Assembly (NCBI GenBank): GCA_951406725.2
Contig: OX597814.1
Span: 87,420,001-87,484,000, forward strand
From: Octopus vulgaris
Lineage: Eukaryota
Direction: 5' to 3'
Length of the DNA stretch: 64,000 nt
Both the position numbers and the translations under genes were made by a program. The notes beneath the pieces are model-generated. The model had not been told where the DNA came from and did not search any database. It saw only the letters and a program-made list of their open reading frames with translations. How positions within the stretch are numbered: the stretch's first letter is position 1; each line of letters starts with the position of its first letter. Of the stretch, positions 1 through 64,000 are shown piece by piece.

Positions 1-201
1 TAAAAATGGAAAAAAATGATGGTAATTTTTTTTAAATCGTAGACTCATCGTAGACGCGCGCTAATGCCCAGAAGGGCTCGATATGAATCACGACTATAAG
101 ATACCCGCTTTTGGTTAAACTACACCGCAAAATCTGGGAGTAGTTAGGAATCTAAATCGTAGGAGACAGACACCACACAACTTCTCTTTTATATATATAG
201 A
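1..201 (-). mobile_element. 5' end of a non-autonomous Helitron-like element (continues beyond the window start)
   Basis: Minus strand begins A|TCTATATATATAAAAGAGAAGTTGTGTGGTGTCTGTC, a typical Helitron-N 5' terminus. Confidence 0.55.
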
Positions 202-297
202 TTTATATGTATGATATAATGAGGCTGAAAGTTTTTTTATAAAAACAATACAAATAAATTATAAATTATAAAGCTCTAAAAGAAATGACAGATGCCA

Positions 298-423
298 AAA
301 ACCTACGTATATGTTTTGATTCATGCCCTTAGGTGATTCGTAATTCTAAACATTTGGGCAGGGCCATATGCTAAGAATTGGACATCATTTTAACTAAATA
401 GGGCAGAATCTCATCAGGGCTTT
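298..423 (-). ncRNA. Type-I hammerhead-ribozyme-like motif with long stem II (G12 mutated)
   Basis: Minus strand: AAAGCC-CTGATGA-GATTCTGCCC...GGGCATGAATC-AAAAC-ATATAC-GT-A-GGTTTT. Stem I is 6 bp (one G-U); stem II pairs GATTC/GAATC and TGCCC/GGGCA; GAAA has become AAAA at a CpG. Confidence 0.65.
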
Positions 424-864
424 ATGAGCTTATACTACAAATGTTAACATATTTCTTAAAAGGATGCAGACAAATTACTAACAAGTTTAAGAAGTTAAAT
501 CATATATATTATGCGTATGTATTTAGCTAGCGAATTATAGATGTAAAGATAAAATAACATACAAATAAAGTTAAAGTAAGAAGATATAAGATAAAAAATA
601 AAGAAAAATATAAATGTATGTAAAATATATAGTATATGAATTTAGATAAGAAAAAAGAAAAGTGCTTAAATATGCAAGGGAAGAATTATATGATAAAATA
701 AATGAAAGATAAGTTAAATAGTAAAAAATTATCAGTCGACCGTTAAAGATGAATTATTTTCATTGGTTTGGTAATAGATATAGTTTAGGAAATCTATGGA
801 TGTGTAGCGTTCACATCGTATTGTGTCGAATTTAAAATGAAGTATAGACAAAAGTTTGAAAAAG

Positions 865-1240
865 TAGTGGTAAGTAGCTTACTTACCAACGACTTGGCTC
901 CGAGTTCAATCCCACTGCGTGACACCTTGGGCAAGTGTCTTCTACTATAGCCTCGGGCCGACCAAAGCCTTGTGAATGGATTTGGTAGGCGGAAACTGAA
1001 AGAAGCCCGTCGTACATATATATATTTGTGTGTCTGTGTTTGCCCCCCCCCCCTACGTCGCTTGACAACCGATGCTGGTGTGTTTACGTCCTCGTCACTT
1101 AGCGGTTCGGCAAGAGAGACCAATAGAATAAGTACTAGGTTTACAAAGAATAAGTCCTGGGATCGATTTGCTCGACTAAAGGCGGCGCTCCAGCATGGCC
1201 GCAGTCAAATGACTGAAACAAATAAAAGAATAAAAGAAAA
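865..1240 (+). mobile_element. tRNA-derived SINE (family A, octopus-type)
   Basis: GTGGTAAG A-box, GAGTTCAATCCC B-box, core CCTTGGGCAAGTGTC, tail CCAGCATGGCCGCAGTCAAATGACTGAAACA; many copies in the window. Confidence 0.85.
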
Positions 1241-2078
1241 AAGGATATATATATATATATACTCACACTCAAACATATTTATTTAATTTATTTTCATTTA
1301 TTTATCATCAGAAAGGTTAACTTGTTAGAGTTGTGTTATTGGAAGTTTAATATCTAGAATTTATCGCTTAAGAGGTTAAATAAAAGAAAAGCTAAAAGGG
1401 GGCGAAGAGAAAAGGAATAAAATATAATGAAATAAAATGTAGTAGAATATATGGGAGCATATATCGGGTATTTGTTATAATGTCGCATAATGTTTGTAAT
1501 TATTAACTAAATAAATAAGTAAATTGGAGATCAATTCATTATAGATAGGAATATCGTTTAGTGTTGTGTGGTCATCCATTCTAGTAGTAGTTTCCTCTGT
1601 ACCAAGGTTAGGAATAACGAAGGAGTCATTCTTAAACTTCACAATGATTTAATTATAGCTAAGAACAGATACGAGTTCACCAAGAATATGTTTCGTGTGT
1701 AGCTGCTCATAAATGTGAAAAGTTGCATTCAAAATTTTGCCTAGTCGCGTTCTGAGTGAAAGAAATGCAATAGAAAGTGTACGAAGGAAATTAGTACCGC
1801 AAATGGTTCATTAGCAGCGCAAGAGAAATCTGTACGCATGTCGTGTAACATAAAGGGCTTGAATCGCACGGATGCTGCTAGAGACCATTTTCTTAGCTTA
1901 GTCCACGTGTAGACGAGTATAGTTGCTCTCCATAAAAAGGATGTCGACAGGTTGGATTCGGCGTAGCGAAAAGAGAAAAAACGGATCTCTCTGTCCCATA
2001 TATAGACTGAAAGGCTGCTGGCTTCCTTTAGTGAACAAAACCCTTCTATAATGTTCAATTACTAAAAGGGACATTCTT

Positions 2079-2098
2079 GGAACATTCTAGAATGTTCC
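2079..2098. promoter_or_regulatory. Perfect heat-shock element (4 inverted nGAAn units)
   Basis: GGAACATTCTAGAATGTTCC is a perfect 20-bp palindrome matching nGAAnnTTCnnGAAnnTTCn; function untested. Confidence 0.45.
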
Positions 2099-2394
2099 CC
2101 AAGGGAGATCACTTGTGTTCTTCTGGAGAACCGTAAATAGAACAATGACAGAATCTGTTTCAATTTACGTCACGCCTAGAAGCGTATTACGTTATATGAA
2201 GAAAAACGCAGTATTTGTATTTATGATCGAATTTTTGCTAAGGTAGAACAATTTAGTAGCTAAACCAAGTATTGATATTTAAATAGAATTTAGCAAATAT
2301 GAATTATGATTTAATTTACTCTGACTGAGTCCTACTGGTAGAAGCAGCAAGTCTTGTTTTTCTCCCAATTGACGACTTCCGTTTTGGTGTTATG

Positions 2395-3258
2395 ATCTGA
2401 CACGAATAAAATAATAAATGAGTAACATAAAAAATATTTTGTTACATTTTAATTATACATCGTAGTATGATACATAATAGGAAAATTTACCAGAATTACT
2501 TCATTCGTGACATGACCAGACACGAATAAAATAATAAATCGGTAATATAAAATAAAATTTGGAGTTACATTTTAATTAACGTGTAATATAATGTATGTCA
2601 ATCACTGTTTTATACATCGTAGTATGATACATAGTAGGAAAAGTTACCAGAGCAAAAATCCTAAGTGTTGACTGTAGACACGCTCCTTCGCAAATGATCA
2701 GCTATTGTTTTGTAAACAATGTTTCGAAACTGTTCGTGTGTTCGAAAGGGGAGATCTGACTCTTACACTCAGTGTAAGAGGCCCAGGTTGCCAAAGTTAC
2801 TTCATTCGACAATATTACTCAATACAAAGAGAAGGAGTTGGATGGGATGTGGCGGGGGCAGGGGGAGGAAGAGGAGGTCGGACTGATCTCTGCGGGAGAA
2901 GGTAGGTCTCTCTATTCCTCTTACAAAACTTACTTCCGGGAACCAAATTTGCCTCAATTGATGGGAGTGTGGTGGTGGAACAGGAACAGAGGCAGGGGCA
3001 GAAGGAGGTCAAGCATGTCCCTTTAGGAGAGTATAGGCCATCCTATTTCTGCCAAAGTTATTTCCGGGTGCCAAAGTTACCTTAATTGATGGAATGTCTC
3101 TGAAATAGGGAGTGGGGGAGGGACTAAACCTGTATATAAACCACGCTAGAGCTCCCACCCCCAAACACCCCTACAAAGTTTCATGCCGATCGGCCCAACC
3201 GTTTGGCCGTGATGTGAGTACAGACGGACAAACGGTCATTACGCCCATTATAGTATGA
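2395..3258 (-). mobile_element. Non-autonomous Helitron-like element with internal ~120-bp direct repeats
   Basis: Minus-strand 5' end A|TCATACTATAAT...GTTTGTCCGTCTG...GGCCAAACGGTTGGGCCGATCGGCATGAAACTTTG (Lep1/DINE-like). Duplicated GACACGAATAAAATAATAAAT blocks at ~2399 and ~2519. The 3' boundary is uncertain. Confidence 0.5.
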
Positions 3259-3459
3259 TATATTATTTTACATACATACATACTGACAGACCGACAGACA
3301 GATAGACAGGCAGACAGACATATACGTGAGTGTGTGTCCGCGTGCGTGTGTGTGTGTGTGTAACATTTTTATTAAAACATGTATTGTTAAAACCCGACAT
3401 TGTTCAAGTTTCCTTTTTGCAAGTGTTTTTTCTTTTTTTCTTTTTTTTTTTCATTTAGA

Positions 3460-3637
3460 GACGCAGGAGTGGCTGTGTGGTAAGTAGCTTGCTTACCAAC
3501 CACATGGTTCCGGGTTCAGTCCCACTACGTGGCATCTTGGGCAAGCGTTTTCTACTATAGCCTCGGGCCGAATAAAGCCTTGTGAGTAGATTTGGTAGAC
3601 GGAAACTGGAAGAAGTCCGTCGTATATATATACATAC

Positions 3638-3725
<88 letters not shown>

Positions 3726-3870
3726 GTGTGTTTACCGGTTCGGCAAAAGAGACCGATAGAATAAGTACTAAGTACTAGGCTTAGAAAGAATAAGTCCTGG
3801 GTCGATTTGCTCGAGTAAAGGCGGAGCTCCAGCATGGCCGCAGTCAAATGACTGAAACAAGTAAAAGAAT
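3460..3870 (+). mobile_element. SINE family A with internal (TG)n
   Basis: GGAGTGGCTGTGTGGTAAG...GGTTCAGTCCC head and the same tail as 865-1240. Confidence 0.88.
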
Positions 3871-4109
3871 ATGCTTTATACTTCCTTACTGTTTGTTTGG
3901 AACATTGATTTTCCTTCGATCATCCTTTTTACAACTTGATGGTTTTATCTTAGATGAAGTAGTTATCGTTGGTGTATGTTACCGCTGTTTTCTTGCGCGT
4001 AGAAACCTTGACCGTCATTCGCCGAAGTTTATTAATTTATTTTTTGTTGCACTAGAATGTTGACTCAAGGTTTTATTCAACAATCAGAATCTAATAATTT
4101 TGTGTGTGC

Positions 4110-4181
<72 letters not shown>

Positions 4182-4376
4182 GTGTGCGTGTGTGTGGTTA
4201 TTTATTTCTAGGACAGCTGTGGGAAAATAATGTTATGATCAAGCACATTCTAGCCGTGATCATCTAGTCTTTACAGGCATATTTTATTCCAGACAACATT
4301 CCCCAACACAATTTGTGAGGGATATAGCTGATACTTCTAGCTGGTCGAGTTACGACGTAGATGCTCTCTCCCTGTC

Positions 4377-4411
<35 letters not shown>

Positions 4412-4844
4412 TTCGTTGACTCAATGTGATTTTTGAATCTAGGGTGTGTTGTGCCTTTATGATTAGTTAGTTGTTTATAAAAAGAAACACATTTTCATGA
4501 TTTTAATTCTCATGTTTTCCTTACAACTCGATCCAGTAGTAAATAATTTAGAGAGTGATTTGTCTGCCAATATGATTTTCTCTTGGCAGCTGTATGAAAA
4601 CAAGTTCTACAGTTGAATTCCAATAATGAATTCGGGCTATTTAGAATATAAATATGCATGCACACATTAGAGCAAATCTGTCTATGAGCTTTTCTGGTGC
4701 TTTTACGAGTGTAGATGATGTAAATGTATGTTAAATTTTATTGGCTTATGGAATTGGTTTCAGGGTTAATGTTAATTCCGCTGTATATATGCCGTTGCAC
4801 ATGTATATATGTAATGCATATTCACAGGTGTTACATTCTCTTTG

Positions 4845-4937
<93 letters not shown>

Positions 4938-5190
4938 ATGAGCATGCGTATATACTTTCAGAAAATATTCTATATTTTTTTAAAAACAAAATAAGTATGT
5001 CGATATTTTTTCTCTTTACCAATTTTGACTTTCAATTTCATATAAGAGCGAAGAGCCAAAATAAGCACACAGTCTAGTAGACTTAAGTCTGCTGATTGTG
5101 TATCTCCGCCTTTCTGTGTTGGTATCAAATAGCATTTTATTCTACATATTCCCGACTTTGCGTTTGCTTCTTTCGCTAGCTCTTTTCCGC

Positions 5191-5245
<55 letters not shown>

Positions 5246-7100
5246 CTCTTTCTTTCTTTCTTTCTTTATTTTCCTTATCTATCATCTTGTAACAGGAAAT
5301 ACAGTTTCGCTTCTTTGAACTGTACTTAATAATAATGTCGTTTAAAATATGTCATACAAACGTCATAAATAGGGTGGTTATACAAACAAATGTATGAGTA
5401 TGTGTGTGTATGTGTGTGTGCGCGCGTGCAAGCGTGTGTGTATGCGTGTGTATGTGTGTGTGCGTGCGTGAAAGCGTGTGTGTATGCGTGTGTATGCGTG
5501 TGTATGTGTGTGTGCGTGCGCACACACAAGTAACTTTATTTAGAACGCCATAAACATAAGTTTCAATGACTCAGGCAACTTTTAAAAGTTTAGACAATGC
5601 CATGGAAAGAGAGATGTTATTACAGTGTTATAAGTACATTTTCTCTCCAGTTAATTATATTTCAATGTGTGCATCTCTTTCAAGTTATACCCAAAGTGAG
5701 AGCTGCTGCTTTTTAAAAGTCCTCAGTCAATGACCGGGTTTACGGTACATTTACCCCCATCTCAACCATGAGTGCACAGCAAGTTAATACTGTTGACATT
5801 ACATAGCAGTGCCAAACAAAGTTCAATTAGAAATTTCATGAAATCGTATGTGGGCCATTAAGGTCTGCTTCAATCAAGAAGGATCGAATTTTCTACTCGA
5901 AAGCACAATGATGAGACACGCGTAGACACCAGAATTATGTAAAAGTGCATCTCAACTAATAAACGGCTATAAATGAAACTGTCCTGAGTACAGTGAATGA
6001 AATGTAGCATAACCTGAATTAGTTAAAAGTTTATTTCAAAGTAGAATCGAATAATGTTATCTACTTCTACTAGCGTTATCTACTCCTTTCTGTCTTTATT
6101 GCTTTAGAAATATTTCTTTGGTAATTTTTCTTGTTTTGCAGACAACTTCAAAGATTATATCAAGTTTTACTCTGACTCATTCTCTCTCTTCACTTAGCCA
6201 CTCCCCGTTGTCCTGTCCAATCGTGTTCTCAATGATACAATTGCAACCGGAATGATTCGTCACTATATAGAGATCAACTTCCGCATAGTTCGTCTCATCC
6301 CTTCAACCAACAACCTTCAATGGAACTTGATCGAATATTTGCCAGAAAGTATTCACAGTACCATTTACTATTTTTAGGATCTTTTCAGTTGGTGTCACAG
6401 ACTTCGTATTTTTTTTTTTTTATTCCAATTGACTTTAAGTTTAGTTATGCCAATTTAGTTTTGCATGCTAATTACGAAAATGAAACACATTTTTGCAATA
6501 AATAAAAAGTTAATAACTTTTAAAGTTTTCAAATTCTGGGTAATTTTAGCCAATCGACAGTCACCATTATACACATGCCCGTTAATGTCAAATTAGTATC
6601 TACACTGAACCGCAAAAGAAACGCGATTTTATCAAATGTCATTTCTATATGGTAAATTCTGAAAATTTATTTCGGGGATGTAAGTGTAAATATTCCAAGA
6701 CATGCTGGTTTATGGCTGAGACTCAAACTAAAGGTAACCTTTCAACTTTCCCTGAAACGAGACGCCAAAATGCAGCTGCGTTGAATGCCGTGGGTAGCAG
6801 TCGCAAACAATTGTCATGAAAACCGAAATGCATGTACATTTCGTGGAGGTTATGGATATAAAAATCAGCTTACACCGCGATCCTGGAATTCGTAATTTCT
6901 CCGCTGTGTTGGGCGTTTTATATTGTAAGTTACTGGTTATTGTTAATTTGATTGTTGCTGTTATTCCATTTGTTGTGTATTTTTAAAACACCGTGTTTTA
7001 CTGCGTTTGGCAGAATTTTGAGCTTTTTCCCCTCTTATGTGAATGAGGAAATTATCATTGTTTTTGTTGGGTGTTCGCACCCAATATTATCATTTGAAAA

Positions 7101-8113
7101 ATGAGTAGTTCCTCTGGCGAGGCGACTACGACGGAACCAATATTGAACATGCCTACCGAAGAAGAAATGCTAAAGGAACAAGAAGTCGAATCAAGAAATA
7201 ACAAAGTGACAAATTTTGCAGCGGCAGCTGGCGTGAATATGAAAGACCTGAATATTGATCAAAAAGAACTAGTTAAATATAAAGGGCTGATTCAAAGGGA
7301 GGGGCTCGAGGTGAAAGTGATCATTCCCAGTGAAGTGACGCACAACGCGTCCCATTGTACTATCGTTTACAAATCACTTATTATAAAGAGCAAGAAATTG
7401 GATATAGCTTCGAAAGAAGTCGTGGAGATATGCCTCAGGCCGGTATGTCAAGATGTCACCTACTTGGCCAGGGGCAAGAGATATGCAACCATCGAAGTGA
7501 GGTTCAAAAACCGAGGAAAAGGCCAGGCAATATTCCACGGCCTCCCTGAAATCTGCAGAGGTAGTCCTCCTACCCACATATCTTGGAAGACGTACTTCCA
7601 GGATAAAAATGGGAGCAATCCCTCCAAAAGTGGACGTTGCCTGGTTGGTGCCAGCACTTGTGATGGGCCTGGAGGATATAATTTCCATCCTCCAGGCAAC
7701 CAAAATAGAGCAGCAAAACTGGCTAGGACAATGGCTTGAGATGTTGATACAAGTGGCCCCTGCTGACTTAGAGCAAATTGTGGAGACTATACAGGAGGGG
7801 GAGGAAACCAAGCTTCGAGTGATGGTCGAAGGGAGGAAGCCCACATGCTACAAATGTGGTCAAAAGAGCCACATAAGAGCAGATGGCAAGCCTCCCACCG
7901 TGAAAGATTCGGCTCTCCACCTCGTGGAAAAGATACTGCACCCTCAACAACAGCCGAGGCAGCCCCTACAGAGACAACAGAAGTGGAAGTCAAGAGGAAA
8001 GATACTGCAGAGGACATGGAATGGACTACCCCGCAAAAAAGGAAGGGAAAATTTTCCAACCCACCCCCACCAGCCCCAGCACATGTAAATAAAGCCTCTT
8101 GACTTGCACACAA

Positions 8114-8168
<55 letters not shown>

Positions 8169-9090
8169 CCTCCCCCTTCCCCACCAAATCAGACAACAAT
8201 ATTATGGCTGTGAATGCCGACAATAATAAACTTATGCACAAACTACAGAAAATTCCCAAGGCGGAATCATACAAAAATATTAACAAAAACCCAGAAAATG
8301 TGAAAATATTCCATATAGACAGTTTAAATTACAGAATTCTTAAAAATGAATTCCCCAAAGACATAAGCCCACTGAGGAAAGATTTTTCTCCTCAAAGTTT
8401 TTCTCCCACAAGCCCCGAAATGAAGGATAAGATGGGATTACTCTCCCATCTAAACAAAAGGTAAGTTTCTTTTACGTCTGCACCCCACGTAGGTTGTATA
8501 AATGTACGTAGCCTAGGGGAAGATTGGAAGCAAGGAGGCCTCCTTAATGACCTCAGGTCGCTTAGACTGGATGTGATAGTTACCACAGAAATCAGACTGA
8601 GTGGACTGCGGGGCTTCCCCCACCCCTAAACGTCTTTATTTCTAAATGCCAGCCTGGAGGTGGGGGGTGTCGCTGTTCTACTCAGGAAGGATTTGAAACT
8701 ACAGTTAAGAACAATCCTTGTCGACCCGGAGGGTAGGCTGGTCGTCATTGATGTGACACACGGCAGTGGTAAAACCTTCAGGCTGGTGGCTGTCTATGCT
8801 CCTTGTAGAACTGGACAGTCAAACGTTTTTCGAAGCCTAGAAAATTTTCTAGGAACGTGTTGTTAGGAGACTTAACACAATTTGTGATGCACGCATAGAT
8901 TGTGTTGGCTCGAATCCAGATTGGAAGGGTAACACATGCTTCATCGATCTGCTTGGTCGTTTTCAGCTGGGAGATCGATATTGACTAGAATTCCCAAACG
9001 CTCCATTGTGGACATGGTCTAATAGCGATGGGTCTTCGCGGTCTTGCTAAGATAGGATTATTGTTAGGCGCAAAAATAAAGACTTAGCTA
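7101..9090 (+). pseudogene. 5' part of a Tx1/L1-clade LINE: frameshifted ORF1 (gag-like) and degenerate APE endonuclease
   Basis: ORF1 pieces at 7101-7739 and 7609-8088 include a degenerate zinc knuckle (CYKCGQKSH). From ~8490: VGCINVRSL, DVIVTTEIRL, GGVAVLLRK, LVAVYAP and WTW motifs of an APE domain, with stops and frameshifts. No RT follows. Confidence 0.75.
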
Positions 9091-9809
9091 GGTGTAACAT
9101 TTTTCTAAATTTTTTTCTGGAATAAATGAATCCCAAACTCAGATTTAGCATCAAGATTTACATAAGTATACGAAATTTGAAATTTTTCACTCACTTTTAA
9201 AATTTCCAAATATTTGATAGTAACTGAAAAGATCCACATTTTATTTATAATAATTTGGTCGATTTAGCATAAGCGTTACAACTGTTACTTTCATTTTTCG
9301 TAATTGAGTACTGTGTACGATCTAATCAGTTATACTCAGTTTCCAAATTTTAAACCTTGTCCATTTAAAATCAACATTTCTGATATTCTAAAGTAGTTCG
9401 TTTTCTTCATCACTTCATATCTCTCACATTCATACCCACGGTGAGAACAAATATATAAAACCTTAGCAAACTTGTTAACACCAGTGTTTACCACGGTGTA
9501 GTTGGACAGTTCAATCAGGTTTCTGGCAAAAAAAAATTCTCAGGAAAATGCTCCCGTGCTATACAAATGATGCTGTTTCTTTCACATACAATTTATTTAA
9601 GCTTAGGAAATTAACTGATATCACAATCATTATATCGAAGCCTATTACGAAGTCTCAAAATTTTAACATGACACATGACATTCCAATTTCGACTTCTGTA
9701 GCAACTCCATATGACAGACCATGCATAATGGAAAGAAACATCATCTTTCCAACTGTCTAAAGGTTGATGAACCACCTATTGATCCCCTCCATTTTCTTAT
9801 TGCTCTCTT

Positions 9810-9851
<42 letters not shown>

Positions 9852-9855
<4 letters not shown>

Positions 9856-10165
9856 AGCCTCGGCCGACCAATCCTTTGTGAGTGGATTTGGTAGACGGAA
9901 ACTGAAAGAAGCCCGTCGTATATAGGTGTATATTTGTGTGTGTGTGTGTGTGTGTGCGTGTGCGTGTGTGTTTATACCCCCACTATTGCCTGACAACCGA
10001 TGCCGGTGTGTTTATGTCCCTGTAATTTAGTAGTTCGGCAAAAGATACCGATCAAATAAGTACTTGGCTTACAAACAATAAGACCTGGGGCTGGTTTGTT
10101 CGACTAAAGGCGGTGTTCTAGCATAGCCGCAGTCAAATGACTGAAAGAAGTAAAAGAATAAAAAA
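9852..10165 (+). mobile_element. SINE family A, 5'-truncated
   Basis: Core GCCTCGGCCGACCAA...GGAAACTGAAAGAAGCCCGTCG and the family tail. Confidence 0.8.
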
Positions 10166-10456
10166 GACTATGCCATTTTAATTCCGAGCAACGCCGGGTA
10201 TTTCTGATAGTCTTAAAATAAAAGGAGTACGAGTAATAATAACATAATATTGTTTATTTTGTGTTTAGACAATAGAATAAGCGTACATAAGAATATTGGA
10301 GAGAAAAGGAAGGCACCGATGTTAGTGAAAAGACGTTCGTAAACAGGAAAAGTATGTGGGAGAGGTGAGGGTGTATGTATGCATGTTTGTATATGTGTAT
10401 GCCTGTATACTCGTGTGTGTATGCGTATATCTGTGTTTTGTGCGTGTGTGTGTGTG

Positions 10457-10490
<34 letters not shown>

Positions 10491-10528
10491 TGTATGTATG
10501 TATGCATGCATGTATATATATATATATA

Positions 10529-10850
10529 GTGAAGGCACGTGGCTTAGTGGTTAGGGCATTCGGCTCACGATCGTAAGGTGGTGAGTTCAATTCCCAGCGA
10601 CGCGTTGTGTCCTTGAGCAAAGCACTTTATTTCACATTGCTTCAGTTCACTCAGCTGACAAAAATGAGTAGTACCTGTATTTCAAAACGCCAGCCTTGTC
10701 ACGTTCTGTGTCACGCTGAATCTCCCTGAGAACTACATTAAGGGTACACATGTCTGTGGAGTGCTCAGCCAGTTGCACGTTAATTTCACGAACAAGCTGT
10801 TCCGTTGATCGTATCAGCTGGGGACCCTCGTCGTCGTAACCGACGGAGTG
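10529..10850 (+). mobile_element. tRNA-derived SINE (family B)
   Basis: GTGGCTTAGTGG A-box, GAGTTCAATTCC B-box, GTGTCCTTGAGCAA core; flanked by (TA)n. Confidence 0.8.
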
Positions 10851-10853
10851 GTC

Positions 10854-10903
<50 letters not shown>

Positions 10904-10951
10904 TATATATATATATATATATATAATTTATACATACATATATACATATAT

Positions 10952-10999
<48 letters not shown>

Positions 11000-11238
11000 A
11001 CGGAGCACGAGAGAGAGAAGTGAAGAGAAAATTATTTGTTTATTCTATATATATATATATATTCTGTATATATGAAGAGGAGAAATAATGCACAAGCAAA
11101 AGTAGAAAAGACGTGCTGTATAAATACTTGCGAAATGGCGGAAAGGGTAGAAAGAGAAAAATAAAGGAGAATGAATGAAGAGGAGGTTGAAAAGATATGA
11201 ACGGTGGGAAGTTAAAAAATGACAACAGCTTTATTTTA

Positions 11239-11307
<69 letters not shown>

Positions 11308-12699
11308 CTACTGATACTGTTGTTGTCGTTGTCGTTGTTGTTGTTGTTGTTGTTACTGCTGTTGTTGCAAGGGAGTCGTCACATTCTTGGGAAATAATAC
11401 AAGTAAGTGGAACAATTTAGAGTAGTCGTTGGTTTTTTTAAGAGTTTTGAAATCTGTGTTGTTTGTGCATGACAGTGAAGATCCATGATGTGTGTAGAAA
11501 CTATGTTTGGTGAAGTAGAAATGAACCGGTTATTACGACTTAAGTTAGATGGAGGTTTTGGTGTCTGTTCATCAAATCATTAGAAGATTCGTTTGAGAAT
11601 AAAGAGAATAATGCCTGTGTGTGGAAGATTAAGAATGAATAATGGTATCAATAAATGAATAATAGTATCATCTACGCAGAAGAATGTCTAGCTAGAAGCA
11701 ACAGAGAAAAATCATTAATGTGCAGAAAAGGGAATGTTGGAAGGCTGAACACCGATGTACATCACAGTAGATAGAATATGGGAGAAAGCTCTGTCAACAC
11801 CGGCTGCGATGAAGCGGTCTGATCCAAGAGAGGAGAGAGACAGACATTGCTGTGTAGAACTAAATTAGCCCTGAATGAGCAGACTTTTTATCAAAAGCAT
11901 TCAAGTCATGACCATCCTGTCTATTTTCTGTATACAGTGAGCCCAGAACAATATTATCTAAGTCGATGGAGTCTATTTCGAAAAAGAGATTTAGCTACTA
12001 TTGTTTCAACCAGGTTGAGCGACGTAGAGGCTCTTTCGTTGACTTGATGATATACGAACGGAACCAATAACCGGGAAGTTTTATCAATGATTCATGAGTC
12101 ACCAGTGCTTCTTAAGGCAGGGTTATACTGCGAAGTTATGCATATTGTGACTTGTGGTAAATAAATAAATGTAGGGACCCCAGTACATTGATTTGCTCGG
12201 GTCCTATAATACTGATAAGACAGGCCTGCGTGTTACGAGCGCCTACAAGTGGTTGGCATAAAAAATCAGAACAGGTTTTATGAAAACAAGGTTCATCGTC
12301 ACTGGTCAGGCAAAATGCAATTCAAAGTGTTTATAACTGCTCCATCATTTTTGTGTATTGTTATTATTTTCGTTAAACCCCACGTCAACCATGATGCCTG
12401 AGTTATATCGTAGAGTTAACGCTGGGTGGCAAAAACATGCGCCTTTTTAACCATCTTAACTGAAAATCTATTGATTATCTGGACGAATCTGTGCGTTGTC
12501 CAGTATAAGCAGTTCCTTTAATTTATCAACAGAAAGTTTGAGGGTACCTTCCTTGTATTTAAACACTACTGAAATGAAATGTAAAACAAAAAGCATCCAT
12601 TATTAAATGAATTAATGAATTAATGAATAAATAAATAAATAAATAAATAAATAAGAAAAGATTATTAAAAATGTGTACTTAGAATGGTAATAATGGTTA

Positions 12700-12910
12700 T
12701 AAATTTTGGCACAAGGCTAGCAAGTGCAAGAAGTGGGGTAAGTCATTTTATATCGACCCCAATGCTCAACCGGTACTTATTTTATCGACCCCAAAAGGAT
12801 GAAAGGCAAAGTCGACCTTGGTGGAATTTGGACTCAGAACATAAAGACGGACGAAATACCGCTAAGCATTTTGCCCGGCGTGCGAACAATTCTGAAAACT
12901 CGCCGCCTTC
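12700..12910 (-). mobile_element. SINE family C
   Basis: Reverse complement of GGCGGCGAG...AAATGCTTAGCGGTATTTCG...GTCGACTTTGCCTTTCATCC. Further copies at ~16200-16400, 19750-19945, 19980-20175, 20895-21050, 27168-27285, 28975-29183, 29240-29435 and 63950-64000. Confidence 0.8.
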
Positions 12911-14700
12911 ATTTAGAATGGTAATAACGAAGTTAGATAGGTATTACATTATGTCTTTAAAACCTCGCCGACGTGCTAATTCTCCACCATTACTATTAAC
13001 TCTAAAAAGTGCGTTGTGTCTACATTCGCGCACCAAAATGCCGAGAAACGATTCTTACTTAAATTACATCAAGATTAGTGATCGCCAATACAACCCAGTT
13101 TCATCCCATTACACACTGGGAAAATCTCGAGCCCTTCATTCATAATTACTCATTCAATCTCTTGATTGGTTTGAGATCTTTGGGTAGAACTCAACCTGTT
13201 TCATCATAAATAATATTATTACCCATCCATCGCAACTTCTAATTTGCCAGAACCAGCCGTCACTAGCTTTGAAATTACGGATGTCCATATGCCTAGCTAG
13301 TGTGACAACAGTTTCCCCACAACAGGCATTATTATTACAGGATCGTTGATGAATAGACCACTTTGTCAGTCTTCTGAAAATCTATAGCTTTTGCAGCGCG
13401 CATACCCTTCTTTGCGGCAACAGATGGATTTTCATCAACATTATATTTCAAAAAAACTCTTGCATCCCAAGTACAAGCCTCTTTCCAACAAGTTCCAGTT
13501 TCTGGTTCGCAGATAGGGTCATATACTAGTTCTTTAGATTATTACTCTCCATTGAAACCATGATGTAAAATGCAGGTCTAAAAGATACCTAATCGTTGAA
13601 ATATCAACGAAGATTGTTTTGCTTGTGGCAGTCTACCTGCGCTTCCCTGGTAGACTGCTATAGGTATAACACGAAAATAAACATAAAAACTTTAGACTAT
13701 TTCGGGTGAAACAGCAGCCAAATTTCCCTCCAACACCCTACTATCTTGAATAAAGAAAGGACTCATCGGGTTACGTAGTCGTATACAAATCCTTAAAAAG
13801 AAGTGATGGTCATGACTGAAACGCCTTTGGCCACACGTATGCTCAATCATAGTTGGCCGTAGGTTAATTAATAACAACAGTAACTCATAAAAACATTGTC
13901 AAATTCCAAGAATCTGGAAGCTGAGCAAAATGGTAAAACCTACAAACCATCCTATATACTCTCACATTCTTAGAAAGATTCATTGTTAACATTATTAATC
14001 CACATATTCCTTTCACCAAATCACGACAGTCAAATCATTACATGGAATAATGTAATCATAAACATACATTCTGGAATAAAGACGAGATAGTCAAGACTGG
14101 GGTGTCTTTGATCACAATTACTGCTTGATCACGTCTGACTTGAAGCTAAACAGCAATAACTAAACAGTGGCACTAACAACCACATCATTTTAAACCGATT
14201 CTACATCTTAGGTTTGAAAACGTTATTATTGTGGTACTAGGTTCTCACTAATAATTAAAAAGACACTACTTCAGTAAAAAATAAAATTATCTCATTTTTT
14301 GTCCTTTTTCGCGAGAAATAAAAGAATTTACGTTAGAAGTTTTATCATCTGCATTCTGTAGACATTGGGAAAATTCTTACGATTATTTCGTGTAAGCTTA
14401 GTTAAAGTTCATCTTGTGATGTTTTTATGTGACAAAATGCTGACAATACAAGTTTAGCGACGACATAAATTTCATTGTTTTTTAAACATTTTTTAAAGTG
14501 TAACAACAAAAGTATTTCTTTTTTTTTTCTTTTTTCTTTCTGGTAGAAAGCAATTCCAAGTTTTTCTACTTGACCAAAAATAGTTAATATTGTTCCTCAC
14601 ACTAACACGTGCGTATGTGTGCGTGTTTGTGTGGACACATATATGCACACACACACATACAAATATATACATATATATATGCATGTATATATCTATATCG

Positions 14701-14956
14701 AGGCAAAGTCGACCTCGGCGGAATTTGAACTTAGAACGTAGCGGCAGACGAAATACCGCTAAGCATTTCGGCCGGCGTGCTAACCTTTCTGCCAGCTCAC
14801 CGCGCTCCCCAGATACATATATTAAATAGGCACAATAGCGTTACCAGTCTGGCCAACATGACACGTGCGCAAACTGACAGAACTGTTCTAAACGCACTCG
14901 GTCATTAACCGAGCCCTACTGATATATATATATATATATATATGAACTTTTTCAGG

Positions 14957-14988
<32 letters not shown>

Positions 14989-15461
14989 TTATGTATGTAT
15001 ATACGGATATACATACATATATGTATGTATACGTACATTATGTGTGTGTGTTATGTCATGTGAATTTAGAAATTTCAAGAAACATGAAATAATTCATTTT
15101 TAGCGGTTGAACTCAAGGTTGATAAGACTATAAATGACAGCGTGTAAAAATGCTAACCCAAAATTTATACGCCATTATATATCCTGGAAAAGATCATATA
15201 TATATATATATCCTGAAAAAGTTCATATATATATATATATCAGTAGGGATCGGTTAATGACCGAGTGCGTTTAGAACAGTTCTGTCAGTTTGCGCACGTG
15301 TCATGTTGGCCAGACTGGTAACGCTATTGTGCCTATTTAATATATGTATCTGGGGAGCGCGGTGAGTTGGCAGAAAGGTTACCACGCCGGCCGAAATGCT
15401 TAGCGGTATTTCGTCTGCCGCTACGTTCTAAGTTCAAATTCTGCCGAGGTCGACTTTGCCT
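14701..15461. repeat. Long inverted repeat (arms ~14701-14970 and ~15197-15461)
   Basis: Arms are reverse complements over ~260 bp with only a handful of mismatches, spanning a SINE head plus unique sequence. Confidence 0.92.
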
Positions 15462-15748
15462 TTCATCCTTTCGGGGTCGATAAATTAAGTACCAGTTACG
15501 CACTGGGGTCGATATAATCGACTTAATCCGTTTGTCAGTCCTTGTTTGTCCTCTCTGTGTTTAGCCCCTTGTGGGTAGTAAAGAAATAGGTATTTCGTCT
15601 GAGTTCAAATTCCGCCGAGGTCGACTTCGCCTTATATCCTTTCGGGGTCGATAAATTAAGTACCAGTTGCGTACTGGGGTCGATCTAATCGACTGCCCCC
15701 CCTCACCACCACCAAAAAAATTCGGGCTTTGTGCCTAGAGTAGAAAAT
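15359..15748 (+). mobile_element. SINE family C with internal duplication and ~20-bp target-site duplication
   Basis: Flanked by TAATATATGTATCTGGGGAGC (~15338-15358) and TAATATACGTATCTGGGAGC (~15749-15768). The GAGTTCAAATT...GGGGTCGAT block occurs twice. Confidence 0.8.
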
Positions 15749-16578
15749 AATATACGTATCTGGGAGCGGCATTGATTCCAGCCTATTCCGGAAGGCTGAA
15801 AGTCCTCCGTAATAGGCTGTACAGTTTACGTTTGTCGACGCTCAGAATCTCCCAGAACATCGTCGCTCATACTTGTCTTCTGTAGAATGCAAGTGTTGTC
15901 GTACCACTGGCGATATTGATGTTCGACTGACAGGGAACAGTGGGAATTTGACAACAGAAATAACAAAATTCCTTGACGTAGGTAGAGAATATATCTGTAT
16001 ATCAACTTTTCCATCTCTTTCTTGATATAGCAATAATAGAATGAAAACAAAAGATCTAACATACTTTAGAGAAAACAAATATTACAGCAAATCAAATAAC
16101 AGCTACTTCAAGCCATGCCAATTCGCTATAAATCGAGCAATCACAAAAATGTTTAACGTAGGAACAAAGCCTCAAATTGTAATATTGACTTCAAATGTTG
16201 GCATAAGGTCAGCAATTTCAGGGAAGGTGAGTAAGTCGATTACATCGACCCCAGTGTTCAACTGGTACTTATTTATCGACTCTGAGAGGATGAAACGCAA
16301 GGTCGACCTCAGCGGAATTTGAACTCAGAACGTGGAGACGGATGAAATGCCGCGAAGCATGTTGAACAGCATGCCAACGATTCTGCCAGTTCACTGTCTT
16401 GCTTCAAATTGTAATATCGATCTCAGTATTTGACTCTAACTTATTTTATGACAAAGAAAAGAGAAGTCGACCACAGTGAGAACTGAGCTCAAAACATAGA
16501 GACAGCATTAAATATAGAAAGACTTACTTTTTTTTTTTTTTTGCAGAGGTCTACATATTTTGCCTTCCAATGCCTTAA

Positions 16579-19500
16579 CCCCTTACCCAACAATTATTTT
16601 GAAAATAATTGTATTTTTTCAGACATATTTTTTAATTGTTTTATTTTACTATGTTTTAAATGGTGATTTCGAGGTATATTTCAAACCTTATTTATTATGA
16701 ATTTTAATTCAATAATATTGATTTTAAATTACCGCTTTGGGCAGAAACGAGTTAACCCGTTTTTTTTCATAAATCATATTACTTTTACAAAAAATCATGT
16801 TATTTTATTTGGTTATCGACATGGTGGGGTTATAATATAAAGGTATAAAAAAAACAAAGTGAATACTTCTATTCATAAAATGTGCCTTCCAACCCTTCGA
16901 CTGTCTCCAGGTGACTAAATCATACTCGGTCTTCAATGCCTTACTCAAGCGAAAGGTGATTTCTTTATTAAGATTATATAATCTTATACATAGAATTACA
17001 AATACATAACAAACATGCAAAACAAGTAATTAAGAGGTTCGCTATTTAAAAATTTTTTTTTTTTTATAACATTTGTATTAAAAATTCGTTTTTAAATTGT
17101 CCTTTATATAACCAGTAGCATCTTATCACAGTTCAAACCCCGGCAATTTACAAGCCCCGCAGCTTTTATTTCCTCTCCTCCCTCCATAGTTAAGCTGGGT
17201 TTCTAACACCCACCTTTCTTTCCACTTCCTTCCATCTTTTCTCATACACGCCCCGTGGTAAGCTCCTCTTCTCCAGCTCCATTTTGCTCTTCAGATGATA
17301 TCTGAAGTAAGTGAGCAAGCCGGGGCCGGAGACAAAGGTTCCTATCGCGGCTCCTTCCATTCTCGTTCTCCACATGCATTCTTTTACTACTGCAACCGTA
17401 CAGTGAAAACATGCCTCACCTTCCTTCGAGAGTCCAGTTGGCGGTATCATCTTAATCATAGACTCAGCCGACAGCTGTACTCGTCCTAGATGCGATAACA
17501 CGTGTTCTGCGTAACTTATCAAGTCTGACAACTTCCGACAGTGTACAAAGGCGTGTTGAACGGTTTCATCGTCCAACTCGCACCTTGGACACGTCGGTGG
17601 CACTGGAATTCCGTGCCGCGATAACTTCTCGCGAACAGGTAGAGCGTTCCTATAACACTGCCAGGCCAGGGATCTTTGGAAATTATCCAAGTACCCCGTC
17701 CTGAAAGTCTTTTAAACAGGTTGGTAAGCTGGTCTTCGTCAAACCCCAGAGCCCCTCCTAGGACGTCGTCGTTTTTCGCCTCTACCAGCCTTCTATAAAA
17801 TACCGAGGTGGTATTTCCGCAGCCGGCCTTGCCCGCCTTGTGGATCAGCGTGAGTGCCTGTCGGCACTCCCTTTGCCACAAAGTCAGTTTCCATCTTTTG
17901 ATGCGACCGGGTTTAAAATCCGTTAAGGAGGCCAGTCTCGGGAAAATTTCCCTGCCAGCGGACTCCACACCTTATCACCCTCCAGGTGGTGCCAGAGATG
18001 CTTCAGCCTCAACGCATGTCTGCGCATCATCAGCCAAGGCATTCCTAACCCACCCTTTAACGGTTCCTGGCAGCAAACGGAGCGCCTCACAAGTGGCTTT
18101 CCTCCCTTCCACAAAAAGCGGAAAAGGATTCGCTCCAACTTGTTAAGCCATGGACCGGGGCAAGGGACAACGGTCAGGCGGTAAGTGATTACAGATGCAA
18201 TGAACATCTGCACCACCTCCGCCCTTCCTTTCAAGGACAGAGACCATCCGGACCAGATCCGTACTATGGCCTCCACCTTGCTCGCCACCTCACTCCAGTT
18301 CCTCTCCGTTTGGGAGTCTGGCCCAAACCAGACTCCTAGCAACTTAACAGGGCCATCCGTCCAGTGTCCCACGACGCTGGACGATATCGACTTGCTCCTC
18401 CAGGTGCCGAGGCGCAAGCCAACCGACTTGTCCTTGTTAACCTTTGCTCCTGCCACCGCCTCGTATCCTCTGATAGCCTCTTCCACACAAGGTAGCTGGG
18501 CCTCATTGGACACGATGAGGGTGACGTCGTCCGCGTAAGCAGTAACCGACCTCCCACCTCCGATCTCATCCGAGTTGCTTCCCAGCCTCTCCAACTTTCG
18601 CAGCAATGGCTCAAGAGCCAACACGTACAAAAGTGGTGACAAGGGGCACCCTTGACGAACTGAACATTCAATCGAAAACGGTTCCGTTAGGTAACCGTTT
18701 ATCTGGACGGTGGACTTGATGCCGCTATACATAGCGGAGATCCACCCGCGAAATTCAGGGCCCAGTCCAGCCGCTTCGAGGACCGTCGCCAGGTACTCAT
18801 GGTCTACCCTATCGAAGGCTTTACTTTGGTCTAAATGGACCATTACCCCTCCCTTACCGGTTAATTTACCCACCCTGTCTAAGGTGTAGCGTATAAGGTG
18901 AAGATTGTCCTGGATCGACCTGCCTGGAATTGCACATGTCTGTGCTCTCCCTACAAGTTTCTCCACGACAACCGTCAACCTTTTTGCCAGCACCTTGGCC
19001 AAAATCTTTAACTCTACATTGAGTAGAGTTATGGGCCTGTAGTTACTAATGTTATCCCCCTTGCTCGGGTCTTTCTGGATTAGCGTCACCACTCCCCGGC
19101 TTACAGAGCTGGGAATTCTCCCATTCTGCTGCCAGTTCGTGTAGACGCCTGCCAATATTCCCCCGAACAAGTCCGGCATACTTTGGTAAAACTCGTAGGG
19201 CAGACCATCCAACCCCGGCGACTTCTCCCCGGCGCATCCGGCCAGTATCTCCTCTATCTCCGCGGGAGTGATCGCTCCTTCACAGCACTCCACCTCACGC
19301 CCCGAGAGCCGCGGTCCGCCGGCCAGGAAGTCCTTTAAGGTCCTTCCCCTCTCCGGCGCCGCACCACCCCCGAACACGCGGGCGAAATGCTGGTGAAGAA
19401 ACTTTTGCATCTCCTCCTGTCCATAGATCTTTTGTCCCTGTTCGTCAGTTAAAGATTTGATTGAGGCTCTGTTGCCTCTCTGACTCTCCACACGACGGGC

Positions 19501-19738
19501 CCATCCGGCCACGTTAATACCTTCTCGTTACTCAAGCGAAAGGTGGCAGAAATCGTCACTGCCAGACGTATAAAGTGAGCGAATATACTCGTATATGTCA
19601 AAAAAGAGTTTATAATAGACAAAGGAACTCGTTTGCTGTCGATTTTGGCGAGTCTATCTTTTGACGAGTTAACTCGCCAGAGATAGAAAAAAACGATTTC
19701 GGTCAAAACGCATATATTCGTTTCTGCCGGGTAAGGGG
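16579..19738. mobile_element. piggyBac-type MITE interrupted by a LINE
   Basis: TTAA|CCCCTTACCC at 16575-16588 and GGGTAAGGGG|TTAA at 19729-19742; sub-terminal ACGAGTTAAC motifs near both ends. Confidence 0.8.
16959..19527 (-). mobile_element. Tx1/L1-clade LINE, 5'-truncated, with 18-bp TSD
   Basis: RT ORF 17923-19512 (KSPGLDGLP, NYRPITLLN, DQSKAFDRV, RQGCPLSP, YADD), frameshifted C-terminus with CPRC..ETVQHAFVHC, and AATAAA at the 3' end. TSD TTACTCAAGCGAAAGGTG at 16941-16958 and 19528-19545. Confidence 0.93.
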
Positions 19739-22730
19739 TTAATAATGGTTTTACATTTTGGCACAAAGCCAGTAATTTTCAGGAAGGGGAAGTCGATTTC
19801 ATCGACCCCAGTACCTATTTTATCGACCCCGAAAGGATGAAAGGCAAAATCGACCTCGGTAGAATTTGAACTTGGAACGTAGAGATGGACGAAATGCCAC
19901 TAAGCATTTTTCCCAGCGTGTTAATGATTCTGCCAGCTCGCCGCTTTTTGGAGCCTTAATAGTTATGGCTATTTCTGGTTTTGGTACAAGGTCAACAATT
20001 TTCAGGGAAGTGGGTAAACCGATACCATTGACTCCAGTACTTGACTAGTACTATATTTTATCGACTCGGAAATGATAAGAGGCAAAATTGACTTCGGTAG
20101 GATTTGAACGAGGAATCTCAAGAGTCAGGACAAATACCGCAAGGCAATTTTTTCGACGCTCTACCGATTCTGCTATCCATTTCCCGAACAGAAATAAATG
20201 CTGCTATTTGCTACTCCAGATTTTGAAAGCCAATTTTTTAAGAGAAAGATTTTATCGAGTACAATGAAATTGATCTGTCAATCAAGGACAATTAAATTCA
20301 TTTTCAGTGACAATATCATTCAGAACAAGGAATACTGGAGTAAATACTCCTTATCCATTAAACTCCAGAGGTTTATTGAGAAATAAGAAATAAGACCGCG
20401 ATGATCATGCCTTTCTCAAAGATATTAGTGACGTACATAACGAGAAATGTCTGCCTTTGTCACTGCTTCCTAATACTACTCGCTTTTCTCATAGGATCTC
20501 ATTTATATGCACAAGTGCAATTATTCTTTGTGAGAGAGGCCATATTTCCGTCTATAATTTGTTCTTATTTTATTTGCACAGGAGGGATTTAAATTCGAAG
20601 GATATAGCTAAATTCTGTGGAGCATTTGTTTCGATATTTGCCGACACGTAGAATCTCACAAATAACAACGTCAATCATGGCCATCCTCGATAGAAATGCG
20701 AGAGTTGACGTACCGCTGAGGATACTGCTTGGTATTACAGTGATTTACTTTAGTTAAGCACAAGGCTAGACTTTTGTAGGAGTGAGATTAATTCAAAAGA
20801 ATCAAAGATACACTCTGATTTTGCCATGAAGACAAATACTTGAAGTAAATTTTATAACCAATAGAACCTGCACCAGTGTAATATAATTACACTTCTGTCT
20901 TTATGTTCTGAGTTCAAATTCCGCCGTTGTCGACTTTGCCTTTCATCCTTTTGGGGTCAATAAATTAAGTACCGGTTGCGTACTGGGGTTGATCTAATCG
21001 ACTGGCCCCCTCCCCAAAAATTTCGGGCTTTGTGCCTAGAATAGAAAAGAAAAAAAAAATATAATTACACTTATTTTATCGATTCTAGAGACATAATAAA
21101 AGAATGTTGACATCGTGAGAATACGAACTCAGACGTAAGTTATTTATTATATTGACGTCGGAAGAATGTAAAACAATCAGAACAATAACTAAACACTTCT
21201 ATGGTCACTCAATCAACCTTCTAAAGTCTAATAATTTTTTACACACACACATATATTTCATTACTTGAGAATGGCAGTTTGTCATATCGCTGAACAAAAT
21301 AATAGATTCAGCAAATTTTCCTTTGGGTCATATTTATTGGAAAAACGTTATTGCATTTTATGGACTTTGTAACATTTCCAAACCGCCTCCGGGCAAAAAT
21401 ACCAATAACTTTTTATTGATTGAAAATGCTGCTTGATAAATCTATACCGTGTCCGTAAATTCCGCCTAATGAACAATCTCACAAGATATCACGACAGCCG
21501 CAGGCTTAAATTATTTGCTCTTATAACAGTAACTGCAATAATGTAAGAATACCAAATATCCACCGATCTCTGAGTATTTAAAAAAGAAAGATTACCCCAT
21601 ATTTATGGGGAATTTTTCGTCCACTTTCTTTCTCTTTTTTTTTTCGTTCTTTATTTCCTGGTAGAAAACAAAAATGTCCGAGTGGATGAGGTAGCGAGCT
21701 ACTAGTCCATTAATTGCTTGTTCAAATCTGTTGCAAGTGTTCCGCAGTACTTAGCATTCTTCAGATACACTGCAGCAAGAAATTTTGGTAAAAGTCAATC
21801 GATTTGATCACCTCGTTAAATATTAAATTCTATTCATTTTGTTACTTAGACCAGGTCTGCTCTGATTGACTTGATTTATGATTAAAGGCATTCCAGCGGC
21901 AGCTATGATCATTTTCCATAGTGTATCTAAAACTGTATTATTCAATGTTTCGTTTTCATTTTTTTAGGCAGTAAAGGATAATTTGAGAGGTACTTGGCTG
22001 CTGTTTCTAGGACTAAGTGGACATGTAGAACAAACACCGTAAAGTAAAAGGTTAAATGTGCTCATTACGTCTCATCACTTAGGTAATTTATTTACTTGAA
22101 AATAGAAATGAAATCAAAACTTCTTTTTCTCCTGGACTCGTACATAAGGACTGTGTACTGTCAGAAGAAATCTGTAATTGTTGTATGCAGTTAGTGAAGT
22201 CACTAAATGTAGCGGTATAAATGTAACTGTAATTGGTATGAAGTTCGGATATAAAACTGCGTGTAGCAAGACGAGAAGGCTGCATTTGAAGAAAAGCTGC
22301 GTTGAAAGAAATTGAAGCAAAAAATAGTTCTTACTTATAGATTTTATTCAACCGTACCGAAGTTTATCACAGCTGTGACAAATTGGAAGTAATACGAGTT
22401 AGTTTTGTTTGAGAATCTCTTTTAGCTGTAGCAGGATTATTACTATGTGAAACAGAAGCGTTTTCCATTAATGGCAATTAGTAGACTGTGAATAGCAAAG
22501 AAAAGGGGAAAGAGAGGGATGGAGGGAGAGAGAAGAGTTACCTCTTTGAAACCGTTGATGAATTTTTGTTTTATTTTTGTCTCCCATTTATAGCTGTCCT
22601 AAAGCTGTATTTATTTTATCGACCCCTTTTAGGGACGATAAAATACATACCCGTTGATGTAATCGACTTATCCCTCCCATTAAAATTGCCGGCCGTTGCC
22701 AAAATTTGAAATTATGATTATTATTATTTA

Positions 22731-23316
22731 AGACGTCGCACAGTATCCAATATTGTGATGTCGCTGATTGAAGATATTATGTCTACCGAGATTTGTACTG
22801 TCTGTCAAGTCACAAGGACCTCAGACAGACAGTACTTTACGCAATATGTGTGCAGTTCCAAGTAATGCCAATTTTTGCAATACACCTAGATTGTAGGGTA
22901 TTTCTAAAGTCTCCAGATGTTTCTTCAGGTTGGGTAGGTGGCATTGAATCCAGTGTTCCGATGACAATAGGGACAACCTTTATGTTTGACTCTCGTAGCT
23001 GCTACATCTTGGCGATCTCAATTCTCAGGTCTCCATATTTATCAATCTTTTCTCTTTCTTTCATGATAATATGTTGAGCTCCTGGCACTGCACGTCGATT
23101 ATTAAGCACTCTTGTTTTTCCCTCCAAAAGGTTACTATGTCCGGCCTTCGGTACTCTAACACCTTGTCTGGAAGTCAAAGTCCTAGAGGATTTTTGCCTT
23201 CCCCTTTTCGTCCATTACCTTTTCTGGTGTATGTTACCTCGTATCCATACTTCCGGCAGAGTAGTCTGTGAATGTTTTGGGCTACCTTGCCGTGTCTGCG
23301 CTTGTACTCTTTCTAC
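22731..23316 (-). pseudogene. 3' fragment of an R4/Dong-clade non-LTR retrotransposon (restriction-like endonuclease)
   Basis: Minus-strand translation across frameshifts: KEYKRRHGKVAQNIH, RRPDIV, LIIDV..PG, EREKIDKYGDL, VVPIVIG, LQKLALLGTAHILRKVL. Adjacent (TAA)n-like tract at ~22711-22730. Confidence 0.8.
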
Positions 23317-23454
23317 AAAAGACTTTCACAAGCACTAACAAGTGAGTCACGCTTTCGACCCTCTTCCCACATATTCTGCTGAGGTTCGTTGCACTTGTAT
23401 GATATATATCCCTTTTCACTGAGTTGGTATTCAATGCTTGATCCTAGGCAGCGT

Positions 23455-23965
23455 ATTATTATTGTATCCAAAAATTCAACGCTACTTTTTGAAAAACTGG
23501 ATGTAAATTTTATGTTGGATTTAAAGCCATAGTTTTTAGCATAACAGTCACAGAAATACAAGAAGTCAGTTAAACTATCTTGAGATCCTTCCCAGACAAA
23601 AAAAGATGTCATCAATGAACCGTAACCAGAGTATTGGTTCATGACCATGTAGGGATTTGAATGTCTTCAGTAACTCTGTCTCGAATTTCGTCATGAAGAC
23701 ATTAGCGAAATTAACTGCCATGGGGGTACCCATGGGGCAATCCCTTGTCTGGTGGTAAAATTTTTGTCCAAACTTCATTGTATTACTTTGTAACACAAAC
23801 CTCAATAACCTACGGAGAAAAATTTGATGGAATACTTTTGTTTGACCGTTTTTCGAAGGCATTCAGACATGCTTCTATCTCTTCATCGTGGTCAATATTG
23901 GGCAATAAGGAAGAAACATCCATGGTTACCAAAAACCAGTTTTCGACATGGCTTCGGTGCTTAAA
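23455..23965 (-). pseudogene. Penelope-like element reverse transcriptase fragment
   Basis: FLVTMDVSSLLPNIDHDE, FYHQTRDCPMGTPMAVNFANVFM, LWLRFIDDIFF, IKFT...SVEFLD; frameshifted. Confidence 0.85.
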
Positions 23966-23979
23966 AAAGTTGTTGATTT

Positions 23980-23995
23980 GGTGGTGGTGCTGGTG

Positions 23996-24048
<53 letters not shown>

Positions 24049-24091
24049 GGTGGTGGTGGTGATGCTGCTGCTGCTGCTGCTGGTAGTCGTT

Positions 24092-24133
<42 letters not shown>
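23980..24133. repeat. Compound trinucleotide microsatellite (GTG/GTA/GCT)n
   Basis: Directly visible. Confidence 0.95.
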
Positions 24134-24134
<1 letters not shown>

Positions 24135-24697
24135 CTGGATCCGTGAAAACTTCACGGAAAATATTTTAAAATGTAAGCATCTGTAAATAGTGGCTTCATT
24201 TAATAACTATCGAACAATTTATGTATAAGCAGGACCCTGGGAAATTCTACGAAATACAAAAAATGTAAGCATCTTTAAAAGTAACATCCAATTATAGTGT
24301 AGAAAAGTAAAAGTAACATCCAATATTGGCTGAGGACCCAGTATATAGAATACAGTAATCAATTATTCTGTAGCAAAGTAAAAGTAACAGCCAATATTTG
24401 TTGTGGTTATGTATCTGTCTACTCCGGAAATACTGATAAACATTTAAAAACACAAAACGAATGCCACCTTCCTTTCAGTCACCACACTCTCTCTCTCCCT
24501 CTCCCTCTCTCTCTCTCTCTTTCTTTCTCTCTCTCTCTCTCTCTATCCCTCCTCTCTCTCGCTTTACCACTCACTTCAACTATACCTCCTCTGCTTGACA
24601 CCTTTTATTTCGCTTTTGCTTTCTACCTCAACAGTAGGAAAGTAATAGTAACATCCAGAGTAATTTGCTGAGAGAGAGAGAGAGAGAGAGTGATGTA

Positions 24698-24729
<32 letters not shown>

Positions 24730-24797
24730 TGATGTGTGTATGTGTGTGTATAAGAGAGAGAGGGGGGCAGACAGACAATAACTGTCAGATAGATAGC

Positions 24798-24832
<35 letters not shown>

Positions 24833-24833
24833 T

Positions 24834-24872
<39 letters not shown>

Positions 24873-24924
24873 GTAGGTAGGTAGGTAGGTAGGTAGGTAG
24901 ATAGGTAGATAGATAGATAGATAT

Positions 24925-26741
24925 GTTTCTTTATTAGCCACACAGGGCTGCACACAGATAGAACAAATTACAAGGTAGAGCTTTTCTTTTGAAGGTTTAA
25001 AAGAAAGAAAAAAAAAAAAAAAAAAAAGGAAGGGGGAGTTTCGATCAAAAGGGATCGTAAAAGGAGAGAAAGAGGACAAAAAAAGGGGGTTTAAAAAAAA
25101 GGGGGGGGGAAATTGATCAATAGGGATCGTTATCACAGAAATGTCAATATGAAGTGTAAAGGGGAGGACAGGTGAGGTTTACCCGTGCAAAGAAAAGCCT
25201 ACGGAAAAGACCACGGTAACCTCGGTCAATGATGTCACATTTTATATTTCTTTTTTTTTTTTTTTTGCAAATAAGCAACTCTCTGTTTTCGATTTCTGGG
25301 TTCATAGGACTATGCTCAAGGTGGCTTCGTCATTCATACGTGCCATTCTTGCTACATTCATCCATCTTTTTTAAAACATTCGCTAGACAAAACTTGCCTC
25401 TCTACTCTCACTTTCCTTTTCAAGTGGTACTTGAAGAAGTTGATGAGAGATTGACCAGAGAGGAAAGTGTTTGTCTCCAATCCTTTCAGACGCGTCCACC
25501 AGATACATTCTTTCGCCATAGCCACAAGGATGATGAAAATAGCTCTTCCTTCCCGTTTGAAGGAAGGAGGCGTGACAATATTGACGATAGACTCAGCTGA
25601 TAAACCGACTCGTCCCACACGTGACAGCAGTTGTTCGACATAAGCCCACAGGTCGGAAATTGTTGGACACTGAACGAGTGCGTGCAGAACGGTTTCGTCG
25701 CTCTGACCGCATCTCGGGCAGGTCGGCCCCGTGTTTCTCGAGCCGTGTCTGTAGAGCTTATCCCGAACGGGTAGCGCTTCTCGGTAGCACTGCCAGGCCA
25801 GGGATCTCTGGAAGTTGTCCATGGGCCCTGGCCCGAAAGTCGTCCTGAACAGGCGGGTCAGGTACTCCTCGTCGACGTCCAGGTTCGCCCCGAGCTCGTC
25901 GTCGTACCTCCCCTCCACTAAACCCCTATAGAATGCTTTGGTTGTGTTGAAGTCACTTAAGGTCGACCCAGGACGGCAGAGTTGCTTGAGAGCAACGCGA
26001 CACTCGCGGTGCCATTCGCCCTTCCTCGGCCTCTTTTTGATCCACGACTGCAGTTCGGTCATGGAGACGAGCTGCGGGAAAGCGTGCCTCACAAACGGCG
26101 ACCACACCTGTTCACCGTCGTCTACATAGAGCCAGAGATGCCGCAGTCTCAGCGCGTGTCTGCGCATCATCAACCACGGCATGCCCAGCCCTCCTTTTAA
26201 CGGGTGTTGACAGCAAATGGATCGCCTGACCATCGGGACGCATCCTTTCCACAAGAAGCGAAAGAGGATGCGTTGTAGTTTGGTGATGGTAGGGTCGGGA
26301 CAAGGTACGACGGTCAGGCGGTAGTAGATGACGGACGCGATGTACGTGTTCGCCACCTCCGCTCGACCTTTTAGGGACAGTTTCCTCTCGGCCCATTGCC
26401 GGGCGAGAGTGACCACCCTACTCGTTATCTCGTTCCAGTTCTTCTCCACTTGGAGGTCCGGACCAAACCAGACCCCGAGCAACTCAACCGGGCCGTCGGT
26501 CCAGCGTCCCACGACGGAGGCGCTGGTGGACGGCATGGGCTTGCTTCTCCAGGTGCCTAGTCGCAAGCCCACTGACTTTTCCCGGTTGATTTTCGCTCCT
26601 GTCACCGCTTCGTAGTTTTTCAGTGTCTCGCCGACCAGCTCGATGTGCTCGTGGCTAGACACTATGACGGTGACGTCGTCCGCGTATGCAGACACGCTCG
26701 TCCCGCATCCCAATTCTCGCGGGATGCCCCTTAGAGTCGCC
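24925..26741 (-). mobile_element. Tx1/L1-clade LINE 3' half embedded in a (GATA)n array
   Basis: Open from SAYADD through GGLGMPWL and CPRC..ETVLHALVQC to ~25358; 3' UTR with AATAAAG; (AGAT)n on both sides (24787-24922 and 26742-26853). Confidence 0.92.
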
Positions 26742-26760
26742 AGATAGATAGATAGATAGG

Positions 26761-26855
<95 letters not shown>

Positions 26856-27082
26856 GCAGCATTTGTTTTTGGAATTTCCATATTTTCAACGGCTTTATCA
26901 TATATCGTCCAAAACGAAAAGTTTTCCAGCATTTTCTCTTATGATGATATGAAAACTGTTTCATGCCGCTTTGCCTCTCACTTCAACTATACTTACTCTG
27001 CTTAACGAATTTCATTTCTCTCTTTTTCTTTCTTTCAACTCAGTGTGATACACACCACAGGTACGTACGTACGTATTAGCAT

Positions 27083-27168
<86 letters not shown>

Positions 27169-28140
27169 GGCGGCAAACTGGCTGAATCGTTAGCTCGCCG
27201 GGCAAAATGCTTTGCGGTATTTCATCCGTCTTTACGTTCTGAGTTCAAATTCCAAATTTCAGGCCTTGTGTCTATAGTAGAAAGAATTATTTGATGAAAA
27301 CTCACAGTTTATTTTTCTGGGTATGATGAAAAGTGTCAACTACCAACAACCAGCAGACTAAGATGACACTTGTTTACTGATCATGATTTAATTCCAAGCA
27401 ATGATGATTCTTGTAAGTCTTCTGTCTTCACATTTGTACCAATCTTTTTGAGCCCCTTTCATTCCCTGTGCATTCGTTGACTGTATCTTCTGACTGGCAC
27501 GCCATTTGCATCTACTGGAATGATCCGATAGTAACACTCCATAACCATCATGTTTACTTATTTACTCCACTTTTGTCTCGCAGCATGGCTAGCAGATACT
27601 GGATTACAACTAGGCCCACTCTGTTGCACAATGAGACACCTGCCGGGTGCAGCACGTCCACCATTTTTTCCAGTTCGTTCACACCATTATCACACCATTA
27701 TCCAGTCCCGTTCACACCATTGGCTATTTTGCTTGAGATGCATTTTTAGGTTACAACTAACCGGTATTTTTATCGAAACACCATCTCTAACAAGGTTGTC
27801 CACCAAGAACCCTTGCTCCCATGGTTTTGAACTCAGTATTGTCCTTCTCCTAAGCTGATTGCCATCCAAAGCTAACGAGCTCAGCCAAACAGGACCACTA
27901 GTTATATGAAGGAGCCAGACTCCCGCCTTTTTACTCCTTTTTCCTGCTAGTTCGATGTATCATTATTATTATATTTTATCCATACCTGCCAACTCTTAAG
28001 CATTAGCTTACTGTCCGGTGCGAAACCGATTGGTAAGATATTTGTAATAGATTTATCAGACTAAATACTTTCATTAATATACCCAGTCTATTAACAAATA
28101 TACGAGAGTAAATTTTTTTTGACTTGTGGATTCTTAAATC

Positions 28141-28202
<62 letters not shown>

Positions 28203-28527
28203 TGCGTGTGCGTGTGTGTGTTCTGCATATATGTATCTGCATACACCGGAGGAAATAGCAGTTGGTTGGGTAGATTAATGGAATTGTTAGAGCAACGAAC
28301 GAAATATCTTTAGGCATCTGTTCCCACTTTTTGCGTTCTAATTTCAATTTCTCCAGTTTACTCGAATAGAATCAATGATAAGGTTATTGTAAAGCACTGG
28401 CATGGAACCCACTATAAAGAGTGCATATCTAAAGTGAATTAACTTATAAAAACAAATATCGAGTGGGTCCATAAAATTTCTATGGATACGGAAGATGTCG
28501 TAGAGTTTTTATATAAAAGTGCACACG

Positions 28528-28587
<60 letters not shown>

Positions 28588-29449
28588 CGTGCGTGCCTGT
28601 GCGTGCGTGCGTGCCTGTGCGTGTGTGTACGTGTTAACATTTGAAATCTGCTTGGTTGTGCAATACAGAATCGTATGTGCTGACTATTGTTTGTCTTTAA
28701 ATAAATACGCCTCGAGAGAGAGAAAAAAATTCATCATCAAAAAGTAGCAAAACTCTTGTATGTACATATAAGCCATTGTTGTGTCCCTATAGGCTTAGAA
28801 TCACGGATATTAAGAGGATGGATAGCTAGGGAGTGGATTTCAGGGTGGAGTGTGTGTGTATCAGGATGAGAGTTGATTGTGACTCACAAAACAGATGGAA
28901 ATAGGGAAAATAATTCTGATTATCTTTGAGATAAAACAAAACAAAAAATTAGAAAAATGTAGAAAATAATGCTTTCTATTAAAGGAACAAGGCGTGAACT
29001 TTGGAGGGAAGGGGCTAGTTGATTACATCGACCCTAGTATTTCACTGTTACTTAATTTATCGACCCCTGAAAGGATGAAAGGCAAAGTTGACTTCGGTGG
29101 AATTTGAACTCAGAACGTAGCGACAGGCGAAATACTGCTAAACATTTCGTCCAGCGTGCTAATGATTCTGCCAGCTCGCCGCTTTTGCCAGACAGAAAAC
29201 GATAGCAACAGCATCATCACTAATAATAATAGTTGTTTCAAGTTTTTGGCACAAAGCCAGCACCTTTAGAAGAGGGGTAAGTCGATTACTTTTACCCCAG
29301 TGTTCAACAGGTACTCATCTTATGGACCCCGAAAGGACGAAAGTCAACGTCGACCTCGGCAGAATTTGAACCCAGAACGTAGAGACGGACGAAATGCCGC
29401 TAAGCATTATGTCCGGCGTATTAACGATTCTGCCAGGCCTACATAAAAG

Positions 29450-32100
29450 ATGCAAAAGACATTGCTACACAGATTTACAAAAAATGGAGGTAACAAAAAA
29501 TTTTAACAAAAGAAATTTTCCCCACAGGGATGAGACAGGTGCCCGTGGAAACCCCACAAAAAGCCTGGTTTCTCTGACCACAAAGATAATCCCCCTCCCC
29601 ATTTAATCTTCCAGTCTAAAAGCACATGTTCGGACCATGCTCACCACTGTCATCCACCTTTTAAACGAATTTACTGGAAGGCAACACTTCGCTGCTCACA
29701 TCCAGTTTTCTTTCCGAAAGAAACCTGGATGAGTTGATGAGGGCTTTCTCAAAGAAGTGTCTGGCTTCAGCCCTTTCAGTCTGGTCCACCACACAACTTC
29801 TTTCGCTATGGCCTCCATACAGATAAACATTACCTGTCCTTCCTGACTAAAGGCAGGCGGCAGGACAGTCTTCACAATAGACTCAGCTGACAGCCAGATT
29901 TGTCTTACATGTGACAGCAGCTGTTCGACATAAATCCATAAATCAGCAACCCTCAATCACTGGAAAAGTACTGAACAGTTCCGTCGCTCCGCGTGAATCA
30001 ATGTAGTACAGCCAGGCTAAATACTTCTGGAAGTTATCTACAGGCTCTGTACCGATAGTTTTCCGGAACAAACCAGCCAGCCGATTTCCATCGTCACCCA
30101 GAGTTTCCCTAACAGCATCACTCCACTTACCCGATAGAATGCCATGATAGAACTTCCACCGATTTCATTGTCCATATGCCAAAGGGCTGTGAGCATTTGA
30201 TATCACTAAAGGTGCTAAGCGTCCTGTCTTGGTCTCCGCTTAATCCAGAATTGTCAAAGAGACGAATTGGTGAAAAACACGTCTGACAAACATTTACCAA
30301 AATTGTTCTCGTCCAGGAAACATTGGAGATAGTGCAGCCTTACCGCATGTCTGTACATTATTAACCACGGCTTGCCTAATCTTCCATTCAGCAGGTGTTG
30401 ACAACAAATAGAACATCTGACCAGAAGAACGTGTCTGACCAGCAGAACGTGTCTGACCAGCAGAACGCGTCCGCTCCTTTCACAAAAAACGGAAGATCAG
30501 CCGCTCCAGTCTGTTCAGACGTAAAAAGGAGCAAAGCACGATGGACAGGTAATAGATGGCGGACGTGATGTAGGTGTGTTTACATCCTCGGCTTACTTTT
30601 CATGTCTGGCTTCCTCTCATCCCATTTCTGAATGATACTGGCCACCCTGTTCGTCGTCGTGTCCTAGTTCTTGTCCAACTGGAGATCTGGACCAAAACCG
30701 ATCCCAAGCAATTTAACCGTCCATCGACCACCCTACAATGTTAGTAAGCACCAAGGATATTGTTCTCCAGGTGCAGAGCTGCAGACCCACTGACTTTTAC
30801 TGGTTAATATTCGCTAGTGTCCTCACCTCGTATTCCCTTATAGCGGTGTTGATCAACTCGATTTGCTTGGTACAGATTTTCCAATTCCTAGTTCACGCGG
30901 GATGTCTCTCAATGTCTCTAGTTTTCTCAGAAGTGACTCGCTTTGAAGTCAATACATACAGGAAAGGTGCGATTGGACGACCTTGGCTACTGATTGGTGG
31001 CCAATTCCTCTGACTATCAAGAGATGTCGCTGTATATTGCAGAAATCCAGCCCTTGAAAACGGAACCGAAACCGACCACTTTGAAGACAGCTACCGAGTA
31101 CCAATGACCGATCTTATCGAAAGCTTTCGATTTATCTATGTTGATCGAGGCTATGGTGTATTGCATGAGGTGGGAGTTGTTGTGGATAGATCTATTTGGG
31201 ACGGCGCATGTCTGCTACTCACCAATCAGACCATCGACGACAAGCAACAACATCTTTGCTGACACCTTGGCCAAAATTTTGAGCTCTGCACTTATGGGCC
31301 GAAAATTATCTGTGTGATTCCCTTTTTCGGGTCCTTCGGGTCCTAAGAAATCGATGAACGAGTCTGGCATAGTAAAGCTCATTGGACAAACCAACCAAAT
31401 CAAGCGATTTGCCCCTCGTGCAGTCAGATAGGGCTTCCCTTAATTCAGTGGTTGTTATTGTCCGTTTGCAACACTTCTGAGAGTCGCGATATACCGTCGT
31501 GGTAGACGCTGAAGTTCATCTTGCAATCAAGCCCCCACCTCATTCCGAGCAGTCAAGCGAAGTGCCACTGAAAGGCTACATACATCTACCTGGAATAGAG
31601 CATGATGCGTCCCTCATGATTCACCAAAGACTGAAGTGTGATTTGAAACCCTAACCCTAACCATGTACTTCTGCAACTCGGGCCATAGAACAGCTTTCTA
31701 CTTTGGTGTCTTAGAGCACGCGCCTTGGCTCTGACAGCGCAGCCTTCGTGTATGGTATTGAGGAATTGATCAAGGACCCATCACGCTGCAAGCGGATCGG
31801 TTCTGAAACTTCTAAATTTTCTTAGTTCCCCTCTAATCTAGTTTTCTCTATCGCTACATGCTTACTAAACCTTCTCGACTCTATTCTAATCACCATTTTC
31901 GGGGCGAGCTACTATCTTTTGTTGACGATTTCCCCGTCACCGCCCGCTTAGTTGGTTTTCTAATCCAGACTCTGTAAATTTGACGCACCGAGAAAGACTC
32001 ATTCAGCGTTCAGTAAAGAGAGCCCTACCGATGATTTTTTTCTAAATCGACCGTACAGATCATAATTTTGTGGTCTGTGTAGCTGACTACTTTAAATTGT
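29450..32100 (-). pseudogene. Heavily degenerate Tx1-clade LINE
   Basis: Remnants NFRPISAELKILAKV, KAFDKI and DLWIYVEQLLSHVRQIWLSAESIV homologous to the 17-19 kb and 25-26 kb copies; 3x 18-bp tandem at ~30416-30470. Confidence 0.8.
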
Positions 32101-32116
32101 GTACAAGCCATACTTG

Positions 32117-33249
32117 GGGTAGCTTTCCTTTGTTTAGTGGCTATGGTGAAAGAAAATGTGTGGTAGACTTACTCAAAAGGTTTAAGAATTGGTATTTTCC
32201 TCTTTGGCCATGCTCCCTTCAGCTTCTTCAAGGACAATTCAATAAGAAAGGTGAGGGTTGAAAGGGAGCTGTAGCGCGTTTAACGAAAGGTGGATGGTAG
32301 TAGCAAAACGGACAGGCTGACTATATCTACCTTTTCTAAGCATTTCTAAGTAGAAGGAAAAACTAGGAGAGGCACTATTGATGACTTAGCAGTAGTAGAG
32401 CAAACCGGGCTTTTTGTACAGAGTTTCTCCCCGAATTAACCCAGTTGGTTTCCCCCACGTATGGGGTCAATTCTCTTGAAAATATAGTTTTTTGTCGACC
32501 TCAGTTTACTCAATGTAAACACTACATTTTTCATGTTCGTGCTTCATCGTCGTTTTATCTTTATTGTCTTTAATATATACCAGTCAAGAACTGGGCTGAT
32601 TTAATTGATTAACACCATCCCTCAAAACTGCTGGCCTTGTGCCTATGTCAGAAATAATCCTGAATTCGATAAAATGAAGTACTAATCGAAAACTGGGATC
32701 GATATAATATCGATATTATATCGATTCCAGTTTTGGATCAGCCTAGTTCTTGACTGGTATATATTAGCCCAGTTCTTGACTGGTATATATTAAAGACAAT
32801 AAAGATAAAACGACGATGAAGCACGAACATGAAAAATGTAGGGTTTACATTGAGTAAACTGAGGTCGACAAAAAACTATATTTTCAACAAGAGAATTGAC
32901 CCCATACGTGGGGGAAACCAACTGGGTTAATTCGGGGAGAAACTCTGTACAAAAAGCCCGGTTTGCTCTACTACTGCTAAGTCATCAATAGTGCCTCTCC
33001 TAGTTTTTCCTTCTACTTAGAAATGCTTAGAAAAGGTAGATATAGTCAGCCTGTCCGTTTTGCTACTACCATCCACCTTTCGTTAAACGCGCTACAGCTC
33101 CCTTTCAACCCTCACCTTTCTTATTGAATTGTCCTTGAAGAAGCTGAAGGGAGCATGGCCAAAGAGGAAAATACCAATTCTTAAACCTTTTGAGTAAGTC
33201 TACCACACATTTTCTTTCACCATAGCCACTAAACAAAGGAAAGCTACCC
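32117..33249. repeat. Near-perfect long inverted repeat (arms 32117-32597 and 32766-33249)
   Basis: ~480-bp arms are reverse complements; I saw one substitution and one 3-bp indel. Spacer is 168 bp. Confidence 0.95.
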
Positions 33250-34320
33250 GCCCTTCCCTGCTAAAGGAAATTGGTATGTTGATATTCATTATACATTCAG
33301 CTGATAGCCGGATCCATCCTACATGCAACTTCAACTGTTCGACATAAACCCACATGTCAGCATTGCAAGAACATTAAATGATAGCGTGCAGGTATGTTTT
33401 CTCGGACAGGTTAGGCTGTTAACAATTCCATGCTTATGGAGCTTGTTTCAAATAGGTAATGCCCCATTCACACCTGTGCACTCACATCTACCTGCAGTAG
33501 TACTATACCAAGGACATTCAGAAGATATCCATAGTTTTTAACTTGCAAGCTCTTCAGAAGAGACTGCTCAAATAGTTCTCGTCGGCAACCTGAGCCACCT
33601 CAAAGTCTTCTTCGCTGAAAGCCTCCGCTAACCCTCTATAAAATGCGAAGGATGTTTTCCCCACGACAGTAACGTCAAACTGGTACAGTGCGTGTCTAGC
33701 AGCATTCTAGTTGCTAAATGTCTCCATCGATCCGCAATAAATCCATAATTGACCATTTAGGGAAAGGTGTGTAGCACAAAAGGCGCCCACATCTTTTCAC
33801 TTTCATTTTCGTCATCTTCGTTACAGTGAACAAGATATTTCTATGAACCTGGGCATCATCAGCGGCGGTATCCCGACACCATCATGGACTGAATGTTGGC
33901 ATCAGATTGATTTCATGATCAGCTGAACTTTCTCTTGTATATAAGTAGCAGAAAAGCATACCTTCTAGTTTCTCAGATGTTTCTTGAGACTTAATACGAC
34001 AGTCAAACAATAGTGTATTACCAAGGTGGTGCAGTATTAGCGGCTTCTTCCGACTATTCGGAGACTACTTCCTCTCGGCGCATTTCTGGATGATACTGGC
34101 CATTCTCCTCTGCATCTCTTCCCATTTCCTATCCAAATGGAAGTCTGGTCCAAACCAGAACCGTATCACCCAAATCAGGCCCTCAGTCTACCAACAGAAA
34201 TCTTGACGGTGACGTTGCCCGCGTATACAGACACGGCTCTCCTGCGACCCAATTTGAGTGGGATGCCCTTGAAAACTCCATTCTCCATAGCAATGGCTTA
34301 TGAGCCATACGGGGTTGAAG
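33250..34320 (-). pseudogene. Old Tx1-clade LINE remnant
   Basis: DMWVYVEQL, VSVYAGNVTV and WFGPDFHLDRKW remnants similar to the other Tx1 copies. Confidence 0.65.
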
Positions 34321-36024
34321 AAGAGAGGAAGCAGCCTTAATGAGTCGACTGTTCGATGCTAAACGTTTCCAAGAGATGGTGATTAGCTTAATTTGACCAA
34401 CAAAGACAGCTACAACAAAAACAACAAATATGATGATGATGACGGCAACGACAGTGATGATTTCTTTATTAACCACTAAGGGTTTACAAAAGGATCAAAG
34501 ATAGTACAGGACGATACAGTTCAATATAGTGTGGGGTTTCATATTAACGTGTAAACAGTAAAATAGCAGAAACCTATCTTGCCATGAGAAAATATTATCT
34601 TGCGTGGAAACAAATTTGGGGAAGGGAGATAGTCAATCATATAGATTTGGGTAGTACTTGAAATTTATCGACCCCTGAAAGACGAAAGATTAAATTGACA
34701 TCGGTGGAACATAGAACGGAAGGGACGCAACTCCATACCGCTTCAAGGGAGACAACTTGCACTTAAAGGTACACTTGAAAATATTTAAGTCAGATTTTTA
34801 AATTACCTTAAAAATTTTCAATTACTTTTGCATTTATAAAGACATGGCTGTTTATACTTGTCAATGCTGAGCCTTAAAACTCTTGTATGTAACGTTACAT
34901 GGAAATATTTTCTTTATCTTATGTATCTGAGGTAAGCAAGCTTGAATTTTTTTCAATAGCGCAATAAACCAAACACAGCAGACAACCTTAGAAACTATAT
35001 AACAACAAATTCAGCTGAGAATAGTCGATCAAAGTTTTCTAGGACGGTATCGTCTACTCAACAGCAACACGTTCTATTACTCAGATTGGTATATATGTCA
35101 TGAATTAATAGTGCCTCTAGGTAGTTCTGCCTGTTCCTTTTAATTTTTAATGGGTTAAAAAATCGTGAGTTAAGCGTTCTTTCTTTGAGATGAAAGTGGG
35201 TGATCACTGAAAGCGTATGTAAGATTATAAATCAGTACATTATTTTAAATAACTGACCTTTACTTCGCACATCAATTTCATATGCATTAACTGCAAAACG
35301 TATGTGAGCACATACACACTTAGAACTTCAAGAGAGTAGTGCTGTCTGACAGGGCTGTCATCACAGCATCATAGGACTCCAGGCAAACCAATAAACTGGA
35401 TACACTACATTCACAGCAACAGCATACATAGATTAGCACTGGGTTCCCTGGAACTGTGGGAGGCCCTAGTGACAGTATAGTGGCCTGAAGCCTTTAAACA
35501 GTACTGTTTACAGATTAAGTTTCTGAAAATTGTCCCTAATACTCGGCAAGAAGCGTCTTCTTTGTGTAATTACATCAAATACCAAAGTAATATTCAGATT
35601 ATCATCATTCATGCATTAAACAAACCCTGTATAATGCGTGACTGTATTATCCAGTTAGTGCAGTACTGTGGGAGCACTTGGCAATACTCTAATGGCTAAG
35701 CTCCCATCTTCAGTTTATATTTTATTCAATCCAATACTAGAGCTGTTAAAAAAATTAATGGAAAAGCTTCTTAACGAATTAATGTAATACTGACTTTACT
35801 TCAAGCTAAGAATACTATGAAGGTGAATGACAATTCAGTGTCCATAGCTGATGAAACATAGTGATGAAGAAATACATATCCTCTGGCCTGATGATATCAT
35901 TCATAGCCCAGTTGTGTTTTTCTCATATTGTCTATAAGGAGAAATTTTTACCTCAGATAATTTCCTGCAGTGAAAGTCTCTCCACATTTGAATGTACATA
36001 AACATGTTAAATATAACTGTACGA

Positions 36025-36070
<46 letters not shown>

Positions 36071-36073
<3 letters not shown>

Positions 36074-37967
36074 TATGGAGAGAGTCATAGCCCAATTAAT
36101 TAAGGAGAGAGTTAGTCTAGATGAGATGCAGTTTGGTTTTGTACCAGGTAGAAACACCACTGATGCTATATCTCTGGCTTTTGTTGACTTGGAGAAAGCT
36201 TTGACAGAGTCCCCCAATCCCTTATCTGGTGATCAATGTGAAAACTAGGGATAGACAAGTGGTTGGTGAGAGCTGTACAAGCCTTGTACAAGAACACTAC
36301 CAGTAACATAATGGTGGGCAACGAATACAGCAAAGAACTCAGGATACAAGTAGGGGTTCACCAAGGATCGGTGCTCAGCCCCCTCTTGTTCATCATAATC
36401 TTCCAGGCAATAACAGAGGAATTCAAGACAGGCTGCCCATGGGAGCTCCTCTCTGCCGATGATCTTGCTCATATAGCTGAATCACTATCTGAACTAGAGG
36501 AGAAGCTTCAGGGATGGAAGCAAAATCTAGAATCAAAGGGCCTTAGAGTTAACCTAGCAAAAACCAAAGTCATAAGTAGGAAGGCAAAGAAATTACAAAT
36601 CTCTTCCGGTAGATGGCCCTGCTCAATCTGTAGAAAAGGTGTAGGTAGAAACTCCATGAGATGCACCCAGTGTAAGCTTTGGACACATAAAATATGCAGC
36701 AACATCAGAGGAAGATTAACAAGGAAACTATCTTTTGTATGTGGAAGGTACACAAGTACAATAAATGCTGAAAATGCACAGCAAATAGCCACTGTCAACT
36801 GCCAGGGGGGCAAGCTAGAGGTAGCAGATAACTTCCGTTATCTAGATGACCAAGTTGGTAGTGGAGGTGGATGCTTCAAGAGCATAGCTGTAAGAATAAG
36901 ATTAGGCTGGGCAAAGTTCAAAGAGCTCCTATCCCTGCTGACAATAAAGGGCCTCTCTCTCAGAGTGAAAGACAGATTATTTGAAGCCTGTGTGCAAAAA
37001 GCTATGATGCATGGTAGTGAAACATGGGTTATGGCAGCTAAGGACATGTGTAGACTTGAAAGAAATGAAACCAGAATGCTTTGCTGGATATGCAATGTCA
37101 GTGGTGCATGTTCAACAGAGTGTAAGCATCTTGAGAGAAAAGTTAGACATAAGAGGAATCAGATGTGTGCAAGAGAGAGGACTGCCCTGATATGGTCATG
37201 TGATGTGTATGGACGAGGACAGTGGTGTAAAGAAGGGCCAATCTCTAACTGTGGAAGGAATTTGTGGTAGAGGTAGACCCAGGAAGACATGGGACGAGGT
37301 GGTGAAGCACAATCTTCAAACTTTGAGCCTCACAGAGGCAATGACTGGTGACTGAGCTTTGGCGATGTGTTGTGCTTGAGAGGACCCATCAAGCCAAGTG
37401 TACCTGTGCTGGTGGCATGTAAAGAACATCTTTTGAACGTTGGGCCTCACAGAGGCAAAGTGGCTGAGTTCCTTTCAAGCATTGGACCTCACAGAAGCAA
37501 AGTGGCTGAGTCCCTCTCGAGTGTTGGGCCTGACAGAGGCAAAGTAGCTGAGTTCCTCTCAAGCATCTTTCGAGTGTTTGGCCTCATGGAGGAAAGGTGG
37601 CTGAGCTCCTTTCAAGCATTGGGTCTCACAGAGGCAATGACCAAGACCTTTGGCACTGAGTTGTGCTTGAGAAGAAGACCCATCAAGCTGAGCAAAATTG
37701 GAGTTGTGGTAGATACCGGTGTCATGCAAATTGGCACCTGTGCTGGTGTCATGTAAACACACCTTGGTGTCATGCAAATGGTATCCTTGCCAGTGGCATG
37801 TAAAAGCACCCATTACATTCTTGGAGTGGTTTGCATTAGGAAGAGCATCCAGCTGTAGAAAACCATGCCAAATCAGACTGGAGTCTAGTGCAGCCTTCCT
37901 GTGTGCCAACCCAGTGAAACTATCCAACTCACCAGCATGGACAACGGATGTTAAATGATGATGATGA
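36071..37967 (+). mobile_element. RTE-clade LINE, 5'-truncated, with a PHD-like Cys/His finger
   Basis: QFGFVPGR, AFVDLEKA, GVHQGSVLSPLLF, ADDL, WPCSICRKGVGRNSMRCTQCKLWTHKIC, HGSETW; 42-bp tandem array in the 3' UTR; ends in a (GAT)n tail. Confidence 0.9.
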
Positions 37968-37972
37968 TTATA

Positions 37973-38052
<80 letters not shown>

Positions 38053-38054
<2 letters not shown>

Positions 38055-38269
38055 AGGGGGTGCTAAAAAGTTCCTGGCTCTAGGTAAAAGAAAATACAGG
38101 AGGATCAGTTAATTATGATTTTATTCAACATATTTCCCCATCAGATTCACATACTTAGTGCAGCAGTCCTTCAGTTTTAGTAAGCCCCATAAAAAAACTT
38201 GGACACCTGGGCCTCCAACCAGGCCTTTCATGGTACCTTTAAAGCCAGAAACTTTACAACACTCTTTTG
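38053..38269. mobile_element. Mariner-type MITE
   Basis: TA|TGAGGGGGTGCTAAAAAGTTCCTGGCT and degenerate inverse AGCCAGAAACTTTACAACACTCTTTTG|TA. Confidence 0.6.
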
Positions 38270-38273
38270 TATG

Positions 38274-38350
<77 letters not shown>

Positions 38351-38388
38351 ACGTGTGTGATGTGTGTGTGTGTGTGTGCACGTGTGTG

Positions 38389-38457
<69 letters not shown>

Positions 38458-38733
38458 CGCATGTGTGTCTGTATGTGTTCCTGTGTGTGTGCCATTGTGT
38501 TTATGTTTGTCCCCCTGCTATCACTAGACAACTGGTGTAAGTTTGTATTCCCATAACTTTGTGGTTGGTCTGGCATAAGAGAATGAAAGAATAAATACCA
38601 GGCTTAACAATCATAATTAACAAAGTTGATTCATTTGACTAAACTTTTCCGGGTGGTGCCCCAACATGTCCATAATACAATCACCAAAACAAGTAAAAGA
38701 TTACATATGTCTATTTAAATATATATATAGATA

Positions 38734-38918
38734 TATAAATGAATATTCTTGTCAAGCAAGTAAGTACACTGGCTTAGCCACATACTTGGAGATGCCAAAT
38801 GTCTCTAAGCAACCTTAAAAATATTGTGATACTTTTAAGGTAGCTTAAAGACATTTGGCATCTCAAGTATGTGGCTAAGCCAGTGTACTTACTTGCTTGA
38901 TCTGAATATTCATTTATA
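38734..38918. repeat. 185-bp hairpin (about 90-bp arms, very small loop)
   Basis: TCAAGCAAGTAAGTACACTGGCTTAGCCACATACTTG pairs perfectly with CAAGTATGTGGCTAAGCCAGTGTACTTACTTGCTTGA, and pairing continues on both sides. Confidence 0.9.
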
Positions 38919-38968
38919 AATGTATTAATCTTACCTTAACCGGTTTATTACATGCTATATAGATTTTA

Positions 38969-40430
38969 TCATCATTATCATCATCATTTAACGTCCGTTT
39001 TCCATGCTAGCATGGGTTGGATGGTTTGACCAGGGTCTGGGAAGCTAGGAGGCTGCACCAGGCTCAAGTCTGATCTGACAGTGTTTCTACAGCTGGATGC
39101 CCTTCCTAACGCCAACCACTCCGTGAGTGTAGTGGGTGCTTTTTACGTGCCACTGGCACAGAAGCCAGTCAAGGCCCTTTGTCACCAGTAGGGGTAGGAG
39201 CTTTCTAAACTTTGCCCAGACTATTCATATTTTAGTGGTAATGCTCTCTGAGCATCCACCTCCACTACTAACTTGGTCACCTAGTTTCTCCCCCTGGAGT
39301 GTGATGGAATCTATTTTCTGAGTATCTGTAGTGTCTATTGCCCCTGTGCATCTGCCGCACACAAAAGCTATCTTCTCGGTTGATTTTCCTTTGATGTTGC
39401 TGCACCTCTTATGCATTCATAGCTTACAATGGGTACATCTTATGGAGTTTCTACCTACACTTTTTCTACAGATCGAGCAGGGCTACCTACCTGAGGGGAT
39501 GTGTGATGAGTTCGCCTTCCTACTTACTATAACTTTGGTCTTTGCTACATTGACTCTAAGGCCTTTTGATTCTAAACCTAGCTTCCACACCAGAAATTTC
39601 TTTTCTAGTTCCGGTAGTGATTCTGCTATGAGGGCCAGGTCATCAGCATAGAGGAGCTCCCAGGAGCAACCCATCTTGAATTCCTCTGTTATTGCCTGGA
39701 GGACTATGATGAATAAAAGGAGATTGAGGGCTGAACCTTGGTGGGCCCCTACTTCTACCCGGAATTTTTCACTATACTCATTGCCAATCCTAACCTTACT
39801 AATGGCCTCTCTGTATAGGGCCTGTACAGCCCTTATTAACCATTCATCAATCTCCAGTTTCCACATCGCCTACCAGATAAGGGGGGACCCTGTCAAAGGC
39901 TTTCTCCAAGTCCATGAAAGCTAAGTAGAGGGGTTTATCTTTAGCTAGGTATTTCTCCTGCGGTTATTGAACCAGGAATATGGCATCAGTGGTGCTTCAA
40001 CCCGGAACAAAACCGAACTGCATCTCATCTAAGCAGACTCTCTCCCTAATGAGATGGGCTATGATCCTCTCTGTGACCATCACCTGATCCAGCAATTTGA
40101 TACCCCTGTAGTTATTTCTATCTAGAGCATCACCTTTACCCTTGTAACAGTTGACTATGGTGCTACTACACCAGTTATTGGGTATGACTCTGATATGAAC
40201 TACCTGGTTTACAATGCGGGTGATTAGGCCATAGCCCACTCAGCAGTGATTTGTGATGGGCCGGCGGCTTTTCCTGGCTTCATACCCTTAATTGCTTTAT
40301 CTACTAGGGAGCTGTCTATTGGAATAGCTGGTCCCTCTACTGGGTCAACATTTGCTAGGCTCTCCTCCTCCCATTCATTCTCCACATTCAGCAGTCTTTC
40401 ATAATGACTTCTTCAAGCAAGTGCACCATC
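38969..40430 (-). pseudogene. Internally deleted RTE LINE (same family as 36-38 kb)
   Basis: YKGKGDALDRNNYRGIKLL, QFGFVPG, LLYADDL and PHD-like finger remnants; 3' end GGACGTTAAATGATGATG. Confidence 0.88.
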
Positions 40431-40455
40431 ATATATAGATTTTATCCTGAATTTT

Positions 40456-40495
<40 letters not shown>

Positions 40496-40578
40496 CATAC
40501 ATACACATACACACATACATACATATAAATAGATAAATAGATAGATATACATATATGTATATATATACATATATATAT

Positions 40579-40878
40579 CACGTGATCACATGACTGACCA
40601 GACATCAGATGTTGCTACACATCGCTGGTCACAATGCGTTCGCATTGTTTTAGCCTTCGAACGATGCCACCCCACTGGCTAAGCGAGCAGGCCAACAGAA
40701 GAAAGAGTGAGAGAAAGAGTGGTGAACGAGTACAGCAGGGATCACCACCCCCTGCCGGAGCCTCGTGGAGCTTTTAGGTGTTTTCGCTTAATAAAGACAC
40801 ACAACGCCCGGTCTGGGAATCGAAACCACAATCCTCCGACCACGTATCCGCTGCCTTAACCACTGGGCCATTGTGCCT

Positions 40879-40880
<2 letters not shown>
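40579..40880 (-). mobile_element. tRNA-derived SINE (family D)
   Basis: Minus strand GGAGGCACAATGGCCCAGTGG...GGTTTCGATTCCC A/B boxes; tandem (GATCAC)-like tail. Confidence 0.75.
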
Positions 40881-40914
<34 letters not shown>

Positions 40915-40921
<7 letters not shown>

Positions 40922-41075
40922 ATGGGCTTCTTTCAGATTCCGTCAACCAAATCCAGTCATAAGATTGGCCTGAGGCTATAGCAGAAGACACTTGCCCAAG
41001 ATATCACACAGTGGGACTGAACCTGGAACCATGTGGCTGGTAAGCAAGCTACTTACCACACAACCACTCCTGCAC
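40915..41075 (-). mobile_element. SINE family A head
   Basis: Reverse complement of the family A tRNA head and core. Confidence 0.75.
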
Positions 41076-41094
41076 CTACATATATATATATTTA

Positions 41095-42020
41095 TATATA
41101 TATATAAAAGCAGGATGTGTGTGTGTATGTGAATGTAATTAATGCACATCCACATATTAGTATGCTTGTCGTTTCAGTTTTAGGACGACATTGGTCATGA
41201 CCATGGTTGTGTTTTTGTCAACTTATTTCTCCGAGGCACCCGTGGATAGCAGTAAAAATCGATTTTCAACCATAACTTTTACCAATTTCCATGTCGGTGA
41301 AATCCATGTTTGCTAACATGAGTTAAGTCCCCTGTCTAGCAATGACGCAAAAGAAAAACAAAGAGTAAATTTTTAGATTAACATCCACACGATTTTCACT
41401 ACGAAAAACAAAAAAAAAATTGGAGTTTTTTGTGTGGAATCAAGTACCCTCACCTTCTAATGTGCTGCAAATCTTTTATTTTGGTTCGGAAAACAAGTGG
41501 AGTAGGGGACCCCCTCCATCCCGGAATCATTGGAAATATTTTTTCGTTGAATGAATTACTGTGATCTAATATGCTACAAAACCGTTTTGGGGTTCGAAAA
41601 ACAGGGTGAGGTGAGGTGGAAGCCTCGGAAATGTCACCCCCCCCCACCCTGACCTCCTGATATGCTGCAAATCCTGTAAATTTCACTCCCACCCCCATTG
41701 ATCTTTTTCACCCACACAATTTCCATTATTGGAAAAAATTAAAATCGGATTTTTTTTGGCATGGAATGAAGTACCCTGATCTCTTAATATGCTGCAAATC
41801 CCGTATTTTCGTTCAGAAAAAAGGGGGTGGATGAGGGCGACCCCACTTCCTGGAATCATTGGAAATTTTTTTTTTTATGCTGAATGAATACCTGTGACCT
41901 CCTAACATGTTACAAAACCCTTGTTGGTGTCCGAAAAAAGGGATGGGGTGAGGTGGAAGCCTTGGAAATTTTACTCACTTCCAACATTTTACAGAAATAA
42001 ATTTTCCAGAGTGTGAATTA
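41095..42020 (+). mobile_element. Helitron-like non-autonomous element with ~325-bp-period internal duplication
   Basis: TATATATAAAAGCAGGATGTGTGTG start; ~41431-41632 is repeated at ~41758-41970. Confidence 0.45.
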
Positions 42021-42026
42021 CATCTT

Positions 42027-42533
42027 TCATGGCATGCGTGGGAAGACCCGGCAGGACAAGTGAGAACATAACCCGTGGCCTCTACCTGGGACGTAGCCAG
42101 CCCACTTATGCATACCTTTCCTTCTTGTGACACAAGCCCTACTTGTGAAGACCTGTTGAGGCAAGTGAAAATCAAAATCGAAATCATTCAACATCAATGG
42201 AAATTGTAGCTGTGATACCAGTGCCAGTGGCACGTAACAGAGCCATCCAATTGTGGCCGTTGCCAGCCTCATCTGGCCCCCGTGCCGGTGGCACGTAAAA
42301 AGCACCATCCGATCGTGGCCGTTTGCCAGCCTCGTCTGGCACCTGTGCAGGTGGCACATAAAAGACACCCACTACACTCTCTGAGTGGTTGGCGTTAGGA
42401 AGGGCATCCAGCTGTAGAAACACTGCCAGATCAGACTGGGCCTGGCGCAGCCTTCTGGCTTCCCAGACCCCAGTTGAACTGTCCAACCCATGCTAGCATG
42501 GAAAACGGACGTTAAACGATGATGATGATGATG
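42027..42533 (+). mobile_element. RTE 3'-UTR-derived element
   Basis: GGCACGTAAAAGCACC tandem units, GGCGTTAGGAAGGGCATCCAGCTGTAG, GGACGTTAAACGATGATG tail. Confidence 0.75.
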
Positions 42534-42569
42534 ATATATATAATAGAGAATATGACATTTATATTGTGT

Positions 42570-42651
<82 letters not shown>

Positions 42652-42962
42652 TTATATATAATACCGTGCATGCATATTTACATACATAATTTCAAGAGAG
42701 TTAGAGGTTGTGAATCCAACCAGCTAAGAGATAATATCTATATCCAATATACTGCTGGTAGAAAACCCTAATACACAAGTGTTTTTTCATTGCATGGCAA
42801 TTACACTACTGAATGTAATAAATGGGTGAGAGTAAGAAGTTTTTTCACCCTTAATTTATACAGCAATAAGAAAATGGAGGGGATCAAGAGGTGGTGTGCC
42901 AACAGAGAGCTTATGAAGTATTTTGCCTGGATTGATAACCTCTCACTAATAGCTCTGTTATG

Positions 42963-43022
<60 letters not shown>

Positions 43023-43224
43023 TAACAAAATGGAGGGGATCAAGAGGTGGTATTCATCAACTTTTAGGCATTATATTATGTCTGTTTATTTATTTTTAAA
43101 AAAATACTTATAACTGTATAACAATATACATACATGTATAACATATTATGCTTTACATATATAACATATAAAAATACCAGTAATTATTAAAATATATAAC
43201 ATAGAGCATGGAAAGTAGGGTAGT

Positions 43225-43348
43225 CTCTCACAGCTGTTTCACCAAAGAGGACATAGTACCTCACTCTACTTCCATCCCTTCACTGAACTGAAGTATTTGG
43301 TAGATAAGATTAAGGTTTTTGGATGTGCCTCTGGGCTTTGTCAGAGAG
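43225..43348 (-). ncRNA. Degenerate hammerhead-like motif with long stem II
   Basis: Minus strand: CTCT-CTGACAA-A-GCCCAGAGG...CCTCTTTGGT-GAAAC-AGCT-GT-G-AGAG. Palindromic stem III ACAGCTGT; G8 and the cleavage triplet are mutated. Confidence 0.55.
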
Positions 43349-43679
43349 TTTAGAAAGTTCATAAGGTTAAGTTATAAATATAAATACATACATATATACA
43401 CACTTTTACATATACATACATATACACATATCACATGTTTATATGAATATATATATATGTTTGTGTATAATTATTATAATTATATAAAAAGAAAAATATG
43501 AACTACAGCAATAATCCTCCCTTCTCAACATATGTAATATGTATGTACCTATGGGTATGTTTATACGTAAATATATATATATATGTGTGTGTGTGTATGT
43601 GTATGTATATATATATGTATATATGTATATATATATATATATATATATGTGTGATATGTGTGTGTGTATATGTGTATTT

Positions 43680-43736
<57 letters not shown>

Positions 43737-43738
<2 letters not shown>

Positions 43739-44146
43739 AGTGGCTATGTGGTAAGTAGCTTGTCTACCAACCACATGGTTCCAGGTTCAGTCCCACTGTG
43801 TGGCACCTTGGGCAAGTGTCTTCTACTATAGCCTCAGGTAGACCAAAGCCTTGTGAGTGGGTTTGGTAGACGGAAACTGAAAGAAGCCCGTCGTATATAT
43901 GTATATATATATATATATGCGTGTGTGTGTTTATGTGTCTGTGTTTGTCCCCAAGCATTGCTTGACAACCGATGCTGGTGTGCTTATGTCCCCGTTACTT
44001 AGCAGTTCGGCAAAAGAGACCGATAGAATAAGTACTGTGCTTACAAAAGAATAAGTCCCGGGGTCGAGTTGCTCGATTAAAGGCGGTGCTCCAGCATGGC
44101 CGCAGTCAAATGACTGAAACAAGTAAAAGAGTAAAAGAGTAAAAGA
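43737..44146 (+). mobile_element. Full-length SINE family A
   Basis: Complete head, core and (AGTAAAAG)n tail. Confidence 0.9.
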
Positions 44147-44739
44147 GATATATATGTATGTATGTATTCGTCATTTATATACCTTTTCATTCCTACATAA
44201 CTATAATAATCTTAAGATATATTGTTTTTTTCTAAACTCCACTATTATTTTCTCTTTTGATAATTTTCTCCTTCCTCTGTTTATACTTTACCTAATAAGA
44301 ATGATATAATACACCTAATAATAACTGATTCCTTTGTATGCATAAACATATAAATATGAATATATATGTGTGTGTTTATGTATATTTGTGTATATGTATG
44401 TATATGTAAAAGTGTGTATATATGTATGTACATATATTTATAACTTAACCTTATGAACTTTCTAAATTCTAATATATATATACTAGCAGTAATACCCACT
44501 GCTGATCGTGTATTTACTTTTACTGTTTCACAAGAGCCACATTCAAAGTATTATTATATATATAATTTACTCCTGCTGTATGACCTCTCCACTGTCTCGC
44601 TGGCCCAATCTTTTCTCCACTTGATGTTGGCTTGTTGAAGAAGTGGCTTCCTGCTTCCTGCTCTGCCATAGTAGCCAAGTTTGTGGCGGTACCTAACAGC
44701 CATTCTGGGACTGACATTAACTTGTTCTTTTATGTCAGA

Positions 44740-45104
44740 GGCCTTGCAACACTTCTCTTAACAAAGAGAAGGGTCCTGTCAGAAAGGCCTGGTTAATCTG
44801 GATGAGGTGATGTGGACTCCTTCCCCTCTCTGGAGAATTGCACAATCACTCAATTAACTGCAAAAAGTGGGATCCCTAGGTTTTCTATGATTTTAAGCCG
44901 ATTGTGTCCACCTTCAGAATGACTCACGATACGGCCTCTTTGAAATTCAGACAGTTCCAAGGCTTCTTTTGTACATGGCATGATTAAACAGTTACATATA
45001 GAACCTAAAACCTAAAAATGTCATTTAATAAAAAATATAAACCTTTATAAATTAAAATAAACATAAAATGATATTTTATGGAGCATCTATTTACTTCTGT
45101 CATG

Positions 45105-45112
<8 letters not shown>
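44740..45112 (-). pseudogene. Tc1-like transposon 5' relic
   Basis: TA|CACAGACATGACAGAAGT terminus and [14 protein letters not shown] start on the minus strand. Confidence 0.5.
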
Positions 45113-45136
<24 letters not shown>

Positions 45137-45464
45137 CACTTTGGGTATGGTAGATGAGTTCACCAAAAATTTAGATTCAGATGAATATGGTACTTCAGTT
45201 GAGGCATCAGAATTTAGAACAGTATTATCCATACAATTTTAAAGTAAGGTGATTAAAATCAGAATAAGCAACAAGGACATATATATATATATATATAAGT
45301 AAATAAATAAATACTCATACTACACAAATTACTGCACATTAACCTGGAGTTTCTACCTTTGAATAGGTCGCTACATCCTTGTTACTTGTGTAAATTTTGC
45401 TACCCTGGTAACTGTTTATTGAATTTTCCATGTTAACGGTAAACAAAGGATAATTCATTCATCC

Positions 45465-45529
<65 letters not shown>

Positions 45530-46005
45530 TATGGTAATTGCAAACATGGCTGTAATTGGAGTTTAATCACACTGCATGGACACTGTCAACTGGTGGGCCA
45601 ATCAACACATTATGGGTGAAATTGTTGGATGAAAGCTAAAAAGACACATTGTGCATATATGTATGTGTATGTGTTTGTGTAAGTGAGAATGTGTTTCCTC
45701 TTGTCTTTACATGTGAATGTAAACAAAAGCGTCCCTGTTCATCAAGTCGGTGTCATTTGCAGTCCTCTGTGTAAACATATTCACATTTCTTGGCAGTATT
45801 TATAAACAAAAGGTTTGTTCAGATAGAGTTGATTATTTTCGATTCTCTGTGTAACCATGACCTAGCTATTTGTTATTTGAAATAACAAATAATGAGAAAC
45901 CATTGAGTTGAGCATTGGGATGGGCTTCTGGCAATAGGAAACTCTCTCTAAATGGTATTAAAATTATGTTGATGAATGTGTGGTGTGTGTGTGTGTGTGT
46001 GTGTA

Positions 46006-48510
46006 TACACATGGGTTGGGCAAAATAATGGAAACAGCTTGTTAAATAGAAGTTTTATTAGTTAATACAAAGTTGATCCACTTTTGGCATCAATCGCAGC
46101 TTTAATATATTGAGGAACTGACTAGTACAGGTTCTGAATACCTGTTAATGGAATTTTGGGCCATTTTTCAATAGTGGAAGGATGTAGATCCTCACTCACT
46201 GCTAAAAAATGCACAACTGTTCATTTATATTGAGATCCAGTGACTGTGGGATTCAATCTAAGTTGTCGTTTTCACTTTTCTGCTCTTTGTACCAATTGTG
46301 AATGACATTAGCCAAATGTCATCAGAGAAGATGACATTGCTCCTTTGAACCACTCACCACTTCTGTTAGTCTAGACCAGTGCTCCAGAAACAGTATGCTG
46401 CAGCACACTTGTGTGGTATGAGACAATGCTAAATGTGCTGCAGTATAACCTGAATATAATTTTTTTCCCTATACTTTTAATTATATTTTTAGTTCATGTG
46501 TGCCACCAAATTTTGAAAAGAATATAAATGTACCGCAAGTGAAAAAAGGTTGTGGAGTACAAGTCCAGACAGCACTTTTTTTTTCACTTAGCAGTGTTTA
46601 TGGGGGACAGGAAAGGCTTAGCAATTTCAGTCCTCATATGGTATTCAGTTTTATGGAGGTCATAACAAATAGTTTAGTTTCCATTACCATAGTTTCCATT
46701 GCTTCTCAAACGTGGCAGGCACTTCCTTTTACACCAGCTTTCTATTTTCTTCCAGTACTGTCTCAACAATGGTGCTACTCCGGAGCAGTGGAAAACTGCC
46801 AGTGTCATTCCTCTGTTCAAAAAGGGTGACCGCACATCACCTGTCAACTATCGCCCAGTCAGTCTCACTAGCTGTATTGCAAAACTGATGGAATCGTGTG
46901 TCAGAGAAACACTCTGGAACTTCTGGAGCTCTCACAGTCTCATCCGACCCTCACAATATGGATTTGTCCCTAACTCCAGCTGCAGTGACCAGCTTGTCGA
47001 GTTCCTTGAGGACATTACTCAGATCACTGACAGTGGCTCATGGGTGGATGTTGTCTACCTTGACTTTGCTAAGGCTTTCAACTCTGTGCCACACAAAAGG
47101 CTTATGGTGAAACTCTCTGCAATGGGTGTGGGGGATGACCTTTTTAACTGGTTGAAATCCTTCATCCTCAGCCGAAAGGAGGTAGTCACAGTTCTAGGAC
47201 AGCACTCTACACCATATGAGATGTCATCGGGTGTACCACAGGGATCTGTCCTTGGTCCACTCCTGTTTGTGGCATACATTAATGACATAGATGCAAATTT
47301 AAAGAATGCCACAGTATTGAAATATGCAGACGACATCAAGCTGTACCTTGAAATCAAGAGGACTGATCCTGATGTCTACAACTCTTTCCTGCAATCAGAC
47401 CTAGACACAATGCAGCAATGGATCACAGACTGGCAACTGAAACTGGCTGTGGACAAGTGTACCACCATGCATTTTGGGAGAAAAAACCCTGCGTCCACAT
47501 ACTCCCTCCACAACACTGATATCAAGAAATCCTCTTGCGAGCGTGACCTAGGCATCACTGTCAGCAGTGATTTGCGTTGGACAAAGCATATCTCTAAAAT
47601 TGTCAAGAAGGCCGAGGGTGTCTTGGCATCACTCAGCAAGACTTTTGTTAGCCGCTCTCCAGCCATCTATTTAAAACTGTATACAGCTATGGTACGACCA
47701 CACTTGGAATTCGCATCATCAGTTTGGAATCCCTATCTTGCTCAGAACATTGACCTCCTGGAATCTGTCCAGAGACGTGCAACCAAACGCATACCCTCCA
47801 TCAGACACCTACCATATTCTGAGCGCCTTGTTTCCCTGAGCATGGATTCACTGAAGCTCCGGCGTCTGGCGACGGACTTAGTAAACACCCACAAGGTTAT
47901 CAACCACCTCACCAACAACAACACTGAACACCTTTTTGATCTCCATGTGTCTAACACACGTGGACATGCCTACAAAGTCAGAAAACAGCACAGCTCCCAT
48001 GACTTTCGGAAACATTTTTTCACGCTCAGGGTTGCTGAAGCGTAGAATAAACTGCCTGCGTCAGTTGTTGACTGCCATGACACTGCATCCTTTAAGGCCC
48101 TCATGCTTTCCGAAATCCGCCGAAACTACACCTGATTATATATACACTTTAGATGAGTTGTAGTGCACCTGAGCACTGTACACAATTATTATTATTATTA
48201 TTATTATTATTATTGTTATAATTTTAGCAAGGTGGTTGTTTAGCTCTGCTGCCATTTTTGTTGCTGTTCAATGATTGTAGACACAATACATCTCACCGTT
48301 CTTCAATCCCTCTTAGTGAGCTTTGCTTTCCACCCAGAATTAATCACACCAGAGCTTCTTTTATCTTGGTTTTGAAATACCAACATCATTTTAGAGACTG
48401 TACCTCTCAAAACATTAAATAATTCAAAAGTTTTAGTGACTGAAACTCCAGCCATCTGTACTCCAGCTATTTGTCCTCTATGGAAATCAGATAAGTCACG
48501 TATTTTAACT
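46006..48510 (-). pseudogene. Tc1-like relic interrupted by the CR1 LINE
   Basis: PQSLDLNI motif at ~46230-46250; DLSDFHRGQIAG at ~48465-48500; TACACATGGGTTGGGCAAAATAATGGAAACA terminus. Confidence 0.5.
46690..48213 (+). mobile_element. CR1-clade LINE, 5'-truncated, RT frame largely intact
   Basis: WKTASVIPLFKKG, NYRPVSLTS, YLDFAKAF, SGVPQGSVLGPLLF, YADD, ERDLG, TRGH..K; premature TAG at the conserved W of W-N-x-L-P; (ATT)n tail. Confidence 0.92.
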
Positions 48511-50021
48511 TATCTTTATGTCTTATCTATTACTTGCTTCAGTCAGAGGTTTACTTGAACAAGTTGACATCAAACTGTTTTAAGTCTGATACTTATTATA
48601 TATATATCTTTTATTTGCAGAGACATTAACAAATCAATACTGGTTGCCAGGTAGTGTATACATACACACACAATATACAATAGGTTTCTTTCAATTTCCA
48701 TGTACCAAATCCACTCACAATGCTTTGGTTAACCTGGGGTTATAGTAGATGATATTTATCCAAGGTGCCAGGCAAAATCCCAAAAATCATGTGGTTGGAA
48801 AGTAAACTTCTTACTACACAGCTGTGCCCATGCTTAAATTTATTTAAATTATTTAAATATAAATAGTTACCTTAAAAGTAAAACAGAGCTTTATATCATG
48901 AAGTACAAAGCATTTATAATGCATATGGACACATATATACACACTAGAACTGTTCTAAATTTATCATATTGTCAATAGAAAAAATAATTAAATAAAAAGT
49001 GGTGTTACCTTTATATTATCCCACCCCTGTATGAAGCACTTGTATGTCTCTCATCTTACACCTCTCCATGCTGGTATTTCCATCAGCTGCACCCACCCTG
49101 TTCATCACTCACTACATTCACCGGCATCCCATCTATTACTCCCACCTCACACACTTTGAAAGCAGCCACTTCCTCTTCCCCTCCCATATCCACTGTCCAT
49201 AACCTCTTTTATGTCACCTTCTTATATCATGAGAGTTTTCTCTGGCACTCCATCTTTACCTTCCATTTTATCTCAACTATTCACAGTCACTTTTATATAG
49301 TGGGTAGCATTGTATTTGTATAGCAAGATACCTATGCTTGTCTAACTTAATTTAGCCTTTCCACATCCAACATAAAGCCATCTTCTTTCAAATACTCCCC
49401 ATTCAGTAGTGTGAGTTTTCTCCCTGATCTTTTTCTGTTTTGAAAGTTACTTAGCAATCTAATTTGTGCCAACAACATGAAAAAAAGCACTCAATAGACT
49501 CTATAAAGTAGTCAGCAATTAGGAAGGGCATCCAGCCACATGAACTATGCCAAGTTGATGTTGGAATATGATGCAACTCACTGGATTTTTTAAAATTCAA
49601 AATTAATTATATCAAAAAAATTTTTTAAAAAAAGAATGTTTTTTTTAAATATCAATATATCAAGGGTTTTTTGTAAAATCTTTTTTAAATATATTCAAAT
49701 GTGTATATAAACATATTTATGTATGTATGTATGTGTGCATACGCATCATCATTTAACGTCTCTATTTTCCATGCTGGCATGGGTTAGACAGTTTGACTGG
49801 GGCTGATAAACTAGAAAGCTGCAGCAGGGTCCAGTCATCTATTTTGGCTTGATTTCTGCAGCTGGATGCCCTTCCTAACACCAACCATTCTACAGAGTGT
49901 ACTGGGTATCTTTCATGTGTCACCGGCACTGGTCATGATCATGGTTTCACTTAAATTGACGTATCTTCTCAAGTGCACCAAATTGCCAGAAGTCTTGCTC
50001 ACTTATACATATATCTTGTAC

Positions 50022-50052
<31 letters not shown>

Positions 50053-50478
50053 AAGGTCGTTGTTGACTTACAACCACAGTTGGTTCTGAATGATTGGTCG
50101 TAAGTCAGCCTGTAGGCCTACATAGCTTTGTTTTATATTTTTACATTCTTAACATACACTCTCAGATAAAAGTCACAGACAACATTCTGTGTTATACTAT
50201 TATACTGGCGTTAGTCAAAAATTTCAGAGCAGCAAGCAGTTGTTTTATTAACTAATACGAGGTTGCCTCGATGTCTCTGTGACAGGATAGTTGTCCAACA
50301 CAGTGGCTGTTGATAACAAAACCTAGGGGAAGCATTTGTTAGCCTACATCATCTGTAGACGAGTTAAATTCTAAGGAATTAAACCCATTAGATTTCAATC
50401 GGACTATTTATTATTGCTGCCAGGAGCTGGTGTGCCAGTCGTTGTAAAGTTGATTGGTCATAAGTTGACAACGACCTG
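50053..50478. mobile_element. Tigger/pogo-like MITE
   Basis: Imperfect TIRs AGGTCGTTGTTGACTTACAACCA and TGGTCATAAGTTGACAACGACCT. Confidence 0.7.
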
Positions 50479-50495
50479 AATATATATATTCCTCA

Positions 50496-50539
<44 letters not shown>

Positions 50540-50544
50540 GTATA

Positions 50545-51424
50545 TATAATATAATATAATAAATGTGAAAACTAATTTTTGTATCAGTGTGTCACACTTA
50601 GACCCCCTCTCTCACTATTCAATGACACTCCTACTATTCCTCATGATGGGGTGAGAGTAATTGTAGGCATAGAGACAGTGAGGGCAGTGGCAAAGACAGA
50701 CGGAGAGAGAGAAAGAAAAAGAGAGGGAGAGAAAGAGGGACAGAGAAATTTAGGGAGAGTTGATGTTTTATTAAAAGTAGCAGTATTGATGGTGGCAGTG
50801 GGAATAATAATAAAAGAAAGAGAAAGAGTGGGTATGTGAGAGAAAGAGGAACTGAACACTAAACTAACATGCTAAACTAACACACTGAACAAACACACAC
50901 ATTTAGCCATTTTGTGATGGTAATGAGGTGGTAGTAATAGTATGAGCTGTAGTTGTGATAGAGGTGGAGGTGGTAGTGATAATGATGATGATGGTGGTTG
51001 TCAGGGATGATGGTGAGAGCAAGTGGTGTGAAAGACAGTGGTGATGATGGTGGAGGGGAAGGTGGCAAAGTAAAAGATAGTGGTGGTGGTGGCATCAGAA
51101 GTCTGAACAGTGTGTGTATGGCAGTTGTGATGGCGATGGTGAGGGTTGAAAATGATTAACAAAAAGAGAGAGGGAAAAAAAAAGAGGTTAGACAGAAAAA
51201 AAATTGTATATGACACCCGAATGGGAAGACAGAAAAATATCTTTCATGCAATAAGTTCCAAGTCAACAAATTATATCATTGTTTTGGTGAAATTTATTCA
51301 ATGCTTGAAAAATATTTAATATGTACTCAATGCATGAAGTGTCATTGTTGGGCCCAAGGCATAATGAAGAGCCCTCAACAGGAGCTAGCTTAAAAGCCAC
51401 CCGATAGGGCAGCGTTTAAGCTAG
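50545..51424 (+). mobile_element. Non-autonomous Helitron
   Basis: 3' hairpin GCCACCC-GATA-GGGCAGC (51396-51413) followed by CTAG|T (51421-51425); AT-rich ATAATAAATGTGAAA 5' region, start approximate. Confidence 0.6.
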
Positions 51425-51465
<41 letters not shown>

Positions 51466-51468
<3 letters not shown>

Positions 51469-51964
51469 ACTTATAAACAAGGGCAAAAGAAAAAAATTCC
51501 AATGCCAAATATGCCGAAAATAGACTTAATCGTCAATAACCATATAATTTATCTCTATAAGCACGCGTCTCGAAAGCAAGCTGACAGAAATTTCTAAAAA
51601 ATTTCGTTATTATCGAATCGGCCCCAATTTCTGAGTTAATTCATTTAGAATTTTCTCGTCATCAGCGATAAATACGATAAGAAAATAAATGAGATACTTA
51701 CTTGTACCCATGGAAGAAGTAAACACTAAGTCATGAGTACACTCAAGTACCCCAATTATATCCAAAATGGAAATTCTACAGCATACCTCGAGACACGTGT
51801 GATCGGACTGAAAATTCTCATAGAGTGAGAGAATCCGGAAGTGAATAGTATTAGATTTACATCTCATATAGGATAAAATTTTCGAAAAAATTTTTTCAAT
51901 GGCCAGCATATTAAAAAACAATACCTTTAAAGGTTAAATTTATTAACAACTTATAAACAAGGGC
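51466..51964 (-). mobile_element. ~480-bp unit bounded by 19-bp direct repeats, containing a degenerate hammerhead-like motif
   Basis: ACAACTTATAAACAAGGGC at 51466-51484 and 51946-51964. Minus strand: CTGATGA-C-GAGAAAATTCTAAA...TTTAGAAATTTCT...TTC-GAGAC-GC-GT. Confidence 0.5.
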
Positions 51965-52425
51965 ATATATGTATGTATGTATCTATGTATGTATGTATGT
52001 GTGTATATATATATATATATATGTATATAAATATAAGTATGCATGTGTGTGTGTATATATATATATATACACACAAGCATACATATATTTACTGATAGAG
52101 ATGATGACAATGGTGATGATGATGATAACAATTATAATGACGACAATGATGTTGTTAGTTCGTTAGTTCATTAGTTCATTATAGAAATAAAACAAGGGAG
52201 GATGTGGAAAAAAACAACCAAAACATAACAATCTATCCAAATTTACCCAGTAGTATTATTGTACATTGTACAATAAATGCTTACATAATGAAATCACATT
52301 ATTACTAAGTAACACATCAGGAAAAATCATTATATTGGATTAGAATTAAAAGCACTGACTTCTTCCTCTGAGTTCTTTGTTCTAAGTAGCCTGATCTTGT
52401 TCTTATGAATTTGTCAATTTCAAGA

Positions 52426-52459
<34 letters not shown>

Positions 52460-52481
52460 TTTATATTTTACACAAACATTA

Positions 52482-52516
<35 letters not shown>

Positions 52517-52665
52517 TGTTTTAAGAATTTTGCTTCTCATGCACATGCTTTCTGGGGTCAGTCTCACTGCATGGCAAGTGTCTTCTTTTCTAGCCCCAGG
52601 CCAGCCACAGCCTTGTGAGTCGATATGGTAAACAGAAACTGAAAGAAACCCACCATAAATATATA

Positions 52666-54233
52666 CGAGGTGGTATCAAAACGTTCCCAGACTAGTTCTG
52701 TAGCATACCAACAGATGACAGCACATGGTTGCATGTGCAGTGAGAGCTAGCAGTGGCCTTCATGAGGCAGTGTGCAAGTGACATCACTGTGTTTACTTCG
52801 CAAGTTGTGAAATTTGTGTTTTTGTGATAACGCATATGCTGTTGTCTGTGATTTTGTCATGGACAGGAAGGTGGAACAAAGAGCCAACGTGAAATTTGAC
52901 ACTAAACTTGGGAAGTCTGCTACAGAGAGTTGAGCATACTTCAGCAAGATTATGGCAACGAGGCAAGGGTTCATACACAATATTTTGAGTGGCATGTGTG
53001 CTTCAAAAGCAGAAGATAATGAGCGATCTAAAAGAGCATCACCCCAAGAAATGTGGACAAAATTCATCAGCTTGTGCATGAAGATTGTAGGAGGACAATC
53101 AACAACATTGCTAATGTTGGTCTGTTGTATGGATCTGTGCAGGTAATCCTAAAGTCTGAATTGAACATGCAGTGTGTCTCTGCCAAGTTTTTCCCTCATC
53201 TACTGACCACTGAACAGAAAGAACGTTGCATTTGTAGGATTTGGAGTTATCTATCTCTGTGTGATATCTGCACTTGTAGGGTGCTCACACATTTCCCTAC
53301 AATGTTGTAGAAAGGAATAAAATGGCAGGAACACGAATAGCTGAACAAATAACAATAATAGTTTATTATTTCACAGAAGGAGATACTTCATCGCTGGTCA
53401 TAGGTAGCATGAACGCCAGGGTTAGGAAAGCAGCAGAGTCAGATTAAATCACCATGGTTAAACAGTCTTCACCGCCCATGGAGTCTGATTCGCCCTTTGA
53501 GTCTGGTTTGCCCTTTGAGTCTGGTTCGCCCCTTCACTCGAAGCCTTGTCAAGACACGTCATAATTCCTTGACCGCCAAGAGCCAAGAGCCTTAGAATAG
53601 CGAGAAAGGCTAACCGCTCCTGATTACTGTGCATGCACATCAGGGGACTTCCGGCAGCCTACTAGAAAACACCAAACATTGCACAGGCACTGATGGACAT
53701 CCCAAAATGGTATCTAAAACATGGCGTCACTATACATTAAAGTCTGTCAAGATCGCCATCAGGGCACCACTGATGACCCATCCTTCATGTTTAGGATCAT
53801 CACCAGTGATGAGAATTTAGTCTATGCATATTACTCAGAGACAAAGCAGCCGTCATCACAATGGAAGAGCCCTTCATCTCTACAACCAAAGATGGCAAAA
53901 CAGAGCCACTCAAAAGCATGCTCATCATTTTTATCAACATCCATAATATTGTGCATTGAGAATTCGTCCCCCAGGGGCAGACTGTCAATCAAGAGTTCTA
54001 CTGTGATGTTTTGAAGCATTTGAGTGAGGACACTTGGTGAAAGTGGCTGGATTGGTGAAGCACAAAGAATTGGATTCATCATGGCAACATTACACCCTGT
54101 CACCAAGCTCTCCTAACTTGTGAGTTTCTCACCAAAAATAACATGGTATCACTTCCACACCCACCTTATTCACCAGATTTAGCACTTGTGGACTTCCATC
54201 TCTTCCTCAAGAGAACTTTTTGATACCACCTCA
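52666..54233 (+). pseudogene. Mariner transposon relic
   Basis: TIRs TA|CGAGGTGGTATCAAAA and TTTTGATACCACCTCA|TA; EQRANVKF, IITSDE, EFVPQGQTVN and HPPYSPDLA motifs; frameshifted. Confidence 0.9.
53233..53734. mobile_element. Probable solo LTR inserted in the mariner
   Basis: TGTAG...CTATA termini, 4-bp TSD CATT (53229-32 and 53735-38); the mariner frame resumes across it; 3x 18-bp internal tandem. Confidence 0.65.
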
Positions 54234-54248
54234 TATCTCTCTCTCTTG

Positions 54249-54286
<38 letters not shown>

Positions 54287-54477
54287 CTGTGTGTGTGTAT
54301 ATTCTTTTATTCTTTTATTTGTTTCAGTCATCTGACTGCAGCCATGCTGGAGCATCACCTTTAGTTGAAAAATTCAACCCCAGGACTTATTCATTGTAAG
54401 CCTAGTACTTAATCTATCCGTCTCTTTTGCTGAAGTACTAAGTTAGGGGGACATAAACACACCAACACCTGTTGGCA

Positions 54478-54549
<72 letters not shown>

Positions 54550-54552
<3 letters not shown>

Positions 54553-54998
54553 CATACATATAAAGCTGAAATTGTCTGTATGTGTGTGTGTGTGTATGTG
54601 TAGCACGTTTGGTAGCCTTCAACTAACATTATCTTCTCCGAGACCCTACGGCATAAGTTGACCAAAATTGAGAGTATGATAGAAGAAGGCTTGCTCTTCA
54701 TTTTGTAAATTTAAATCAGACCATATTAAGACCAAAAATTATTTACATCAAAAAGGTGCTATTTTTCTATGAAATTCCCTATTTCTTTATGATTTTTTGA
54801 CTGCTGTGTCACCATTTTTCAGTGTATTTCAACCAGAAAAATGTTCACTTAAAGAGAATAACAAGCTACATAATGCAAAATTTTTACTTTTCAAAAAAGA
54901 TTGAAACTATGTCAAAACTTTGTTAACGCGACATCAAAGTCTGACATTTTAAACAGAACTAAAGAACAAACCTTAGCAACGCCGGGCTCTACTGCTAG
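54550..54998 (+). mobile_element. Non-autonomous Helitron
   Basis: ATATAAAGCTGAAATTGTCTGTATGTGTG start; 3' GCAACGCCGGG...CTGCTAG|T. Confidence 0.65.
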
Positions 54999-55025
54999 TA
55001 TATATAAATAAAATCAAAATAAGCA

Positions 55026-55109
55026 ACAGTACAACCGTTTCAAGTGACTCCATTTAATTGAACAATACAATCATTACATCAATTTAAATGCAGGGCTATC
55101 ATCAGCTGC
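55026..55109 (-). ncRNA. Hammerhead-ribozyme-like motif with intact catalytic core
   Basis: Minus strand: GCAG-CTGATGA-TAG...CATTTAAATTGA...TCAATTAAATG...CTT-GAAAC-GGTT-GT-A-CTGT. Stem I is GCAG/CTGT and the cleavage triplet is GUA. Confidence 0.65.
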
Positions 55110-55427
55110 ATGAATAAATAAATAGAATTCTAATCAATCGGACACATTGATATAATTTTACTCAAATACTTTAACAGAGCACAAAGAGGGAAAAAAAATC
55201 CATTTTGTTGCTATTGTAGCAAAGAATATACTACACTTCCAAGAAATACATGAATCTTTACTGGAGTCATAGCTTGTAAAGGATTGTGGTTCATTTTTAA
55301 TTTATTAGTTTTTTTTGTTAACTATTAAATCTAAGACTAGAAGACTGTGTCTGTTCAGAACAAAGGGCAAGAGTGAGATGACAGCTCATGGCAAAGTATG
55401 GCCATAAATATTTTCAAGATTTTAGTA

Positions 55428-55750
55428 GTAGGAGTGGCTCTGTGGTAAGTGTCTTTTACTATAGCCTCAGGCCGACCAAAGCCTTCTGAGTGGAAACTGA
55501 AAGAAGCCCATCGTATATATGTATATATATATGTATGTGTGTGTATATGTTTGTGTCTGTGTTTGTCCCCCCAACATCACTTGACAACTGATGCTGGTGC
55601 ATTTATGTCCCCATAACTTAGTGGTTTGGCAAAAGACACCGATAAAATAAGTCCTAGGCTTACAAAGAATAAGTCCTGGGGTCGATTTGCTCAACTAAAG
55701 GTAGTGCTCCAGCATGGCCACAGTCAAATGACTGAAACAAGTAAAAGAGT
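55428..55750 (+). mobile_element. SINE family A with internal deletions
   Basis: Head, core and tail motifs present. Confidence 0.8.
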
Positions 55751-56518
55751 AGTAAATTGGGTATAAAGTATCTGTCTATAAAGGAGGCTGGGTAGGGGTA
55801 TGTGTGTGAATGTGTTTGTGCATGCATATATCATATATATTAGAGAGACAGACAGAAGACATTTAATTCATATATACCTACATACAAACATACGTACATA
55901 CATAAATATATGCATAAATACATGCATACATACATACATACATATATACATACATGCATATATACATGCATACATACATACATACATTCATACACACACA
56001 CACAAAAGGTTAATTGATTGTATTATTGACTGTATCTTTATCTCTGGTCAACATGATTGTGTTTGTGAATATCTGAGTTTGAACTTGTTATGTAATCTTG
56101 ATTGAGAAGACCTCCAATCAATAGTGATCCAGACATTCATCGACAACTTTGTTTCTTAACATTTTGATGGACGTGACTGGGTGATAGAAATTTGTTTCTG
56201 AACCATATTGTTGCAGATTCAGTCATGCAGCATAGCATTTTGGGTAAGTGTCTTCTGCTACCAAGGCCTTATTAGTGAATTTGGTAAATGGAACCTGAAA
56301 GAAGCCTGATATATATATATATATATATATATATCCATATATATGTATATAGATGTATATATATATCATATATATCATATAAGCACCATCCGCTCGTGTC
56401 CGTTGCCAGCCTCGCCTGGCCCCCGTGCTGGTGGCACGTAAAAGCACCATCCGTTCGTGGCTGTTTGCCAGCTCCGTCTGGCACCTGTTATTTATATTTT
56501 TATAATTGTACTTTATAA

Positions 56519-56642
56519 TCTTTGACGAGGCCTTGAGATATATATATAAGTACCTCATTTTTAACAGCATATTACCTCAATACATTTGACTAATATAGAC
56601 AGAATGAGATACTTTTATCTATTGGCTGAAACAGCTGTAAGG
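56519..56642 (+). ncRNA. Hammerhead-like motif with long stem II (C3 mutated)
   Basis: TCT-TTGACGA-GGCC..AGATA..AAGTACCTCATT...AATGAGATACTT..TATCT..GGCT-GAAAC-AGCT-GT-A-AGG. Confidence 0.6.
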
Positions 56643-56807
56643 ACCATTTTATGTGTATTATTCTTATGGCATTATTAATTTGCATATTGATGTACATTTT
56701 TTTGTTCGATTTGGATGTTCCTATTTATATAGTTAATAAATAATATGAAATGGTAATATCTATAAGTTGATGATTGAAATGAATTTGTTCCTCCATTTTT
56801 TATTTGT

Positions 56808-56856
<49 letters not shown>

Positions 56857-56859
<3 letters not shown>

Positions 56860-57745
56860 GGTGAGGTGAATAAACTGTCCTCTACATTACACATAAATGA
56901 AAATAAAACTGACATCTCATTTTAACAGCTATATTTACCAAAATTGCATTAAAATTTCTAGGAATATTAAAGAGTATTAATCACTGTTGGCTTCAACCAC
57001 GGCCTCCAAATGACTTCAGAATCTCCTGCAACTCTTCTGGGTGGTCTCCATGTTTAAGCTGGTGAATGCTGCCATAATCCTTGCCTTCAGTTCATCTTAG
57101 ATGTTACAAGTTTTGTTGGTCTCTCACTCAACTACACCCCACACATAATAATTAAGGGGCTTGCAGTCTGGAGAGTTAGGTGGCCAGATGTTAGGGATGT
57201 TGGGTTGCAGAAATTGTCTGACAGCCATGACTAGGTTCTCCTGCTTGTGTGGCATGGTGCAGAGTCCTATTGCCAGCCATAAGGTCTTCCAGCAGCCACC
57301 CTCTTGACCTAGGGCAGCACTACCTCTTCTAGGCACTTGATGTAGGCCTCCGTGTTGAATCTGAGGCTGTGTGGGAAGATGAATGGAGGCATAACGTTGG
57401 CATCACTAGTGATCACTCCAAACACCATGATGTTGACTGGATGTTTGATTTTGATCACTCTCGGTACATGTTCTCAGATTGCACTGTCATCAGATTGCAC
57501 AGTCCTCATATTGACACTCACTCTGAAATATTTGTATTGGAGCTTCAAGTGTGAATGCCAAGCAGTACAGCATGTCATTTCCAAATTATTAGCAGAGTGA
57601 ATTGTATCATGGTACTGTTTTTCTCACAGACGGTGTCCAACTGACCCTACTATATACTGTGTAGTTGACAAAATATAAAACAAACATTAAAAATATAAAA
57701 TAAATTAAAAATATAAAATGGCAACAATTTGCCCATCACACCCTG
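56857..57745 (-). pseudogene. Deleted Tc1/mariner-superfamily element
   Basis: CAGGGTG...CACCCTG termini in (TA)n; WPPNSPDCKPLNYYVWGVVE motif. Confidence 0.75.
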
Positions 57746-57867
57746 CATATATATATATATATATATATATATCATCATCATCGTTTAACATCCATTTTCC
57801 ATGATAGCATGGGTTGGATGGTTCAACTGGGGTCTGAGAAGCCAGGAGGCTGCACCAGGCTCCAGTC

Positions 57868-57913
<46 letters not shown>

Positions 57914-57924
57914 ATTTTTATATA

Positions 57925-58487
57925 TGGGTGCAAGTGTGGCTGTGTGGTTAGAAGCTTGCTTCCCAACCACCTCGTTCCAGATTCAGTCCCTCAGCATGGC
58001 ACCTTGGAGAAGTGTCTCTTACTATATTCTCAGGCTGACCCAAGCCTTCTGAGTGGATTTGGTACATGGAAACTTAAAGAAGCTTGTTGTGTATATATAT
58101 ATATTCTTTTTTCTTTTATTTATTTCAGTCGTTTGACTGCAGCCATGCTGGAGGACCGCTTTTAGTCAAACAAATCAACCCCAGGAGTTAATCTTTGTAA
58201 GCCTAGCACTTATTCTATCAGTCTCTTTTGTCGAACCACTAAGTTTTGGGGACGTAAACGCACCAACATCGGTTGTCAAGCGATGGTGGGGGTACAAACA
58301 CAGACACACAAACATATACATATATATATGACGGGCTTTTTTCAGTTTCCATCTACCAAATCCACTCACAAGACTTTGGCCAGCCTGAGGTTATAGTAGA
58401 TGACACTTGCCCAAAATGCCATGCAGTTGGACTGAACCCTGGACCATGTGGTTGGTAAGCAAGCTACTTACCACACAGCCATTCCTA
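57925..58487. mobile_element. Oppositely oriented pair of family A SINEs
   Basis: Plus-strand head at ~57925-58095 and a full minus-strand copy at ~58105-58487. Confidence 0.75.
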
Positions 58488-58629
58488 TTTATGTGTGTGG
58501 CTTTATGTCTGTGTCTGTCCCCTACAACTGCTTGACAACCAGCGGTGGTGTGTTTACGTCCCCGTAACCCGGCAGTTCGGTAAAAGAGATTGATAGAATA
58601 AGTACCATGCTTAAATATAAAACGATAAG

Positions 58630-59040
58630 GGATCTTTTCAGTTTGAACGGCAGTTTTTTCTAGCGGTGTCATATGAAATTGTCACCCATAATTATGACCC
58701 TAGTATCGATCTATTGCATTTCTATCTATTTTAGGGTTAGGGTTAGAGGTGGGAGAAGGGTATCTTTTTTTCTTCAGAAATGTAAATATACCCAATCTGT
58801 TTCTTAAACGAGGGACATTTGCATACGGCACAGAATGTTTTCACCTCAATACACGTTATTAGTTGGTTGAAATTGCAGAAATTGAAGAAAAAAAAAAAAT
58901 CTTACAAACTATAGAATTTTCTCAATAAAGCCAAGAGAAAAAGATGTTTTATAAACACATTCTACCAGTATACGAAGTTTAAAAGTGTTTAGTTACGTGG
59001 AAATTATTTTTAAAAACTGCCGTTCAAACCGAAAAGATCC
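58630..59040. mobile_element. MITE with 8-bp TSD and GG-initiated TIRs (Merlin-like), containing TTAGGG repeats
   Basis: TIRs GGATCTTTTCAGTTTGAACGGCAGTTTTT and AAAAACTGCCGTTCAAACCGAAAAGATCC; TSD ACGATAAG at 58622-29 and 59041-48; TTAGGGTTAGGGTTAG at 58731-58746. Confidence 0.85.
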
Positions 59041-59755
59041 ACGATAAGTACTGGAGTCGATTCATTCAACTAGAAAATTCTTCTAAGTGTTACCCCAGCA
59101 TGACCATAGTCTAATGACTAAAACAAATAATAAATAACAAATAAAAGAGATGTATGTATGCATGCCTTTGTGTTTGTCTCCACCACCGTTTGATAACCGG
59201 TGTTGGTTTTTTTACGTCCCAGTAACTAGCGATTCGTTCGACTAAAAACTCTTCAAGTCCGTACCCTAGCATGGCCGAAATCTAATGACTGAAACAAATA
59301 AAAAAATTTAAAATAATGATACTGTGTATTAAACAATATTCTTCAATGAGTTCTTTTTTTTTTTTTTTTTTTCAGACGATACATTTTGCTCTGAGAGTGA
59401 TTTGGCTTCTATTTCTAGCAGGTCTAGTGACTACATGGAAGCCGCTTTCTACGTGTCTCATTTGTGCATAGATGTTCAGTGTTAAGATTTTAAAGTCGAA
59501 AGGATGCGTGCAGAAGTTTTAAAATATCTATGAGTGGGCGCGGTTAAAGTGAAGGGAAGTAACTCGTTTCATTCTATAGAGATAGAAATTACATTGTTGA
59601 TAACCATGTTACTAGGGAGTTGTGGTTATGCTGAACAAAATAAAGACAATGTGTGACTGTTGACAGCTTTACAGCCATCTATTATGTAAAAAAGAAAGAA
59701 GACGTTTGTGTGAACCAAATATATTTCACTGCCGTTCTATATCCGTGCCTTAAAG

Positions 59756-62170
59756 ATGAATGAAGATATAAATGTGGATACCGATCTTTGTAATCGCTTC
59801 CGATACCAAAATCGTCAACTAGACAACTTAACGGCAAACGAGTACCTCGCATTCAAGAAAAATTACGAAGAAAATTTTAAAGAGCAACACCCAGTTGATG
59901 GTGCTGAAGATGGCTATAAACTTACAACTGATGGAGAAATATATGAACACAAAAAATACGCACAGAACGACGTGACTACTTCCAATGAGATATCATCGGA
60001 ATATTTTGCTAAAGAAAATGGCAATGTGACCAACAAGACAAAAAAGGAAATCTCATCACAAAAGCCACCAGAAAATGAAATATCACCTCTTCCCTACAAT
60101 CGGAGACTATTTATATCGTGTTTGTCTTTATTGACTTTAATATCTTTATTATCTCGTCTTTACAAGATAGAAGAACCACCGCATGTTTGTTGGGACGAAA
60201 CTCATTTCGGTAAAATGGCCAGCTGGTATATTCAGAGAACGTTTTTCTTTGATGTACACCCACCTTTAGGTAAGATGCTCATTGCTTTCTCTGGTTTGCT
60301 CACAGGTTACGATGGTAATTTCCCTTTTGCTAAACCAGGTGACGAGTATGAAGACACACAATATGTTGGCATGAGAATTTTCTGTGCTCTCCTCGGGACT
60401 GCTATAATCCCAATCAGTTTCTTAATTGTTTGGGAACTTACGAAATCCATTATAGCATCATTTCTAGCAGGTCTTATAATTCTGGCTGACACTGGAATCC
60501 TCACGTTATCCCGGCACATTTTACTGGATCCCATACTCCTGTTTTTTATTATGATGTCTACATATAGTATTCTTAAATTCGTATCACTGCGACAGAAGTC
60601 TTTTACATTACAATGGTGGTTCTGGTTATCTACCACAGGGATATTCCTTGCATTTTCCATTGGGGTCAAATTCGTTGGATTATTTGTTATTTTACTTGCG
60701 GGCTACACAACTGCCAAAGATTTATGGGACATTCTTGGCGACACATCCATACCGCTCGTTTTATTCATCCGTCACTTCATCGCTCGATCACTGTGTTTAA
60801 TCATTTTACCAATATTTATCTACATGCTTATATTTTGTGTACATTTTAAAATTCTTCATAAAAGTGGCAATGGAGATGGTTTCTACAGTTCTGCATTTCA
60901 ATCTCAGCTTATTGGCAATAAACTTTACAATGTCAGCATGCCAGAGAATGTAGCCTATGGAAGTATAATTTCTCTGAAACAAAAGAGAGCCGGTGGTGCT
61001 TACTTGCATTCCCATCACCACCTTTATCCAGAGGAACATCCTCCTCGACAGCAACAAGTTACTACCTACAGCCACAAAGATGAGAATAACTTGTGGAAAA
61101 TTAAATATCCAGAAAGAGAAGCACCATTTTCAACATCACCTCAGATTCTGAAAAATGGAGATCTGATTCGGCTGGAACATGTAATAACTCGTCGGAACCT
61201 ACACAGTCACCAAGAAGTAGCTCCCATTACACAGAGACATTATCAAGTGACAGGTTATGGTCAAGATGGTGTTGGCGATGGTAATGATATGTGGATTGTT
61301 GAGATTGTTGGAGTATCTGATAGGAATTCTGTACAGACTGTACGCAGTAAAGTCCGTTTAATACATTACTATATGCGATGTGCTCTTCAGTCCCATGATA
61401 AGAGATTGCCGAAATGGGGCTGGGAACAGCTTGAAGTCACTTGCAACCCTAATATCAAAGATCCCAAAACTTTGTGGAGTGTAGAAGAAGTGTGGGATTC
61501 CCGGTTGCCTAATGTTAGTTTTGAGGTATACTCTCCTAATTTCCTAGAGAAATTTATTGAGAGCCATGTTGTTATGACTCAAGGCAACAGTGGCCTAAAA
61601 CCAAGTGAAGGTGAACTGACGTCCAGACCCTGGCAGTGGCCCATTGACTACAAAGGGCAAACATTTTCTGGTAAAGATCATCGAATATATTTATTAGGTA
61701 ATCCAGTGGTTTTCTGGGGAAATATTGCTGTCTTTGTGCTATTTCTCATCATTTATATTGTATATGTAATCCGGCACCAGCGAGATCCCACATATCAGGA
61801 GAAATTAATTAGTTTTAACCAGAGGACATTTAATTCCTGTTGGTGGTTGATTCTTGGCTGGGCCTTACATTATTTTCCATTCTGGGGTATGAGTCGTGTT
61901 CTATATTTCCATCATTATTTCCCAGCATTCCTATTCAATGCCATGTTCACTGCTATCATACTTGACTATCTCATCACACATATTACTCTAAGTTTCCCTG
62001 AACATTTAGCAACAACTTTCTACCACTGGTCACTAGGACTTGTAATTTCATGCCTTGGATTCAGCTTCTATTTATTTGCCCCACTTGCTTATGGTATGTC
62101 TGGTCCAGAGGCTGCTGATGAATCAAGTAAAATGCATAAGTTAAAATGGCTGAATTCCTGGGAAATCTAA
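59756..62170 (+). CDS. POMT2: Protein O-mannosyltransferase 2 (dolichyl-phosphate-mannose-protein mannosyltransferase), single-exon ORF
   Basis: 804-aa open frame. PMT-family loop-1 motif PPHVCWDETHFGKMASWYIQRTFFFDVHPPLGKML (the CWDETHFGKM form matches POMT2 rather than POMT1), multiple TM helices, MIR repeats (YLHSH, IRLEHVITRRNLHSH, VRLIH), and C-terminal SRPWQWP, YLLGNP and RVLYFHHYFPA motifs. Confidence 0.96.
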   Translation: MNEDINVDTDLCNRFRYQNRQLDNLTANEYLAFKKNYEENFKEQHPVDGAEDGYKLTTDGEIYEHKKYAQNDVTTSNEISSEYFAKENGNVTNKTKKEISSQKPPENEISPLPYNRRLFISCLSLLTLISLLSRLYKIEEPPHVCWDETHFGKMASWYIQRTFFFDVHPPLGKMLIAFSGLLTGYDGNFPFAKPGDEYEDTQYVGMRIFCALLGTAIIPISFLIVWELTKSIIASFLAGLIILADTGILTLSRHILLDPILLFFIMMSTYSILKFVSLRQKSFTLQWWFWLSTTGIFLAFSIGVKFVGLFVILLAGYTTAKDLWDILGDTSIPLVLFIRHFIARSLCLIILPIFIYMLIFCVHFKILHKSGNGDGFYSSAFQSQLIGNKLYNVSMPENVAYGSIISLKQKRAGGAYLHSHHHLYPEEHPPRQQQVTTYSHKDENNLWKIKYPEREAPFSTSPQILKNGDLIRLEHVITRRNLHSHQEVAPITQRHYQVTGYGQDGVGDGNDMWIVEIVGVSDRNSVQTVRSKVRLIHYYMRCALQSHDKRLPKWGWEQLEVTCNPNIKDPKTLWSVEEVWDSRLPNVSFEVYSPNFLEKFIESHVVMTQGNSGLKPSEGELTSRPWQWPIDYKGQTFSGKDHRIYLLGNPVVFWGNIAVFVLFLIIYIVYVIRHQRDPTYQEKLISFNQRTFNSCWWLILGWALHYFPFWGMSRVLYFHHYFPAFLFNAMFTAIILDYLITHITLSFPEHLATTFYHWSLGLVISCLGFSFYLFAPLAYGMSGPEAADESSKMHKLKWLNSWEI

Positions 62171-63026
62171 TACATACAGAGATGTCTAGCTGTTATTCCC
62201 TTATGTAAACTACTGAGCTTTCTGAATACCTTAAGACCATTATATTCAATTACTTCGTTAGTTTTGTAATTCCATTTCAATTACACACATGTGGCTGAAC
62301 AAATTACTAATTATGCTGCATACACTACAATGTTAAGTTCCTTCAACATAAAATTGTCTTCATTACTGGATATATTTAACTTAGTACGCTCTTAGAAATT
62401 TACACTTATATGGCTTTAACAATTTTTCAACAAAATTTATAATTTTTAATTCTAATTTTGCAGTAATACTTTTTATTTTTAGCATACAAAATATTGTAAT
62501 TTTTTTGATCATTTATTCTTTCATTTATTTTTTTAACTTACTCAACCAATTTTTTAAATTACCTAAATGTACTTTCACAAATTGTTTTATTGTACACACA
62601 CACATCCATCCATGTATACACACGCGCTATATATGCGTGTGTACTTTCCATAGTCTTCTGTGTCACATTTAGTTACTGTTCTTCCTATGTCACAGCCCTT
62701 GTCTCACTTGTATATGCACAGTATTTTTGGACCACATGTATTTTGTTCCCATGCTACTTATTTTGAGGTGTGATGGGCACTTTGTCACTATGGATTAGGG
62801 GTGATTAGTAGCTCACCACTGATGTTGATGCCACCTTTCTGACCACTTATTACCATGTCAAGATGTGAAAACCTTTCAAGAGATGGCATTTCCCTGTTTG
62901 GTCATTTTCCTGATTGGAACTCTTATGAGTGAGGATAGAAGAGCTGTATTAGTGGTTCATCCTGAATTCACTTCCCTGAGAAGTTTGATTTGTTGAGTGT
63001 TGATCCCTTACATCTCCAGAGACTTC

Positions 63027-63073
63027 AGCACATCATTCACTTTGATGCATAGCATCAAAGTGAATGAAGTGCT
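63027..63073. repeat. 47-nt hairpin followed by a partial tandem copy
   Basis: AGCAC-A-TCATTCACTTTGATGC-ATA-GCATCAAAGTGAATGA-A-GTGCT; GCATCAGAGTGAATGAAATGCTATA recurs at ~63098-63123. Confidence 0.85.
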
Positions 63074-64000
63074 ATATATATATATGCTTTGGTACTATGC
63101 ATCAGAGTGAATGAAATGCTATATATATATTTAAAAGAAAAGTTCTTCCTCATACATATGTGTGTGTGTGTGTGTATATGTATATACATATATATGTGAG
63201 TATATGTTATATATATATTTATTTGGATGAGAATTTAGCTGAGCAGTTCAGTAACTGAAAGTTATGATAGTGTTTCAATTTATATAGTATTTATTTTTTT
63301 TTTATTTGTTTGTATGTATATATGTATGCATGCATGTATGTATGTGAAATAGTAGCAATCTGAGCTTACAACTATATTCACTGGTTGCTCACCTACTATA
63401 CAGTACTTGCTATACATAGATACTGCATGTGAACATGTCATTATGAAATGTTTATACATAGACACTGCATACTAACATTGATCCCACAAAAATTACATCT
63501 AATATTCATTATCATTAATCATCATCATCATTTTTATGTCCACTTTCCCATATAAGAAATGTTGGGAGGAACATTTTGAGACAGTGTGGGTTTCTTGGTT
63601 GGAAGCTTTTGCTGTGCCAACTCTTTAGTCACTTCTTACATTACACTGAGACTCAATGTACTTATTTTACTATATTGCTACACATGGACATGTATGCATT
63701 CTTTAGTTTCCTGGGGTTTTCTTTTATAGTGATTGTTACCCAGGTCATGCTGGAGCACCACCTTGAACATGTGTCTAGCATGCAAACAGAACCAACATGC
63801 AACATTTCTAAAAGAGTGTTATTTCTCACTAACTTAAAATAAATACATCCCCAAAGACTCAGTTTTACACAAATGAAATTAAGATCTGCAAATAATAAAA
63901 CAGTGCTAAACCAAGCCAAGAGAGTAGGTGATATTTTCTTGATCTACAGTGGCAAGTTGACAGAATTGTTAGCATGCCAGGCAAAATGCTTAGCGGTATT

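Follow-up and report, generated by a model that had tools for sequence, protein, structure and literature searches.

Hammerhead motifs in a 64-kb octopus window: probable tails of Hydra-clade Penelope-like elements with a long domain II, and a separate retrozyme-like repeat

Five stretches of a 64-kb window of the Octopus vulgaris genome (the window being the whole stretch of DNA analysed here) resemble hammerhead ribozymes lying near (TA)n tracts, which raises the question of what kind of element left them there. A preliminary description had read them as several lineages of non-coding retroelements with a long stem II, possibly mobilised by the Penelope-like element (PLE) whose reverse transcriptase (RT) relic lies at 23.5 kb. 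Our reading, to which we assign a probability of roughly 0.8 on the basis of sequence comparisons, is that tails of Hydra-clade PLEs whose hammerheads have a 57–100-nt domain II account for loci 1, 4 and 5 and likely for locus 2, and that locus 3 is a separate 480-nt repeat with a short hammerhead, for which an element of this kind likely provides mobilisation in trans. The features are as follows.

Locus 1, 192..863, minus strand: probable 3' UTR/pLTR fragment, 5'-truncated, from a Hydra-clade PLE of family F1, its extent given by alignment to family members
Locus 1 hammerhead, 298..423, minus strand: 6-bp stem I, CUGAUGA at 417-411, 93-nt domain II, palindromic stem III; G12 changed to A in the window copy
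RT relic, 23578..23859, minus strand: non-Hydra PLE family, outside the hammerhead system of loci 1–5
Locus 2, 42649..43610, minus strand: 5'-truncated 3' end of family F2, interrupted by (TA)n, its extent taken from the family alignment
Locus 2 hammerhead, 43225..43348, minus strand: 97-nt domain II; the window copy has A in place of G8 and G in place of H17
Locus 3, 51467..51964, minus strand: one 480-nt non-coding retrozyme-like unit (family F3) followed by (TA)n, bearing a terminal repeat of 18 nt at 51964-51947 and 51484-51467
Locus 3 hammerhead, 51610..51671, minus strand: canonical type I with intact core and 27-nt domain II; CUGAUGA at 51665-51659, GAAA at 51631-51628, 6-bp stem I formed by 51671-51666 with 51615-51610, H17 at 51616 and predicted cleavage just after 51616
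Locus 4, 55027..55431, minus strand: probable Hydra-clade PLE 3' end of family F4, 5'-truncated, its extent taken from the family alignment
Locus 4 hammerhead, 55026..55109, minus strand: 57-nt domain II, intact core; 20-nt deletion immediately 3' of stem I in the window copy
Locus 5, 56489..56808, plus strand: probable Hydra-clade PLE 3' end of family F5, 5'-truncated, with (TA)n next to it at 56810-56856
Locus 5 hammerhead, 56519..56642, plus strand: 3-bp stem I, 99-nt domain II at 56529-56627, GAAAC at 56628-56632; C3 changed to U in the window copy

Long-arm hammerheads at loci 1, 2, 4 and 5

Four of the five long-stem-II hammerheads first proposed were recovered at their proposed positions, with domain II lengths of 93, 97, 57 and 99 nt at loci 1, 2, 4 and 5, respectively; locus 3 had been mis-paired, and its domain II is really 27 nt long. 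The four loci are members of genome-wide repeat families represented by 163, 501, 1557 and 1501 first-look candidates, 40 of which were scored in each case. Excluding the window's own copies, both core halves were intact in 11/29, 17/24, 14/24 and 21/24 family copies, which indicates that the core changes in the window are copy-specific decay. Such changes affect three of the five window copies (loci 1, 2 and 5) and not four as had been counted, the core of locus 3 being intact under the short parse. At the family level the traits of a type I hammerhead (conserved core, three helices and covariation) were all found, and the reading of these four loci as type I PLE-type hammerheads of several lineages, in which stem III is palindromic and domain II enlarged, was borne out.

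A strict long-arm descriptor run on 1.56 Mb of fetched loci, most of which were fetched for carrying such repeats, gave 82 distinct long-arm matches (21 clusters), against zero in every one of 10 dinucleotide-shuffled versions of these loci, an excess in line with the motifs being real. Single window copies folded only modestly better than their shuffles (z -0.75 to -1.9). Compensatory changes were present at 8/21 predicted pairs in the arm of the clade formed by F2, F5 and the young families (12 sequences). Stem I positions 3–4, which lie outside the descriptor minimum, were Watson-Crick in 31/42 cells across the 21 cluster representatives; with re-dealt partners the value was 14.0 ± 2.8 cells, and 0/2000 reached the observed one. 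Scanned against Rfam at E <= 1, the window yielded no hammerhead and mostly microsatellite matches to miRNA models, as expected from the earlier suggestion that a length-capped search overlooks long-arm forms. The hammerheads of loci 1, 2, 4 and 5 are real as motifs, and their self-cleavage is predicted.

The motifs might instead be catalytically dead or nearly so and be retained in the terminal repeat solely as a structure for protein binding or processing, a reading that we consider unlikely. It would fit the stem I of just 2–3 bp in the young intact family, and the contigs of two presumed RNA runs that span this family's predicted cut site and thus point to the existence of uncut molecules. 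No signal was seen for a pseudoknot between domain II and the stem I flank (mean 4.05 bp vs 4.16 shuffled, with 397/500 shuffles reaching the observed mean). In the one PLE tested in vitro, Poseidon PAc, the hammerhead was unneeded for insertion and cut only with protein, according to the portions of PMC11167929 drawn on here. Against these points, the catalytic core is kept over 21 sequence clusters with otherwise unlike stems, and N7 and H17 vary as catalysis permits, which is difficult to explain without selection on an active fold.

Autonomous elements behind the long-arm tails

The loci had been described as 300–500-bp non-coding units of non-autonomous lineages, and both parts of that description have to be replaced. 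The long-arm loci appear to be truncated ends of elements up to ~5.6 kb in length, and loci 1, 4 and 5 the 3' ends of autonomous Hydra-clade PLEs with the endonuclease upstream. A Hydra-type endonuclease lay collinear upstream in 4/30 F1 loci and upstream on the same strand in 3/30 F4 loci; for F5, an ORF and a hammerhead occurred on the same strand ~3 kb apart in one stretch (L225), and ORF linkage was also found in a bystander family (L061). The ORFs upstream of F5, F1 and F4 are broken. Because F1, F4 and F5 are ORF-linked, loci 1, 4 and 5 are not the non-autonomous, ORF-less units that define a retrozyme. For F2, no collinear ORF was found in 20 stretches of 6 kb (two Hydra matches were seen, one 5 kb off and one on the opposite strand), and locus 2 is placed here by homology: F2 is homologous to F5 and the young Hydra families, its 3' tail is common with a young Hydra element, and the hammerheads align.

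The young relative (L261) encodes a 947-codon ORF comprising an RT and, at its C terminus, a GIY-YIG endonuclease. Its organisation is pLTR-ORF-pLTR, with hammerheads on both sides of the ORF in 2/5 copies examined (L260 and L261). In the complete young element the hammerhead lies ~600 nt ahead of the start codon and again ~2.1 kb past the stop, the two being 5.6 kb apart; the intact element is ~5.6 kb long with a 3' UTR of ~2.5 kb.

In the sections of PMC8557442 used for this comparison, the Hydra clade is defined by an RWK-like motif, DKT, a CxCX5C linker, CxxC and CxH, and no CCHH. Reading of the young ORF's translation by eye revealed RWR in place of RWK, together with DKT, CxCX5C, CxxC and CxH, and no CCHH was seen. 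The motifs were also checked by eye in L225 (F5) and in F1 and F4 translations, the F4 linker in L329 being decayed. The Hydra-clade assignment is thus one of motif reading and by-eye comparison with the Hydra-1_Obim protein from part of the PMC8557442 supplement; Pfam gave no match to the Hydra ORF at E <= 0.1.

The proposed location at (TA)n was confirmed: (TA)5 was present <=750 nt downstream in 25/30, 23/25, 23/25 and 24/25 loci of the four long-arm families, the baseline being 30% of random window stretches, and its positions were clustered in F2, F4 and F5 and spread in F1. The 5' ends of the family copies vary in a truncation-like manner. Loci 1, 4 and 5, which are ORF-linked, and locus 2, by homology, are likely 5'-truncated tails of Hydra-clade PLEs.

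The locus 3 repeat and the RT relic

The long parse of locus 3 (97-nt arm, GAGAC) was ruled out, since the family majority row contains no GUH, and the short parse using the nearer GAAA fits 23/25 F3 family loci. A palindrome-only descriptor missed this hammerhead, and a scan for a hairpin stem III detected it. The 480-nt unit is ORF-less and partly head-to-tail. Between F3 and its sister family F3b, 4/6 stem I pairs were changed on both sides while 97.4% of cells pair; the comparison is one of two related groups and hence counts four events. H17 was never G in 48 matched copies. The 3' ends of 25 F3 loci comprised 16 microsatellite, seven head-to-tail and two unclear cases, and those of 30 F3b loci comprised nine, 19 and two, respectively. 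Inverted upstream copies accompanied 11/25 F3 and 6/30 F3b loci, and a second same-strand hammerhead region was present in 1/25 and 0/30, respectively. The head-to-tail joint of F3 occurs in contigs of presumed RNA runs and also in those of a DNA-like run, so it is no proof of circles. Only locus 3 fits the retrozyme label that had been tentatively applied to all five loci, being a short non-coding unit with a canonical type I hammerhead; the structure first attributed to it does not hold, however, as it has a short stem II and an undamaged core. Locus 3 looks like a retrozyme and is predicted to self-cleave.

We regard it as quite unlikely that F3 and F3b are short terminal repeats of an unreached autonomous PLE and not free-standing retrozymes. 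Head-to-tail continuation does resemble a pLTR, and the loci examined were just 55 of ~4,800 candidates; however, the 3' continuation leads back into the 5' start of the unit itself, repeating every ~476–517 nt, the 5' boundary falls at one recurrent position, and none of the 55 loci has a collinear ORF, the Hydra matches near L061, L066, L076 and L394 being unshared between loci. One of these, L076, was considered as an autonomous F3 parent and rejected as a one-off insertion: among 30 aligned loci with that endonuclease end, only that of L076 continues into F3. No sequence link between F3 and any particular autonomous element was found.

The PLE represented by the relic at 23.5 kb, which had been put forward as the mobiliser, is not a likely one. 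Among 20 fetched loci of its relatives, five carry a U3-A8 minimal hammerhead with a 16-nt domain II ~1.4–1.5 kb downstream on the sense strand, and similarity between the relic and the Hydra ORF was not significant (E 0.35). It belongs, by these comparisons, to a different, non-Hydra PLE family outside the system. It is highly improbable that each of the five loci represents a non-autonomous, non-coding long-arm retrozyme lineage mobilised by this family. In its favour, the genomic copies of the families are mostly short and non-coding with a (TA)n end, no linked ORF was seen for F2 in 20 loci, and F3 is non-coding. Against it, F1, F4 and F5 run upstream into Hydra endonuclease ORFs, which contradicts the proposal for three families, the variable 5' ends look like truncation, the locus 3 arm is short, and the family of the relic carries a short hammerhead of its own.

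Proposed mobilisation and comparison with known systems

For Hydra-clade tails with a long domain II, a read-through transcript would hold two hammerheads that pair via their self-complementary stem III and excise a ~5.6-kb unit-length RNA, a step that probably requires help from protein. Starting at the 3' end, the RT and GIY-YIG endonuclease would then copy this RNA into (TA)n; where copying stopped early, the short solo tails of loci 1, 2, 4 and 5 would be left. Solo copies without a partner would cut little. The long domain II folds back on itself, which allows stem II to close, and its pairing is conserved from one subfamily to another. For locus 3, a head-to-tail transcript would be cut by the monomer-competent hammerhead into a ~480-nt RNA, which may circularise and would be reverse-transcribed by a PLE enzyme. 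Copying in this way would produce partial tandems, inverted truncated copies and ends at (TA)n, three forms that are observed among F3/F3b genomic copies. More tentatively, and well short of even odds, both halves of the proposed retrozyme cycle may be present in this one genome, the RT-endonuclease of the intact young Hydra PLE mobilising the high-copy 480-nt retrozyme into (TA)n, and the 45–100-nt arm may be a functional module kept by many unlike PLE lineages, for example as a protein docking site that replaces the loop I-loop II contact.

As far as the consulted parts of Craig et al. 2021 (PMC8557442) go, the octopus elements resemble the Hydra clade of C-terminal EN+ PLEs (e.g. Hydra-1_Obim) in their single RT-EN ORF with DKT, CxCX5C, CxxC and CxH, the type I hammerhead near the 3' end, the (TA)n targets, and the tandem and inverted truncated forms. 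By the same source, published Hydra hammerheads have a loop 2 of 3–10 nt (File S2) and the elements are generally <3 kb, whereas domain II is 57–100 nt in F1, F2, F4 and F5 and the intact octopus element is ~5.6 kb with its ~2.5-kb 3' UTR. A short hammerhead and a length <3 kb, both absent here, are typical and not defining traits of the clade. The minimal metazoan PLE hammerheads with a palindromic helix III (Cervera and de la Pena 2014, PMC4209133) are similar in their short helix I, mostly solo copies, and self-complementary helix III, which implies dimers; their enlarged helix II is 6–8 bp, unlike the multi-helix octopus domain of up to 100 nt.

Locus 3 resembles the non-LTR retrozymes of metazoans (Cervera and de la Pena 2020, PMC7229834; Li et al. 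bioRxiv 10.64898/2026.07.22.740005) in being non-coding and AT-rich, in its canonical type I hammerhead with an interrupted stem I, in its head-to-tail repeats and in its thousands of candidate copies. It differs in size (~480–500 nt, known here from genomic sequence, vs 170–400-nt circles) and in occurring mostly as monomers and partial dimers instead of arrays, with (TA)n ends and PLE-type inverted copies. The literature searched, mostly without the supplements, which may hold such motifs, yielded no paper that deals with octopus retrozymes or with Hydra hammerheads of the long-arm type.

Hydra PLEs, PLE hammerheads and retrozymes are each already known. Long-arm hammerheads are common in the sampled loci, ~14 of the 21 sequence clusters in 1.56 Mb having been met as bystanders, and Rfam missed them in the window; descriptors with a length cap therefore probably undercount PLE hammerheads. 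Some of the 'half-core' hammerhead cases noted for Naiads in the methods of PMC8557442, as far as consulted, merit a re-scan with wider spacers. Mobilisation of animal retrozymes by PLEs is proposed, and not demonstrated, in the literature consulted here. The intact 947-codon element and the F3/F3b units together provide a concrete enzyme-template pair for asking whether PLEs mobilise animal retrozymes.

Hammerhead loci and their genomic families

Five hammerhead-bearing loci of the window (C1, 87420001–87484000, in a genome of 2.8 Gb) were inspected directly in the sequence:
Locus 1: 298–423 (−)
Locus 2: 43225–43348 (−)
Locus 3: 51610–51671 (−)
Locus 4: 55026–55109 (−)
Locus 5: 56519–56642 (+)

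A hammerhead scan tolerating one core mismatch, with stem I of at least 4 bp, recovered loci 1 and 4. Rfam gave no hammerhead match in the window at E ≤ 1, in line with the expectation of the preliminary description that a standard search could miss these motifs. Searching the octopus's own genome placed each locus in a dispersed family (F1–F5, numbered as the loci), with 163, 501, 2722, 1557 and 1501 first-look candidates, respectively. Per family, 40 candidates were scored and 25–30 fetched, the sample consisting of the copies closest to the window's copy.

The majority rows of F1, F2, F4 and F5 contain CUGANGA, GAAAC and GUA together with self-complementary stem III segments, and both core halves are intact in 11/29, 17/24, 14/24 and 21/24 non-window copies, respectively. 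F4 has a U-U start of stem II in common with natural hammerheads, among which, in the cited part of PMC3088659, stems vary in length and weak stems also occur. The window copies carry G12→A (locus 1), G8→A and H17→G (locus 2) and C3→U (locus 5), the first two falling at CpG sites in the majority row. Because both core halves are intact in many non-window copies, these changes are decay of the window copies. Core mutations are therefore carried by three of the five window copies (loci 1, 2 and 5), against four in the preliminary description, and locus 3 has an intact core.

The window also contains the following frames:
17190–19527 (−), long RT-like frame, LINE-type element
25358–26938 (−), long RT-like frame, LINE-type element
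36242–37270 (+), long RT-like frame, LINE-type element
46693–48045 (+), long RT-like frame, LINE-type element
59714–62170 (+), 818 codons without interruption, encoding PMT, MIR and PMT_4TMC domains; an intronless protein O-mannosyltransferase gene

Chance control and pairing in the long arm

Requiring an exact core and a palindromic stem III, with stem I ≥2, stem II ≥3 and a stem II domain (domain II) of 40–200 nt, a strict descriptor gave 82 distinct matches in 21 clusters (369 loci, 1.56 Mb), whereas each of ten block-wise dinucleotide shuffles gave 0; the similar rate in shuffled sequence that had been named as the outcome speaking against the motifs was not seen. We assign seven clusters to the query families and regard the other 14 as bystanders from flanking sequence. 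Since some clusters are visibly related, the lineages number fewer than 21. Stem I positions 3–4, beyond what the descriptor demands, were Watson-Crick in 31/42 cells (shuffled 14.0 ± 2.8; 0/2000 shuffles reached the observed value), and pairing at positions 7–10 was at background level. Domain II folded with z = −1.1 to −5.7 across the 21 cluster representatives, and whole window copies folded weakly (z −0.75 to −1.9). Covariation was seen in the arm, where 8/21 predicted pairs were changed on both sides among 12 sequences of the F2/F5/young clade, the young family being a Hydra-clade Penelope-like element (PLE) subfamily with an intact ORF and a stem I of only 2–3 bp. No pseudoknot was detected between domain II and the flanks.

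The further long-arm clusters met by chance in flanks (~14, 44–82 nt) include the following, and another, in L061, has a Hydra endonuclease upstream:
L018 2389–2491 (−), bystander long-arm hammerhead
L039 2607–2722 (−), bystander long-arm hammerhead
L091 1900–2007 (−), bystander long-arm hammerhead
L114 2536–2628 (+), bystander long-arm hammerhead
L174 949–1060 (−), bystander long-arm hammerhead

Linkage to Hydra-clade elements

The loci had been taken for non-coding, non-autonomous lineages, but F1, F4 and F5 are linked to an ORF. Walking F5 upstream led to an RT + GIY-YIG frame, and one locus (L225) has the broken ORF and a 99-nt-arm hammerhead on one strand, ~3 kb apart. Upstream of the family sequence, 4/30 F1 loci have a same-strand Hydra-type endonuclease with collinear spacers (three of the four also extend to the hammerhead region), as do 3/30 F4 loci. 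For F2, 20 upstream stretches contained no collinear ORF; its hammerhead aligns with those of F5 and the young family, and its 3′ tail is common to both, from which we infer that F2 is also of Hydra type. The 5′ ends are variable inside every family. The Hydra ORF was unmatched in Pfam, and its motifs agree with the clade definition in PMC8557442 (section 11) in a by-eye comparison with Hydra-1_Obim. Published Hydra hammerheads have a loop 2 of 3–10 nt, and two spike-moss PLE-X motifs, flagged as deviating, have ~30-nt loops (both in PMC8557442 File S2); by contrast, the folded arm here is 99 nt in L225 and 85 nt in the young family.

An endonuclease search of the genome returned 11,598 candidates, and many of the 150 scored were identical in score, which suggests that the young element has recently been active. 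Its open frame has 960 codons (947 from ATG), and the 85-nt-arm hammerhead lies ~2.1 kb past the stop and ~450 nt before (TA)n. Two of five young copies examined (L260 and L261) have a hammerhead at both ends, ~5.6 kb apart; the ORF carries long Asn-rich inserts and the 3′ UTR is ~2.5 kb long:
L261 4000–9750 (−), C5 near 142.94 Mb, apparently complete young Hydra PLE with 947-codon ORF and a hammerhead at each end (also L260)

The RT relic at 23.5 kb (23578–23859, −; weak RVT_1 match) had been proposed as a possible mobiliser, a role that its relatives do not favour. Among 5,015 candidates, 5/20 fetched loci (L173, L176, L178, L181, L183) have their own U3-A8 minimal hammerhead with a 16-nt domain II and a 6-bp stem I, ~1.4–1.5 kb downstream on the sense strand, after the RT core. 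Similarity of the relic to the Hydra ORF was not significant, and by these sequence comparisons it is assigned to a different PLE family.

Locus 3 and the retrozyme-like unit

The long stem II initially read in locus 3 is rejected, since in the F3 majority row that parse closes with GAGAC and lacks GUH. The true register was revealed by a sister family, F3b (69% identical, 2,067 candidates, ~500 nt):
L371 1543–1622 (+), from the set L370–L399, retrozyme-like F3b example with compensatory hammerhead stems

In this register, a 6-bp stem I continuing past an internal loop is followed by CUGANGA, a 25–28-nt domain II, GAAA, a hairpin stem III and UH, a pattern that fits 23/25 F3 and 25/30 F3b loci. 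F3 has U or C at H17 and F3b has A, with all four letters found at N7 in F3b; 4/6 stem I pairs are changed on both sides between F3 and F3b (nine sequences, only two groups). The F3 unit is ORF-less and ~480 nt long (476–517 where measured). Its 3′ end lies at a microsatellite in 16/25 F3 and 9/30 F3b loci, the unit runs on into its own start in 7/25 and 19/30, and an inverted upstream copy occurs in 11/25 and 6/30. On C9 and C29, several of the F3 loci have long flanks in common and do not count as independent. Only 1/55 F3/F3b loci has a second full same-strand hammerhead region. The F3 head-to-tail joint occurs in three presumed RNA runs and one DNA-like run. Loose ends hint at a third subfamily, enriched in presumed RNA runs. 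The only candidate F3-ORF junction seen (L076) proved to be a single insertion. A splice-donor-like 5′ motif (~51705–51695, −), kept in F3b, precedes the F3 hammerhead by ~35 nt; introns can occur in PLE terminal repeats.

The sequence comparisons directly support the anatomy of the elements, the ORF linkage of three families, the covariation and the context of the targets. PLE hammerheads with palindromic helix III cleave weakly and depend on dimers in the cited part of PMC4209133, and weak, dimer-dependent cleavage would be predicted for such motifs here. According to the cited part of PMC11167929, one Poseidon element requires protein for cleavage and can insert without it being cleaved. 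Uncut RNA or DNA exists, since in two presumed RNA runs contigs span the predicted cut site of the young family. Retrozymes are circular RNAs, proposed in the cited parts of PMC7229834 and bioRxiv 10.64898/2026.07.22.740005 to be mobilised by PLEs. Our literature search found neither a long folded arm in Hydra elements nor an octopus-like retrozyme family. Hydra PLEs, their hammerheads and retrozymes have already been described; added here are an intact element with two hammerheads, the range of families involved and a revised structure for locus 3.
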